Origin: Eledone cirrhosa
Lineage: Eukaryota
Assembly (NCBI GenBank): GCA_964016885.1
Contig: OZ024742.1
Coordinates: 209,932,001-209,996,000, forward strand
Direction: 5' to 3'
DNA length: 64,000 nt
The notes below the pieces were generated by a model. It saw nothing but the letters and a program-made list of their open reading frames with translations, did no database searches and had not been told where the DNA came from. This document shows positions 1-64,000 of the stretch, piece after piece; positions within the stretch are counted from its first letter, which is position 1, and each line of letters opens with the position of its first letter. A program made the position numbers and the translations under genes.

Positions 1-30
1 ATTATTATTATTATTATTATTATTATTATT
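1..30. repeat. (ATT)n microsatellite
   Basis: Ten ATT units at the window start, directly 5' of a LINE-like 5' end. Confidence 0.95.
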
Positions 31-680
31 GGCGACCTACGTATGAAATCATATCATCGTGAGCTCCGCAAATGTTTGTTGTTTTCGTTCGTTTAAAATT
101 GCCATTTATGGAAAATTTTTGTTGTTAACTGTTTACAAAGTCACAAAATTTGCTTTCGGAAAAGGACACTCAAAAGGATTGGGGCCTTGAGCCCAAAATT
201 TAAACTTTTATAATTATCAAACAAAAATTTCTTTGAAAAATTCATGGACGACTCACAGCTACGCCAAGCAACTGAGAGCCTTGCTCACAAACTAACACCT
301 CACACCAACACCACCATTGTAAATATTACTACGTTTGCCAACACTAAAAATATAAGCAGTAGCAATAATGTAAATTTTTCTCATGCAGACATTCATTTCC
401 CGCCATTACCAATGACTGCAGGTGTTGAAGCCGCCACCCCACCACCACCACAGTGACAACAGAAACAAAAGAAAAAAATAAATTATCTCGTGACATCGAA
501 ATGGATTCACCCAAAATGGACTCTTCCACACCGAACACCACTGACGCCACCACCACCACAACTGAAACTAAAAATAACAATAACAAAAATAACAATAACA
601 ACAACAGCAACAACAACAATGTGAATAACAATACCGTGTCTTTGCCAAAGCAGCCAAGAAATGCGAAACAATCCAGGTAA
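31..680 (+). mobile_element. 5' remnant (5' UTR plus frameshifted ORF1 N-terminus) of a Tx1-like LINE
   Basis: T-rich leader, then Asn/Thr-rich ORFs 244-456 and 453-680. Near 637-660 a shifted frame reads S-FAKAAK, matching the ISFAQT(A/T/V)K motif that follows the Asn-rich tract in the ORF1s at 32, 39 and 50.7 kb. Confidence 0.5.
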
Positions 681-1364
681 CTCAGGAGGAATTAGATGAA
701 GCCAAGAGAATGGTAAAGAAAGATGGGTACAGGGTCTGCCTCCCCCTCCCCCACCCCCACCCCCATTTAAATAGCTTGATAAATCGCACATCGTGGTAGG
801 CGAAACTAACACACAATATATACCAAAGTGACGATAGAACTAATCAGGTTGAGAAAAGTACACCTGGACAAATCAAACGAACAATCGTTTAAAGTGTTTC
901 TTTGAATCCGAAATCAAATATCAGACTTACGTGAAAGGCAAGCTCATGGTATTGGTGATCGAACGGAGGATTCAGTTTATCAACAGGTTTATCGTTCTTC
1001 CTAGGACCGGAGTGATAAATTATATGTTGCTGCTACATGCTGCTTATCGTATCTATAGTTATCACGTGTTAATTCCGGCAAGGGAAATAACCCCCGGTTT
1101 TAGGCAGTTCATTCAAAATGTTAGCGAAAGGAAATATTTTAATTTACGCTAATCATCATGATAAGCTCTCGACTAGATGTTATAAAACAAACAAAATAAT
1201 TAACCAATCAACAGAATTATCTGATTAAATTAATTAGTTAATTATTAAATCTAGGAGAATAATATAATTGGAAATCAGTAAAATCGAATCTCTGGCGGTT
1301 TGCAAGTAAATTCGGCCTACTTATATGAAATGATGAGTTAGCAAAGCACTCGATAAGATCGGAC

Positions 1365-1366
<2 letters not shown>

Positions 1367-1427
<61 letters not shown>

Positions 1428-1557
1428 ATACTTTGGGAGGGTCATGTTGCCAATAAGATATATATATATATATATATATATACATATTTATGTATATATA
1501 TATATATATATACATATATATATACATAAATATGTATATATATACATATATATATAC

Positions 1558-1639
<82 letters not shown>
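1367..1639. repeat. interrupted (TA)n microsatellite
   Basis: Direct inspection. Confidence 0.95.
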
Positions 1640-1642
<3 letters not shown>

Positions 1643-1931
1643 AACTCTGCTGATTCAGATGTGTGGCATTGACAACTATGGATCTCACTGGCCTGAGGTC
1701 TTGTATCAGGTTACCTGTGAACCTTCACAATATTAAGGAGATCATAGTTCACTAGTTCTCTTTGAACATGGCTGCGACTGTGGCTCCTGAGACCAGATTT
1801 GTTCTTTCCACACTCAGGTCACACCAATTTAATGGAGACACCGTTCGTTTCGAGAGATACACCAGGACATTGCTTACGCACATCCCGTTTGATCTTCTCG
1901 TGCTCTATTTGTCTGTATGTATGTATGTATG

Positions 1932-4900
1932 TACATACATGGTGGCTGCCAACTAGTTTTCGAGTATGGCCACTACTTTATATCCATGTAGGAGAACCCC
2001 TACCGATGCGCTGAACGAGTGTGGCTTATTAGTCCAGCCAGCGACTTGAAAACTCTGGTACAAACACGATACTTGTGACAATTATTGACACCTAGTGCTG
2101 GGCCCATGGTACCATATGACCCAAGGTGTCGTGTGAGATCACTACTCGACCTGCATACCCTTCCACGAACATTACATGTCGTCGTCTGATGAACACTTAT
2201 AGCTCCACAGGTGCCTGCTTCCCTGTTCTTGTGCACTCTCAGGTGACTCTTTAGACCTACCATGCTCAGACAAACCCTATTACAGGTCTCACATGTCAGG
2301 TCAGGCCGTCTGTCAGTGCCCTCGGGAAGGCCAACATGGATTCCTTTCCGGACATCTCTTTTTAGTGTCGCGTGCCTTCTCCTTGTTTCCTCAAATAGAC
2401 TCTTGCCACTAGCCACTGCTTTCTTCCAATGCGATCGGTCGCTAGCGCATGCTTCCCAGTGCCCACAAGGGATGTTACGTTTCTTGAGCGCCCCCTTGAT
2501 GCAGTCCTTAAAACGCATCTTGGGTTTGCTCGCGTTCCTTTTTCCCATTTGGAGCTCGCCATAAAGCAGCTGCTTCGGCATTCGCTTGTGATTTATCCTT
2601 ACAAGATGGCCTGTCCAGCGCAGCTGATGTTTCAAAATCAAGGACTCGACACTATCACAGCCACTTCTGTCCAGAACCTCGACGTCACTGACAAACATTT
2701 ACCAAGTTATGCCGAGGATCCGACGTAAGCAGTACTGGTGGAACCTCTCAAGTCGCTTCATCTGTCTACGGCAGACCACCCACGTCTCACAAGCATAAAG
2801 AAGTGCCGCGAGCACACACGCATGATACACTTTGAGCTTTGTCTTTACCGAAATTCCGTGTTGAGACCAGAGACGCTTGTTCAGTTTTACAAAAGCATCA
2901 CTGGCTTTCTGTATCCCGTTTGATATTTCTCCATCAAGATCGCAGGACATACTCAGAGTGCTTCAAAGATATACAAAACTGCCAACGACCCTTAGCCTTT
3001 CACCATAAACCAAGATGTTGGACTCACAACATGGCTTCCCAGGGGCTGGTTGGTACATGGCTACTGTCTTTTTCAGGCTTATGGTAAGTCCCAATGCAGT
3101 AGACGCATTAGAAAATGCATCCATGAGATGCTGCATATCAATCTCCGTGTGCGCTACCAGGTCACAGTCATCTGCATAAAGCAAATCCCTGATTAGTGAC
3201 AAGTGAACCTTTGACTTAGCATTGAACCTCCTGATATTAAACAGCTTTCCAGTTGATCGATAGCGAACATATATACCATGATTGCAGTTCCCGAAAGCCT
3301 GTTCGAAGACAATGGAGAAGTACAAAGCAAAGAGCGTTGGAGCTGGAATGTCACCCTGTTTGACTCCATTCTCGACCGTCACCGGCTCAGAGAGCTTACC
3401 ACCAACATTTACCCATGCCTTCATGTCATCATGAAACAAACGCAAAATGGAAACAAACTTCTCAGGGCACCCCAGCTTCCTCAAGATATCCCATAAAGCC
3501 TTTCTGTTGACCGTGTCAAACGCCTTTGTCAGATCAACAAACACCTGGTAGAGATCCACATTCTGCTCAACACACTTTTCCTGCAGTTGTCTAGCTGTAA
3601 AGATCATGTCCACAGTGCCACACCCAGCCCGAAAGCCCGATTGCGACTCTGGTAGAGCTTCATCAGCAATGTGGAGCAATAGACGGTCCAACAGAATTCT
3701 ACAGAGAACTTTGCCGACAACAGACAACAGTGATATCCCACGATAGTTTCCGCAGTTATCCCTGTCTCCCTTTCTCTTGTACAAAACAACCATCAAAGCA
3801 TCCTTCCAGTCATCGGGAACATGATTGTTGTTCCAGGCATCCAGAACCAAAGAATGAAGTTGGTGCACGAGATTCTCTCCACCGTGCTTCAAGATCCCAG
3901 CATACAGCCCATCCAATCCAGGCGACTTCCCACCATTGAGTTTCCTGACAGCACTTTTAACCTCCTCGATCGTTGGAGGCTCAGCAAAGATTTCCTTTAC
4001 TGGCTTATCAGGTATGGACCTGATAAACTCTTCGTCAACCTCTGAATCTTTATTGAGAAGCTCGTCAAAGTGTTCCCGCCATCTCAACAGGATATCATTG
4101 GGATCTCTAAGGAGCTGATTGCCATCCTTTGTTCTAAGAGGCGCAACTGGTGATGTAGGTGGTCCATACATTTCACGAAGAAGATTATACATTGCCTTCA
4201 CATCCGACGCAAGTTGTATTTCATCGGCTTTGTCATTCCACCACTTATTCTTCATTTCACGTAATTTTCGTTGCACATCAGCTTTTACGAGCTTCAGCTT
4301 ATCAGCGATTTCCTTCTGCCGATCGGTGCTTAAATCACTACCAAGCAATGCGGAGTGGAGCATATGTTTCTCCTCCAAAAGCTTGTCTATAAGCTTGTCA
4401 CTTTGGTCAAACCAATCCTGATGCTTCTTATCCGTGAATCCAACAACATCAGCAAATGCCCCATAAACTGCCTCCTTAAAGGAAGTCCAGTCATTTCCGC
4501 ACTCTAACGCATCCATCTCTTTAACCAGATTTTCTCTGACTTCAGGATCCTTCAGACGAGCAACGTTCAGCCGTTGCGGAAGTGTTACCCCTCGCCGTTT
4601 CTCCCTTTTACGAACTACACATCTTGCTCTTGCTCTCACCCGACGATGGTTGGTACAACACTCTGCCCCACGCATCACACGAACACTGCACAGATTCTGT
4701 ACATCCCGCAGCCCCACAAGGACATAATCAATCAGGTGCCACTGTTTCGATCCAGGATGCATCCATGTTATCTTGCATTTGTCCTTCTGTTTGGACATAG
4801 TGCTGCCAATGAACAAGTCCAGCTCAGTGAACATTTGCAATAACAATAGTCCATTGCCATTGCACTTTCCGATCCCATGCTTTCTCAGAGCTCTCCAGGT

Positions 4901-6012
4901 CTCACAATCACGGCCCACGCGAGCATTAAAATCTCCAAGAATGAAAATTTTGTCTGCTGCAGGCACTTTCCAGACAAGAGACCTTAATTCGTCATAAAAA
5001 GCCTGCTTTGCTTCATCCATGCATTCCATAGTTGGTGCATAAGCACCAATCACGGTTGCATATCTTCCACCCTCTAGACGAACTCTCACAGTGATCAGTC
5101 TGTCACTAACGCCCGTCGACAGCTCCTGAAGATGGTCTGTTATAACTGTTTTTATGGCAAAAGTGACACCAGCTTCCCTCGTCCCCTCCTTCCTTCCCCT
5201 CGAGAAAAACGTATATCCACCGGATTTCTCTGTGAAACGGCCCTCACCATGAAGTCGAGTTTCTGAGAGGGCCACAACATCCATATCATAACGCCTGTGC
5301 TCCTTAGCAACCAATGCCAATCTTCTTTCAGGTCGCTGTACATTTGTTTCAATATCAAGCAAAGCACGCACATTCCAGCACCCAAAATTGAGTGGTTTGC
5401 ACACAACAGACTGATGACGACCGGGCCCAGACTGCGGCGCCCTGGGACACCTGCCGGGCCAGACCCTTTCACATGATGCTGATCCAGAGCCCTTATTGCC
5501 ATTTACTTCAATTGTGTTAGGTACCTTCATTGTAATGTAGTTTGCCTTTTTAGGCTACGGCCAGCTAGAGTTCCACATCATGATGACAAGTGCAGAGAGA
5601 TCTCCAGATATAAAGCAATACCTGTGCTGTGAAGCTTTTATAGTGAGCAAAGGCACTGCACAAACCCAGTCCCACTCTCTTAACCAAGATGATATTTACC
5701 AAAAAGAAGAACAAGTCAACATCATTGGATACCATCAGAGTTGCAGGTGTTATATCAGAGTTTTCCTTGGCCTAGAATTCTGCCTTGACAAAGGCTAAGG
5801 GGTCATCTCTCCCGGTGATTTTGGATGGCCATTGACTCTTAAGAGCTCCTTTGCCCTTTGACAGGTTTTGCTTTTACTCCTGCGGGATGTCCAAAGTCAC
5901 CCTCCTCACCCAGAAACCTTGGTGGGGTTGCCAGATTAGTCGCCAACAACCCGACCATGGGACAGGTTGTACTGGGATACATGTTACCAGTAGCACCAAC
6001 TGGTGACCTGAC
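1932..6012 (-). mobile_element. near full-length RTE-clade LINE
   Basis: Single APE+RT coding region with a ~480-nt 5' UTR, a short 3' UTR ending GGCAGCCACC-ATGTATGTA, and an (ATGT)n 5' flank. Confidence 0.93.
2000..5530 (-). pseudogene. RTE polyprotein (AP endonuclease, reverse transcriptase, C-terminal C2H2-like fingers), disrupted
   Basis: The 855-aa ORF has WNVR, ALSET, GDFNA, IDYV, NYRGISLL, FVDLTKAFD, GVKQG and LYADD. It continues through a frameshift near 2955 and a stop at 2699-2701 into ORFs 2699-2950 and 2000-2698 (LRWTGH..R.PKQLLYGEL). Confidence 0.92.
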
Positions 6013-6060
6013 ATAAATACATACATACATACATACATACATACATACATACATACATAC
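6013..6060. repeat. (CATA)n microsatellite
   Basis: Direct inspection; it separates the RTE 5' end from the 3' end of the derivative. Confidence 0.95.
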
Positions 6061-6474
6061 ATGGTGGTGGCTGCCAACTCGTTTTCGAGTACGGCCACTA
6101 CTTTATATCCATGTAGGAGAACCCCTACTGATGCGCTGAACGAGTGTGACTTTTTAGTCCAGCCAGCAACTTGAAAACTTTGGTACAAACACTACACTTG
6201 TGACAATTACTGACACATAGTGCTGGGCCCATTGTACCCTGTGATGACAAGTGCAGAGAGATCTCCAGATATAACGCAATGTCTGTGCCGTGAAGCTTTT
6301 ATAGTGAGCAAAGGCACTGCACAAAGCCAGTCCCACTCTCTTAACCAAGATGATATTTACCAAAAAGAAGAACAAGTCAACATCATTGGATACCATCAGG
6401 GTTGCAGGTGCTATATCAGAGTTTTCCTTCTCCTAGAATTCTGCCTTGACAAAGGCTAAGGGGTCATCTCTCCC
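6061..6474 (-). mobile_element. non-autonomous bipartite RTE derivative (5' UTR segment fused to the 3' end)
   Basis: 6061-6240 matches 1940-2115 and 6242-6474 matches 5581-5812 of the adjacent RTE. (CATA)n flanks both sides. Confidence 0.9.
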
Positions 6475-6541
6475 ATACATACATACATACATACATACAT
6501 ACATACATACATACATACATACATACATACATACATACATA
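6475..6541. repeat. (CATA)n microsatellite
   Basis: Direct inspection. Confidence 0.95.
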
Positions 6542-9500
6542 ACAGTCAACGCGATCAGTCGCATATTTTGGCGTGGGAGACTATTTTTTAAATTTAAGAT
6601 GAATACTATCTTCGACAGTAATACCACAACTACAGTCATGATGAATAACTGCTTATTCTTCTAACTATATCTTCTGAAGACACCTTTTATTCGAATTCGT
6701 AGAGATATCCGACTAAATACATAATTCATTTTACAAGGATTTGCTACAAAAAGCATGGCTGGACACGACATCAACAACAAAATTAAGGAAGTATCGAAAA
6801 CAAACAACAAGAAAGGTAAACAAACTTTATTCAGTTGTAGCTATAGAAGAAACCGAAATTATAAATCGCATTTCTCTTGGAGTTGCGAACTTAGTAATGA
6901 TTTATTTAATTGTTATAAAATGGCAAAAAACAATCCCTCCATTGGCTATATGAACATAATGAAGCTACACTGGGACGAAATGCACCCAGAGCTAAATTAT
7001 TTCACAGCGAAACAATTACCCCAACAAGCGGCGTTTGTTGAACGTAAAAATAAGATAAATATTATTAATTGTAAGTCCCTACAACAAACATGGGATCAAC
7101 AACACGTGCTACAGGTCGCCATGCTACTAAACTTCCTAGCAGCCAGGTCGAACAGCGCCTTGAAACAACTGTGCCTGTAAGAAACTTGACACCACCTGTA
7201 CCATCTAAGTCTACCTTGAATGCTTGGGAAAACACTATCCATAATAATAATAATCGAAGAAATTAGACACCACGTATAACATCCGCGTCTACTTCGACTG
7301 TTGTGGAAAATACTATCGATAATGATAATAATCAAAAGTATAAACAATTGAAAATTTCCCTCAACGAAATCTTCCAGAGAGAAATTAATTCATGTATAAA
7401 TATCTCTATTGCTGAACGTATCAAAACGACAATGTTTGATAAAAAAAAAAAAAAAAAAGCATTATCTTGGTGATAGCAGAGATATTAACAAGAACAGAAC
7501 ACCACCAAAAATACCATCATATATAACTAAAATAGAAAAAAAAATTGCTGACCTACGAAAAACCATAGGATATGTGACAATGCTCCTTACATGCAAAAGA
7601 ACACACAAAAACTTCACTCATCACCAACAAAGAGTGAAAAATAAAATAGAGACGATGTTTGGTAACAGTAGAACCAGAACTCTTCAATATAAGCTGATCA
7701 CCCTCAAACAAGAATTGAGAGCTGTTAGCGAAAAACGTCGATACATGAAGAAGGTAGATGAGAGAAAAGTGCTTAATAAAAAAATTCAGACGAAACCAAA
7801 CATCAGTCTATAGAGATATGAAGAACAAAATAATAAGTGTCACTGAGGCCCCATCCCAGAAAGACATAGATTCCTTTTGGAGAAAAATATGGGGTGAAAA
7901 GAAGAATTTCAACCAAGATGCAGTGTGGCTAAGAGAAATCCGAAAGAACTATTGCTCCTACACTACAACAAAACCATACGAAATAAGTAAGTGAGGGTAC
8001 CCTTGAGACTGTGATAGGAAAACTCCAAGATAAGAAAACACCAGGAAGAGACTTGATTGTCGGCTACTGGTACAAAAAACTGATATTCTATCGGAGGTAT
8101 CTTACTGACCTCTACCAACAAGTTCCTAAGGGAGATACACTTATACCAGAATGGTTGACATTAGCACAAACATTACTGGTCCCCAAGAACAAAGACACCC
8201 ACTTGGCAAAAAACTACCGACCCATTGCATGCCAGAACCTGATGTATAAGATGTATACAGCCTGCCTGAACCTATTCCTCCAAGATCACTGAAAATAATA
8301 ACAGTATCACAGATGAACAAGCAGCTGGAAAGAAAGGGGTTTGGGGATGTGCTGAACAACTCCTAATCAACAAAACTTTGATGTCGGAGGTGCGACAACT
8401 TAGGAGGAATATGGCTACAGTCTGGCTGGACTACAGGAAAGCTTTCGATTCTGTTCCCCACTCTTGGATGATAGAGGCCCTCCAACTTGCTAAAGTCCCA
8501 GACATTATTGTCAGAGCCATAGAGAGGCTACTATCCTAAGGTTAAAGACAGAGAGGGAGGACTCTATTTTCACTAATAAAATAAAATATCGCAGGGGTAT
8601 ATTTCAGGGGGACAGTCTGTCTGTGATATTATTCATCTTGTCATTAAACCCCTTGTACCTTGTGATCAAGAAATTTGAGGGATACATCATTGGCTCACAG
8701 GACAGAAATACGAACCTAACCCATAATTTCTTTGTGGACGATCTGAAACTCTTTGCCAAGAACGTGGATGGGATGAAGAAAAATCTTGACCAGGTTACAA
8801 CGTTCTCAAAGGATATAGGAATGGAGTTTGACCAAGATAAATGCTCATTCATGACTGTAAAGCGGGGAAAAACAACAACCCAATCTAGCAACATTGTCAT
8901 CAATGGCCTAACTGTTTCACCGATATCTCATGAGGACTGCTACAGATACCTGGGGATAGATGAGAACATATCCTATAATGGTATCTGTAATAAGTAACGC
9001 GTAACCAGGGAATACTACAACCGATTAAGAAAGATTTGGTCATCGGAACTCTCTGCGCAAAAACAAAGGAACTCCTCGAGTTGGGAAGGAACTCCTCGAG
9101 AGATATTCCCTGTGTGATAGTCAAAAACTCACACCCAGGGAAGTCGCTCAGCAGTATCGCAGTGAATCCATGGATGAAAAACTGCATACAAATAATCATA
9201 CATGGATATGTTGCCAGGAAGCTCCAGAGTGAGAGTAATATAGATAAGGAAAGTAGTCTATCTTGGACCAACAACCGCTATATTGGCTACCACTTTGAAG
9301 GATACGCTTTTGCAATCCAAGAACAAGAGATTAACATGAAATACCTGATTCACAAAAAAGATAGGGATACAGGCAAAACACCTAGATGTGCTAACAAGTG
9401 CAGACTCTGCAGAACTAACATCGACGATACCACCCATGTCATCAGCAGCTGTCCAAAGATGTCATCGCGATACTATCTACCTATGAGGCATGATGTAGTG

Positions 9501-10012
9501 GCCAAAACATTGTACAATGCAGTCCGTAAAAAAGATAGCCCCGATAATAAACACATTAAAAGCTACAGCAATGTGGAAGACACCCATGTACATAATATGA
9601 AAGAGTACTTCAGATTTATGCCTGTGATTATTGGGGCACTGGGGTATGTTAGTAACTGCTTCAATACAAATCTTGAGAAGCTAGGCTTCACGGGAACAGA
9701 AAGAACACAACTAGTTAGGAATTTACAAGTACAATCCATTAATGGAACAGTAAAAATATGTAAAACATTCCAAAAATGTTTGCATCTAATAACTGCAGAT
9801 ACACATGTACAGATACAAAGCATATACACATGCACACATACAACTCAAAACATCCACATCCACACATACAATAACATCCATATATACACATTCATGCATG
9901 CATACATAATCTACCTAGTTGATGTGTAAATTCCAATGAGAGAGTCTTGTGTCTATGTTAGAAACCGACTCTCTCTCTATTGGGAAAAAGTTTGTGAAAT
10001 TATAAAACCAGA
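6542..10012 (+). mobile_element. degenerate R4/Dong-clade LINE (RT plus RLE-type C-terminus)
   Basis: Fragments read KTPGRDLI..YWYKK, KNYRPIAC, WLDYRKAFDSVPH, RGIFQGDSLS, FFVDDLKLFA, YRYLG, CRLC...HVISSC, RHDVVAK and PVIIGALG. The PD-(D/E)xK core appears deleted near 9605. The element ends in CATACATAC. Confidence 0.88.
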
Positions 10013-11940
10013 ACATACATACATACTTATATGAGACTTCCGAAAAGAGATTATTGTATTAAATGGAATAACGTAATCGTTCCAGTGGAGCGTCTCTCAT
10101 TTCCACTTCAATAGACATGGCGGTGTGGTGTGATGTGGTGAGGTGGGTTAATAGGGGAGGATATGTTGTTTATCTTGTAGAAGGGAAATGCTAATGGTAT
10201 ACAGTATATAATATCTGGTTTTGGAATTATGGTGGTGGTTGCGGTGATAGCGGGGGTGATAGTGGTTTTGCTGGCCATAGTAATGAAGGTTATAATATTA
10301 GTGGTGGTGAGGATATTGTTGTTGTCGTTTAGCCCCACGTCAACCCAAATCTAGTAATACTGTGTTGATCATAGACATTCCAACCATGACTTCCCGTTCT
10401 CACAGGTATCGGATATTTATAACTACTGTCCAACGTGTTTCTCCATATTCCAGACGGTATGGGCTTGTTATTTCTAACAGGTCAACGACAGCGAAGAGGT
10501 TCTTTCGTTCGCTCATTGTTGTTGTTCTTGTTCCTGTTCTCGTCCTTGTTGGTGGTGTTTGAGGTGGAGGTCAATGTGGCACTAGTTACCATGGTGAGGA
10601 TAACGATAAGATATTTTGTGTCAGTGGCGGCGGCGGTGGTGATGGTGGTGGTGATGGTGGTGGTGAGTATACTAGGCATCGCATCAAGGTAAAGGTAGTG
10701 GAAATGAAGGCTTGTGAAAGTAACTAATTATTGATTTTAACTACAAAATAGAGGAACAATGGAAAACAATTAAAACGTTATTTTTTTCTAAGTTTCCCAT
10801 TTCAACGCCAGTCATTTTGTTTCTGTTTTTGGCGTTTCGTTTTTCACTATGTTGTGTATGTTTGTGTCTATGTTTTTCATTTTGTTTTATGATGTTGTTG
10901 CTGCTTCCGTTATCTTTGCTGTTTCTGTTCTTGTTGTTTACTGTTGTGTGTTTTTCATCCTATTAGCTTTTATGTAAATGAGAATTCTGAAGCAAAGATA
11001 AATAAGGCTGCATTAAAGCAAAAGATAAACAGACAAACATTAAACCATCTTAATGGTATTAAATGATTCAAAAGGTATTTTTTCTCAATGGACCAATTCT
11101 TATGATCGTTCATTGTGTTCCAACTACACTTTTTCTTGAATACCCTATGCAGCTTATAAAGAATGCCTCAACACATATTTAGACAGAATTTTTATTTTCT
11201 AGAGTAGAACTCAATAATGGTTCAGCAACGCGCCAGCTACAACACTCGGTCATCAGAAGGTAGGAGCTATGTGTAAAAACCAAACACACTATCTTCAATT
11301 CGGTGTTCGGGCCTACGAACACATATGACCAGGAATCTTCGATGATAACCGAACGAATACGATCGCGAATATAAGGATTCCTCCGAACGGTCTTTGAAAT
11401 AAGGTTACTCAATAGTCTATTTAGCTCGGTGATCAAGGAGTCACTCCGGGTAGAGCTGCTATTTCTTCGAACCGAGATATCACAGAAAAGAATCGCTGGA
11501 CAGATTTTACAGGAAAAACCAACCGGTATAAAACCCAAGAAGGAGCTCAGTAATTGTTACAACATACGAAATTTTCCATAATCTAATCTCGCATCCACTT
11601 CCAGTTAGATTAGGAACACATAATGCTTCCACGTGAAAAAAAAAGGGCATTTGTTATATACTGCCTCTCACTAGGAGAAACAGTATATTACAAATGAGAG
11701 GATACAATTACCTTCTATTGAACTGAGAGAAGTTACATCTTATGTAATCAACAATTGCAACTATTTCTATAATTTATTATTTTCTCAAAACGAAATATCA
11801 TTACATTGTCATATGTCTTCTTTTCTCATCAACAACTAACCAAGGAACAATATTAAGTGTATCAACAAGACAAGACTCTGATAGCCGAACCCTCAAGTCT
11901 TGGATATTGTGGGTAATCGTTTAATAATAATAATAATAAT

Positions 11941-14900
11941 ACTTTCTTTATTAACCACGAGGGTTGACATAAAGTATAACATTAAGGACACACAGGACGG
12001 TACAGGAGGGTACAAATGGGTATTTCTGCGTGTAAAGAAAAAAATAATAAGGGAAATGACAAAAAAAGAAACAAAGGAAAATTTCCCAATAGGGGAGGGG
12101 TGGTAGAGACTTCCGAGGGACATTCGTGTTGAAAGCCCATTAAAAAAGCCACGGTCACACTGACCACCAGAGCAACTGCCCTCTCCCAGATTTCCACCTC
12201 CAATTTACAGGCACATACTCAGAGCAGGCCCATTCACTCGCGCCACGCTTGCCTCTCTCACCCATCTTTCAACAAATTGGTCGGAAGAGAGCGCTTCCCT
12301 CTCCACCCTGATTTTCCTTTTCAAAGGAAATTTGAAAACGTTAATCAGGGCATCACCGAAGAGGTAAGTGCTTGTCTTCAGCCCTTTTAAACGCGTCCAC
12401 CACACGTCCTCTTTCAGTATGGCCACCAAGCAGATAAAAATTGCCTGCCCTTTCCGGCTAAAAGAGGGTGGGGGGAGCAATCCTCACGATGGACTCAGAT
12501 GATAGTCGGATCCGTCCTACACGCGACAGCAGATGTTCGACATAAACCCATAAGTCAGCAATGCTCGGACACTGGACGAATGCGTGCAGGACGGTTTCGT
12601 CGCCCTGCGCACATTTCAGACAGGCCCGTCCTACGGCACTTCCATGTCTGTAGAGTTTATCCCGAACTGGCAAAGCTGCCCGGTAGCATTGCCAGGCCAG
12701 GGATTTTTGGAAGTTGTCCATGGGCCCCGGCCCAAAAGTTCTCCCGAAGAGATTGGCTAGTTGATTTTCATCGACGCCCAGAGTCACCGCAAGGACGTCG
12801 TCGCTCTTTCCCTCCACTAATCCTCTATAGAAGGCCAAGGTGGAGTTTCCACCGATCGAATCGCCCGATTTGCCAAAAGACTGAGGGCCTGATGACATTC
12901 CAATCTCCAAGCGCTCCCTCTTGGTCTTCGCTTGACCCATGACTGCTACTCCGACAAGGAGACGAGCTGGCGAAAAACGCGTCTAGCAAACGACGACCAC
13001 ACCTGATCACTGTCGAGGAAGTGGTGGAGATCCCGTAGTCTGAACGCATGCTTGCGCATCATCAGCCAGCGGCATGCCTAGCCCTCCACGTAGCGGGTGT
13101 TGACAGCAGATGGAGCACCTGACCATCGGCGCGCATCCCTTCCACAAAGCGAAAGAGCAAACGCTCCAACGCAGTCAGGTGAGGCTTTCGACAAGGCACG
13201 ACGGTAAGGCGGTAGTAGATGACGAACGCGATATACGCGTTAGCCACCTCCGCTTGACCTTTCAAGGATAGCTTCCTCTCGACCCATTTCTGGGTGAGAG
13301 AAGCCACCCTGCTCGTCACCTCGTCCCAGTTTTTGTCCGTCTGGAGGTCCGGACTATACCAGACCCCTAGCAATTTAACCGGTCCGTCCGTCCAGCGTCC
13401 GACGAAGCTGTTGGATGGCATGGACCTGCCTCTCCAGGTGCCGAGCCACAGGCCCACCGACTTTTCCTGGTTGATCATTGCTCTTGTCACCGACTCATGT
13501 TCTCTTATTGTAGTGCCGATCGCCTTGATGTGTTTGGCGTTCGACACCACTGCAGTGACGTCGTCGGCATTCGCTGACATGGTTCTCTCGCATCCCGTTC
13601 GTGCGGGACCCCCCTCAACGTCTCCAGTTTGTGCGGTAATGGCTCGAGAGTCAATACGTAGAACAGGGACGAGAGGGACATCCTTGTTGAACAGAGGGCA
13701 TGATGTTGAACGGTTCCGAAAGGTGACCGTTCACTCTCACCACAGAGCAGATGTCGCTGTGCTGGGCAGCTATCCAGCCTCTGAAGACGGGCCCGAAGCC
13801 GGCCGCCCTCAGGACCGCCCCCGGATAACGAAGGTTGACCCGATCGAAAGCTTTCGACTGATCTAAGTTCATCAAGACCCCTTCCGTGCCAGGTTCGTTA
13901 GCTACCCTCTCCACGATGTATCGCATGAGGTGGAGGTTGTCGTGGATGGATTTTTCTGGAATGGTGCATGTCTGCGCCTCTTCCACCAGACCACCGACGA
14001 CAGCGCCAATCTCTTTGCTAGCTCCTTGGCCAAAATCTTGAACTCTGCGTTTAGCAGAGTTATGGGCCTGAAATTATCTATCTTGTCCCCCTTGTTCGGG
14101 TCCTTTCTCAGCAGCGCTACCGCTTCTCGGCTCACAGAGCTGGGAATTCTCCCGTTCTGCTGCCAGTTGCAATAGACATCAGCCAAGTGGTCGTCGACCA
14201 AGTCTGGCATGTGTACGTAAAGTTAGTAGGTCAGACCATCCAAACCAGGCGATTTACCCATCGTTCAGTCAGTCATTATTACACGTATTTCAGTGGCTAT
14301 CAGCCTTTCGCAACACTCCGCCTGAGGCCGAGAGCCGCGGCAGTCCGTCGAGATAGGCACTAAAGTCCATCCCGCGATCCGGCCCGCCGCTGCCCCCGAA
14401 CAGCCTTATCTGTTTCCCTATCTAAATACGATCTGGATGACCCGATGCCGTTTGACCATGTCCACATTGGTACATTCGGATAATCCAGTCTATACCTGTC
14501 AGACAGTTCAAAACGTGTGAGCAGGTTGTTGAGGCTTTTACACCCTCCTGTCCTGTCTACTAGCCCCACATAATTCCAGCGTGCATCTAAGATACCGTTC
14601 CAGTCGCCCACTAACACTAAAGGGCGGGACGTTCCAAGAAAGGTCTCTAGACGTCTGAAGATATCTGGCCGTCCTGCCCCTGTTGGGGCGTAGACGGCTA
14701 CTAGCCTGAAAGCATTGCCTTCGCTGCCGGTCACGTCCAGTACCACCGATTTACCTTCTGGGTCCAGGAAGATGGCCCGTATGGCGAGATCCAAGCCTCT
14801 CCGAAAAAGCACGGCAAACCCTTCCCCCCGATCCTGGACAGCTGGGAGATGCGTATACATCATAGCCGCCGAAGATCGGTGCGAAGGCTCGTGCTTCGGA

Positions 14901-16519
14901 GATTCTGGTCTCACTGATGGCCACCACATCTATATTTAGTGACCTGAGGTCGTTGAGCAGGTGACTCTGCTTCCAAGATGACCCCAGACCACGTACATTT
15001 ATACTGCCTATTCTAAATACGGCCATGTTGGATGAGAAACGGGGTAAGTGAGAAAGGATCACTTACCTTAATCGTGTGGTGAAGGGACAGTAGAACCGTC
15101 CCTTTGGCTGGTCATGGGTGTTTCCAAGAGGATGTCGGTGTATATCCTTTTGGTAACCGACCCTCTGAAGTCTCCAACTGCGTTGGGGAATTTTTGTTTT
15201 AAAAGTGTATAGTGTTTTATTTTGATTTCAGTGGTGTTAATGTTTGTCGGGAGAGTTCTTGGTGTTGGTGGGGTGTCGTAGTTTTTTTATGTGGTGTCTG
15301 TGGTGTCTGTGTGCTGTATGTTGTAGGAGTTCTTTATTTTCCATGTTTATGGCTGTGTACTTTGGGGGGGGGGGGGGTGATTTTCTTGCTGTTTTCTTGT
15401 TGTTGCTATTTGGTGTGTGTGTTTTATTGTGTTTGCGATGTTGGTGTTTCTGGTGATGCTGGTGGTTGTGTGGTTATTGTTGATGGTGATGCTTGTGGTG
15501 GTGATGGTGGTGGTGTTGCTGCAGGTCTACTTGCAGCCTTTACCCCTCTTTGTCTGCCTTCACTTTTGGAGGGTAAAGGTAAGGGTTGTTCCTTTTTTGT
15601 TTTTTGTGGCAGACCGTTTGCCACTTCCCTCCCGCCTCATACTCCATGTCAGATTCTGTGGCGTTTGGGAGGGGCATGAGCTCCACTGCTGTTGGTAGTG
15701 GTAGTGGTGCCCGCTCCGGCGATTTTGCCGCTGCTGTAGCTACTGCGACTGTTGGTGTTGCCACCACTGCTGCCGCTGCTTTAGTTGTCAGTGGCCTTGG
15801 TATGGGTGCCACAGCCACGGACGTTGCCCTCCTACTAACCATGGAAGGGTCTTCTCCCTCTGTTGCCTGCCCTGATCTTGGTAGCAGCGGATCAGGCGTC
15901 GGAAGGAGGGGGGTCCTCTTCTTGGCTGTCTTCTGGGGGCAGAAGGCCCTGAGGTGACCATTCTGTCCACAGAGATAGCACTTTGGGCGCCTTCCTTCCA
16001 CGCTTATAGGGTGTTGGAGCTCTTCTTCGAGGTCTATGGTGTCTGTGATGGCCTCGATGCACTCCTGGTCAGTCTGCATTAGCATTTGCATGCCTCTTCC
16101 TGACCAGTTCTCTCTTCCCATTCTCTGTATTTGCAGTATGGTGGTCTTGTCCTCGATTCCAGCCAGTACAGACGCGGCCAGCCAAGGTATTGTCTTGTCG
16201 GGCGGGACTTGGGTCACTTTGACCATCACAATTTTCTGCCCGCAGAAGGAGGGCACCAAGACTATCTCCTCACTCTTTAGGGTTTCCAAAGAGTGAGACT
16301 TCGCCTCTTGGGGTGGCGAAAAGAACGTCTACTGTGGCGTACTTTTTGCCTCGGGTGATGTGGGTTTTGCGCACCCAGACGCACCCCAAGGCCTTTTGGA
16401 TTTGAGCCTCGTGGCTCCCTCCACCCGATGTGAGATTTTGCTTACGGTGCGGTAAGTCACCGTGCGCAGCTGCTAGTCTTTGAAGAAATCGGGTGAAGGT
16501 TTCAGGGAAACTCTATTGC
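11941..16519 (-). mobile_element. degenerate Tx1-like LINE (copy H) with an (ATT)n 3' end
   Basis: ORF1 remnant with EGRRPKCYLCGQNGHLRAFCP. ORF2 fragments read SINVRGL, GDWNG, NFRPITLLN, DQSKAFDRV, ANADD and CLKC..ETVLHAFVQC. The 3' end is AATAAA-gaaagt-(ATT)6, and there is an internal ORF2 deletion near 14410. Confidence 0.9.
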
Positions 16520-17478
16520 CTACAGGCGCATGCCCAGAGTAGGCTCATTCACACGGGCCATTCTAGCCCACATTCACCCACCTTTTAGTAAATGTACTGG
16601 GGGGCAGCACTTCTCTCTCCACCCTCAACTTCCTTTCCAAGTGAAACTTGAAAGAGTTGATGAAGGATTGGCCGAAGAAAAGAGTCTGTCGTCAGTCCTT
16701 TCAACCTTTCCCACCATACAACCTCTTTCGTTACTGCCACCAGACAGAGAAAAATTCCCTACCCTTCCAGGCCAAAAGAAGGCGGCGGGTGGATCTTCAC
16801 TACGGACCCGGCCGATAGCCGGATCCGTTCTACACGCGACAATAGCTGTTTGACATAACACCACAAGTCAGTAATGCAGGGACACTGGACGAGTGCGTGC
16901 AGAACGGTTTCGTCGCTCTGTGCGTATCTCCGTGCCTGTAGAGTTTATCTCGAACCGGCAGTGCCCCACCCCCTTTCCCGGTAGCACTACCAAGCGATGG
17001 ATATTTGGAAGTTATCCACCTTCCCCGACTCACCAACAGAACCTGTCCCCTCCACAAGAATTTGAAGAGGAGCTGTTCCAACTTGGTGAGGCACCGACGG
17101 GACAAGGGACGAAGGTCAGTTGATAATAGATGACGGGCGCGATGTACGCGTTCGCCACCTCCGCCCAACCTTTCAGGCACAGCTACCTCCCGGCTCATTT
17201 CTGGGTTAGAGTGACTACTCTGATCGTGACCTCGTGTCAAATCTTATCCACCTGGAGTTCTGGACCGAACCTAAACTCGAGTAACTTTACCGGTCCGTCC
17301 AGCGCCTAACGATGCTGTTTGACGGCATGGACTTGCCTCTCCATGTCTCGAGCTTCAAGCCCATCGACCTTTCCTGGTTAAATTTCGCTCCCGTCAACCT
17401 TTCATGTTCCTCCAATAAGGTGCCGACCACCTGGATTTCCAAGTTGTCTGACACCATCACAGTGATGTCGTCTGTATA
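16520..17478 (-). mobile_element. Tx1-like ORF2 3' fragment (copy I) with internal deletions
   Basis: Runs from YTDDITV through ALPVRDKLYRHG to the ORF2 stop CTGTAG, then joins directly into ORF1 of copy H. Confidence 0.85.
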
Positions 17479-17671
17479 AGACGACAGCTAGATCCGAACC
17501 CGGATGTAGTTGTCAAAACGGCTGGAGCTCAGCCGTCGGGGTCCTGAATTTTTTCATATTACCCACTCTACTACCCGAAGTATCGAGTACTCTGGTACGT
17601 TATGGTCCACCTGGTATCTTACCACACCTTCTTTGTTATATATATACAGTATATATATATATATATATATA

Positions 17672-18337
17672 TTGAATTCACAAGAATCAAAGTTATGTTT
17701 AAAACATTTATTTGCTGACAATTGTTTCTTCCAAACCTAGGCTTGGGGTCTTCGGGGCATTTTAATGTTTGTACATATAATTGACCTCCTACTCAACCGA
17801 AGAAACATACAGATACATATATATATATATTGAATATATTGTAACTTATGTGATGGATGTGAAAACTGTAAATTTCTTTTTCTGCACACACAAATTTGAA
17901 CTATACGGAAAATATCCTCACATTGCAACCACCATAATGCACTAACATATTCGCTTAAAGTGCCTGTATTTCATGTAATACCTTGCCATAGAGTACTCAT
18001 ATATACATGATACATTTGCTTGTTCCATCCCTTTATATATGACTAACGCATATACTATCTCTTTAATTAAATTATTAGACTATTCTCTTGTATTATCTGT
18101 ATTATCTGTCGCATGTATTCCAACCTATGCTTCTAATCTTGTTTTTAAATTTAATTTTGATTTTAATCTTAATTTGAATTATTGTACAAATATAGTATAA
18201 TATAATATATGTCGCATCAATTCCACACTGTAAACATGAAACTGTTGTACGCAACATCAATATATATATATATGTATCTGTATGTTTCTTCGGTTGAGAT
18301 GTTTTAAACATAACTTTGATTCTTGTGAATTAAATAT
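17672..18337. mobile_element. (TA)n-associated inverted-repeat element, Penelope pLTR-like
   Basis: 17675-17706 and 17792-17820 are inverted relative to 18270-18335. It contains a hammerhead-like motif. Confidence 0.6.
17714..17758 (-). ncRNA. degenerate minimal type-I hammerhead ribozyme motif
   Basis: GCC CCGAAGA [ccCCAAGC-CTAG-GTTTGGaa] GAAAC AATT GTC AGC: palindromic CAATTG loop III and GUC triplet, with mismatches in stems I and II. Confidence 0.55.
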
Positions 18338-18474
18338 TACTGCTCTGTAAAACAACTGATGTTCTTACATTGAGCTATTTATCTTACTGGTAATAAGGTA
18401 GTAATAAATTACTGACCTTCCCTGTTTATAGTTGTTTATAGTATAATATATACATAACTATAAATAGTATCTTG

Positions 18475-18512
<38 letters not shown>

Positions 18513-18782
18513 AAAATATATATATATATATATAAGGGGGTGGTCACTCATATTGGGTAGTTGTGTCCCAAGACCTCCCTGAATATTAAAATTTAGTCAA
18601 TAATTTTTGATATATCATAAATTCCTATGATTTGAAGATCTGTCCGTTCCTCTATAAAAAAATTGTTCGATACAATAAACCGCAAACAACTTCCATATGT
18701 ATTTATATATTTGCGTATATGTGTGTATATGCATGGGTGTTGGAAGCATTTCTACCGCACCCGATATGTATGTATCGTCATC

Positions 18783-18957
18783 ATCGGTAGAGGGTCGGAC
18801 GACATGCTTTCCAGCATAGTTATGTCCCTTTACGACCTGAGTTCAAATCCCGCCGAGGTTGACTATGCCTTTCATCCTTACGGGGTCGATAAAATAAAGT
18901 ACCAGTAATGCACTGGGAAATTGCTGGCCTTGTTCCTAAAGTAGAAACAATTATTAC
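18783..18957 (+). mobile_element. tRNA-derived SINE (family 1), 5'-truncated
   Basis: B box GAGTTCAAATCC, body GCCTTTCATCCTTACGGGGTCGATAAAATAAAGTACCAG and AATTATT tail, shared with other copies. Confidence 0.9.
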
Positions 18958-19079
18958 CATTTTTTGCTGTTCCTGTTGTTGTTTATTTTTATTTTTGATG
19001 TGTGTGTATGTGTATGTATGTAAGTGTTTATGTATTTATGTATGAGTTTATATATACATGGGTATGTATGTGTGAATGC

Positions 19080-19340
19080 ATTCTAGGAGAAGGCAACTCA
19101 GGAAACTGGAATAACTCCGATATAAAACCTGCGGCTCAGTAGTTACCGATGATGTTGATCTTTTCTTCTTTTCGGGTTATAGCTACTGTCGCTCAGAGAG
19201 TGGGATTGGCTCAGTGCACAGTCTTTCCTCACTTTAAAAAATATCGTCACGCGCAGGTATTGCACGATAGCATTAATTGATAATTATTAATAATGGTATA
19301 TCGTGCAATGGCCATACTCGATGCCGAGGGGGCAGCCATC
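19080..19340 (+). mobile_element. diverged bipartite RTE derivative with an (ATGT)n tail
   Basis: TTCTAGGAGAAGG..ACCTGC..GATGTTGA..GAGAGTGGGA..CTCACT matches the RTE 5' UTR. GGCCATACTCGA..GGCAGCCATC-ATGTATGT matches the RTE 3' end. Confidence 0.8.
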
Positions 19341-19395
19341 ATGTATGTATGTATGTATGTATGTATGTATGTATGTATGTATGTATGTATGTGTA

Positions 19396-19667
19396 TATGT
19401 TCTTATAAATGTTTACTTATAGAGAGAGAGTCGGTTTCTAACATAGACGCAAGACTCTTTCATTGGAATTTAGACAATATCAACTAGGTAAAGTGTCTGC
19501 ATGTCTGCATGCGTGCATGTGTGTGTAGGTGTGGATGTTATTGTATGTATGCATGTGCATATGTTTTGTATCTGTACATGTGTATATTTAGTTATTACAT
19601 GCAGACTTTTTGGAATGTGTTACATATTTTTACATTTCCATTAATGGATTGTACTTGTAATTTCGTA
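19396..19667 (-). mobile_element. 3' fragment of the R4/Dong family
   Basis: The reverse complement matches 9717-10010 (TACAAGTACAATCCATTAATGGAA; GTCTATGTTAGAAACCGACTCTCTCT). Confidence 0.88.
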
Positions 19668-20662
19668 AGTATGTATGTATGCATGTATGTATATTTGCAT
19701 GTAGATTATACTTACATGTGTGTATGTTTTATATACTTATTGTATGTATGTGTGAGTGTATATATATATGTCTGTGTATGCGTGTCTGTGTCTGTGTGAT
19801 TGTGCGTACGTGTGTGTACAGGTGTGTATGTGTGGACATGCTCACATATGTAACTATTATAGGTGTTTTCATCTAAAAATGAACTAAATTTTGTTTCTAC
19901 TTTAATTGGCTGTCAATTTCAGAGCATAAATGTTCCTTTCTTTTATTAAGTTTTACAGCAAATGAGCACGATCCATTTACATGTCATTTTTTTTTTTTTT
20001 TTTTGGAGGTGAGTGAATTGTATTCTTAATCCCTGCAAGGCATATTGATAGACTTACTTTTTTTCATATAGATTTGATGGCGGTACTAGTGTTGTGTTTA
20101 TTTCTTCGCATATTTCTTGTTTTAACCGAAAACTGATGAGAGATTTTGCTGATAGAGTTGTCACCTATTACTTGTTGGTCAATCTTTCTCGACTATCCAC
20201 TGTGTAACAATTTTTCGTTCAATATATAGAACATTGATATATTCGTGCCATAAATATAGTCACCTATTACATTTATCTTAATTAAATGTATAGAAAATAT
20301 TAATATTAAGTATTATAAAATAAAGTGAAAATATATGAGTATCGTCATCTAAAGTGTATTTTTTAATTTCCTGTCATTTGAAAATCTGCTCGTATCTGTA
20401 TTGTAAAATTCCGGTATTATATATTTCAAACAACCTCCAGTTTCATCAAAAGATTTGGCTGTACGTTATATGATATATGTATGCAAGTATTCATATATAT
20501 TTTTTTTTTCATTCATTTATTTATATGCTTATATAGCACAAATGTATCTTCATGAACAAAAATACATATACTAACTATATATTATAAACCATTATATGTG
20601 AGTGTATATACACACATGCAATACATATATACACATACATGTATTGCATGTATACATATTGC

Positions 20663-20706
<44 letters not shown>

Positions 20707-20708
<2 letters not shown>

Positions 20709-20890
20709 AATTCATCATTTTACGATCGTTTCTAGGATATATATATAATTTATTTCTGAAGACAGCATATATATGTGTAGGTATGTATATTCCCTCTGAT
20801 AGTTTGTAAAACTTTTACAAAGATCTATATGATATACATACCAACACACACATAGATATCCTAGAAACGATCGTAAAATTATGAATTTTT
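20707..20890. mobile_element. short (TA)n-associated inverted-repeat element
   Basis: ~34-bp arms AAAATTCATCATTTTACGATCGTTTCTAGGATAT / ATATCCTAGAAACGATCGTAAAATTATGAATTTT. Confidence 0.65.
20752..20879 (+). ncRNA. minimal type-I hammerhead ribozyme motif
   Basis: ATTT CTGAAGA [long, imperfect stem II] GAAAC GATC GTA AAAT: palindromic CGATCG loop III, GUA triplet and 4-bp stem I. Confidence 0.6.
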
Positions 20891-20934
20891 TAATATAAGG
20901 AACTGTTTCTTTGTTTTTATTCATTATTTATATA

Positions 20935-21105
20935 TATTTTATTTTATCGACCCCCGTTAGGATGAAAGGCAAAGATATATACATATAATTGTTTCTACTT
21001 TTGGCAGAAGGCCAGCAAATACCCATTTCATTACTGGTACTTTATTTTATCGACCCGGTAAGGATGATTTGAACTCAGACCGTAAAGGGACGTAACTATG
21101 CTGGA
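20935..21105 (-). mobile_element. rearranged partial SINE family 1 copies
   Basis: Reverse complements of the SINE body (ACTGGTACTTTATTTTATCGACCC; GATTTGAACTCAGA). Confidence 0.8.
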
Positions 21106-21460
21106 AATACATATAATGGTTTATAATATATAATTAAGATGCGTATTTTTGTTCATAACGATACATTTGTGTGTGTGTTTGTTGCGACGTGCGTGTGATA
21201 GTGTACATCGGAAGTGTTTGCGAGTGTGCATATGTTTTTGCCTATTTTGATGTGAGAGCATAATAAAAGACGTGACTGGGAACATAGAAACCTCTGCCCT
21301 CCGTCTGCCATAGAATCCATTAAAAGAAATAACTGGGATTGGTTATACCGTTTGTTGTTATTAAACTAAACGTTTGAGCTTGTGATGTGAATATTGGTCA
21401 CGTCTGTTTGATGTCGAAACCTCAGAACTTTGTTAAAAGGAGTAATCACATTGACGCATG

Positions 21461-21516
<56 letters not shown>

Positions 21517-21645
21517 TATATACATACATACATACACACACACATATATATATATATATGCACATATATATATGTGCGTATCTCTCTCTATATATATATA
21601 TCTATTGGTGAACAACAAAACGTAAATGAATATATATGTATATAC

Positions 21646-21679
<34 letters not shown>

Positions 21680-21680
21680 G

Positions 21681-21711
<31 letters not shown>

Positions 21712-21844
21712 GTGTGTGTATATATATTTATATGTATGTATATATGTGTATATATATATATGTGTATATATATATATGTGTATATATATATATATATGTG
21801 TGTATATATATATATATATGTATGTATATGTATATGTGTATATA

Positions 21845-21907
<63 letters not shown>

Positions 21908-21958
21908 GTGTATATATATATATATGTATATATATATATGTGTATATATATATATGTG

Positions 21959-22009
<51 letters not shown>

Positions 22010-22052
22010 GTATATATATATATGTGTATATATATATGTGTATATATATATG

Positions 22053-22143
<91 letters not shown>

Positions 22144-22166
22144 GTATATATGTATATATATATGTA

Positions 22167-22241
<75 letters not shown>

Positions 22242-22268
22242 GTATATATATATGTATATATGTATGTG

Positions 22269-22316
<48 letters not shown>

Positions 22317-22403
22317 AATGTATATATATATGTATATATATTATATATATATATTTATATATATATATATGTATATATTTATATATATATATATGTATAT
22401 ATT

Positions 22404-22434
<31 letters not shown>

Positions 22435-22473
22435 ATGTATATATTTATATATATATATATATTTATATATATT

Positions 22474-22531
<58 letters not shown>

Positions 22532-22534
22532 CAC

Positions 22535-22607
<73 letters not shown>

Positions 22608-22610
22608 CAC

Positions 22611-22641
<31 letters not shown>

Positions 22642-22646
22642 TACAC

Positions 22647-22677
<31 letters not shown>

Positions 22678-22682
22678 TACAC

Positions 22683-22715
<33 letters not shown>

Positions 22716-22768
22716 TATATATATGTATATATATTTATATATATATTTATATATATATATATATACAC

Positions 22769-22815
<47 letters not shown>

Positions 22816-22841
22816 TATATATATGTATGTCTATATATATA

Positions 22842-22923
<82 letters not shown>
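21461..22923. repeat. compound microsatellite: (CT)n(CA)n, a ~1.25-kb interrupted (TA)n tract, then (GA)n
   Basis: Direct inspection; it is the source of the long spurious YIYI ORFs. Confidence 0.97.
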
Positions 22924-22926
<3 letters not shown>

Positions 22927-23163
22927 GGGAGAAAGTGAAAGCGAGAGAGAAAGAGAGAATGAGACGTACATAACATTTTCTGTCTCTTAGATGCAAGGAA
23001 ATATTTTGCACTTCATTCTGAAGTTTCCAATTCCATAACTATTCATACATAAGATAGGACAACGACAACAGCAAGAATAACAACAATAACTGGACATTTA
23101 AATGGCATTGGCAATAATGGCAACAACACTGGTGATGTTGTTGTTGATGATGATGGTGAGGAT

Positions 23164-23410
23164 GAGAAGAAGAAGAAGAAGAAGAAGAAGAAGAAGAAGA
23201 AGAAGAAGAAGAAGAAGAAGAAGAAGAAGAAGAAGAAGGGTGATGGGTGGGGGTTGAGGAGAATGGGGATGGGCGGGCAGGAGGAGGGGGAGTGGAGGAG
23301 GAAGGAGTGGGACAGGAGGAGAAGGAAGCGGGGGAGCAGGAGTAGGTGGTGGTGGTGGTGGTGGTGGTGGTGGTGGTGGTGGTGGAGGAGGAGGAGGGGA
23401 GGGGGAGAGG
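23164..23410. repeat. (GAA)n, (GGT)n and (GGA)n purine-rich tract
   Basis: Direct inspection. Confidence 0.95.
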
Positions 23411-23566
23411 ATGAGTTAAGAGAGAAAGTAAAAAAGAAGAAATATGATAATCATGGATGTTGATATTTGCTGGCCATGGTGATGTAGGTTAATGCTCGAG
23501 ATTTAAGCCGCTTATGAATACAATCATAAACAGAATAGATAAATTAAATATATATAATAAACTTGA

Positions 23567-23685
23567 AGGCGCGTGAATTAGCGGTTAGAGAACCGGATTG
23601 GCAATTGTGAGGTTGTGAGTGCGATTCCAGGACCGAGCGATGCGTTGTCATTGGGCAAGGCACTTTATTTCACGTTACTCTTTCT
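23567..23685 (+). mobile_element. old tRNA-headed CORE-like SINE
   Basis: A/B-box-like head (TAGCGGTTAG; GAGTGCGATTCC) followed by GCGTTGTCATTGGGCAAGGCACTTT, which resembles a CORE domain. Confidence 0.65.
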
Positions 23686-24214
23686 GCCAGGAGTTGCGAA
23701 CTGTAGATAGTATCAGCAACGGAAGAACCAATAGAAACATTGTTTCCTCGGTTCTATTTGATGAGTTCCACCCTATTCCGTAAGCGAATGAGATCCGGGA
23801 TCTTGTCGATCGAATCCTAAAATAGACTTGATACAATGAACACATACACACCACCTGTACACACACTCTATCTTCAGTTTAAGAAATAGTTCTAAATATA
23901 TATTTTTTTAATCAGTATGTTCCGTACTATGTGTGTATATATATAGGGTAAAATATTGGTGTAATACAATTAGAGAACTCAACGTCCACAAAGGAATGAC
24001 GGAGTATTCACTTCAATTTTGGATTACCTCCTGATTGTAACCTTATTTAAGAAGTTGTCTAATGTGATCATGGCAGTGGGTACTACGCAGAACCGCATGG
24101 CCACTGTCGTCATCGAAATATGTATCAGGGCCTTATCAATAAAGTAGTTTAACATCTAAACTACTTTGTATTTCCTTATTCTATATGTGCATGTATATGT
24201 ACATATATATATGT

Positions 24215-24292
<78 letters not shown>

Positions 24293-24299
<7 letters not shown>

Positions 24300-24928
24300 T
24301 TAGTTAAGCAAAACAAGACCACAAATTTCACAAGGCAGACATTATTAAAAGAGTGTCAACATAGTTTTAGTTTAATGTAAGGAATGTAGAGAATAATAAT
24401 AATACTAACAATGTCCGTTTACAATTGTTTCGCTACTCCATATAATGTTTCTGGATCAAATGATTATAGATCATTATTGATCTGGTTCAGTTGAAGATAA
24501 TTAACTTAGGTACAATTAGAGCAGCTCATCGGAACTTCAAAAGGAATATAAATTAAAATAAAGAAAGAATGTTACAAGAATGTAATGTTCCATATATTGG
24601 TATTTCACTATGGTATCCTGGATATATCTATTGTCTGCCATAGTCGAGCAGTATTCTTCTGTCGAGGCTGCATTGTGTGAGATCTGCCTATGGGTAACAA
24701 GATGGCCGCCAATGGACATATTTACCTTACTAATTAGAGGGTGGTTTCAGGGGAAGTAACTCCTCGATCCAGAACCATTATATGGAGTAGCAAAACAATT
24801 GTAAACATTATTAATATGATTATTATTATTCTCTACATTCCTTACATTAAACTAAAACTATGTTGACAATATTTTAATAATGTCTTCCTTGTGAAATTTG
24901 TGGTCTTGCTTTGCTTAACTAATGAATA
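24293..24928. mobile_element. inverted-repeat element inserted in (TA)n, Penelope pLTR-like
   Basis: ~165-bp inverted arms at 24293-24457 and 24766-24928, (TA)n on both sides, no ORF, and a hammerhead motif overlapping the left arm. Confidence 0.8.
24417..24535 (-). ncRNA. minimal type-I hammerhead ribozyme motif
   Basis: GTT CCGATGA GCTGCTC [long insert] GAGTAGC GAAAC AATT GTA AAC: 3-bp stem I, 7-bp stem II, palindromic CAATTG loop III and GUA triplet. The core is a U4C variant. Confidence 0.72.
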
Positions 24929-24986
24929 TATATGTATATAAATATATATATACTAAATATATATATGTATATAAATATATATATAC

Positions 24987-25137
<151 letters not shown>

Positions 25138-26197
25138 GTTACCTTACTTTTTTCTCTTACTTTTAATAATGCTATGTTATATCAACATCCAGCCATGACA
25201 AGCAAAAGTTTTAAGTGCCAAGTCATGTATTTTCTTGACAGCACGAGCTATTATGACAATTTTGTTTTCTTCTCCAGTCTCAGCCACAATTAATTTATTG
25301 CCTTATCCACATCATAACATTGCTACTAACATTTAGAAATTTAAAAAAGTGATTCTGTTGACAGTACATTTATGCTTACCTATAATGAGCCGAATATTGT
25401 TCATTTCCTTTGTGTTACTGTTGTTGTCGTTTGTGCTATTTCTTTATTTCTCTTTCTTACTGCTGATTTCTCATTTTTACACCATATAAATCACCCAATG
25501 TTTTGTGTTTCGTCTTTGTATTGTCCTCGACATCCTATTGAGTCCAGTACAAGATATCATTCGTTTAGTCATTTCCTTTCAGATTTCACACTACAACCCT
25601 TTCCTTTAAAACTGATTTATTATTTAGTCTCATCAAAACAATTCCCTGTGTTGGGTTTCTACAGTATAGATTCTTTTCATACATGCGAACACTCACGTAC
25701 CGTCCCGTAGGCTGACGCGCGCACATTCACATAGAAACATTTTTTACTCATACACTGAAATTGAAATATATATACGTAAGTGGCACTCTATCGTTTCTGC
25801 CTATAATAATTAACAAGTTCAAATTTGGACTCGTGGACCCGGGACGAATAGTGTGAACCCTTATATCCTATGTTCTAGCGACTCTACCAATTCGCCACAT
25901 ATGATCTTAGATATAAGATGTCAGAAATAAAATACGACTGAAACACATTTTTTCATAGATCTTCTGGTTGACGCAGAGGGAGGCGACTAAACAACAACAA
26001 ACATAATTTATAAGGAAACCACCTCAACCATTACAACCATCAACACTACACAATTTGACAAAATATACATTCATGCAACCATCCAAATCCTTGATTCAAT
26101 CCCCCACATAAACACAATCATAAAAAGGATTTCTCCGCCTGGTGAGATAAAGTAAGATACTTTTACTTCATAATACATCATTATTAATATCGTTCCT

Positions 26198-26388
26198 GGT
26201 GGTGGATTGGCAGTATCGGTAGAGACTCGGACGCCATGCTTTCCAGCATAGTTACGTCCCTTTACGGTCTGAGTTCAAATCCCGCCGAGGTTTATTTTGC
26301 CTTTCATCCTTACGGGGTCGATAAAATAAAGTACCAGTAATGCACTGGGTAATTGCTGGCCTTGTGCCTAAAGTAGAAACAATTATTA
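26198..26388 (+). mobile_element. full-length tRNA-derived SINE family 1 with TSD
   Basis: A box TGGCAGTATCGG, B box GAGTTCAAATCC and flanking direct repeat ATTATTAATATCGTTCCT. Confidence 0.92.
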
Positions 26389-26530
26389 ATATCGTTCCTC
26401 ACATTGTGTTTATGACCCTATGTGTATATATAAGAATGTGTGTATTGTGTGTGTGTGTGTGTGTGTGCAGTCTTGATTATACACTCACAGTTATACTGAA
26501 TAAACTTTATATATATATTGTATTATTATA

Positions 26531-26625
26531 TGCGGAGTGCTGCGAAAAACCGAAAACAGCAGCCGAGATTCAGGAAGTCCTCGTCGACCATACGAGGCGC
26601 AAATCACCCGGTTTCGATGGGCTTA
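26531..26625 (+). mobile_element. small Tx1 ORF2 fragment
   Basis: Reads AECCEKPKTAAEIQEVL..RKSPGFDGL, matching AKSCEEPISAAEIEDVL..RKSPGLDGL of the intact ORF2. Confidence 0.75.
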
Positions 26626-26835
26626 TGATCCTTCTTGGCAGTATCGACTGATATGAAAATTCAACGATTAAGTAGTATATCATTTCACACGCTGGCTGCC
26701 TGACACTGTCTGACGAATCCAGCGAGCTCACCAAAGACCGTGCATGCGCAAGAATGATTGCGACTCCCCTCTGCCCACTTTTGTCTTCCTAACGTCATTA
26801 CATTGGGAAAAAATAAAGCCGAATACATATAGATA

Positions 26836-29800
26836 TATTTCTTTATTTACCATAAAGGCATAAAAAGAAGGGACAAATACAAAGGGGGAGTTTACATAAA
26901 ACCAAGTAAAAAGGGTATAAAATGAAAATAATCGAAAACAACCTCAAAAGGGAGGGAACGTGATGGGGGTTGCACACCCCCCCGAAAAAGTGTGCAATCC
27001 TTTGCCCGGGGAGCACATGGAGAAGGTGCTCCCCTCTCCTTCACTTCTTTACCTACAGGATGGTATACAGAGAAGGCCCATTTACACGAGCCATTCTCGC
27101 CACTATCACCCACCTTTCATAAAACTGCCTGTGGCCAAGCACCTCTCCCTCCATTCTTATCCTTCTTCCGAAGTGATATCGGAAGAAGTAGACCAGACTA
27201 TGGCCAGAGAGGAATTTGCCTGACCTCAGACCTTTCAATCGTGTCCACCAAACAACCGCTTTCAACATGGCTATTACGCACAGAAAAACCGCCTTTGCTT
27301 CCTTTGTGAAGAGGGGAGGCGGCTTGATTGTCTTCACGGACTCGGCGGTCAATCGAATCGGTGCCACCCGCGATAGCAGTCGTTCGGCGTAGCCCCACAG
27401 ATCAGCCACTCCCGGACATTGCACCAATGCGTGCGCAACGGTTTCTTCGTGACAAACGCATCTAGGACAAAGCTTTTTTCGGGGGATCCCTGCCCGGGCG
27501 CCCGTGTCTGTAGAGCCTCTCTCGAACGGGTAGAGCCCCCCGGTAGCACTGCCAGGCTAGTGACTTCTAGAAGTTGTCCATTGGTCCCGGGCCGAAAGTC
27601 CTACCGAACAGGCTGGTCAGTTCGTTCTCTTCCATGTCCAGTGACTCTCCAAGGGTGTCATCGCCTCTGCTAGCCACCAGCCCTCTATAGAATGATGAGG
27701 TGGATTCTCCACCGATGGCCGGGCCCGCTTGCCAGAGAGCCCTGAGCGCCTGGGCACACTCAGTGTGCCAGTCTCCCAGTTTTCCGGATCTTTGCTTGAC
27801 CCAGGAGTGCAGCTCGGTGAGCGAGACGAGTCTCAGAAAGGCTCGTTTCACGAACGGAGCCCACACCGGTTGACCAGTGAGGAATACCTGTAGGTGCCGT
27901 AGCCTTAATGCGTGCCTACGCATCATCAACCACGGCATCCCCAGCCCTCCTTTCGAAGGTTGTTGGCAGCAGATGGATCTTCTCACCATAGGAGGGCGCT
28001 TCTTCCAAAGAAATTGGAAGAGCATGCGTTCCATGGTGGTGAGTGTTTCCTTAGGGCAAGGCACGACAGTCAGGCAGTAGTAAGTGACGGACGCTATGTA
28101 AATGTTCGCCACCTCCGCCCGACCTTTTAGGGACAGCTTACACTTGGCCCATTTCTGGGTTAGTGCAAACACCTTGTTCGTAACCTCGTCCCAGTTCTTT
28201 TCCACCTGGAGGTCCGGTCCAAACCAGACCCCAAGCAACTTCACCGGGCCCTCCGTCCAGTGTCCGACGACACCGTCGGGAGGCATCGGTCTGCCTCTCC
28301 ACGTTCCGAGTTGCAGCCCGATGGATTTTTCCCGGTTCAGTTTCGCTCCTGACGACCTTTCGTAATCCTCCAGTAAGGTACCGATCGCCTCGATCTCCGA
28401 GTCGGTCGATACCATTACTGTTACGTCATCGGCGTAGGCCGACACCGCTTTGCTCAATCCTGGTTCCAGGGGGATACCCTGCAACAACCCCAACTTCCTC
28501 AGTAAAGGCTCGAGAGTCAATACGTACAGAAGGGAGGAGAGAGGGCACCCCTGTCGAATGGATCGTGTGATTTCGAACGGCTTCGAAAGGTAGCCGTTCA
28601 CCTTGATCCTAGAACAGATGTGGTTGCTATGTAAGGCAGTGATCCAGCCTCTGAAAACAGGACCGAACCCAGCCGCCGCTAGCACCGCATCCAGGTAACC
28701 ATGGTCGACCCTATCGAAGGCCTTAGACTGATCCAAGTTGATCAGGGCCCCACCGAAGCCGGGTTTGTTGCCAACCCTCTCTATGATGTATCGCATGAGG
28801 TGGAGGTTATCGTGAATGAACCTGGATGGGATAGCACATGTCTGCGCATCTCCCACCAGGCCACCCACGACAGGCGCCAACCTCTTTGCTAACACCTTGG
28901 CCAAAATCTTTAACTCTGTGTTTAGCAGGGTTATGGGCCGAAAATTATTTATACTATCCCCCTTGTTCTCGTCCTTCCTCACCAGCGAGACTACGCCCTT
29001 GGCTACAGAACAAGGAATTCTCCCGTTCTGCTGCCAATTGCAGTAGACCGCTTCGAGGAGTTCGGAGAAGAAAGCCGGCATTGCTAAATAAAGTTCGTAA
29101 GGTATACCATCGAGACCTGGAGATTTGCGTCTGCTGCATTAGCTCAGCGCATCCCCGATCTCATCAGCCGAGATTGGTCCCTCGCAGGACTCTGCCTCTT
29201 CGCTCGAGAGACGCGGCAGGCCGTCGAGGTATGGACCAAAATCCACGTCCCCACCCGGATCCTCGCCTCCCCCGAATAATCGGGCAAAGTGCCTTTGAAA
29301 GGCCTCGCACATCTGCTTAGGCTCCCGGATCACCCGTCCATCCTCGTCTTGCAAAGACCGGATGGTGGATCGATTTCCACTCTTAGCTTCTGTCACGCGG
29401 GCCCAGCCAACGGCTTTGGCCCCCTCATTACCTAGAGCACGTATTTTACTTCGAATGACGCAGCCTTCGTGCTTTGCATCGAAAAACTGGCTCAATGCCG
29501 TCCTCGATGCCAGCACTCTGGCCACATCTTCGCTCTTGATTGCCTCTTCTAATTTACCTGTTAATTCTTTCTCGTTTCTATTCCTATCGGCAGCTAACAT
29601 CTTGCTATAACTTATTGATTCTGTTCTAATCTCTCTTTTGAGAGATGCCCACCATCGGTTGTTGACGATTGCACCCGTCAACCTCTCCTTAACTAATCTG
29701 CTAATCCGGTTTCTGTAAGTCTCTTTTGCCGGTAAAGACAAATTAAGTTTCCAGTAACCGGGACCCTGTTTATGTGTTTTCTCGAGATTGACTACGCAGG

Positions 29801-32648
29801 TCACTAATTTGTGATCCGTATAGCCAACCGGACAGCTTAATATGTCCCTATCCTTACTTCTAACTAAGAATCTATCTAAGTACGATCTAGATTGACCACT
29901 ATGGTTCGTCCAAGTCCAGGTTGGCACAGTCGGAAAATCTAGTCGATATCTATCGACCAAGTTAAAACGGTCGAGTAACCCCTTGAGGCTGTTACACTCC
30001 CCTCTATTAGGACATGCTCCTGCATAGTCTCAACGTGCATCTAGGATGTCATTCCAATCCCCCGCTAGAAGCAGGGAACGCGACGTTCCCAGAAAAGTCT
30101 CCAAACGCTGGAAGAAGTCGGGCCGTTCAGCTCCGAAAGGGGAGTAGACGGCGACCAGTCTCAAGGCCGCACCTTCACTACTGCCAACGTCTAGCACCAA
30201 CAAACGACCCTCCGGGTCCGAGTGAACAACCTGTACGGCAAGACCCAGGTGTTTTTCCAGCAGTACGACAACCCACCCCCACCTCCAGGTTGACAGAGAG
30301 ATGCATGCACCTCAAAGTCATCGAAGGTAGGGGCCAGCTGCCGCACGACGCTGATCCGAGTCTCACAGATAACCATTACATTTATACCACGTGACCTGAG
30401 GTCATTTAAAAGCTTTGCTTGCTTCCAAGTTGAGCCCAGGCCACGTGCATTCAAACATCCTACTCTTAACACATCCATGTCGGCGGCAAAGCCAAAGGAG
30501 AGTGTAAAGACCTACCTTTCTGTTTCCCGGGGTTCGGGTCGCACGACTTCCATGGGGTCGGGGGTGTTGGGTGAAGGGGTGTCTTGTGGTGGTGTGGGGT
30601 CGTCAGTGTGTGGTGGGGTTGGGGTGTTTTGAGTTGTGTTGGGGAGGGAAAGGGGAGGGGTAAAGCTTTTTAGTAGGACGTGGTTTATGGGTTTGACAGA
30701 GGGTGGTCCTACGTCCTCCTTAAAATCCTTTTTTAGTTTTTGGTAGAGGTTCATTGGGATCTTTATTAATTTTAAATGTGGGTAGTTTTCTGAAGAAACA
30801 AAGTTTACACCTTCGGTTTGTACCGAAGGGTTATTGTTTATGAGTTCATTTAATTTATTATTGTTTCTGTTGATGTAAGTATAGTGTAATGTCTTTTTTT
30901 CGGATGGTGTGAGTGTTTCGAAGAGGGGAGGGGCAGGTTTGGTTTTGTTTGTTGCTGGAGGGGTGTTTTGTGTTTTGTTGGATTGTGTTGACATTTGGGT
31001 AGGGGTTGTTTGGCCTTGTGTGTTTTGCACATGTTTTCTTTTTTTCCTTTTAATCTGTCTGAAGGACTCCGTTTCTTCCTCCGAATTCGTTGGGTTATCT
31101 TCAGTGTTGGAGGGAAGAGGTATGTTTGCTGGTAATGTTTCCGTGTTAGTTTTCTTTGTGGGGGAGATGGATGTCACTATGTTAGATTGTGTTGTGTGTT
31201 GTGGCTGCGGTGGTTGTGTTGTTTTATTGGGTGAGGGGTTGGGTGGGACTGTGTTTTGTTTTTGGGTAATGTGTTGTGACTGTTTGTGTTGTGGTGGTGG
31301 TGTAGTTTTACTGAGGGACGGGTTGGGTGCGACTGAGTTTTGTTGTTTGTTTATCTGTTGTGGTGGTGGTGGAGCTGGTGTTGGTAGCAGTGTTTTCTTC
31401 TTGTTGAGTTGGGGACAAGCCGCCTTCAGGTGCCCTCTGCCTGCACAGATATGACAGGACGGCCTTCTCCCCTCCACGCTAATGTTTATATACCCGTGGC
31501 CCTCTAATAGGATTCTGTCGGGTATTTGGGCAATGCGTTGAGGCTTCATTTGCACCACAAGTTCTATACCTGTTCCACTGAACGCATTGCCTGTGGTTTT
31601 CCCAATGGAAATCACGTTGTCATTCGCTGGATCGATGAAGCCATCTATGAGCCAGCAGTAGTCCACATCTGGCATCATCGCATCCAGCCATATGCGCTGA
31701 GTTCTTTTACCCATATAAGATGGATAAAAGGTAAAATTTGTTGAACGAATCAGCGACAAAGCATATTTTTTTGCCGCCGATTCGTTCTTCATAATAATCG
31801 CTAGGCTTCCATACAGTCTGTCTCTTCTTATGAAAGTGGTTTCACTAAGTACTTCTGTAAGTACTGCTTTGATTTCTGTTTGTTTGGTTGTTGAGTTTTT
31901 TAGAAATGTTGTTGATGGTGCGGAAAACGACCGTCCGACTTTCAATGTCTTTGGTGAGTTCTTGAGGCATTTTTACCGATAAAATACCATTTTCCCCTTG
32001 AGTTATGTATTGTTTGGCGTTTTTAATTCTTTGTGCCACATCTGAAATATTTTCAGGTATATATGTCAAAGATTTCTTTGTTGTTTGTGCAAATGAAATA
32101 TTATTGGTGTTGACTTTGTCGTCTGCTTTGCTTTCTGTTATGATGTTGTTTTCAAATGTTATTTTTGTGTTTGTTGTGTCTTTGTTTGTGGTATTAATAT
32201 TGTCATGCAATTTTTCAAATTTTTTTTTGTTGTTGGAATCAATGTCCAGATTTGTGTTTTCGTCATTTTTCTCCGCACATTCGTCTGTTTTTATTTTATT
32301 TTTTCTTTCCTTCTCTATGACGTTAGTTGGGAAGGAATGGGGGACTAAAGCGTGCGAGCTTACAACTCTTACCGCTGTCCCCTCACCACTATTTTCGTTA
32401 GCTTCGTTTAACATTTCTGTCAGACGATTGAAATTTTATGCCACAAAATTTCAAAAAACAGGTTTTTCACTCCTGGGAGGGGCGAAGATGAGCTGACTCA
32501 CCGCCTGACAGTTCAGACGGGGGGTCAAGCTACACAATAGTATCAAAATTAAAATTGAACTTACAAAATTTCAGCAATAAATTTGAACAAAACTTCTGCG
32601 CGAAGTGAATTACATCTACGCTGTCGAACAGACGACAGCTAGATCCTT
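26836..32648 (-). mobile_element. full-length degenerate Tx1-like LINE (copy A) with an 18-bp TSD
   Basis: ORF1 ~32414-30512 (CHICAGRGHLKAAC knuckle; frameshifted) and ORF2 30478-27053 (several disruptions). TSD GCCGAATACA(T/G)ATAGATA at 26818-26835 and 32649-32666. Confidence 0.95.
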
Positions 32649-32657
32649 GCCGAATAC

Positions 32658-32726
<69 letters not shown>

Positions 32727-33998
32727 TCTTTATTTGACACAGGGGCGTACAAAAATAGGACATTACAAGACGTGACGGCGGGGCTTTTACATAAAATCTT
32801 TAACAATGATGAATAACAATAAACTATATATAAAATAACAATTGAAATCCTCAATGGGGGGGGTCGTTACTGCGGGGTTGCTTTACACCCCGTGGTTAGA
32901 ACAACCCTCAACGCTTGGTAGACGGCTGTGAGCGCGTGAAGGCACTCGAGGTGCCAGGCGCCCATTTTCGGTCTTCGCTTGACCCAGGACTTCAGCTCTG
33001 TTAGTGAGACGAGTTGTGGAAGCGCTCGTCTCACAAGCGACAGCCACACCGGTTCGCCGGTCAGGAATACCTGGAGATGGCGTAGCCTCAGCGCGTGTTT
33101 GCGCATCATCAGCCACGGCATACCCAGTCCTCCGTTAGATGGATCTCACCAATAGAGCCTATTTCTTCCAGAGGAACTTGAAGTGTAGGCGTTCCATTTT
33201 GGTGAGGTATTCACGGGGAAAAGGCCCGACAGTCAAGCGGTAGTAGATGACGGACGTTATGTAAATGTTCGCCACCTCTGCACGACCTTTCAAGGAGAGT
33301 TTGCACTCAGCCTACTTCTGGGTGAGTGCAAACACCTTCTTCGCCGTGACCTCGTTCCAGTTTTTCTCCACCTGGAGGTCTGGACCAATCCAGACCCAGA
33401 GGAATTACACCGGTCCTTCCGTCCAGCGTCCAACAACACTATCGGATGGCATCGGTTTGCCTTTCCATGTGCGGAGTTGCAAACCGACAGACTTATTTGA
33501 GTTTAGTCTTGCTCCTGTCAACGTTTCGTATTCCTGTAATAGGTTCCCGATTAGCCCAATTTCCGAGGTTTTCGATAACATTACAGTTACGTCGTCGGCA
33601 TAGGCCGACGCTACTTTCCGCAATCCTGGTTCGATCGGGATGCTCTGCAACAGTTTCAACTTCCAGAGTAATAGCTCAGTATATACAGTAATAGAGTCAG
33701 TACATACAGAATGGAGGAGAGAGGGCATCCCTGACGGATTGAACGCATGATTTGGAATGGCTCCGATAGGTAGCCATTCACCTTGAATGCCGAGCAGATG
33801 CTGGTGTGCATGGCAGCGATCCAGCCTCTGAAGACGGGGCCGAAGCCGGCCGCCTTGAGATCCGCATCCAAGTATTGATGGTCGAAACTATCAAATGCCT
33901 TACACTGATCTAAATTGATCAGAGCCCCACCGAAGTCAGGTTTACATCCTACCCTCTCTATGATGTATAACATGAGGTGGAGGTTGTCGTGTATGGAC
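32727..33998 (-). mobile_element. 5'-truncated, internally deleted Tx1-like LINE (copy B)
   Basis: Starts at SIHDNLHLM, includes AYADD and ends AATAAA-(TATC)n. (GATA)n lies on both sides. Confidence 0.9.
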
Positions 33999-34009
33999 AG
34001 ATAGGTAGG

Positions 34010-34096
<87 letters not shown>

Positions 34097-34359
34097 GTTT
34101 CTTTTATTTGCCACTAGGGCATCAAAAGTGGGACAAGTACAAAGGGGGGAGTTTACACAAAAAGGCGTCCTCAATAAGGAGGAGGCAATAACAAAATATA
34201 AAAATAAAATAAGATATAACAAAAAATAAAATTTTTAACAAAATCCTCAATAGAGAGGAGGCGCCTTGGGGGGTCGCACACACCCCCGAAAAAAGTGTGC
34301 AACCCTTTTCCTCAGGAGCACAGAGAGGGGGTGCTCCCTCGTTCCTTCCTCTTTTCCAC

Positions 34360-37300
34360 CTACAGGCTTATGTAAAGAGAAGGCCCATTCACACGGGCCA
34401 TTCTCGCCACTTTCACCCACCTTTCATAAAAACGACTGGGGTGCAGCACCTCTCTCTCCATCCTGATCCTTCTTCCGAAATGATATCGGAAGAAACGGAC
34501 CAGTTGTTGGCCAGAGAGAAAGGTGCCTGACTTCAGTCCTTTCAGACGCGTCCACCATACAACCTCTTTCTCCATGGCTATTACGCACAGAAACACCGCC
34601 TCTGCTTCATCTTTGAAGGGGGGAGGCGGCTTGATCATTACAATAGACTCGGTGGTCAACCGGATCGGTCCCACCCTTGACAGCAGTTGTTCGACATAGC
34701 CCCACAGATCGGCTACGCCCGAGCAGTGTACCAATGCGTGTGCAACGGTTTCCTCGTCGCACACGCATCTGGGACAGATCTTTTTGGCGGGGTCCCTACC
34801 CGGGCGCCCGTGTCTGTAGAGCCTTTCTCGAACGGGTAAAGCCCCTCGGTAGCACTGCCAGGCCAGGGACTTCTGGAAGTTGTCCATAGGTCCCGGGCTG
34901 TATGTCCTACCGAACAGGCTGGCCAGTTCGTCCTCCTCCATGTCTAGGGCTTCTCCGAGGGCGTCGTCGCACCTGCTGCGTACCAGCCCTCTATAGAATG
35001 TTGCGGTGGAGTCTCCACTGATAACCGGATCCGCCTGCCAGAGGGCGGTGAGCGCCTGGGCACACTCAGTGTGCCAGGCGCCCAGTTTTCTCGGTCTTTG
35101 CTTGACCCAGGATTGCAGCTCGGTGAGTGAGACGAGTCTGGGAAAGGTTCGTCTCACAAACGAGGCCCACACCGGTTGTCCGGTGAGGAATACGTAGAGG
35201 TGCCGTAGCCTTAATGCGTGTTTACGCATCATTAGCCACGGCATCCCCAGCCCTCCTTTCGAAGGGTGTTGACAGCAGATGGATCTCCTCACCATAGGAG
35301 CCCGCCCCTTCCAAAGTAATTGGAAGAGCGCGCGCTCCATCTTGGTGAGGGTTTCCCTTGGGCAGGGCACTACGGTCAGGCGGTAGTAGATGACGGACGC
35401 TATATAAGTGTTCGCCACCTCCGCCCGACCTTTCAGGGATAGTTTGCAACTGGCCCACTTCTGGGTCAGTGCAAACACCCTGTTCGTAACCTCCGCCCAG
35501 TTTTTCTCCACCTGGAGGTCCGGTCCGAACCAGACCCCGAGCAACTTCACCGGGCCCTCCGTCCAGCGTCCGACGACGCCATCGGAGGGCATCGGTCTGC
35601 CCCTCCACGTGCCGAGTTGCAAACCGATCGACTTGTCCCGGTTCAGCTTAGCCCCTGTGAACTTTTCGTACTCCTCCAGTAAGGTGCCGACCGCCTCGAT
35701 TTCGGAGGCCGTCGACACCATTACTGTCACATCATCGGCGTAGGCTGACATCGCTTTCCGCAATCCCGGTTCCAAAGGGATGCCCTGCAACAACTCCAAC
35801 TTCCGCAGTAGTGGCTCGAGAGTCAACACATACAGAAGGGAGGAGAGAGGGCACCCTTGTCGGATGGACCGCGCGATTTTGAACGGCTCCGAGAGGTAGC
35901 CGTTCACCTTGACCCTAGAGCAGATGCGGCTGCTGTGCATAGCAGTGATCCAGCCCCTGAAAACGGGTCCGAAGCCTGCCGCCGCTAGCACCGCATCCAG
36001 GTAACCATGGTCGACCCTATCGAACGCCTTAGATTGATCCAAGTTGATCAGAGCCCCACCAAAGCCGGGTTCGTTCCCAACCCTCTCTATGATGTATCGC
36101 ATGAGGTGGAGGTTGTCATGGATGGACCTGGACGGGATAGCGCATGTCTGCGCATCTCCCACCAGGTTGCCCACGACAAGCGCCAACCTCTTTGCTAGCA
36201 CCTTGGCCAAAATCTGTAACTCTGTATTTAGCAGAGTTATGGGCCTGAAGTTACTTATTTCGTCCCCCTTGTTCTCGTCCTTCCTCACTAGCGTGACTAC
36301 GCCCTTGGTCACAGTACAGGGAATTCTCCCGTTCTGTTGCCAGTTGCAGTAGACCGCCTCGAGGAGATCGGGGAACAAGTCCGGCATAGCTAGATATAAT
36401 TCGTAAGGAAGACCATCGAGACCCGGGGATTTGCGTTTGCCGCATTGGCCCAGCACGTCCTCTATCTCAGCGGCCGAAATCGGCTCCTCGCAAGACTTCG
36501 CCTCCCTGTCCGAGAGGCGCGGCAGGCCGTCGAGGTATGGACCGAAGTCCACGTTTCCAACCGGCTCCCCGCCCCTCCCGAACAGTCGGGCAAAGTGCCT
36601 TTGAAAGGCCTCACACATCTGCTTAGGCTCAAGAATCGCCCGTCCATCCAGGTCTCGCAAAGACCGGATGGTGGATTTAGTTCCACTGTTGGCCTCTGTC
36701 ACGCGGGCCCAGCTAACAGCTTTGGCCCCCTCGTTCCCTAGAGCACGTATTTTACTTCGGACAACGCAGCCTTCGTGCTTCGCGTCGAAAAACTGGCTCA
36801 AAGCCGTTCTCGACGCTAGCACTCTGGCCACGTCGCCGCTTCTAATTGCCTCTTCTACTCTATCTATTAGCTCCCTTTCCTTCCTATTCCTATCCGCAGC
36901 TAGAACCTTACTAAATTCAATCGAGACTACTCTAATCTCTCTCTTTAGAGATACCCACCACCTGCTGTTGACGATCGCTCCAGTCAACCGTTCCTTAACT
37001 AACCTACTAATCCGATTCCTGTAGGCTCTACTTGCCGGCAAGGACAAGTTGAGCTTCCAGTAACCGGGGCCCTGTCTATGCGTTCTATCAAGGTTGACCA
37101 TGCAGGTCACCAACTTGTGGTCTGAATAGCCAACCATGAGCATTTCTGGACAACTTAAAAAGTCCCTGTCCTTATTTCTAACTAAAAATCTATCTAGGTA
37201 CGATCTAGATGATCCGCTGCGATTTGACCAAGACCAGGTTGGCACCGTCGGAAAATCTAGTCGAAATCTATCGGCCAGGTCAAATCGGCCGAGTAACCCC

Positions 37301-37797
37301 TTGAGGCTGTTGCACCCCTCTCTATCGGGACATGCCCCTGCATAGTCCCAACGTGCATCCAGGATACCATTCCAATCCCCCACTAAAAGCAGGGAACGGG
37401 ACGTCCCTAGAAAAGACTCCAGACGCTGGAAAAAGTCGGGCCGCTCTGTCCCAAAAGGGGCATATGCGGCTATCAGCCTAAGGGCTCTACCTTCACCACT
37501 GCCAAGGTCCAGCACTACCAGTCGACCCCCTGGGTCCAAGTGAACTATCTGTGTTGCAAGGCCCATATGTTTTTGCAGCAGAACGACAACCCCACCCCCA
37601 CCTCCGGGCTGACAGAGAGATGCGTGCATCTCAAAGTCGTCAAAGGTGGGGGCTAGCTGTCGCATGCTGCTGATCCGGGCCTCGCAGATAACCATCACAT
37701 TTATAGATTGTGACCTGAGGTCATTTAGAAGCATTGCTTGCTTCCAAGACGAGCCCAGGCCACGCGCATTTAGACACCCTACTCTTAGCACAGCCAT
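34360..37797 (-). CDS. ORF2: AP endonuclease, reverse transcriptase and CCHC finger (1145 aa from the ATG)
   Basis: Uninterrupted ORF with CLNARGL, GDWNG, SYLDRF, SDH, GPGYWKLN, KSPGLDGL, NFRPITLLN, DQSKAFD, RQGCPLS, AYADD, KGGLG and CPRC..ETVAHALVHC, typical of the L1/Tx1 clade. Confidence 0.96.
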   Translation of the reverse strand: MAVLRVGCLNARGLGSSWKQAMLLNDLRSQSINVMVICEARISSMRQLAPTFDDFEMHASLCQPGGGGGVVVLLQKHMGLATQIVHLDPGGRLVVLDLGSGEGRALRLIAAYAPFGTERPDFFQRLESFLGTSRSLLLVGDWNGILDARWDYAGACPDREGCNSLKGLLGRFDLADRFRLDFPTVPTWSWSNRSGSSRSYLDRFLVRNKDRDFLSCPEMLMVGYSDHKLVTCMVNLDRTHRQGPGYWKLNLSLPASRAYRNRISRLVKERLTGAIVNSRWWVSLKREIRVVSIEFSKVLAADRNRKERELIDRVEEAIRSGDVARVLASRTALSQFFDAKHEGCVVRSKIRALGNEGAKAVSWARVTEANSGTKSTIRSLRDLDGRAILEPKQMCEAFQRHFARLFGRGGEPVGNVDFGPYLDGLPRLSDREAKSCEEPISAAEIEDVLGQCGKRKSPGLDGLPYELYLAMPDLFPDLLEAVYCNWQQNGRIPCTVTKGVVTLVRKDENKGDEISNFRPITLLNTELQILAKVLAKRLALVVGNLVGDAQTCAIPSRSIHDNLHLMRYIIERVGNEPGFGGALINLDQSKAFDRVDHGYLDAVLAAAGFGPVFRGWITAMHSSRICSRVKVNGYLSEPFKIARSIRQGCPLSSLLYVLTLEPLLRKLELLQGIPLEPGLRKAMSAYADDVTVMVSTASEIEAVGTLLEEYEKFTGAKLNRDKSIGLQLGTWRGRPMPSDGVVGRWTEGPVKLLGVWFGPDLQVEKNWAEVTNRVFALTQKWASCKLSLKGRAEVANTYIASVIYYRLTVVPCPRETLTKMERALFQLLWKGRAPMVRRSICCQHPSKGGLGMPWLMMRKHALRLRHLYVFLTGQPVWASFVRRTFPRLVSLTELQSWVKQRPRKLGAWHTECAQALTALWQADPVISGDSTATFYRGLVRSRCDDALGEALDMEEDELASLFGRTYSPGPMDNFQKSLAWQCYRGALPVRERLYRHGRPGRDPAKKICPRCVCDEETVAHALVHCSGVADLWGYVEQLLSRVGPIRLTTESIVMIKPPPPFKDEAEAVFLCVIAMEKEVVWWTRLKGLKSGTFLSGQQLVRFFRYHFGRRIRMEREVLHPSRFYERWVKVARMARVNGPSLYISL

Positions 37798-37821
37798 GTT
37801 GGTGGTAAAGAGAAAAGGCAC

Positions 37822-39465
37822 TTACCTCTCTGCGTCCCGGGAAACGGGCCGCTCAATTTCCATGCTGGTTGGGGATGGGTTGTTGGGTGGGGTGGTGGTT
37901 TGTGGAAGTGAAGGGGCATCGGTGTGTTGTGGGGTTGGGGTGTTTGTCGTTGAGTGGGTGTCTGGGTGGGGTGGGGGGGTGAAATTTTTTAGGAGGACGC
38001 GGTTGATTGGTTTGGCGCAGGGGGGGCCCACGTCCTCCGTGAAATTTATTTTCAGTGTTTTGTACAAGTGCATTGGGACTTTTATCATTTTCAAATGAGG
38101 TAGTCCCACAGCAGTTATAAAGTTTGGCCCTTCAGTTTGGACCGAAGGGTTTGCTGAAATTGTTTTCCGTAATTCTTTGTTGTCTGTGTTCATGTATGTG
38201 TATTGTAAGGTCTTTTTTTGTGTAGCAGTTAGTGTTGTGTGACAGGGAGGGGTGGTTTGTGTGTAGTTTGTGTTCTCTTGGGGGGGGGTTAAAGTTAACA
38301 TGTGTGTCTGTGGTGCGTCTCCTCTTCTTTCTTTTTACTTGTTGGAAGGGATCTTTTTCGTCTTGCGACGAAAGAGGTTCGTCTTCCTTGTTGGGTGGGA
38401 GGGGTATGTTTTCTGGTAGTGTTTGCGGTGTGCGTGTTTTTGTATTTGTTTTGGGTGGGGAGGGATTGGGTGGGACAGTATTCTGTGTTATTTTTTCACG
38501 TGTTTGTTGTTGTTGTTGTTGTGGTGGTGGTGGTGGGGTTGTTGGTTTTTGTTGTTGTTGTGGTTGTTTTTGTTGTTGTAGTTGGGGTGGTATTGGTGTT
38601 GGTAGCAGTGTTTTTTTCTGTGTGAGCTGGGGACAGGCAGCCCTCAGGTGACCTCTATTGCCACAGAGGTAACAGGAGGGACGCCTACCCTCCACAATAA
38701 TGTTGAGGTGGGTACGGTCATCCAGCATGACGCGCTCAGGGATTTGGGCGATGCGTTCTGGCCTTATTTGGGTCAGAACTTCGAGGCTCGTTCCACTGAA
38801 CGCGTCGCCGGATGCCTTCCCTATTGAGATGAGGTTGTCCTCGTCTAAATTGAGGAAACCGGTTAGTAACCACCAGTAGTTTATGTTTGGGGTGATGGTG
38901 GTTATCCATATCCTCTGGGTTTTTTTACCCATGTAGGTGGGGAAGAAGGTGTAGTGTGTGGACCGAATTGGCGACACAGAGTATTTTTTTGCCGCCAATT
39001 CGTCTTTCATCAATATGGATAAACTCCCATAGAGTTTATCCTTTTGTATGAAAGTGATGTCTCTCATCGCGTCTTTCAAGACTAACTGAGTTTCCGCTTG
39101 AGATGGTTGCGCTGGTTTCTTTGTTTTATTTAAAATTGTTCGGAATACGACAGTTCGTAATTCCGTCTGTCTTTTTAGCTCCGGAGGTGAATGTATAGAA
39201 AACGATCCGTTTTCGCCAAAAGACACATATTTCTTGGCTTTTTCCAGCATTTCTTTTGCTTTTGAAATATCTTCCAGCACATAAGCGACTGATAATTTAG
39301 CCGTTTGTGCAAAAGATATTTTGTTTTCGTTTTGGATATTAGTATTGTTTTGTTTCTCGTCGTTTGAGTTGTTTTCATCTTTGTTGTTGTTGTTGTCTTT
39401 CTCGTTTCGTGTGTGGATACTTGTGACGTTTGTGTTGTTGTTGTTTTTGTTGTCTTTATTGTTGC

Positions 39466-39496
<31 letters not shown>

Positions 39497-39673
39497 GTTT
39501 TCAAATTCTTGTGTAGTTGTGGCTACATCTAGTGGTCGGTCAACAGGTGAAGACAATTCTTCCTCTCTCTGACCTCTGCCTTTGGCATCTGCTGCTGTGA
39601 CAGTGGCAGGGGGAAGCTGTGAGTATGACTTCCCCTTTCCTTCTTTGATTGATGGTGAAGATGCTTCAGCCAT
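37822..39673 (-). CDS. ORF1 nucleic-acid-binding protein (Asn-rich N-terminus, RRM-like core, CCHC knuckle, Pro/Gln-rich linker, conserved C-terminal domain), frameshifted near 38285
   Basis: ORFs 38132-39682 and 37822-38301 overlap at the G9 run 38280-38288. The knuckle is CYLCGNRGHLRAAC. Both parts are collinear with ORF1 of copy A. The RRM call is an inference from family knowledge. Confidence 0.85.
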
Positions 39674-39896
39674 TTTTCTCAAAATAGGGTTTTTCGAAGT
39701 TTTTCGAAAGATAAAATGTTCACAATACTATTTCGCCCAAAGGCGCAGAATATTTTGAGAGACCGACCAGATCAAAATTTGACCTGGCAGTCCCTCTACA
39801 AAATGGTACAAAAATGAAAGTTTACAGTTTACAATTTCCGTATGAATTTAAACAAAAACTTACCGAGCGAGCTCAGCACATGTGTCCATCGTAGAG

Positions 39897-39953
<57 letters not shown>

Positions 39954-40004
39954 CATAGATAGATAGACAGATACATAGATAGATAGACAGATAGATAGAT
40001 AGAC

Positions 40005-40091
<87 letters not shown>

Positions 40092-40121
40092 CAGTTGATT
40101 GATAGTTAGATAGATAGATAG
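39897..40121. repeat. (GATA)n/(GACA)n microsatellite, the longest spacer of the array
   Basis: Direct inspection. Similar spacers lie at 32659-32726, 33999-34095, 51365-51381, 52002-52064 and 52989-53084. Confidence 0.97.
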
Positions 40122-43100
40122 ATTTCTTTATTTGCCACAAGGGCGCACAAGAAAAGGGGACAATACAAAGACATATGGCGAGGATTTTAATACAGTCGTG
40201 TAAAAAAGTTTTAACATGAAAATATAACAATCGAAATCCCCAATAGGGGAGAGGCGTTACAAATGGGTTGTTTTATACCCCGTAGATAGAACAACCATCA
40301 ACTCCAGGAGCATGTTGTGCAAGTGCTCCTTTCTTCCTTTTGCTCTCTTATTCAACCTACAGGCTTATATACAAAGAAGGCCCAATCACTCGGGCCATTT
40401 TAGCCACATTCACCCACCTTTCAGTAAATTTACTGGGGTGCAGTACCTCTCTCTCCACTCTGATTCTCCTTCTAAAGTGGTTCCTAAAGAAGGGAATGTA
40501 TTGTTGTCCGAAGAGAAAGGCATCTGTCCTCAGTCCCCTGAACCTTGTCCACCATATAACCTCTTTCACCATAGCCACTATACAGAGGAAAACCGCCTCT
40601 CTTTCGTTTTTAAATGAAGGTGGTGGTTTGATCCTTACTATGAACTCGGCAGTCAACTGGGTTTGTCCCACACGCGACAGCAGTTGTTCTGCGTAGTTCC
40701 ACAGGTCAGTTACGCCCGGGAAGTGTACAATTGCGTGCAGGACGGTTTAAATGTCCCGCTCGCATCTTGGACACGTCTTCTTTGAAGGATCCATGCCTGT
40801 AAATCATATCGCGTACTGGTAGAGCTCCTCGGTAGCACCTCCAGGCCAGGGACCTTTGGAAGTTGTCCATAGGTCACGGGCGGAAAGTCCTACCGAACAG
40901 GCTGGTGAGCTCGTCTGTCTTCTTCGACGCCCAGAGTCTCTCCGAGCACGTCGTCGCACTTGTATCGTACTATCCCTCTATAGAATGACGAAGTGGGGTC
41001 TCCATTGATTGCTGTGCCCGCTTGACAGAGGATTGTGAGCGCCTGAGCGCATTCAATGCCAGGTGCCCGTTTTCTTCGGTCTCTGCTTGACCCAGGACTT
41101 ACAGCTCAGTCAGCGAGACAAGCTGCGGAAAGGCTTGACTCACAAACGGAGCCCACACCGATTGGTCGATGAGGAATACCTGGAGATGCCGTAGCCTCAG
41201 AGCGTGTTTGTGCATCATCAGCCACAGCCTTCCCAGCCCTCTGTTGGAAGGATGCTGGCAGCAAACGGATTTCCTCACCAGTGGAGCTGCTTCTTCCAAA
41301 GGAATTGGAAGAACATGCGTTCCATCTTGGTGAAGTGTTCACGGAGACAAGGCACGACGGTCAAGTGGTAGTAGATGACGGACGCCATGAAAGTGTTGGC
41401 CACCTCCGCTCGAGCTTTCAAGGATAGTTTGCACTCTGCCGACTTCTGGGTGAGAGCAAATACCTTGGCCGTGGCCTCGTTTTTGTTTTTTTCCACCTGG
41501 AGGTCCGGACCGAACCAGACCCCGAGCAATTTCATCGGTCCTTCCGTCCAGCGTCCGGCGGCGCTGTCGGACGGCATCGGTTTGCCTCTCCACGTTCCGA
41601 GTTGCACACAGACAGACTCGTCCGGGTTGAGTTTTGCTCCTGTAAGCCTTTCGTATTCCTGTAGTAAGTTGCCAATCGCCCCGATTTCCGAGGTTTTCGA
41701 CACGATTACTGTTACGTCGTCGGCATAAGTCGACGCCGCTTTTCGCAGTTCCGGTTCCAACGGGATGCCCTGCAAAAGCTCCAGCTTCCGCAGTAATGGC
41801 TCGAGAGTCAACACGTACAGAATGGAGGAGAGAGGGCATCCCTGTCGGATCGAACGGCTCCGATAGGTAGCCGTTCATCTTGACTGTCGAACGATGTTGG
41901 TATGCATGGCTGTGATCCAGCCTCTGAAGACGGTTCCGAAACCGGCCGCCTTGAGAACCGCTTCCAAGTATCGATAGTCGACCCTATCAAACAACTTAGA
42001 CTAATCTAAATTGATCAGAGCCCCACCGAAGCCGCGTTTACATCCCACCCTCTCTATGATGTATCGCATGAGGTGGAGGTTGTCGTGTATGGACCTGGTT
42101 GGAATTGCACAGGTTTGAGCTTTTCCCACCAGGTTCTCGACGACAAGCGCCAGCCTCATTGCTAACACCTTAGCCAAAATCTTTAACTCTGTGTTTAGGA
42201 GAGTTATGCGCCTGAAGTTACTTATCTCGTCCCCCTTGTTCTCGTCTTTCCTGATCAGTGTTACTACGCCCCTGCCTACAGAGCTGGGAATTCTCCCGTT
42301 CTGCTGCCAGTTGCAGTAGACGATTTCGAGGACACTAGTGAACAAGTCCGGTATGCCTATGTAAAACTCATAGGGTAGACCATCTAGACCTGGTGATTTG
42401 CGTTTCCCGCAGCGGCCCAGAGTGTCCCGTATCTCAGTGGCTGTGATCGGTCTTTCGCAGAACTTGGCGTCCATGCTCGAGAGACGCGGTAGGCCGTCGA
42501 GGTATGAACCGAAGTCTATTGCCCCGTTCTGCGCACCGCTCTGCTCGAATAGTTGCGCAAAATGCCACTGAAAGGCCGTGCACATCTGCCTGGAATCAAG
42601 TAGCACGCGTCCGTTTTGGTCTTTCAAAGACTGAATCGTGGACTTGTTGCCACTTTTCGCTTCTGCCGCTCGGGCCCAGCTAACAGCTGTTGCTCCCTCG
42701 TTTCCTAGAGCACGTGATCTACTCCTGACAACGCAGCCTTCATGTTTCGCATCGAAGAACTGGTCCAGTGCCGTTCTCGTTGCTAGCACTCTAGCTGCGT
42801 TACCTCTCCTAAGCGCCTCCTCTACCTTGGCTACCAGTTCTCTTTCTGTTTTATCTTTCTCTAAAGCTAGTTCTTTGCTAAAAGCTATGGACTCTACTCT
42901 AATTGCTCTCTTGAGAGAGCACCACAACCTATTGTTGACGATGGCTCCCGTCAACTAGTGCTTAACTAAACTACGTATCCGTCTACTGTAGGGTTTACGC
43001 GTCGGTAATGACATGTTCAGCTTCCAGTATCCGGGTCTATGCGTTTTATCATGGTTGACTATGCAGGTGATTAGTTTGTGGTCTGAATAAGCAACCATGT

Positions 43101-45768
43101 ACATTTGTGGTCAGATTAACATTTTCCTCTCTCTCTCTCTCTAATAAAAAAAAAACCTATGTAAATACGATCTAGATGTCCCGCTGCCATTTGTCCACGT
43201 CCACTGTGGTGCAGTCGAGAAATCTAGTCGATACCTATCGGCCAGTTGTAATTGGCCGATTAAATTGAGGTTGTTGCGTCCCCCTCTACTGGGACATGTT
43301 CCTACGTGCATCTAGTATACCATTCCAGTCCCCAATTAAAAGCAAGAAGCGAGACGTTCCCAGAAAAGACTCTAGACGCTTAAAGAAATCTGGCCGCGAT
43401 TGCCCAGTCGGGGCATAAACGGCCACCAGTCTGAAGGCTCCACCTCCAGTATTGTTTAGGTCTAGCACTACCAGCTTATCTTCCGGGTCCAAGTATATTT
43501 GCTGTATTTCGAGGTCCAGGTTTTTCCGAAACATGACAGCCCCCCCCCCCCTCCTGACTGACAGAGAGATGCGTAGATCTCAAAGTCATTGAAGATGGGG
43601 ATTAATTGCTGCTTCTTGTGGATCCTGGACTCGCTGATGGCTATCACATCTATACCGTGTGACCTAAGGTTGTTTAAAAGTTGGCCCTGTTTCCAGGGTA
43701 TCCCTAGGCCACGCACATTCACACATCCAACTAGTAAATTAGCCATGTTGGTGGAGAAGAGTTGGCGACAAAGGCGAAAAGATGCACTTACCTTTTCGTT
43801 TCCTAGAGATCGGGTTGTTCAATCTCCTTTTGGGTGCTGGTGGGGGTGTTGGGTGGTGAAACATTTTAATAGGACGCGGTTTATGGATTTTTGGCAAGGG
43901 GTCCCGACGTCCTGCAAAAATTCGTTTTTCAGTTTGTTGTAAGTTTCCATAGGAACTGTTATCAATTTCAGGTGTGGTGCTGATCCTGATTTCACGAAAG
44001 TTTTCCCCTCGGTCTCCACTTTGGGGTTTTTGGAGATGACCTCCATCAGGTTTTTGTTGTTGGTGTTGATGTATGCGTATTGTTGTTTGTGTTTTTGTTG
44101 TGTTGTTTTTGTTTGTAATTCATTTGGGAGTTTTCTTTTTATGGTGGGTGTTTGTGTTTGGGGTGGTGTTGGTAGGGGGAGGTTTGTGTTGTTGTTTGTG
44201 TCGGCAGTTGTGTATTTGTGTTGGTGATTGGTGTTTTTGTGGCTTTGCGGTGTTTCTTTTATTGTTTTTTTTATTTCCGAGGCTCTCTTTTATCCTCGCT
44301 TGGCGATGGAGAAGTAGCTTCCTCTGATGATGAATCGTCATCAGGGGCGTGCGGGAGGGGTATGTTGTGTGGTGATGGTGTGTTTGTGTGTGTGTTTGTG
44401 GTAGTGTTGGATGGAGTGGGATGGGGTGGGACTGTGTTTTTCAGGGGAGTTGTCTGTGTTTTTTCTGTTGTTTGTGGTTGAGTGGTTGCTTGTTTTGGTG
44501 TTTGCTTGTTTTGTGTGGTGTTGTTGTTGTAGTGGTGGTAGTTTTGGTGGTGATTTTGGTAAGAGTAATTTTTTGTCTTGTTTTTTGAAGTTTGTCTGTA
44601 AAGGGCAAGAGGCCTTTAAATGCGAAAACATCGAAAACAGTGCGGCCGCTTGTTTTCAGTAGAAATGTTGAAGTGGCTGTTATTGTCTACTAGTACCCTC
44701 TCTGGAATCTTGGAGATTCTCTCCGGCCTCATTTGTACCAAAACTTCCAAATTTGTACCAGACCACGTGTGTCTGGTTGATGTTTTAATGGGGAGGGTGG
44801 TATCCTCTCCCTCTTCTAAAAATCCTCCCCAAATCCACCAAATATTGATATTTGGTAGTATATTGAAGATTTTTATCTTCTGAGTTGTTTTTCCCAGGTA
44901 AGTAGGGAAAAAGGTGTAGTTGGCAGATGTGACCGGAGTCACAGAATATTTTTGTGCGAGAGCCTCGCTTTTGAGGATCACCGAAATGCTTCCATACAGT
45001 CTGGCCCTCTGCATAAATCTATGTCCGGCAAAGCCTCCTTCAATACCGTTTCTATTTCCCCTTGACTGAAGAATGCCGGCTTCCTTGTAGCATTTGCAAC
45101 AGTTCTGAAGGTAACAGTCCTTCGGAGAGTTTCAAAGCGGATTTCGGGGTGTGAGTTTATTTTAAACCCGCCCTTTTCTTCGAAAGTCACAAATTGTTTT
45201 CCTTCTCTCAGCGTCTCGCTAGCATTGGAGATATCGAGATTTTTTAAATCTTGTTTTTTTTTTGTTAGTCTCAGCGAAAGATATTTTTTTGGTATTGTTG
45301 TTGTTGTGGTTGTCACATTTTTGGTTTATGGTTGTGGAAATTGTCTCATTATCTGTGGTTTTTGTTGTGTGTTCTGTGCTGTGTGGTCCATTTTGTTAGT
45401 CTCTTGTTTCGCTTTCTTGGCGAAAAAAAACTATGTTGTCACATTTGTAACCATAGTGACGCCTATGCCGGCAGACGTCTTGGAAACGTTAACTGTTGCC
45501 TTTCTCTCTCCATTAGCTTTAGCGGAGACAAGCGTTCCTTCTTCGTTTGCCATTGTTGATAGCAGAATAATTTTTCTTTTTTTCAAAACTTTTTCAAATA
45601 AAATTTCCGCCCCTCTGAGGCGAAAAATGAGATTACCCACCAGCTGACAATTCAGCCGGGGAGGTTAATCTACGAAACAATGTGTTTTTTCAACAAAGGT
45701 TTCGGATTTTTTGCATGCAAAATTAACAAAAAAACTTACCAGCGAAGCAGCGCAGGTCAATACTATCC
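40122..45768 (-). mobile_element. full-length degenerate Tx1-like LINE (copy D)
   Basis: ORF1 remnants at 45552-43788 (RPHCFRC..SHLKASC) and ORF2 remnants at 43746-40357, with many frameshifts. Confidence 0.93.
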
Positions 45769-45777
45769 GAGATAAAT

Positions 45778-46336
45778 ATGTTTCTTTATTAGCCACAGGG
45801 GCACAAAAGAAGGGGACAAATACAAAGGGGGAAGTTTACATACAATAAAAACGTGTAAAATGTTATCACAAATGCAATTTAAAAAAGTGGTCGATTTTCC
45901 CCAATAGGGGGAGACAGTTCATATGGGTAACACATACCCCCGAAAAAATGTGCAACCCTCATCTCCAGGAGTACGAAGAGTTTGTACTCCTTTCCTCTCC
46001 TCCTCCTTTTCCTCAACCTACAGGCTGATATAGAGAGAAGGCCCATTCACTCGGGCCATTCTCGCCACTTTCACCCACCTTTCATAAAACTTGCTGGGGT
46101 ACAGCACCTCTCTCTCCATCCTGATTCTTCTTCCAAAGTGGTATTTGAAAAAAGAATCAGTTGTTGGCCGGAGAGAAAGGTGTCTGACCTCAGCCCTTTC
46201 AACCTTGTCCACCATACAACCTCTTTCGCCATAGCTATCACACAAAGGAAAATCGCCTCTCCTTCGCTTTTGAAGGAGGGTGGCGGTTTGATCATGACAA
46301 TGGACTCGGTGGTCAACCGGATTAGTCCCACCCGCG
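45778..46336 (-). mobile_element. Tx1-like 3' end segment (E1)
   Basis: ORF2 C-terminus (..NGPSLYISL) plus a complete 3' UTR with AATAAA. It is fused upstream to the incomplete 3' UTR of E2. Confidence 0.88.
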
Positions 46337-49300
46337 AGGAAATCCCCAATAGGGGGGAGGCGTTACACGGGGGTTGTACACACCCCGAAAAAATGTACAA
46401 CCCTCATCTCCAGGGGCACCACTTCCTCTTTTTCCTCAATCTACAGACTTATATAGAGAGAAGGCCCAACCACTCGGGCCATCTTTGCCACATTCACCCA
46501 CCTTTTATAAAATTTGCTGGGATACAGCACCTCTCTCTCCATCCTGATTCTTCTTCCAAGATGGTATTTGAAAAAGCGAATCAGTTGTTCGCCGGAGAGA
46601 AAGTGTCTGACCTCAACCCTTTTAACCTCGTCCACCATATAATCTCTTTTACCATAACGATAACACATAGGAAAACCGCCTCTCCTTCGTTTTTGAAGGA
46701 GGGTGGCCGTTTGATCATGACAGTGGACTCGGTGGTCAACTGGATTAGTCCGACCCGCGACAAAAGTCGTTCTACATAGCCCCACAGGTCGGTAACGCCC
46801 GGGAAGTGTACAAATGAGTGCGGTTTCTTCGTCTCGCACGCATCTAGGACAGATCTTTTTGAAGGGTCCCTGACCGGGCGCCCGTGTCTGTAGAGCTTGT
46901 CGCGAACTGGTAGAGCTCCTCGGTAGCACTACCAGGCCAGGGACTTTTGGAAGTTGTCCATCAGTCCCGGGCGAAAGGTCCTACCGAACAGACTGGCCAG
47001 TTGATCTTCCTTTACGCCCCGAGTTTCTCCGAGCGGGTCGTCGCACTTGCTGCGGACCAACCCTCTATAGAATAACGAAGTGGAGTCTCCACTGATCGCC
47101 AGGTCCATTTTCCAGAGGACATTCGATGTGCTAGTCGCCCATTTTCCTCGGTCTTTGCTTGAACCAGGACTGCAGCTCGGTCAGCGAGACGAATCGTGGG
47201 AAGGCTTGCCTCACGAACGGGGCTCACACCGGTTGTCCGGTGAGGAATACGTGGAGTTGCCGCAGCCACGGCATCCCCAGCCCTCCGTTTGAAGGGTGTT
47301 GGTAGCAGATGGATCTTCTCACCAAAGGAGCCCGTTTCTTCCAAAGGAATTGAAAGAGCTCGCGCTCCACTTTGGTGAGGGTTTTGGCTGGACAAGGCAC
47401 GACTGTCAAGCGGTAGTAGATGACGGACGCTATAAAAGTGTTCGCCACCTCCGCTCGACCTTTCAAGGATAGTTTGCACTCGGCCCACTTCTGGGTGAGC
47501 GCAAACAACTTGGCTATCACCTCGTTCCAGTTCTTCTCCACCTGGAGGTCCGGACCAAACCAGACCCCGAGCAGCTTTACCGGTCCTTCCGTCCAGCGTC
47601 CGACGACGCCATCGGAAGGCATCGGTTTGCTCTCCACGTTCCGAGTTGCAAACCGACGGATTTGTCCCGGTTCAGGTTCGCTCTTGTGAACCTTTCGTAT
47701 TCCTTCAGTAAGGTGCCGACCTCCCCGATTTGCGAGGTGCTCGACACCATTACTGTCACGTCGTCGGCGTAGGCCGACGCTGCTTTTCGCAGTCCCGGTT
47801 CCAAAGGTATGCCCTGCGATAACTCCAGCTTCCGCAGTAGTGGCTCGAGAGTCAGTACGTACAGAAGGGAGGAGAGATGTCATCCCTATTGGATGGATCG
47901 CGTGATATGGAACGGCTCCGAGAGGTAGCTGTTCACCTTGACCCTTGAGCAGATGTTGCTGCTGTACATTGCAGCAATCCAGCGCCTGAACACGGGTCCG
48001 AAGCCTGCCGCCTCGAGGACCGCATCCAGGTTACGATAGTCAACCCTATCGAAAGCCTTAGACTGATCAAAGTTGATCAGGGCCCCACCAAAGCTGGGTT
48101 TATACCCTACCCTCTCTATGATGTATCGCATGAGGTGGAGGTTGTCGTGTATGGACCTGGTCGGAATTGCGCATGTCTGCGCTTCTCCCACCAGGTTTTT
48201 GACGACAAGCGCCAGCCTCTTTGCCAACACCTTGGCCAAAATCTGTAACTCTGTGTTTAGCAGAGTTATGGGCCGGAAGTTGCCTATGTCATCCCCCTTA
48301 TTCTCGTCCTTCCTGACTAACCTGACTGCGCCCTTGGTCACAGAACTGGGAATTCTCCCGTTCTGCTGCCAGTTGCAGTAGACCGCTTCCAGGAGACCGG
48401 AGAACAAGTCCGGCATTGCTACGTAAAATTTGTAGGTAGACCATCGAGACCTGGAGATTTGCGTTTGCGGCATTGGCTCAGCGCGTCCCCTATCTCAGCG
48501 GCCGAAATCGACCTTTCGCAGAACTTCGCCTCGCTGTCCGAGAATCGCGACAGGCCGTCGAGGTATGGACCGAAATCCATAGCCCCTCCCGGCGCGCCGC
48601 CCTGCCCGAACAGTTGAGCAAAGTGCCGCTGAAAGGCCGCGCACATCTGCTTCGACTCACGTATCACGCGTCCGTCTTGGTCCTTCAAAGACCGAATCGT
48701 GAACTTGTTGCCGCTTTTCGCCTCCGTCACTCGGGTCCAGCTAACAGCTTTGGCTCCCTCGTTTCTCAGAGCGCGTATTTTGCTCCAGACAACGCAGCCT
48801 TCATGCTTTGCGTCGAAGAACTGGTCCAAGGCCGTTCTCATCGCTAGCACGCTGGCTACGTTGCCACTCCTAAATGCCTATTCTACTTTATCTACCAGTT
48901 CCTTTTCGGTCTTATTTCTATCTAACACTAATTCTTTACTAAAAACCTATCGAGTCTAATCTAACTGCCCTCTTGAGAGAGTACCACCATCTGTTGTTGA
49001 TAATGGCCCCTTGTCAAGTGCTGCTTAACTAAAGTGCTAATCCGTCTACTGTAGGCTTTGCATGTCGGTAACGACAAGTTCAGCTTCCAGTAGCCGGGTC
49101 CCTGTCTATGGGTTCTGTCATGGTTTACTAAGCAGGTCACTAGTTTGTGATCTGAATAGGCAACTATGAACATTTGTGGACAGCTTAACATGTCCCAATC
49201 ACTAACTCTAACTAGAAACCTATCTAGGTACGATCTAGATGTTCCGCTATGGTTGGTCTACGTCCCCAGTGACACAGTTGGAAAATCTAGTCGATGTCTA

Positions 49301-51363
49301 TCGGCCAGTTGAAATCGGCCGATTAAGTGTTTGAGGCTGTTACACACCCCTCTATCGGAACATGCTCCTACATAGTCCCAACGTGCATCTAGGATTCCAT
49401 TCCAGTCCCACACTAACAGCAGGGAGCGGGACGCTCCCAGAAAAGTCTCGAGACGTTTGAAGAAGTCTAGCTGTGGCGTCCCAGATGGGGCATATGCGGC
49501 CACCAGCCTGAAGGCTCCACCTTCACTACCGTCAACGTCTAAGACCACCAGTCGACCCTCCGGGTCCAGATGTACCGTCTGTGTTACGAGGTCCAGGTGT
49601 TTCCGCAGCAAAACGGCAACCCTACCCCCACCTCCCGGCTGACAGACAGATGCGTAGATCTCAAAGCCGTCGAAGATGGGGCCAATTGTCGCTCGCTGTG
49701 GATCCTGGACTCGCAAATGGCTACTACATCCATACTGTGCGACCTGAGGTCGTTTAAGAGTTTGCCCTGTTTCCATGGCATCCCCAGGCCGCGTACATTC
49801 ACACATCTAACTTTTATATTGGCCACGTTGGTGCTGAAAAGTTAAAAGAAGAGGAAAAGAAATCACTCACCTCTTCGTCTCCTGGGGACACCAGGCTGCA
49901 CAATTTCCATGGGGTTGTTGGAGGGGTTGTTTGGTGGGGTGGTGGTTTCTGGCGGGGGTGGGGATGGAGATGTTTGGTGGGGAGGGGCTGTCAGGTGGGG
50001 GTGGGGTGGGGAAACATTTCAAAACGCACGTCCTTAGGAAAGTTTTCTTTTAAAGATTTGTATGTGTCCATGGGGACCCTAATCATTTTTAAATTAGGCC
50101 CTTCCAGACAGTACGAAAAAGTTTTAATATTTACTTTTGGTTAAAATATTTACTTTTGGTTGGATGCACGACTCTCTTATTTTCTGTGTCCTTTTTCCCA
50201 TGTATGTGGAGACACAGAATATTTTTGTGCCGTCACTTGGTCTTTCATGAGGACCGAAATGCTGCAAAAAAGTTTACCTTTTTGTATGAAGGTAATGTCC
50301 TTCATTGAGTCTTTTAACACCAGTTCAATTTCATTATGAGTTTGCAGCATAGAGTTATGGCCCTTTATGATCTGAGTTCAAATCCCGCCAAGGTTAACTT
50401 TGCCTTTCATCCTTACAGGGTCGATAAAATAAAGTACCAGTAATGCACTGAGATAATTGCTGGCCTTGTGCCAAAAGTAGAAATAATTATGAGTTAATTG
50501 AACTGGTTTTCTTGTGACATTAGATACTGTTCTAAAAACTAATGTTCTTAAAACATTTTCTCTGCGTAACTGTTGGGGGGAAGTAATGCTGAAGGTACTA
50601 TTCTCCCCAAATGTCATGTGTTGTTTTGCATCTTCCAGTAACTCTAGCTTTAGTGATGTCGATTTGCGTGTAAATTTCCGTTTTGTTTTTACTGTTTGCG
50701 CAAACGATATTTTGCTGTTGTTGTTGGTGTTGGTGTCGTCATTGTTGTTGTTGTTCTTGTTGTTGTTGTTGTTGGTGTTGTTTTGGTTCGTGCCATTCAC
50801 AGTTTTCATGTTATTGGTGCTGGTGTTGTTGTCGTCAGTGTGTTTTTTAAACATATCGACGTTTTCAACGTCTTTCACTGAGGTGGTACGAGGAGGTGCC
50901 TTCGGGCTTGGCACTCTTACCGCCTCTCCACCACTTCTGTCTAATTGTTGACTGACAGTTTTGATGTTTTTGTTGTTGTTTTTGTTGTTGCTGGTGTTAC
51001 TGTTGTTGTTGGTGGTGGTGGTGGCTGTATTAGAGACAGCAGCAGGCGAGCAGACCCGACCTGCCACTAGCACTGTGGAAGGTGGAATTAGCAGCCCATC
51101 TCCACAATTTTCTAATATATTTTTTGAGAAGACAAGGTCAAGACATTTAACCATTTTGGCTATTTTCAAAATTTAAGTAGAAATTTTGTGGTATTTCTCC
51201 CTTTTTCGCCCTGATGGGTTTATTATTTGGGGTTGCTACAACCTACAATGTGTAGGGTGACAGCTTATCTACAGAACGTTGTAAAAATGTAAGTTCAGTT
51301 CATGTAATTTCCAACAAAATTCAAGCTTTTATTCACCAGCGGATTTTCCACGTGTGTTCATCT
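46337..51363 (-). mobile_element. degenerate Tx1-like LINE (E2) with an internal ORF1 deletion and a SINE insertion
   Basis: ORF2 remnants at 49826-46441. ORF1 lacks the knuckle region (deletion near 50170). The 5' end abuts GATA repeats. Confidence 0.92.
50343..50490 (+). mobile_element. 5'-truncated SINE family 1 inserted in ORF1 of E2
   Basis: SINE body with TSD ATTATGAGTT at 50333-50342 and 50486-50495. Confidence 0.92.
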
Positions 51364-51381
51364 AAGATAGATAGATAGATA

Positions 51382-51988
51382 AATTTCTTTATTAGCCACA
51401 AGGTCACAAAAGAAGGGGACAAATACAAATGGGGAGTTTACATACAGGTATATGAAAATAAAACTATTAATAAAATAACAAATAACCATTGATATCCACA
51501 ATGGGGGGAGGTGTTACACAGGGATTGTACACACCCCGAAAAAAATGTACAATCCTCATCTCCAGGAGCACCAAGGGCGAGTACTCTCTTTCCCTTTTTC
51601 CTCAACCTACAGGCTTATATAGAGAGAAGGCCCAACCACTCGGGCCATCTTTGCCACATTCACCCACCTTTTATAAAATTTATTGGGGTACAGCACCTCT
51701 CTCTCCATCCTGATTCTTCTTCCAAAATGATATTTGAAAAAACGAATCAGTTGTTCGCCGGAGAGAAAGGTGTCTGACCTCAGCCCTTTTAACCTCGTCC
51801 ACCATATAACCTCTTTCACCATAGCCATAACACATAGGAAAACCGCCTCTCCCTCGTTTTTGAAGGAGAGTGGCGGTTTGATCATGACAATGGACTCGGT
51901 AGTCAACCGGATTGGTCCCACCCGCGACAATAGTCGTTCTACATAGCCCCACAGGTCGGTAACGCCCGGGCAGTATACAAATGCGTGC
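51382..51988 (-). mobile_element. 5'-truncated Tx1-like copy (F), close to E2
   Basis: ORF2 C-terminus plus 3' UTR, highly similar to 46340-46815 and flanked by GATA repeats. Confidence 0.92.
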
Positions 51989-52001
51989 AATACAAAGACA
52001 T

Positions 52002-52065
<64 letters not shown>

Positions 52066-52988
52066 TGTTTCTTTTATTTGCCACAAGGGCATCAAAAGTG
52101 GGACAAGTACAATGGGGGGAGTTTACAAAACAAGGCGTCCTCAATAGGGAGGAGGCAATAACAATATATAAAAATAAAATAAAATATAACAAAAAATAGA
52201 ATTATAACAAAATCCTCGATAGAGGATTTTGTTATAAAATATAACAAAAAATAAAATTTATAACAAAATCCTCAATAGAGAGGAGGCGCCTTGGGGGGTC
52301 GCACACACCCCCGAAAAAAGTGTGCAACCCTTTTCCTCAGGAGCACAGAGAGGGGGGTGCTCCCTCGTTCCTTCCTTTTTTCCACCTACAGGCTTATGTA
52401 AAGAGAAGGCCCATTCACACGGGCCATTCTCGCCACTTTCACCCACCTTTCATAAAAACGACTGGGGTGCAGCACCTCTCTCTCCATCCTGATCCTTCTT
52501 CCGAAATGATATCGGAAGAAACGGACCAGTTGTTGGCCAGAGAGAAAGGTGCCTGACCTCAGTCCTTTCAGACGCGTCCACCATACAACCTCTTTCGCCA
52601 TGGCTATTACGCACAGAAACACCGCCTCTGCTTCATCTTTGAAGGGGGGAGGCGGCTTGATCATTACAATAGACTCGGTGGTCAACCGGATCGGTCCCAC
52701 CCTTGACAGCAGTTGTTCGACATAGCCCCACAGATCGGCTACGCCCGAGCAGTGTACCAATGCGTGTGCAACGGTTTCCTCGTCGCACACGCATCTGGGA
52801 CAGATCTTTTTGGCGGGGTCCCTACCCGGGTGCCCGTGTCTGTAGAGCCTTTCTCGAACGGGTAAAGCTCCTCGGTAGCACTGCCAGGCCAGGGACTTCT
52901 GGAAGTTGTCCATAGGTCCCGGGATGAATGTCCTACCGAACAGGCCGGCCAGTTCGTCCTCCTCCATGTCTAGGGCTTCTCCGAGGGC

Positions 52989-52989
<1 letters not shown>
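52066..52989 (-). mobile_element. 5'-truncated Tx1-like copy (G), near-identical to copy C
   Basis: The 193-aa ORF2 C-terminus differs from copy C at only a few residues. There is a ~55-bp tandem duplication in the 3' UTR and (GATA)n on both sides. Confidence 0.95.
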
Positions 52990-53084
<95 letters not shown>

Positions 53085-53888
53085 AAGTTTGTACGACTCA
53101 GTGTTGGTTTGTGAAATTGTGTTTGAATGTACAAAAGTGTGTGTCTATGTGTGTGTCTCTGTGTCCGTATGTACGTCACTCTGTATGCATGCGTTCGTCT
53201 GTGTTTGTGCGTGCGTGGCTGTGTGCAATAATGCGAATGGAATGCTATGTATTGATAATCAGGTTAGTCTCCCGATTTGGTTCCTGCCAGACTGAGACCC
53301 AATTTAATCATATATAATTTAATAAATTCTCATTTATTTTGCAGGAATCTTGCAAGATGAAGTGAGATTTTCTTTTTAAATCATTCCTGAAATATAGAAA
53401 CTAAATTATACTGGCCGTCATCGTGGTCATCATGGACGTCGTCATCATCAACAGTAACAACAAGAATATCATGATATTGCCATCATCATCATTGTTACCA
53501 TTTCAATGTTATCGTAATAATTATCAGCCTCTTCACAACCATCAATGTTATCAGCATTGCCATAATGATCAACCTCCTCCTCATCATCATCATCATCATC
53601 TACAGCAGCAGCATCACCACTACCATATTCATTGTCACCATCATATTGATTATGGCAACCTACACTATCATCAATGGCTAACGAGATATCCTGAAATAGC
53701 AGCCAAGTCACCCTCAAATTATACACCAATATCTTAAGTAATGATGCCCTAGGTCCAGTATATGTGTAAACAAAAACAGAGTGGTAACGGGTGAAATTAT
53801 TTTGAACATAGGTCTTTTGGACCACATTTAGAAGTCTGCTGTCATCTTTATAGTCATCATTATTATTATCGTCCCTATTACCACCCGA

Positions 53889-54080
53889 GGGTGGTGGATT
53901 GGCAGTATCGGTAGAGAGTCGGACGCCATGCTTTCCAGCATAGTTACGTCCCTTTACGATCTGAGTTCAAATCCCGCCGAGGTTGACTTTGCCTTTCATC
54001 CTTACGGGGTCGATAAAATAAAGTACCAGTAATGCACTGGGTAATTGCTGGCCTTGTGCCTAAAGTAGAAACAATTATTA
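53889..54080 (+). mobile_element. full-length SINE family 1
   Basis: A and B boxes, with flanking direct repeat ATTATTATCGTCCCTATT. Confidence 0.92.
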
Positions 54081-55547
54081 TTATCGTCCCTATTCCATCA
54101 TCATCATTCGCAGCAGCATCACTAACAACAGTAGCAGTAGCACCATCATAAAGATGTGTACGTTTGCTGAAAGGGGGAGGCATCCCATTAGTGCTTGTGA
54201 AGTCATATTTGCTTTGTTTGAAAACAAAAATAAGAGACTCGGTTTAACTCACGTGTAAATTGCAGAAAAATCCGTCTTCGGTATTCTAGAGTAAAAAAAA
54301 ATAACTTACTGTGAGGAAATGTGTTAAATAAAGCTTCACTGAATTTAAAACAGTAGGGGCTTACCCAATTTAACACACCTACCTGATTCTTGAATGCCTT
54401 TAGTTGAGTGAACATTATTGCAAACCTTCACTGCACAAGTCTTTCCTGACTCTTTTGTTGGACATAGGCCACACCAATTTCATCATTCTAAGAGGCTTTC
54501 ATGGTCACTGCTGCTACTCCTCTGATTAACTTGTAATAAAATAACGCAATTACTTAAGTATTGCTAATATACAGCATACTGAATTATTGTAGCTCCTATA
54601 TAACTCCTTATAATATATACTGACGTGTACCGTGTTTTAGGGGAAAAGATTAACTGGGATTGTATTGCACGTCCACTGCTAAACATAAATTTCGAAATCT
54701 TCAAGAGTAATGAGAAAGGAGAAATGGTTGGGTACCCGACGGAATTCTACCCTAACAGAATTTCAACTCAGACAGATGTAATTGAATTCAATTACATCTG
54801 TCTGAGTTGAAATTATGTTAGGGTAGAATTTGATTCTTATGTTTGTGCAATAAAAAATATCAATCTTATGGTGGAACTCAATAAAAAAAGGTTGGTCATT
54901 TATGAGGTTGGTTTAATAGAATGTGCTCTTCGCCAAATAGTGTGGCCTTGTGCCAATATTGGAAATCAATATTCTGTATAGCCAAAAAAATGTCTTTCTT
55001 TTACTTTTAAGGTCAACCTTACTTTCAATTCATGCGCAGTCAATAAAATAAGAATCATTCAAGTAGTTAGGTTGATGTAATCAACTGTTCCTCTAACTCT
55101 CAACAACAAAAATAAAATCATAATGGTTTATAGCAGTGGCTCTCAACCATTTGAAATTCTCCACAGACTTCTCACTACAATTCATCCCCTCGCAGATTGT
55201 TGTACGACTTTATTTGATTATATTTTAATGTTTATTCTTATTCTTATCTTCCTCATCCCTTTTTTCCCAATCCTTATTTGTATTCTTCTCTACATCCCCT
55301 TCTCCCTCTCCACCTTCTTCAGATGATAATTCTTCGTCATTGCTCCAATTTATTTTATTTTGACGTTTATATTTCCTCTAATGGCAACGCCTTTATATAA
55401 CAAGATCATTTTATTTCCAAAACTGTGAGCTGGTTACATTCAATTGATGTTAAATATTTGCTTTCATTTTTTTTTGCGCGCGAACATGCACAAACACATA
55501 CTTATATATGGGGGTTTTCACGAGTGTGTCTATGTACGTATATATAC

Positions 55548-55549
<2 letters not shown>

Positions 55550-55634
<85 letters not shown>

Positions 55635-55667
55635 CGTGTGTGCATATGCATGTGTATATATATATAT

Positions 55668-55730
<63 letters not shown>
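55550..55730. repeat. (TG)n(TA)n(GA)n compound microsatellite
   Basis: Direct inspection. Confidence 0.95.
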
Positions 55731-55734
<4 letters not shown>

Positions 55735-56679
55735 CGGGATTCCATGTATATGTCTACACACGTATATGCATATATGATTGCATATATTTATATTTTCTCT
55801 TCATATTGAGTGTTTGTGTACATGTCTGTGTGTGTAAACAATAACTGCCGATAACATTTAAATCTATTGCTTACGTACGTACTATCAACATTGAAATAGA
55901 AGAAAATAGTTATTTAAGTGAATATTTTGTGAAAATATATGAAAGTACACTACTCTTAAAGAAATTCCATGGCCAAGTTAATAAATTGGAAATTTTAGCA
56001 AATTATTTGCCATTGTGGGTAATATCGTATCCTGGCAACGTTCCATCAAACGTCTTATTCAATTCGACAGCAATCTACATTTAAATTTCTAATTGACCGA
56101 TATATCGGAATGGTGAAAAGTTAAAAACACTTTTAAAGCCAGATATCATTGGCCTTTTGTTGTTCAATAATTTACGTTTTCACATTTCTTTTTTTTTTTA
56201 ACTTATTGCATAGATTAAAAACATATAAGTTGAGGAAAGGAAAAGTGCCAATTTTTCCGGGAGGAATCAATTCTACTATATTATAGAAAAGGCACCTTCC
56301 CAAAACATTATAGTTTGTGATTTGAAAAGCTTAAAAAACTGGAAACGTTCTGTCATTGAAAATATTGAAAATCATCGGTGGTTATAATTTAAAATACTGC
56401 ACAGACAAATAATTTCAACTTACTTACTGAAAGGACAACCATCATCTCTCAGAAAAGACCAACAGATGAGCCATTTAATAACCGGTCCCTCAATCTTCTA
56501 CCGGTAGTCTATAAATTGTATTTCAATGTATAATCCAACAGATGATTTAGCATTTATAATACAAAATTATCTAATTCCAGTTCTTTTGTAGATTCACACT
56601 CATGCTAAGGCATGTACAGACACGCAACCAAACTCACATATGTGCGTATGTGTGTGCGTGTGCGTGTGCGTGTGTGCGC

Positions 56680-56729
<50 letters not shown>

Positions 56730-57035
56730 GTGTGTGTGTACACTTTATTTACTACTAAATCTAACGATATTTTTAAGTTGCTTGTTTCTGAACGTCAGGC
56801 GGACACTGGTGAGAGTCAATATTGCGTTAGCAATACATAATAGCCGATAGATTGGTTGAAGGTGTTGGCCTTTTTTCAAATAGATATTCATCGAATGTGG
56901 CGTGAATTGTTACTAGTTCAATGGAGCTAGTGATACAGGGCTTATTCAAGGGATTTGTTCAACAGCAAGTAAAAGTATCTATTGGAAGGTTATACACACA
57001 CATATATACAAATATGTGTGTCTGTTTTTTCTTAC

Positions 57036-57093
<58 letters not shown>

Positions 57094-57104
57094 TATTTAA
57101 CTTT

Positions 57105-57425
57105 TAAAGAATGTGGCCGATTATGTTCAAGTAAGGCAGGCCTTAGAATTATCAAAGAAGCCACATGCACCAGGACCCTGTCAACCATGCACTGTACGGC
57201 ATTTCTGTTTGCAGGGAGTATAGAAAAGAATGTGCTTCATTTAATGGACTGAAACCTTATATGAAAGTGCACCAAAGCGGCATAGCAACGCCTACTGCGC
57301 GAGGCCCTGATCGTTGCTGTGTCTGTGCAAAGATATGTGGGTCCCTAGTGGGATTGAAAAACAACGTTCGTGCTTGAGAGGAATGTTAAGTGATGGCATT
57401 GCTCTAAATCGAGTCCGACCATCAT
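57105..57425 (+). mobile_element. old RTE-like 3' fragment with C2H2-like fingers
   Basis: Reads KECGRLCSSKAGL, SVCREYRKECASFNGLKPYMKVH and CCVCAKICGSLVGLKNNVRA, similar to the C-terminus of the RTE at 2.0-2.3 kb. Confidence 0.6.
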
Positions 57426-57585
57426 ATATATACATATATATATATACTTGTGTTAATGACAGATATATATGTGTGTGTGTGTGTGTGAGTGTGTTTGCAT
57501 GTGCGTATGTGTGTGTATATAAACGGTAAACAGAAATAACAAAATTAACAAAACAAACGACACAGTACATCGAAGAAATATATCT

Positions 57586-58473
<888 letters not shown>

Positions 58474-58597
58474 TAGTATTTCAGAATTATTAATCAATCA
58501 ACAGTGACGCTTATTCACTCGGTACTGAAGCAGAGAAGTTAGTGCTTCTCAAATATAGATTTAGATATATATAAGAAACATTATTTTCTCCACCTCT

Positions 58598-58790
58598 TGG
58601 TGGTGAATTGGTAGTATCGGTAGAGGGTTGGACGCCATGCTTTGATGCATAGAGTTGCGGCCCTTGCCATTCTGAGTTCAAATCCCGCCTAGGTTAACTT
58701 TGCCTTTCATCCTTACGGGGTCGATAAAATAAAGTACCAGTAATGCACTGGGATAATTGCTGGCCTTGTGCCAAAAGTAGAAACAATTAT
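58598..58790 (+). mobile_element. full-length SINE family 1
   Basis: A and B boxes, with TSD ATTATTTTCTCCACCTCT. Confidence 0.92.
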
Positions 58791-58804
58791 TTTCTCCACC
58801 TCTG

Positions 58805-59305
58805 TTCCGAGCGAGTAGGTGTCATTAATGATGGATAAGCACTCTTGAAATATATCAAGAAGGGTACAATTGGTGAGGGAGGCACCGAATTGAACCAAGC
58901 ACCACTGTTTGGTTGCGTGGCGGAGCGAAGGCAGGGAAGACGGTGTTTCTCCAAGGAAGACTCGATCCGCCTGAACGTGGACTTGCGCTTGACATAGTTC
59001 CAGTTACGTTGAACATCAGTATACTGTGGCACGACAAGGCGTTCGTCGGTCCAATCATCCAGAGCTGACTCCAGCTCCCAGGCCACGTCAGGTTCTCTCG
59101 TCCTGCGGAGGATCTCGTTGATGAGGGCGTATCTGGGGGAGATTGAGGAGAGATAGACCGGCAGCGCTAACTCAAGTGTGGATCGGAGACCGAAGCCTCC
59201 GAATCTCATGGAGTTTCGCCTGTTGCCAGCTGGTGCTGTCAAAGCTAATATTGACGATGAGTTCAGCACAACGTCGGATTGTGGCATCGAGTTCGACGAG
59301 GGGAT
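58805..59305 (-). mobile_element. CRE-clade-like non-LTR fragment (post-RT region)
   Basis: MRFGGFGLRS..LALPVYLSS and RSATQPNSGAWFNSVP resemble the GGLGLRS..ALPAFLSS and SGAWLNALP motifs recalled from CRE-type elements; a search is needed to confirm. Confidence 0.65.
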
Positions 59306-59349
59306 CTGCTAGAGGGTGGCAAAACATTATGTATAGGCTTCCATATATG

Positions 59350-59404
<55 letters not shown>

Positions 59405-59829
59405 CATTTTTCTGTTCATCACATAGAAGAGAAATGTGTTTACTAACCTAAGCCCATTCAACATTTGTAACATTATTTAAAGGAAAAAGGAAATGTAATT
59501 ATAACGCATCAGTTAGAAATGGGTTTCTACCGTCTTATTTCCAAAAATTAGTTTGTAAACAGCAAAATCATAAGAAACTTATGCAGCAATTATTAAATTT
59601 CAAGTATGTCAAAAAATCATTAGTTGTTTCGGTGATCATTAGATGGTTATTACTGCAGTTTTTATGGCAACTAATATTTCGCGCACTCAGATTCAATGAA
59701 TTCTCAGACATTATAATTATCAACAAATGTGAAAATACTTATATATAATTTCGATTATAAACTAGGGATTTCACCCATCGTATGCTTCAATAACACTTCA
59801 ATAACGTGTTATTATTATATATCAAGGAA

Positions 59830-60235
59830 GGGGCGATGGATTTGGTAGATTCGTTAGAACGCCAGACAAAATATTTTGCGACTCTTACGTTCAAATCCCA
59901 TCGAGATTAACTTTGCCTTTCATCCTTCTACATCGATAAAAGTCCCAATTTAGTACTGGGGTCGATTTAACAGACACTCACCTTCGCTAAAATTGCTGCC
60001 CTTGTGCCTAAATTTAAAAACAACATTTTGAGGGTGATTGCGTTTGAAAAAATGCTTTGTGGTATTTGGTTACGACTTTCTACCTTCTGAGTTGAAATCC
60101 CGCCGAGGTCAGCTTTGCCTTTCATCCTTTCAAAGTCGATAAAATAGAGCACCAGTTAAGTACTGGGAGTTAATATAACCGACTTTCCCTTCCCTCAAGT
60201 TTCTGGCCTTGTTTCAATGCTAGAAATAATTATTA
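59830..60235 (+). mobile_element. two older SINE family-1-related copies in tandem
   Basis: GTTCAAATCCC..CTTTGCCTTTCATCCTT..TCGATAAAA..GTACTGGG..GCCTTGT occurs twice. Confidence 0.8.
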
Positions 60236-60689
60236 TATGACAAAGCCTAACTGCTAAATACTTTGTTTTTAGAGGCCATCGGGTCTCGAACGAGAAAGTA
60301 AATAGCTGCTTTGATATGCCACATGTATACCACCTCGAAGGCTTTGGGTTCAAATCAGGCATTTCGTTTTATTTTTGGACAGAGCAACACACTTAATAAT
60401 TTTACGTGTCTTAATACGAACCAAATACGTGATCGACGTGCTAGATATCGCAGCCAAATGGTCCTCAAATCTCGTCTTGTCATGGTAAAAATGTGTTTAA
60501 TTGATTCATCTCCACATTGGACACACTCAAGAAATGATATTTCCTCGCTATTCCTTTTATTGGATACAATTAGCTTATCACTTAACACATCAAATTTGAA
60601 GTCCGACCATTGAATACATTATAAATATTCTAGAAGTGTGTGGCTGTGACAGCAGATTATAAAAATGCACAATGCGAGAAAATGATTTT

Positions 60690-60865
60690 TCTCCATTCCA
60701 TCACAGAGTTAAACCCCAGCTATGGCTAGTACTCATTTTCAACTGAATAAACTTGAGCAACATGCAATGCAGCATTTTGCTTAAGAACACAACGCACCAC
60801 TTGATCCAGGAATCGAACTCACGGCATTATCATCGCAAGTCCAACACCTTGACCTCTACGCCACA
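60690..60865 (-). mobile_element. old tRNA-headed CORE-like SINE
   Basis: The reverse strand has TGGCGTAGAGG (A box), GAGTTCGATTCC (B box) and GCGTTGTGTTCTTAAGCAA (CORE-like). It is related to 23567-23685. Confidence 0.7.
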
Positions 60866-62066
60866 TTAAGATTATGAAATATGTAATTCGATGAACCGAT
60901 AAATCTAGTCGCCAAACAGCTCAACCATCAATGACCTTTACTACTGCATTCATATTACAAAGCCTACAATTTGTCTAAAATTTATTTTTCTACTCTCTTC
61001 AAATATTCATTCAATTGAAACGATTGAAATTTCCGTGACTAATGCATGAGGACCTCGTGGAACATGAAATTTTGTTTTGCTGCTTATTCGCTCCATTACC
61101 ACGGAAAATAGAATTCTTCTGTATGGGAATCTATAATTCGGTGAAATTTCACACAATGTAGTAGAATTAATTGATTATTCAACATTGAATAGAATAGAAG
61201 AGTGAACTTTGTAACCTCTCTCTATTATTTTCTATTTTTATCACTCTCCTCTTTCATTTGTTTAATTCCTATCTCTTTCGTTTTCCATCAATCTAATAAG
61301 CATCTCATTCTCTCTAGTTGATATTTGGCAACAGTTCAACCTTTCACAAATTATGATAAAAATCATTCCAACTATGCGATATATGGGAAACTCGGCTTCT
61401 ATTTTTAGCAAGTTGACTGGTCATGTATAAGCTTTTTATGCTTCTTATTCCTAATCATCATTTTCCATTTTCCATTTTTCATTCTCTCTCCTATTTTACA
61501 CACTCACGTTACCTCTATTTTCCTCCTTTCACCACATCATTTTTTTCAGGCTTACAAATACAATCGGGGAAAACTATTTGCATTAAAGATATTTTTCCTT
61601 ATTCAGAAATCATAAACTACAGAAAAAAGGATAAAGAAAAAAATATAACAAAAAGCAAGGAAATGCTACACCCTCGATTGAATAGAATAACACAACTGAG
61701 CCTTGCGAACTAGATGTCGAAAGACAGTCGTGAAGAACAACCAACAATATCCTTTGCATCAGCCATTTTACTTCACTGCTCTTATCCTGATTTTGTGGAA
61801 GTTAATGTCACTTTTGACACCGAGGACACCCGACATATCAACCATGACCGACGCAAATTGAAATCTGTCCATTAATAGCTGGTATTTAGTTATCTACCGT
61901 TCCTCTGCGTTTCATGTGGCAGCGCTGAAGTTTATAGCCGAAGTGATAAAATTAGCACTTTCGTTAGATCATACGGTAAACACACAAACACGAACACACA
62001 CACGCACACACACATACACACACACACACACACATATACGCACACAGACACATACACACACATATA

Positions 62067-62936
62067 CAGGGTGCGGACGATATCTGTTCGCAAGATTCCT
62101 GCCTAGAAAAAAAAAGTAGTTTTATTTTTTAAGATTTATTTATCAAACTTGGGTCAGTTTGTTTTCATGACATGTTTTTTCGATCTCACTCAATAAACCC
62201 GCCATTGGCTTTCATGACGGCCTCAAGGCGGCCTCGGAACCGGCTACACGACTTCGTCACTGTCCCCTGACTTAGGCCCCTAAAGGCACTTGTGATCCTC
62301 TTTCATATTGCAGTAAGATCTGTTGGTGTCTCGTTCCACTGCGCCCCACACAAAGAAGTTGAGGGGGTTGCAGTCAGGCGAGCTGGGAGGCCAGATGTCA
62401 GGTGAAGTGTGGTCGACGAAGTTCTCTGACTGCCAGGCTTGGGTCTTTCGGCTGGTATGGCATGGCGCTGAGTCTTGCTGCCACACGTACGGCCTACCTG
62501 CAGCTACCTGGTCGATCCAGGGCTTTACTACCTCGCTTAGAACTCGGATGTAGCCATCGGTGTTCAGCTTGAGGCCCTCAGGGAAGAAGTGAGGTGGCAT
62601 AACGTCACCTTGACTGCTGACGACACCTAAGACCAATGTTGTCGCTGGAAACTTTGTCTGCATGACTCTGGGCACGTCTTTGGATGAGACAGCGAGCCAC
62701 CTGTTGTTCTGGGAGTTGATCTTCTGGTCTTATTTGTCCTCCCGGCGCGGATTCCAAGAAGAACTCTGTGTCTCTTCCACAAATTTGGAGGTTCAAAATT
62801 ATTCATAATCAATTATTCTGAAAATAAATAATGGAAATATAGTCACTCTTTCTATGAAGACAAGAGTGACAACGGAAGTAAAAAAAATTTGCATAAAATT
62901 AGCAGTTGAAAATTGCGAACATATATCGTCCGCACC

Positions 62937-62939
<3 letters not shown>
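62067..62939 (-). mobile_element. internally deleted Tc1/mariner-superfamily transposon with DD37D (maT-type) spacing
   Basis: TIRs CAGGGTGCGGACGATAT(C/A)TGTTCGCAA and TA TSDs. The transposase remnant reads WQQDSAPCH...WPPSSPDCNPLNFFVWG, with 37 residues between the second and third catalytic positions (third is N here). Confidence 0.9.
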
Positions 62940-62981
<42 letters not shown>

Positions 62982-63264
62982 CCAAAAATGGTCGACAAAA
63001 CACGCACACACGAGCTTTTCTTCTGAAATATGTTTTCCATATTTTCCTCCTCTTCATACTCTCGTCTATCTATTTCTTCTTTTATATCTCGTTCTATCTT
63101 CTGATGAAAGAATAGCATCTGAAACGCTAGCATTCGTCTACTATATCAAGTATTAAACTAGTATATATCTTCATTCTACTGTATCGTTCTCCTGTGATTT
63201 TTTTTCTTTTTCTCTCTCCCACTCACTTATTCTCTTTCACTCTTACCATCTATCTCCTTTCTCC

Positions 63265-63304
<40 letters not shown>

Positions 63305-63769
63305 CTCTCTCTGTTCCCTTACCACTTCCACCTCCCCCTCCTACTTCCGTTTTCCTTCGTCTCTCCCTCTTTGCGCCTGTTCTTGCTATGACAGACATTT
63401 TTCTCTTCGCTCTCCCTCACGCTGTTAATACGGATTCAAGACTTACGTTCGGTCTCCTTTTTAACTTCTCCCTCTCTCCGTCTGGTTACTGAAACTTACA
63501 CGTACTACTGTTTCGTGTTTCCCCCTCTCTATCTGTATGTTTTTCTTTCGTTTATTTTCTTTTTCTGTTGTTCTCTTCGCTATCGTCTCTGTTTTTTTGT
63601 TTGTTTTTTTTCTTCTTCCCTGATAACTGTCCCTCTTACTGTGGTGAGATGTACTCTCTTTAATGCGTCGAAACATCAACAACTCACAACAAAAAGCCGA
63701 AGAGCGGGAATTGTCCTTATGTTTGTGTTTCTCTTATGTTTTCTAAATAATATTTATTGGTAACCACAC

Positions 63770-63773
<4 letters not shown>

Positions 63774-63839
<66 letters not shown>
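63774..63839. repeat. (TA)n microsatellite
   Basis: Direct inspection. Confidence 0.95.
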
Positions 63840-63840
<1 letters not shown>

Positions 63841-64000
63841 CTTTGATAACCTTGAAAGGAATTGGCCCAGGCCATATCTAACTTAATAGCACTACCTGGC
63901 GAAGTCTTTCAAATCAGGATTTGGATACCATGGCCCACTCAAGTAGTGAGTTATTATTTACCGGTGTAGGAGGTTTATCCGGAGTTTCTTTGAGGAATAT

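What the first reader, a model, noticed from the sequence alone, without database searches (positions are those of the whole stretch)
26818..53084. 26-kb same-strand pile-up of Tx1 LINEs inside one (GATA)n microsatellite: candidate GATA-specific family
Seen: eight copies or segments (A, B, C, D, E1, E2, F, G) from several distinct subfamilies lie head to tail on the minus strand. Almost every boundary is (GATA)n, including the 5' ends of truncated copies B, F and G, so the repeat behaves as a target and not only as a tail. The 3' ends are AATAAA plus ~5-10 nt then (TATC)n, with no poly(A). Copy A has an 18-bp TSD spanning unique DNA and the first GATA units. Established: some Tx1 families are microsatellite-specific (Kibi and Koshi in fish, on TTC/TC repeats). 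Inference: an APE that nicks one strand of (GATA)n explains the uniform orientation, and each insertion regenerates target, giving a self-growing safe harbour. I do not recall a GATA-targeted Tx1 family.
Basis: partly seen in the sequence, partly recalled or inferred. Interest (0 to 1): 0.78.

Follow-up and report, generated by a model that had tools for sequence, protein, structure and literature searches.

The report
Octopod LINEs stacked in GATA repeat
Eight pieces of a jumping gene (a LINE retrotransposon, likely from an octopus) sit head to tail inside one GATA simple repeat, likely through separate insertions aimed at that repeat, which would add a new target sequence to a known class of repeat-seeking elements.

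Summary
The array is real. Eight L1-group LINE segments lie on the minus strand at 26836-52988, and 8 of 9 junctions carry (GATA)n. The repeat abuts three 5'-truncated ends. The last tract has no element behind it, and copy A has a 17/18-bp target duplication with at most two repeat units at its 3' end, so GATA behaves as target, not tail.

The copies come from four lineages that diverged under purifying selection. The intact copy C sits between decayed B and D, which points to repeated insertion, not local duplication. Raw reads from a separate study show one more truncated-copy/GATA/next-copy junction.

A sister lineage in the window ends at (TAA)n instead, and a SINE with a similar tail inserts at C|ATTAT. 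Closest named relatives are Argonauta proteins (58-62%).

Microsatellite-targeting Tx1 LINEs are known (Kibi TC, Koshi TTC, crocodilian TTCC/TTTC). Ten paper searches found no GATA-targeting one; Repbase and Dfam could not be searched. Genome-wide flanks, formal Tx1 placement and endonuclease specificity remain untested. Verdict: new variant of a known kind.

The parts
26818..26835 (.). Left copy of copy A's target-site duplication: 10 unique bases plus two repeat units, one of them mutated
   Evidence: 17/18 identical to 32649-32666
26836..32648 (-). Copy A, full length; ORF2 with 2 frameshifts and 3 stops; 84% identical to C over ORF2
32649..32726 (.). Right copy of the duplication (32649-32666) running into (GATA)17 (32659-32726)
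32727..33995 (-). Copy B, 5'-truncated inside the RT region, with an internal deletion of about 700 bp; groups with D
33996..34095 (.). GATA tract, about 24 units, with GACA/GGTA variants next to B
34096..39891 (-). Copy C, full length and least decayed
34360..37797 (-). C ORF2, 1145 aa, uninterrupted: AP-type endonuclease (E39, Y112, D141, N143, D202, H227 present), RT (YADD), C-terminal C-x2-C...H-x4-C motif
   Evidence: Pfam; residues; model pLDDT 88.9; best fold match human L1 ORF2p E 1.6e-51
37822..39673 (-). C ORF1 in two overlapping frames (one frameshift); zinc-knuckle match below Pfam's cut-off
   Evidence: zf-CCHC E 0.0026
39892..40123 (.). Longest GATA tract, about 58 units with variants
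40124..45769 (-). Copy D, full length, decayed (9 frameshifts, 6 stops in ORF2)
45770..45778 (.). Degenerate 9-bp GATA spacer between D and E1
45779..46338 (-). Segment E1, 3' end of a copy, joined to E2 with no repeat
46339..51365 (-). Copy E2, 5' end present, 3'-terminal part lost, decayed (9 frameshifts, 7 stops)
50341..50487 (+). 5'-truncated SINE inserted in E2 ORF1 with a 10-bp duplication starting ATTAT
51366..51381 (.). (GATA)4 between E2 and F
51382..52001 (-). Copy F, 5'-truncated, with 11 extra bases at its 5' junction
52002..52065 (.). (GATA)16
52066..52988 (-). Copy G, 5'-truncated, 98.8% identical to C over 200 ORF2 codons; truncation abuts the tract directly
52989..53084 (.). 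Terminal GATA tract, about 24 units; the DNA beyond it does not resemble any copy's 3' end, so it is no copy's tail
11922..16500 (-). Comparison element H1, outside the array: sister lineage (68-70% identical), 3' end at (TAA)6.7 (11922-11941), 5' end lost
16519..17487 (-). Comparison element H2, fragment of the sister group lying head to tail with H1, both ends lost

Best explanation
This is a head-to-tail stack of eight L1-group (likely Tx1-clade) LINE segments inside one (GATA)n tract, likely built by separate, sequence-directed insertions of an octopod LINE lineage that prefers this repeat. Shown: anatomy, junctions, duplication, lineages, interleaved decay. Inferred mechanism: the ORF2 endonuclease nicks the GATA strand at 5'-AGATA^G-3'; the freed 3' end primes reverse transcription at the RNA's end just after AATAAAGAAAnn (a small hairpin there may be the recognition signal); the second nick about 18 bases away duplicates 4-5 repeat units, so each insertion leaves target on both sides, and slippage regrows the tracts. 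Because only one strand is nicked first, every copy points the same way. Later deletions probably made the repeat-free E1/E2 join.
For: Repeat at 8 of 9 junctions and beside all 3 truncated 5' ends; background 0.0022. The terminal tract has no element behind it (shuffles score as well in 123-920 of 1000). A has only two units at its 3' end, both inside the duplication. Between lineages, third codon positions differ about 2-3.6 times as often as second (A-C 0.275 vs 0.090), so they come from separate active masters: C/G, A, B/D, E1/E2/F. Intact C (0 lesions) lies between B (5 in 1.08 kb) and D (15 in 3.4 kb), although tracts are only 593 of 26,267 bp (2.3%). About 2.7 kb of other perfect microsatellites outside the array hold no copy of this lineage. 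The 5 array copies long enough to place form one clade (SH-like 100, with one Argonauta protein), apart from H1/H2. Raw RAD reads of a separate study join a copy truncated at C position 35404 through a GATA-type spacer to another copy's 3' end (106 reads, one start). 4 of 7 intact 3' ends read AGAAAnn|TATCT and E1 reads AGAAACA|TATTT. SINEs with a similar tail read AGAAAnA|ATTAT, and all 5 with a duplication have C on the far side of the nick (41 of 221 ATTAT sites do), a position an RNA tail cannot read. Precedent: Tx1L endonuclease nicks its target specifically (PMC1950540).
Against: One locus only; no genome held. None of the 24 loose ends shown (of 3,230) lies at an element end, so genome-wide flanks were not obtained. 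E1/E2 has no repeat and D/E1 only 9 bases, less than one duplication. One read joint (39620 to 35234; 119 reads, 2 starts) links two copies without GATA, though it lies by a RAD cut site at 35242-35244 and may be a ligation chimera. A tail of one or two UAUC units cannot be excluded. The SINE argument is indirect: its driver is unknown and its tail is not significantly like H1's (116 of 2000 shuffles). The 3' hairpin is weak (3 pairs, -1.9 kcal/mol, one compensatory change). No named Tx1 sequence was available for the tree.
Confidence: 0.7

Rival explanations
1. Homing by priming: the RNA ends in a few UAUC units, the endonuclease is loose, and only nicks in (GATA)n strands pair with the tail and prime well. 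Same array, different selector.
For: It explains orientation and the fixed phase of the 3' junctions. Repeat tails that may guide priming are proposed for RTE/Bov-B LINEs (PMC13295347 passages). No RNA run was available to read the transcript end.
Against: A, E1 and F carry 2, about 2 and 4 units, no more than a duplication supplies. SINE copies with a similar tail add no repeat and have a conserved C beyond the nick in 5 of 5. Bov-B copies with repeat tails are rarely flanked by like sequence (PMC13295347).
Confidence: 0.15
2. Microsatellite seeding plus local duplication or passive accumulation: each copy brings a GATA tail, and the stack comes from tandem duplication or from tolerance in a gene-poor region.
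For: Seeding by LINE 3' tails is documented (CR1-L3/Rex with AATAG in snakes; PMC6050309 passages). The window is repeat-rich and I found no host gene in the 14 ORFs scanned. C and G are 98.8% alike; H1/H2 also lie head to tail.
Against: Neighbours are 74-85% alike with third-position excess; truncation points differ; no array copy sits inside another's ORF, while a SINE does; the terminal tract is not a tail; A has no tail beyond its duplication. The snake study found no element enriched beside ATAG repeats.
Confidence: 0.08
3. Assembly concatenation: separate loci were joined through their GATA tracts.
For: Four inner joins run through 64-232 bp of repeat, and the assembly's read type is unknown. 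No laid contig spans even copy C.
Against: The window has no N. D-E1-E2-F (about 12 kb) is joined by 9, 0 and 16 bp only. A's duplication ties its two ends. The same kind of junction is in raw reads. Even if joins were false, each half-junction would still put a truncated 5' end against GATA.
Confidence: 0.07

Closest known systems
Kibi (TC)n and Koshi (TTC)n, Tx1-clade LINEs of teleost fish (Kojima & Fujiwara 2004, not seen; as cited in PMC4494074 and PMC3812793, passages read)
   Same: AP-endonuclease LINE found inside a microsatellite, with the repeat on both sides; pyrimidine-rich unit on the element's sense strand.
   Different: Unit is TATC; host is likely an octopod; relationship to Kibi/Koshi untested; a close sister lineage here ends at (TAA)n.
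Crocodilian Tx1 families on (TTCC)n/(TTTC)n: Tx1-1_Crp, Tx1-5_Crp, Tx1-6_Crp, Tx1-1_Gav, Tx1-2/3/5/8_AMi (PMC4494074, section 15 read)
   Same: Tetranucleotide target; TATC differs from TTTC by one base.
   Different: Different unit and phylum; target preference there was scored on genome-wide flanks, here on one locus.
Tx1-Mar with SINEU (PMC4494074, passages read)
   Same: Target-preferring Tx1 LINEs with a partner SINE; sequential tandem insertion around a duplication is described for SINEU-3.
   Different: Their target is a Mariner element; the SINE here has a different 3' junction from the GATA lineage, and its driver is not identified.
Other microsatellite-targeting LINEs: Waldo (ACAY), Mino (AC), Dong (TAA) (PMC3812793), Togen (TG) and some HERO families (PMC4640811); passages read
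   Same: Microsatellite as landing site.
   Different: Other clades (R1 and restriction-like endonuclease groups; clade labels partly recalled); none listed on GATA.
L1-Tx1 families of Octopus vulgaris (PMC13282606: 80 families, 56 Mb in the supplement; 13 recently active families, 421 insertions)
   Same: Probably includes this lineage (inference; sequences not seen).
   Different: No target preference appears in the passages or supplement searched.

Membership tests
L1 group of LINEs | ORF2 with N-terminal AP-type endonuclease, RT and C-terminal cysteine motif | tested here: met
   Pfam Exo_endo_phos, RVT_1, zf-RVT; profile best matches human L1 ORF2p E 9e-111 against R2 1e-36; fold match
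L1 group of LINEs | Two ORFs, 5' truncation, target-site duplication | tested here: met
Tx1 clade | RT phylogeny groups with Tx1L, Keno, Kibi, Koshi | not testable with these tools
   No named Tx1 protein came; the tree has no such reference
Tx1 clade | ORF1 with a CCHC zinc knuckle (feature recalled, not from a call) | tested here: inconclusive
   zf-CCHC E 0.0026 in C and 0.00089 in H1, both under Pfam's cut-off; no Pfam hit in A
Target-specific Tx1 family (Kojima 2015 criterion) | One sequence type in more than 20% of genomic flanks | not testable with these tools
   No genome. In the window 7 of 7 intact 3' ends and 6 of 8 5' ends abut the repeat directly, but all at one locus
Kibi / Koshi | Inserted in (TC)n or (TTC)n | tested here: not met
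   Flanks are (TATC)n; definitions
Crocodilian TTCC/TTTC Tx1 group | Inserted in (TTCC)n or (TTTC)n | tested here: not met
Microsatellite-seeding LINEs (CR1-L3, Rex, RTE) | Repeat is a 3' tail only; 5' flanks unrelated | tested here: not met
   Repeat at truncated 5' ends and beyond the last copy
Stringent LINE/SINE pair | SINE shares the LINE's 3' tail | tested here: inconclusive
   Tail alignment reached by 0, 0, 2, 2 of 2000 shuffles for G, E1, C, F, but by 36, 116, 258, 366 for D, H1, A, B

The most novel reading that the evidence does not exclude
Octopods carry a pair of sister LINE lineages, older than the split from Argonauta, whose endonucleases read two versions of one signature: C|TATCT (GATA repeats) and C|ATTAT (TAA-type sites, also used by an abundant SINE). 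The GATA lineage lives almost only in (GATA)n tracts, which serve as landing pads over long periods and grow into multi-family stacks. With an uninterrupted ORF2 in copy C, this is a natural target-switch pair for finding which residues set the specificity of AP-type endonucleases.
Probability: 0.35. Interest if true: 0.7.

Novelty: new variant of a known kind. Interest (0 to 1): 0.5.

Why it matters
How AP-type LINE endonucleases come to target microsatellites is poorly understood (PMC3812793 says so). A GATA-targeting lineage beside a TAA-ended sister at about 62% ORF2 identity makes the question directly testable by domain or loop swaps in an ordinary nicking assay. It would also extend microsatellite-targeting L1/Tx1 elements to molluscs. 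(GATA)n markers in octopods may often border multicopy LINEs, and such stacks are hard to assemble. It is not a new mechanism.

Tried and rejected
No genome is held for this window, so flanks of all copies could not be extracted.

Metagenome scan: 71 loci from 157 pattern matches, all distant (full-length matches 21-29%; best short segments up to 51%); none has a GATA/TATC run of 5 or more units, so they say nothing about this lineage. Viral contigs: 0 of 98 stretches and no match to a 3'-end-plus-TATC pattern. Prokaryotic genomes: 0 of 28 stretches.

Loose ends: I compared 17 of the 24 shown with the window's copies; by eye 16 are sequence of copy A, D, H1 or H2 type and one is unclear, so they are not flanks. 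The six from run X7 start at short low-complexity matches and were not compared. Joints at 39911/39913 to 39892 (492 and 217 reads, 24 starts each) fit 5' ends running into more GATA but have only 22 letters on the short side and could be pure-repeat reads; not used. 15 of 403 joints were shown.

Rfam: 75 matches at E up to 0.5, all below gathering scores, nearly all miRNA or snoRNA models on simple repeats; no ribozyme at the 5' ends. Folding of the four 5' ends gave z from -1.8 to +0.8. The ESM Atlas named no clade. The first tree run did not finish; one search used FastTree on 26 rows, 12 fewer. Our earlier findings hold nothing on this genome or sequence. A general minus-strand bias was rejected: an R2-group LINE, a Tx1-like crumb and 5 of the 6 SINE copies with a 3' end lie on the plus strand. 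The endonuclease hairpin loops differ between lineages, but five sequences cannot tie a residue to a target.
Full report
Observation. Self-comparison and translation show eight related LINE segments on the minus strand between 26836 and 52988: A, C and D full length, E2 with its 5' end but no 3' end, and B, E1, F and G 5'-truncated. All 9 perfect runs of three or more GATA units in the window lie in the array. Of 9 junctions, 8 carry the repeat. Of 16 segment ends, 13 match (TATC)n at 7 or 8 of 8 adjacent bases, against 140 of 63,327 background positions; the other three are A's 5' end, which reaches the tract across its duplication, and the two ends at E1/E2. The 7 intact 3' ends have AATAAA, 2-7 more bases, then the repeat, with no poly(A). 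Copy A is flanked by an 18-bp duplication with one mismatch, 10 bases unique and 8 repeat.

What the element is. Copy C has an uninterrupted 1145-aa ORF2 with endonuclease, RT and zf-RVT matches and the expected catalytic residues; its ORF1 has one frameshift and a weak zinc-knuckle match. A profile and a predicted model both match human L1 ORF2p best, so it is an L1-group LINE. The closest named proteins are from Argonauta hians, at 62% and 58%, so the host is likely an octopod (inference). 'Tx1' fits the architecture as I recall it, and O. vulgaris has 80 L1-Tx1 families (PMC13282606 supplement), but no named Tx1 sequence was available to test it. The family is abundant: 27,514 contigs of run X1 were laid on C, 4,195 of them at 99% or more. 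Four of the 24 listed runs, from two studies, hold at least half of its words; X1 may be the window's own source.

Separate insertions, not duplication. Over ORF2 the copies form four lineages: C/G (98.8%), E1/E2/F (90-94%), B/D (82%) and A (84% to C). Between lineages third codon positions differ about 2-3.6 times as often as second, the mark of divergence as active elements. Frameshifts plus stops are 0 in C, F and G, 5 in A (3.4 kb), 5 in B (1.08 kb), 15 in D, 16 in E2 and 1 in E1 (F, G and E1 are short, and stops next to frameshifts may be overcounted). Intact C therefore sits between two decayed copies with repeat on both sides, although tracts are only 593 of 26,267 bp. No copy lies inside another's ORF, whereas a SINE does.

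Target, not tail. The repeat abuts the truncation points of G (1 base of microhomology) and B (up to 3), and of F across 11 extra bases. The last tract lies on G's 5' side, and the DNA beyond it is unlike any 3' end. A has only two units at its 3' end, both inside the duplication. In raw RAD reads of a separate study (run X22), 106 reads from one start join a copy truncated at C position 35404 through a GATA-type spacer to another copy's 3' end; no copy in the window is truncated there. Against this, a second joint (39620 to 35234, 119 reads, 2 starts) has no repeat; it lies by a cut site and may be a chimera. Only 15 of 403 joints and 24 of 3,230 loose ends were shown, none of the latter at an element end, so the genome-wide test was not obtained.

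An internal comparison. Outside the array, H1 (68-70% identical to the array copies) has the same kind of 3' end but abuts (TAA)6.7, and H2 lies head to tail with it. In a FastTree tree the five array copies long enough to place form a clade with one Argonauta protein (SH-like 100), while H1, H2 and a second Argonauta protein fall outside it (83). Target thus tracks lineage, on one H-type 3' end. Six SINE copies end in AGAAA(C/T)A followed by ATTAT; five have duplications of 21, 18, 18, 11 and 10 bp, and all five are preceded by C, against 41 of 221 ATTAT sites. The SINE tail resembles the tails of G, E1, C and F (0, 0, 2, 2 of 2000 shuffles) but not clearly those of D, H1, A or B (36, 116, 258, 366). 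If a member of this LINE group moves the SINE, both signatures put the nick before a G on the primer strand (AGATA^G, ATAAT^G), and the G lies where only the enzyme can read it. Dong-R4, which targets TAA (PMC3812793) and is active in O. vulgaris (PMC13282606), is a rival driver.

Mechanism. Most likely (0.7) the endonuclease nicks the GATA strand in a fixed phase, target-primed reverse transcription starts at the RNA's end, and a second nick about 18 bases away duplicates 4-5 units, leaving target on both sides. These steps are inferred from junctions and from L1/Tx1L biochemistry (PMC1950540 passages), not shown. Rivals: selection by pairing of a short RNA tail (0.15), seeding with duplication or passive accumulation (0.08), misassembly through tracts (0.07). 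'Safe harbour' was not tested.

Comparison with what is known. Kibi (TC)n, Koshi (TTC)n and crocodilian Tx1 families on (TTCC)n/(TTTC)n are the closest systems (PMC4494074; PMC3812793). Tandem insertion at a regenerated target is described for SINEU-3 and Utopia (PMC4640811). The array works like these but fails their target test, so it is not filed as Kibi or Koshi. Ten full-text searches gave no GATA-targeting LINE. That library lacks most subscription papers; Kojima & Fujiwara 2004 was not seen, the target labels of Fig. 3 and the supplements of PMC4494074 could not be read, and Repbase and Dfam could not be searched, so a prior entry is possible.

Papers, as seen. PMC4494074: passages and section 15. 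PMC13282606: passages and a supplement search. Passages only: PMC3812793, PMC13295347, PMC6050309, PMC4640811, PMC9115989, PMC4758252, PMC3747384, PMC4824008, PMC1950540, PMC4455052. Earlier AI notes of this scan report similar cases with other units in other genomes; they are unchecked and only suggest that the habit is widespread.

Verdict. Observation confirmed, interpretation partly supported. A new target unit and host group for a known kind of element, with a testable sister-lineage contrast: new variant of a known kind, interest 0.5.

Noticed in passing
window 26198-26383, 53880-54075, 58599-58787, 18783-18951, 50341-50487 (+), 20988-21107 (-): A SINE family (tRNA-type head by recalled motifs) whose 3' end resembles the LINE 3' ends, with a hairpin of the same loop and the middle pair swapped; 6 of 6 copies end at ATTAT, and 5 have 10-21 bp duplications preceded by C. 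Candidate partner SINE.
   Followed up: partly
window 11922-17487: Sister-lineage copies H1 and H2 head to tail on the minus strand; H1 ends at (TAA)6.7; the H1/H2 join lacks a repeat, like E1/E2. H1-like sequence dominates the loose ends of run X22, so this lineage may be the more abundant one.
   Followed up: partly
window 32630-32646 and 17479-17495: An exact 17-base match between copy A's extreme 5' end, which folds into a hairpin and is about 28 bases longer than those of C, D and E2, and the DNA at H2's 5' break. Unexplained.
   Followed up: partly
window 51988-52001 and 40161-40174: F's 5' junction carries 14 bases identical to copy D's 3' UTR, found only at these two places; possibly a template switch.
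   Followed up: partly
5' UTRs of C (about 39860) and D (about 45740); end of C ORF1 (about 37820): Splice-donor-like GGTAAG motifs about 30 bases from the 5' end, and one at the ORF1 stop; not tested.
   Followed up: no
proteins P0271, P0424-P0427: Five pieces at 96-100% identity, at least three copies of a 41%-identical relative, share a longest-contig length of 26,301 bp (ENA), so probably one contig; a possible array in another organism. DNA not available.
   Followed up: partly
window 26532-26624 (+): A 93-bp crumb of a related ORF2 (58% aa) in the opposite orientation, 200 bp left of the array.
   Followed up: no
window 2000-5554 (-) and about 7000-9800 (+): A LINE with endonuclease, RT and C-terminal C2H2 fingers, which I read as RTE-type, and a decayed LINE whose RT matches R2 best; neither abuts GATA.
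   Followed up: no
window 21630-22883: A 1.25-kb (AT)n-type tract, the longest microsatellite in the window, with no LINE in it.
   Followed up: no
window 52200-52280: G's 3' UTR has an extra segment of about 55 bp that C lacks, although the two are otherwise near-identical.
   Followed up: no

Follow-up and report, generated by a model that had tools for sequence, protein, structure and literature searches.

A LINE present in over 8,000 junction-bearing copies in the genome of Eledone cirrhosa carries a conserved 5' splice-site motif (donor) at the end of ORF1 and an imperfect inverted repeat of ~110 nt that brackets ORF2, and it is likely that donor and complementarity act together as a switch by which ORF2 is either removed or the RNA is kept whole. 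LINEs need many ORF1p for each ORF2p, plus an unspliced template, and to our knowledge the way in which bicistronic LINE RNAs set this ratio is little understood except in mammalian L1 and SART1. If the proposal is correct, a conserved ORF1-end donor and a covarying, ORF2-bracketing duplex would provide a copia-like solution in a non-LTR element. No structural switch of this kind was found in the literature searched, the scope of which excluded subscription papers and Repbase reports.

The copy followed most closely here, copy C, lies on the minus strand of the window, by which we mean the whole stretch of 64,000 nucleotides analyzed (assembly GCA_964016885.1, contig OZ024742.1, positions 209,932,001 to 209,996,000); all element features given below are on that strand. 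The element was called Tx1 by the first-pass annotation, a provisional label that fits features of that group. ORF2 of copy C (34360..37797) is intact and encodes the AP endonuclease, reverse transcriptase, and C-terminal zinc-binding (zf-RVT) domains of the L1/Tx1 group, with profile matches to PF03372 and PF00078 above cut-off and to PF13966 just under it (E 2.8e-5). ORF1 (37822..39673, with one frameshift near 38290-38330) has a putative CCHC knuckle (CxxCxxxxHxxxxC) and a conserved C-terminal domain; it has no Pfam match, and its look-alikes in the Atlas are CCHC clusters (0.91-0.92). Copies adjoin (TATC)n tracts and occur in nested or tandem arrays, consistent with a multicopy-repeat target. 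The distal 3' UTR of copy C (34103..34277) is U-rich and AG-poor and contains AATAAA; a (TATC)n tract (34012-34095) comes after it, and (ATT)n lies beside some N-type ends. Kibi, Koshi, and the crocodilian Tx1 elements likewise have two ORFs, AP endonuclease and reverse transcriptase, and copies in microsatellite tracts, and the accessible part of that report describes no splice or duplex feature (PMC4494074); here the target is mostly (TATC)n.

Five ORF1/ORF2 junctions in the window read AAG|GTAAGT (15066, copy H), AAG|GTAGGT (30515, A), GAG|GTAAGT (37825, C; motif at 37820..37828), AAG|GTAAGT (43791, D), and GAG|GTGAGT (49870, E2), exactly as first annotated. The wider conservation check that the annotation had proposed bears it out for the donor, which is kept in 17/17 subfamily representatives and in each complements the U1 5' end read from the same genome, as expected of a U2-type intron. 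Positions -1, +1, +2, and +6 are invariant across the representatives, an invariance that is partly a matter of definition because donors were found by a pattern search restricted to the ~110 nt preceding ORF2 (the aligned sites lie 25-52 nt ahead of the ORF2 start). Position +5 is G in 16/17 and -2 is A in 15/17, and +3 and +4 are purine throughout, changing only from purine to purine even where unpaired; two representatives have weaker donors. Near-invariant four-fold sites of ORF2 number only 72/237 (30%) in the same set, four-fold-site identity between deep clades is 51-57%, and on such comparisons donor conservation exceeds chance. Relative to the ORF1 frame the donor is in phase 2 in 12 representatives, phase 1 in 4, and phase 0 in 1, and a constraint at the nucleotide level, independent of that frame, is supported. 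The claim that the donor sits on the ORF1 stop holds for copy C, where the two overlap, and fails in family G, which reads 13 codons past the donor. The motif does persist in H, where the early stop arose by mutation in the window copy alone; the H family reads CAA G|GT AAG TGA, a phase 1 donor.

All own-genome copies form one clade. The donor is also found in a relative at only 41% ORF2 identity, and in the outgroup (38 loci at 40-43% ORF2 identity) it directly follows the ORF1 stop in 14/15 distinct junction/3' end types. One subfamily of the outgroup, L369, lacks a donor at the junction, and a junction donor occurs in 0/14 distant relatives at 21-29% identity. A small-RNA gene behind the outgroup 3' donor was considered and rejected, as there was no Rfam match.

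The inverted repeat was absent from the first-pass annotation, and its gaps and many G-U pairs hid it from a standard repeat search of the sequence. One arm runs from the end of ORF1 through the donor and spacer to the start of ORF2, and the other spans the ORF2 end and the start of the 3' UTR. In copy C the predicted 5' arm (37764..37880) includes a pyrimidine spacer, the ORF2 AUG (37797), and the first codons, and the predicted 3' arm (34278..34392), which overlaps local 3' UTR hairpins, includes the last ORF2 codons, CTGTAG|G, the purine-rich 3' UTR start, and an anti-donor segment. The donor-containing 5' arm and ORF2-stop-containing 3' arm lie at 30452..30567 and 26974..27084 in copy A (stop at 27053) and at 43727..43847 and 40277..40380 in copy D (stop at 40357). 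The decayed copy E2 has its 5' arm at 49821..49923 and its partner arm at 46344-46466, the 5' arm of copy H with its phase 1 donor occupies 15006..15126, and an N-type 3' end (12026..12229) contains a TAA stop (12205), a 3' arm, and a pyrimidine-tract + CAG motif ending at 12026.

Several observations point to a conserved duplex. First, the arms carry subfamily-matched changes, and the ORF2 AUG faces its own stop codon in a register that is constant in 16 representatives and falls on homologous codons in the outgroup. Second, the best partner for the junction within the element is the ORF2-end window in 14/15 representatives (z 3.8-14.9) and in 7/8 outgroup copies (z -2.3 to -4.4). Third, cognate arms outscore non-cognate arms in the own-genome representatives (p<5e-5; p=0.0015 over 27 fixed pairs, with 300/432 paired cells vs 150-180 when slid) and in the outgroup (p=0.0004), p-values that are too small because related lineages were counted as independent. 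Finally, G-U pairs exceed A-C mismatches (143 vs 93), a sense-strand bias, and compensatory changes are seen in the own clade and again in the outgroup. The anti-donor segment of the 3' UTR pairs with the donor in 17/17 representatives at a predicted -13 to -32 kcal/mol, vs -8 to -14 for U1. The predicted net gain of the duplex over local folds is -5 to -33 kcal/mol and beats all control windows in only 9/16 cases, the whole-RNA minimum-energy fold contains the duplex in 1/3 folded representatives (F only), and a single 8-bp helix was all that emerged when gapped alignments of the arms were folded for a consensus duplex. The case for the duplex does not depend on splicing, and the model specifies exact, testable base pairs.

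At the other end of ORF2, the nine ends first annotated were confirmed (CTGTAG in 8/9, TAA at 12205, a following G in 7), as were the 3,466-nt span from donor to TAG in copy C (putative intron, 34360-37825) and the copy A join, AG|GTAA, in which the Arg-stop is restored. The 'exact intron' that the annotation saw in these ends does not extend to a family rule, for a young, intact lineage stops on TAA and the candidate acceptor of the outgroup sits some 250 nt inside the 3' UTR. TAA stops account for 6,080/25,970 matched ORF2 ends in the genome. The TAA lineage has a textbook acceptor motif, a pyrimidine tract followed by CAG, 160-180 nt into the 3' UTR, and belongs to the only own-genome clade (J/N) with such a downstream motif. 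Every examined lineage that bears the donor has an acceptor-like site at the ORF2 stop or beyond it; the candidates in the J/N 3' UTR and the outgroup are strong, and N has none at the ORF2 stop itself. The AG of the stop codon is mediocre as an acceptor, with 9-12 pyrimidines/15, a competing AG <=15 nt upstream in 10/15, and a rank of 1-16 among about 110 YAGs, and acceptors are less constant than donors. The CTGTAG and CCTTCTYT motifs of the first-pass annotation are present; they provide no independent evidence for an acceptor because both are paired with the ORF2 start codons in the predicted long-range duplex, and the model indicates that this pairing alone can explain CTGTAG and its pyrimidine tract. 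Further downstream, the distal 3' UTR contains 9 AG vs 38 expected (GA 36), matched flank windows contain 164 vs 163, and 14% of control windows are equally AG-poor.

The predicted join would return ORF1 to a stop within three codons in 10/14 stop-AG lineages vs 5/28 in wrong phases. This restored stop lies in the frame that the donor phase dictates (p=0.003 against random phase, 0.02 shuffled; 0.02-0.23 with lineages collapsed, since related lineages otherwise count as independent). In D, E, M, and C (the focal family) the early stop is missing, and 27-78 extra codons would be read. A conserved ORF1 extension encoded by the 3' UTR was rejected, as its 1-79 residues, including the junction codon, are not conserved, and so was trans-splicing onto ORF2, given that window copies have no AG between tract and AUG.

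Removal of ORF2 by splicing is a prediction from these features, and we consider it an even bet that it occurs in a copia-like manner, with a long-range duplex acting as the gate by hiding both splice sites in the full-length RNA. The donor would be open to U1 binding during transcription of the 3.4 kb of ORF2. The emerging 3' end could then zip onto the junction; with the donor and AUG buried, and also the stop-codon AG in lineages that have one, unspliced RNA would be exported as ORF2 mRNA and template. Alternatively, local hairpins could form and the spliceosome would join the donor to an acceptor, namely the stop AG in most lineages and a CAG/TAG deeper in the 3' UTR in the J/N clade and outgroup, yielding an ORF1-only mRNA and an excess of ORF1p. 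A more far-reaching form of this hypothesis, which we hold tentatively and at somewhat less than even confidence, is that in an ancient animal LINE clade the entire ORF2 is a regulated intron and the 3' UTR contains an anti-U1 strand, with a 3.4-kb-range duplex masking both splice sites, setting AUG against stop and deciding between ORF1-only mRNA and full-length template for each transcript, while acceptor and restored ORF1 stop co-evolve with donor phase. The early stop restored in 10/14 lineages and the depletion of AG in the distal 3' UTR would favor splicing. Counting against it are the mediocre stop-AG, the lack of an early stop in C, D, E, and M, the appearance of the duplex in one of three folds, and the lack of spliced copies in the genome.

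On this last point, the first-pass annotation had suggested that mobilisable ORF1-only RNAs might arise, and the genome search it called for does not bear this out, with 0 spliced copies vs 4,088 unspliced junctions. Precise donor-acceptor joins numbered 0 vs 2,355 unspliced for probes of A/C/C1/C2/M and 1,733 for D/E/F/K, and 0 with probes of H, J, and N, for which unspliced junctions were uncounted; families G, I, and E' lay outside the probe set. Spliced retrocopies of SpIRE or HAL1 type were therefore not seen at the probed joins. All 30 C copies checked continue into ORF2, two matches with a changed base before the 3' UTR proved to be point mutants, and a looser probe for any other sequence after a C-type exon end found 0 (~42% power). 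When four contig sets of unrecorded type were aligned to copy C, the joint 34359-37826 did not occur among the 15 of 272 joints listed, a result that is neutral with respect to splicing. Protein word searches for ORF1, a route to spliced gene models, gave no match, HMMER returned 158 distant matches, a search with a single protein gave no related loci, and one with an alignment gave no viral contigs. We propose that spliced RNA would rarely be copied into the genome because it makes no ORF2p in cis.

The lack of spliced copies is also what would be seen if U1 bound without productive splicing. In such a scenario the donor would recruit U1 to sustain elongation by polymerase across ORF2 or to prevent 3' ends from forming too early. 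The 3' UTR would then mask the donor so that finished RNA is polyadenylated and exported, and the acceptors would be incidental. The greater constancy of the donor and the anti-donor segment in all 17 representatives fit this scenario, and AG avoidance in the distal 3' UTR equally fits selection against splicing. There is also precedent in the available portions of two reports, in which U1 at the EVD 5' splice site protects unspliced RNA from premature termination (PMC5580714) and Restrictor is blocked by a 5' splice site (PMC12211998). However, there is little in ORF2 to protect, because each copy has only 0-2 AATAAA/ATTAAA on either strand, the donor lies ~2 kb from the element 5' end, and neither the phase-matched early stops nor the strong acceptors seen in J/N and the outgroup are explained. 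We judge U1 binding of this kind rather unlikely as the full account.

A translation or replication switch, which we also view as unlikely, would have the duplex conceal the ORF2 AUG, paired against its own stop, until it is opened by ribosomes completing ORF1. Each RNA would then yield no more than a few copies of ORF2p, which would be passed to the 3' UTR hairpins in cis; donor-like and acceptor-like motifs would be by-products of paired sequence. The constant register of AUG against stop suggests such a role, as does L369, which has a UAAUG overlap and complementarity between ORF2 start and end (z 4.9 by alignment, only z -1.8 by duplex energy) and no donor. SART1, in the available part of its description, needs structure downstream of the stop-restart site (PMC5972666). 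Pairing alone would nevertheless permit donor drift, whereas +3/+4 stay purine even unpaired and the motif survives three frames and reaches the outgroup. This role and a splicing switch are compatible rather than mutually exclusive. Very improbable is a functionless ancestral Arg-stop and old inverted duplication kept by descent, which the single own-genome clade, the 30% of near-invariant four-fold sites, and the two weaker donors would allow, but which sits poorly with donor and pairing that persist at 51-57% deep-clade four-fold identity, with compensatory changes in two clades, and with distant relatives (21-29%) that lack a junction donor in 14/14 and have a good ORF2-end partner in 1/13 scored, an AT-rich match.

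The splicing switch that we favor resembles Drosophila copia, in which an intron spanning all of POL is spliced out, in having a strong donor after a capsid-like ORF and a ~3-kb intron over the enzyme ORF, and resembles the short gag RNAs of EVD and BARE in having a U1 site better conserved than the acceptor; the EVD site is also anti-termination (PMC5580714, accessible portion). Unlike these LTR elements with one long ORF, the present element is a two-ORF LINE with a stop of its own for ORF1; splicing has been shown there and is only predicted here, and the same portion describes no long-range duplex over both sites. Human L1 SpIREs and SpORF2 also use splice sites within LINE RNA, and their protein-lacking products need trans-complementation, yet the L1 donors described are located in the 5' UTR, where their use deletes promoter or ORF1 sequence, and the available excerpts describe neither an ORF1-end donor nor an ORF2-bracketing duplex (PMC5860796, PMC2896524). 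In these partial accounts SpIREs make up ~1.8% of full-length L1s, vs 0/4,088 here. The layout of the predicted spliced RNA, ORF1 plus 3' end, is that of HAL1 (PMC5753468) and Dictyostelium TRE5-A.2 (PMC3159450), which those reports, as far as available, treat as genomic derivatives mobilised in trans; here none was found at the predicted joins. With ORF2 starting 25-52 nt past the donor and predicted RNA structure at the restart site, the element resembles termination-reinitiation by SART1 and L1 (PMC5972666, in part); the SART1 structure is described as lying downstream of the stop-restart site, whereas here the partner is 3.4 kb away at the ORF2 stop. A survey of vertebrate L1 spacers, as far as its accessible text goes, reports no shared local structure (PMC5381506).

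With so many junction-bearing copies, strong sense-strand donors could exonise into host genes. Among the copies themselves, J2 was rejected as a family because its 3' end is N-type; it is a probable chimera, and later counts omit it. The window H copy likewise appears, in the trees, to be chimeric, with the 5' end of an H element joined to a 3' end of N type.

The five junction donors, as we term the 5' splice-site motifs between ORF1 and ORF2, and the nine ORF2 ends listed by the first-pass annotation, all on the minus strand, match that description exactly. Comparisons use one natural copy from each of 17 subfamilies, designated by letters coined in this analysis. The donor was found in all 17 representatives, 25-52 nt upstream of the ORF2 start, and its position in 12 of them is ORF1 phase 2 (Arg-stop). 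Four others (H, I, I2 and E'), whose ORF1s end in GK or GE, have it in phase 1. G alone has it in phase 0: loss of 16 nt just 5' of the donor has shifted the frame there, and ORF1 continues 13 codons beyond it. Scored against the synonymous background, as had been proposed, the motif is kept in 17/17 representatives while 72 of 237 ORF2 four-fold sites are near-invariant (deep clades are 51-57% identical there), and on this comparison constraint acts on the donor at the nucleotide level. The motif is complementary to the genome's U1 genes at their 5' end and is very probably a selected U1 site; U1 genes lie in a tandem array with a period of ~2.67 kb (G000:C1128 and G000:C2:180973544-180995099). 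At the G junction (L093, L111, L124, L131) CCAAAATAG replaces the CCAACATGG of others; the TAG within it is the ORF1 stop, the usual ORF2 AUG is missing, the paired ORF2 end is altered too, and ORF2 may start at a non-AUG codon.

In an outgroup (stretches L338-L379) with 40-43% ORF2 identity, tandem arrays and the same ORF1 C-terminal domain, 14 of the 15 distinct types (38 loci) have G/GTAAGT immediately after the stop of ORF1; among 14 relatives at 21-29% identity, no junction donor was found. The L338-L379 stretches belong to a record whose title names a bacterial MAG; it holds dozens of tandem full-length LINE copies and is probably mis-binned animal host DNA. One outgroup subfamily (L369:1990-2050) has an overlapping TAATG stop-start and no junction donor, yet its ORF2 start and end are complementary.

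The first-pass annotation did not mention that the junction is predicted to pair with the ORF2 end. The 5' arm of this imperfect duplex runs from ~50 nt before the end of ORF1, across the donor and a pyrimidine spacer, to about the seventh codon of ORF2. The 3' arm starts ~7 codons before the ORF2 stop and continues past it through ~95 nt of 3' UTR. The two arms are reverse complements of each other when gaps and G-U pairs are allowed. Of all windows along the element, the one at the ORF2 end is the junction's best partner in 14/15 representatives (symmetric scoring, z 3.8-14.9), the sole exception being J2, whose 3' end is N-type; 17 aligned N copies pair well with their own junctions (scores 41-63, backgrounds near 22). 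Cognate arms outscore non-cognate ones (p<5e-5) and G-U exceeds A-C (143 vs 93); the pairing statistics, here and below, count related lineages as independent. Across 27 fixed pairs around the AUG and stop, excluding subfamily I (3-nt deletion), 300 of 432 cells are paired, whereas sliding the arms leaves 150-180; seven of the pairs show double changes. The register, CC-A-ACA-U-GG against CC-UGU-A-GG, places the AUG opposite the stop, with CCTTCTCT opposite AGAG of codons 5-6. The 3' UTR segment complementary to the donor region is present in 17/17 representatives and tracks the donor +3/+4 letters in D, E, F, G, H and N. In the outgroup, pairing at the homologous codons gives the best window in 7/8 copies and fills 586/612 cells over nine copies, with four compensatory positions, the pairs being defined on L338, which favours pairing. 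The duplex is in all likelihood a selected feature. Among minimum-energy folds of the 3.9-kb RNA, that of F contains it and those of C and A do not; the net energy gained ranges from -5 to -33 kcal/mol and beats all seven control windows in 9/16. Modelling thus places it near balance with local hairpins, which fits a switch but falls short of proof. At 34260-34340, 3' UTR hairpins (GGAGCAC with GTGCTCC, and GGGTTGCACAC with GTGTGCGACCC) incompatible with the long-range pairing are candidates for an ORF2p recognition site.

The claim that ORF2 is an exact intron, with its acceptor on the ORF2 stop, does not hold as a rule: a single pattern pair, outside which the H and J1 ends fall, matched 25,970 ORF2 ends, and 6,080 of them stop on TAA. 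Among ends listed, nearly all of these belong to lineage N, where intact ORF2s occur together with a strong donor. The AG of the TAG stop has 9-12 pyrimidines in the preceding 15, and an upstream AG competes in 10/15. In N and its sister J1, a U-tract with ACACGCAG/A lies within the 3' UTR, 153-182 nt from its start and ~70 nt upstream of AATAAA (8/8 J1 and 25/27 N-type ends in a scan that found no equivalent in H, I or other lineages); the stop AG was therefore lost only where another acceptor existed, a single event. The outgroup has a second strong donor, at the ORF2 stop or 17-43 nt beyond, with a U-tract and conserved acceptor 144-260 nt on. A conserved pyrimidine tract and YGTAG ~240-260 nt beyond was scored for 42/50 second donors, and in the 3' UTR of L369 CAG/GTAAGT precedes, by 144 nt, a TAG with 15/15 pyrimidines. 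This intron-like 3' UTR unit is kept in the genomic copies seen.

In the most likely reading, in which we infer every step and to which we give an even chance, U1 would sit on the donor while ORF2 is transcribed, and the choice of the emerging 3' end would decide splicing: pairing with the junction would hide both splice sites and yield template and ORF2 mRNA, whereas local folding would allow splicing to an ORF1-only mRNA. Removal of ORF2 by splicing is an even bet. In the U-rich distal 3' UTR of 14 lineages, AG occurs 9 times against 38 expected. GA shows no such deficit, and AG is at its expected level in 49 matched flank windows (164 vs 163); the spliceosome therefore appears to see element RNA. 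When the donor is joined to the stop AG, ORF1 regains a stop within three codons in 10/14 lineages against 5/28 other phases (p 0.003-0.02; 0.02-0.23 with lineages collapsed), as NN-TGA or NN-NNN-stop in phase-1 and G-TGA or G-TAA in phase-2 lineages. Nine of these ten stops lie outside ORF2's frame and so are not back-up stops for ORF2. D, E, M and C lack an early stop and would add 27-78 codons; in C (34110-34359) the predicted spliced frame runs for 78 codons without a stop and takes in a hydrophobic stretch, but sister families do not conserve it.

That U1 binds without splicing is an unlikely alternative. It accords with the count of precisely spliced genomic copies, zero against 4,088 unspliced junctions (0/245 for C), and less readily with the restored stops. 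No copies with ORF1 fused to the 3' UTR at the predicted joins were found genome-wide with probes for A/C/C1/C2/M and D/E/F/K or with those for H, J and N, which argues against the mobilisable ORF1-only RNAs earlier envisaged; because of cis-preference, as described in the available part of PMC5860796, this is weak evidence against splicing itself. Slightly less likely still is a translation or cis-delivery switch with incidental splice motifs, which the AUG-against-stop register would suit; restart mechanisms of SART1 and L1 are reviewed in PMC5972666 (as excerpted). Coincidence is improbable given the donor's conservation.

If spliced, the element would act like Drosophila copia, whose ~3-kb intron spans POL, and like EVD, where a U1 site additionally blocks early termination (both from the accessible text of PMC5580714), yet it lies outside that group. 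Human L1 is spliced from 5' UTR donors (PMC5860796, PMC2896524, in part), whereas here the donor is at the ORF1/ORF2 junction; HAL1 and TRE5-A.2 have the layout of the predicted spliced product but are genomic derivatives (PMC5753468, PMC3159450, in part). The available portions of PMC5381506, PMC5203782, PMC9341512, PMC13282606, PMC9115989 and PMC4494074 describe no such donor or duplex, and listings and abstract openings yielded no ORF2-spanning intron or duplex in any LINE. The firm new result is the covarying duplex.

A degenerate pattern for the ORF2 N-terminus matched 8,346 places in the 3.0-Gb genome (control 17). The sample was 100 near-full-length stretches, 65 rows being assigned to subfamilies on the tree, with J and N added through targeted searches. 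In copy C the minus-strand ORF2 (AUG at 37797, stop at 34360) is intact and encodes endonuclease, RT and zinc-binding domains, and ORF1 has one frameshift. Several copies combine 5' and 3' ends from different subfamilies (12026-15126; L107, L152, L184, L187, L188, L197, L202), which suggests recombination or template switching within tandem arrays. An 863-aa minus-strand frame at 2963-5554, weakly similar to the ORF2 RT region, is probably a different retroelement, and 21400-23040, with low GC, strong skew and several frames open on both strands, is probably a simple-repeat array. A SINE- or MITE-like dispersed repeat of ~120 nt, 92-96% identical to a flank of L031, occurs at 18837-18954, 26268-26386, 50371-50490, 53960-54078 and 58669-58790.
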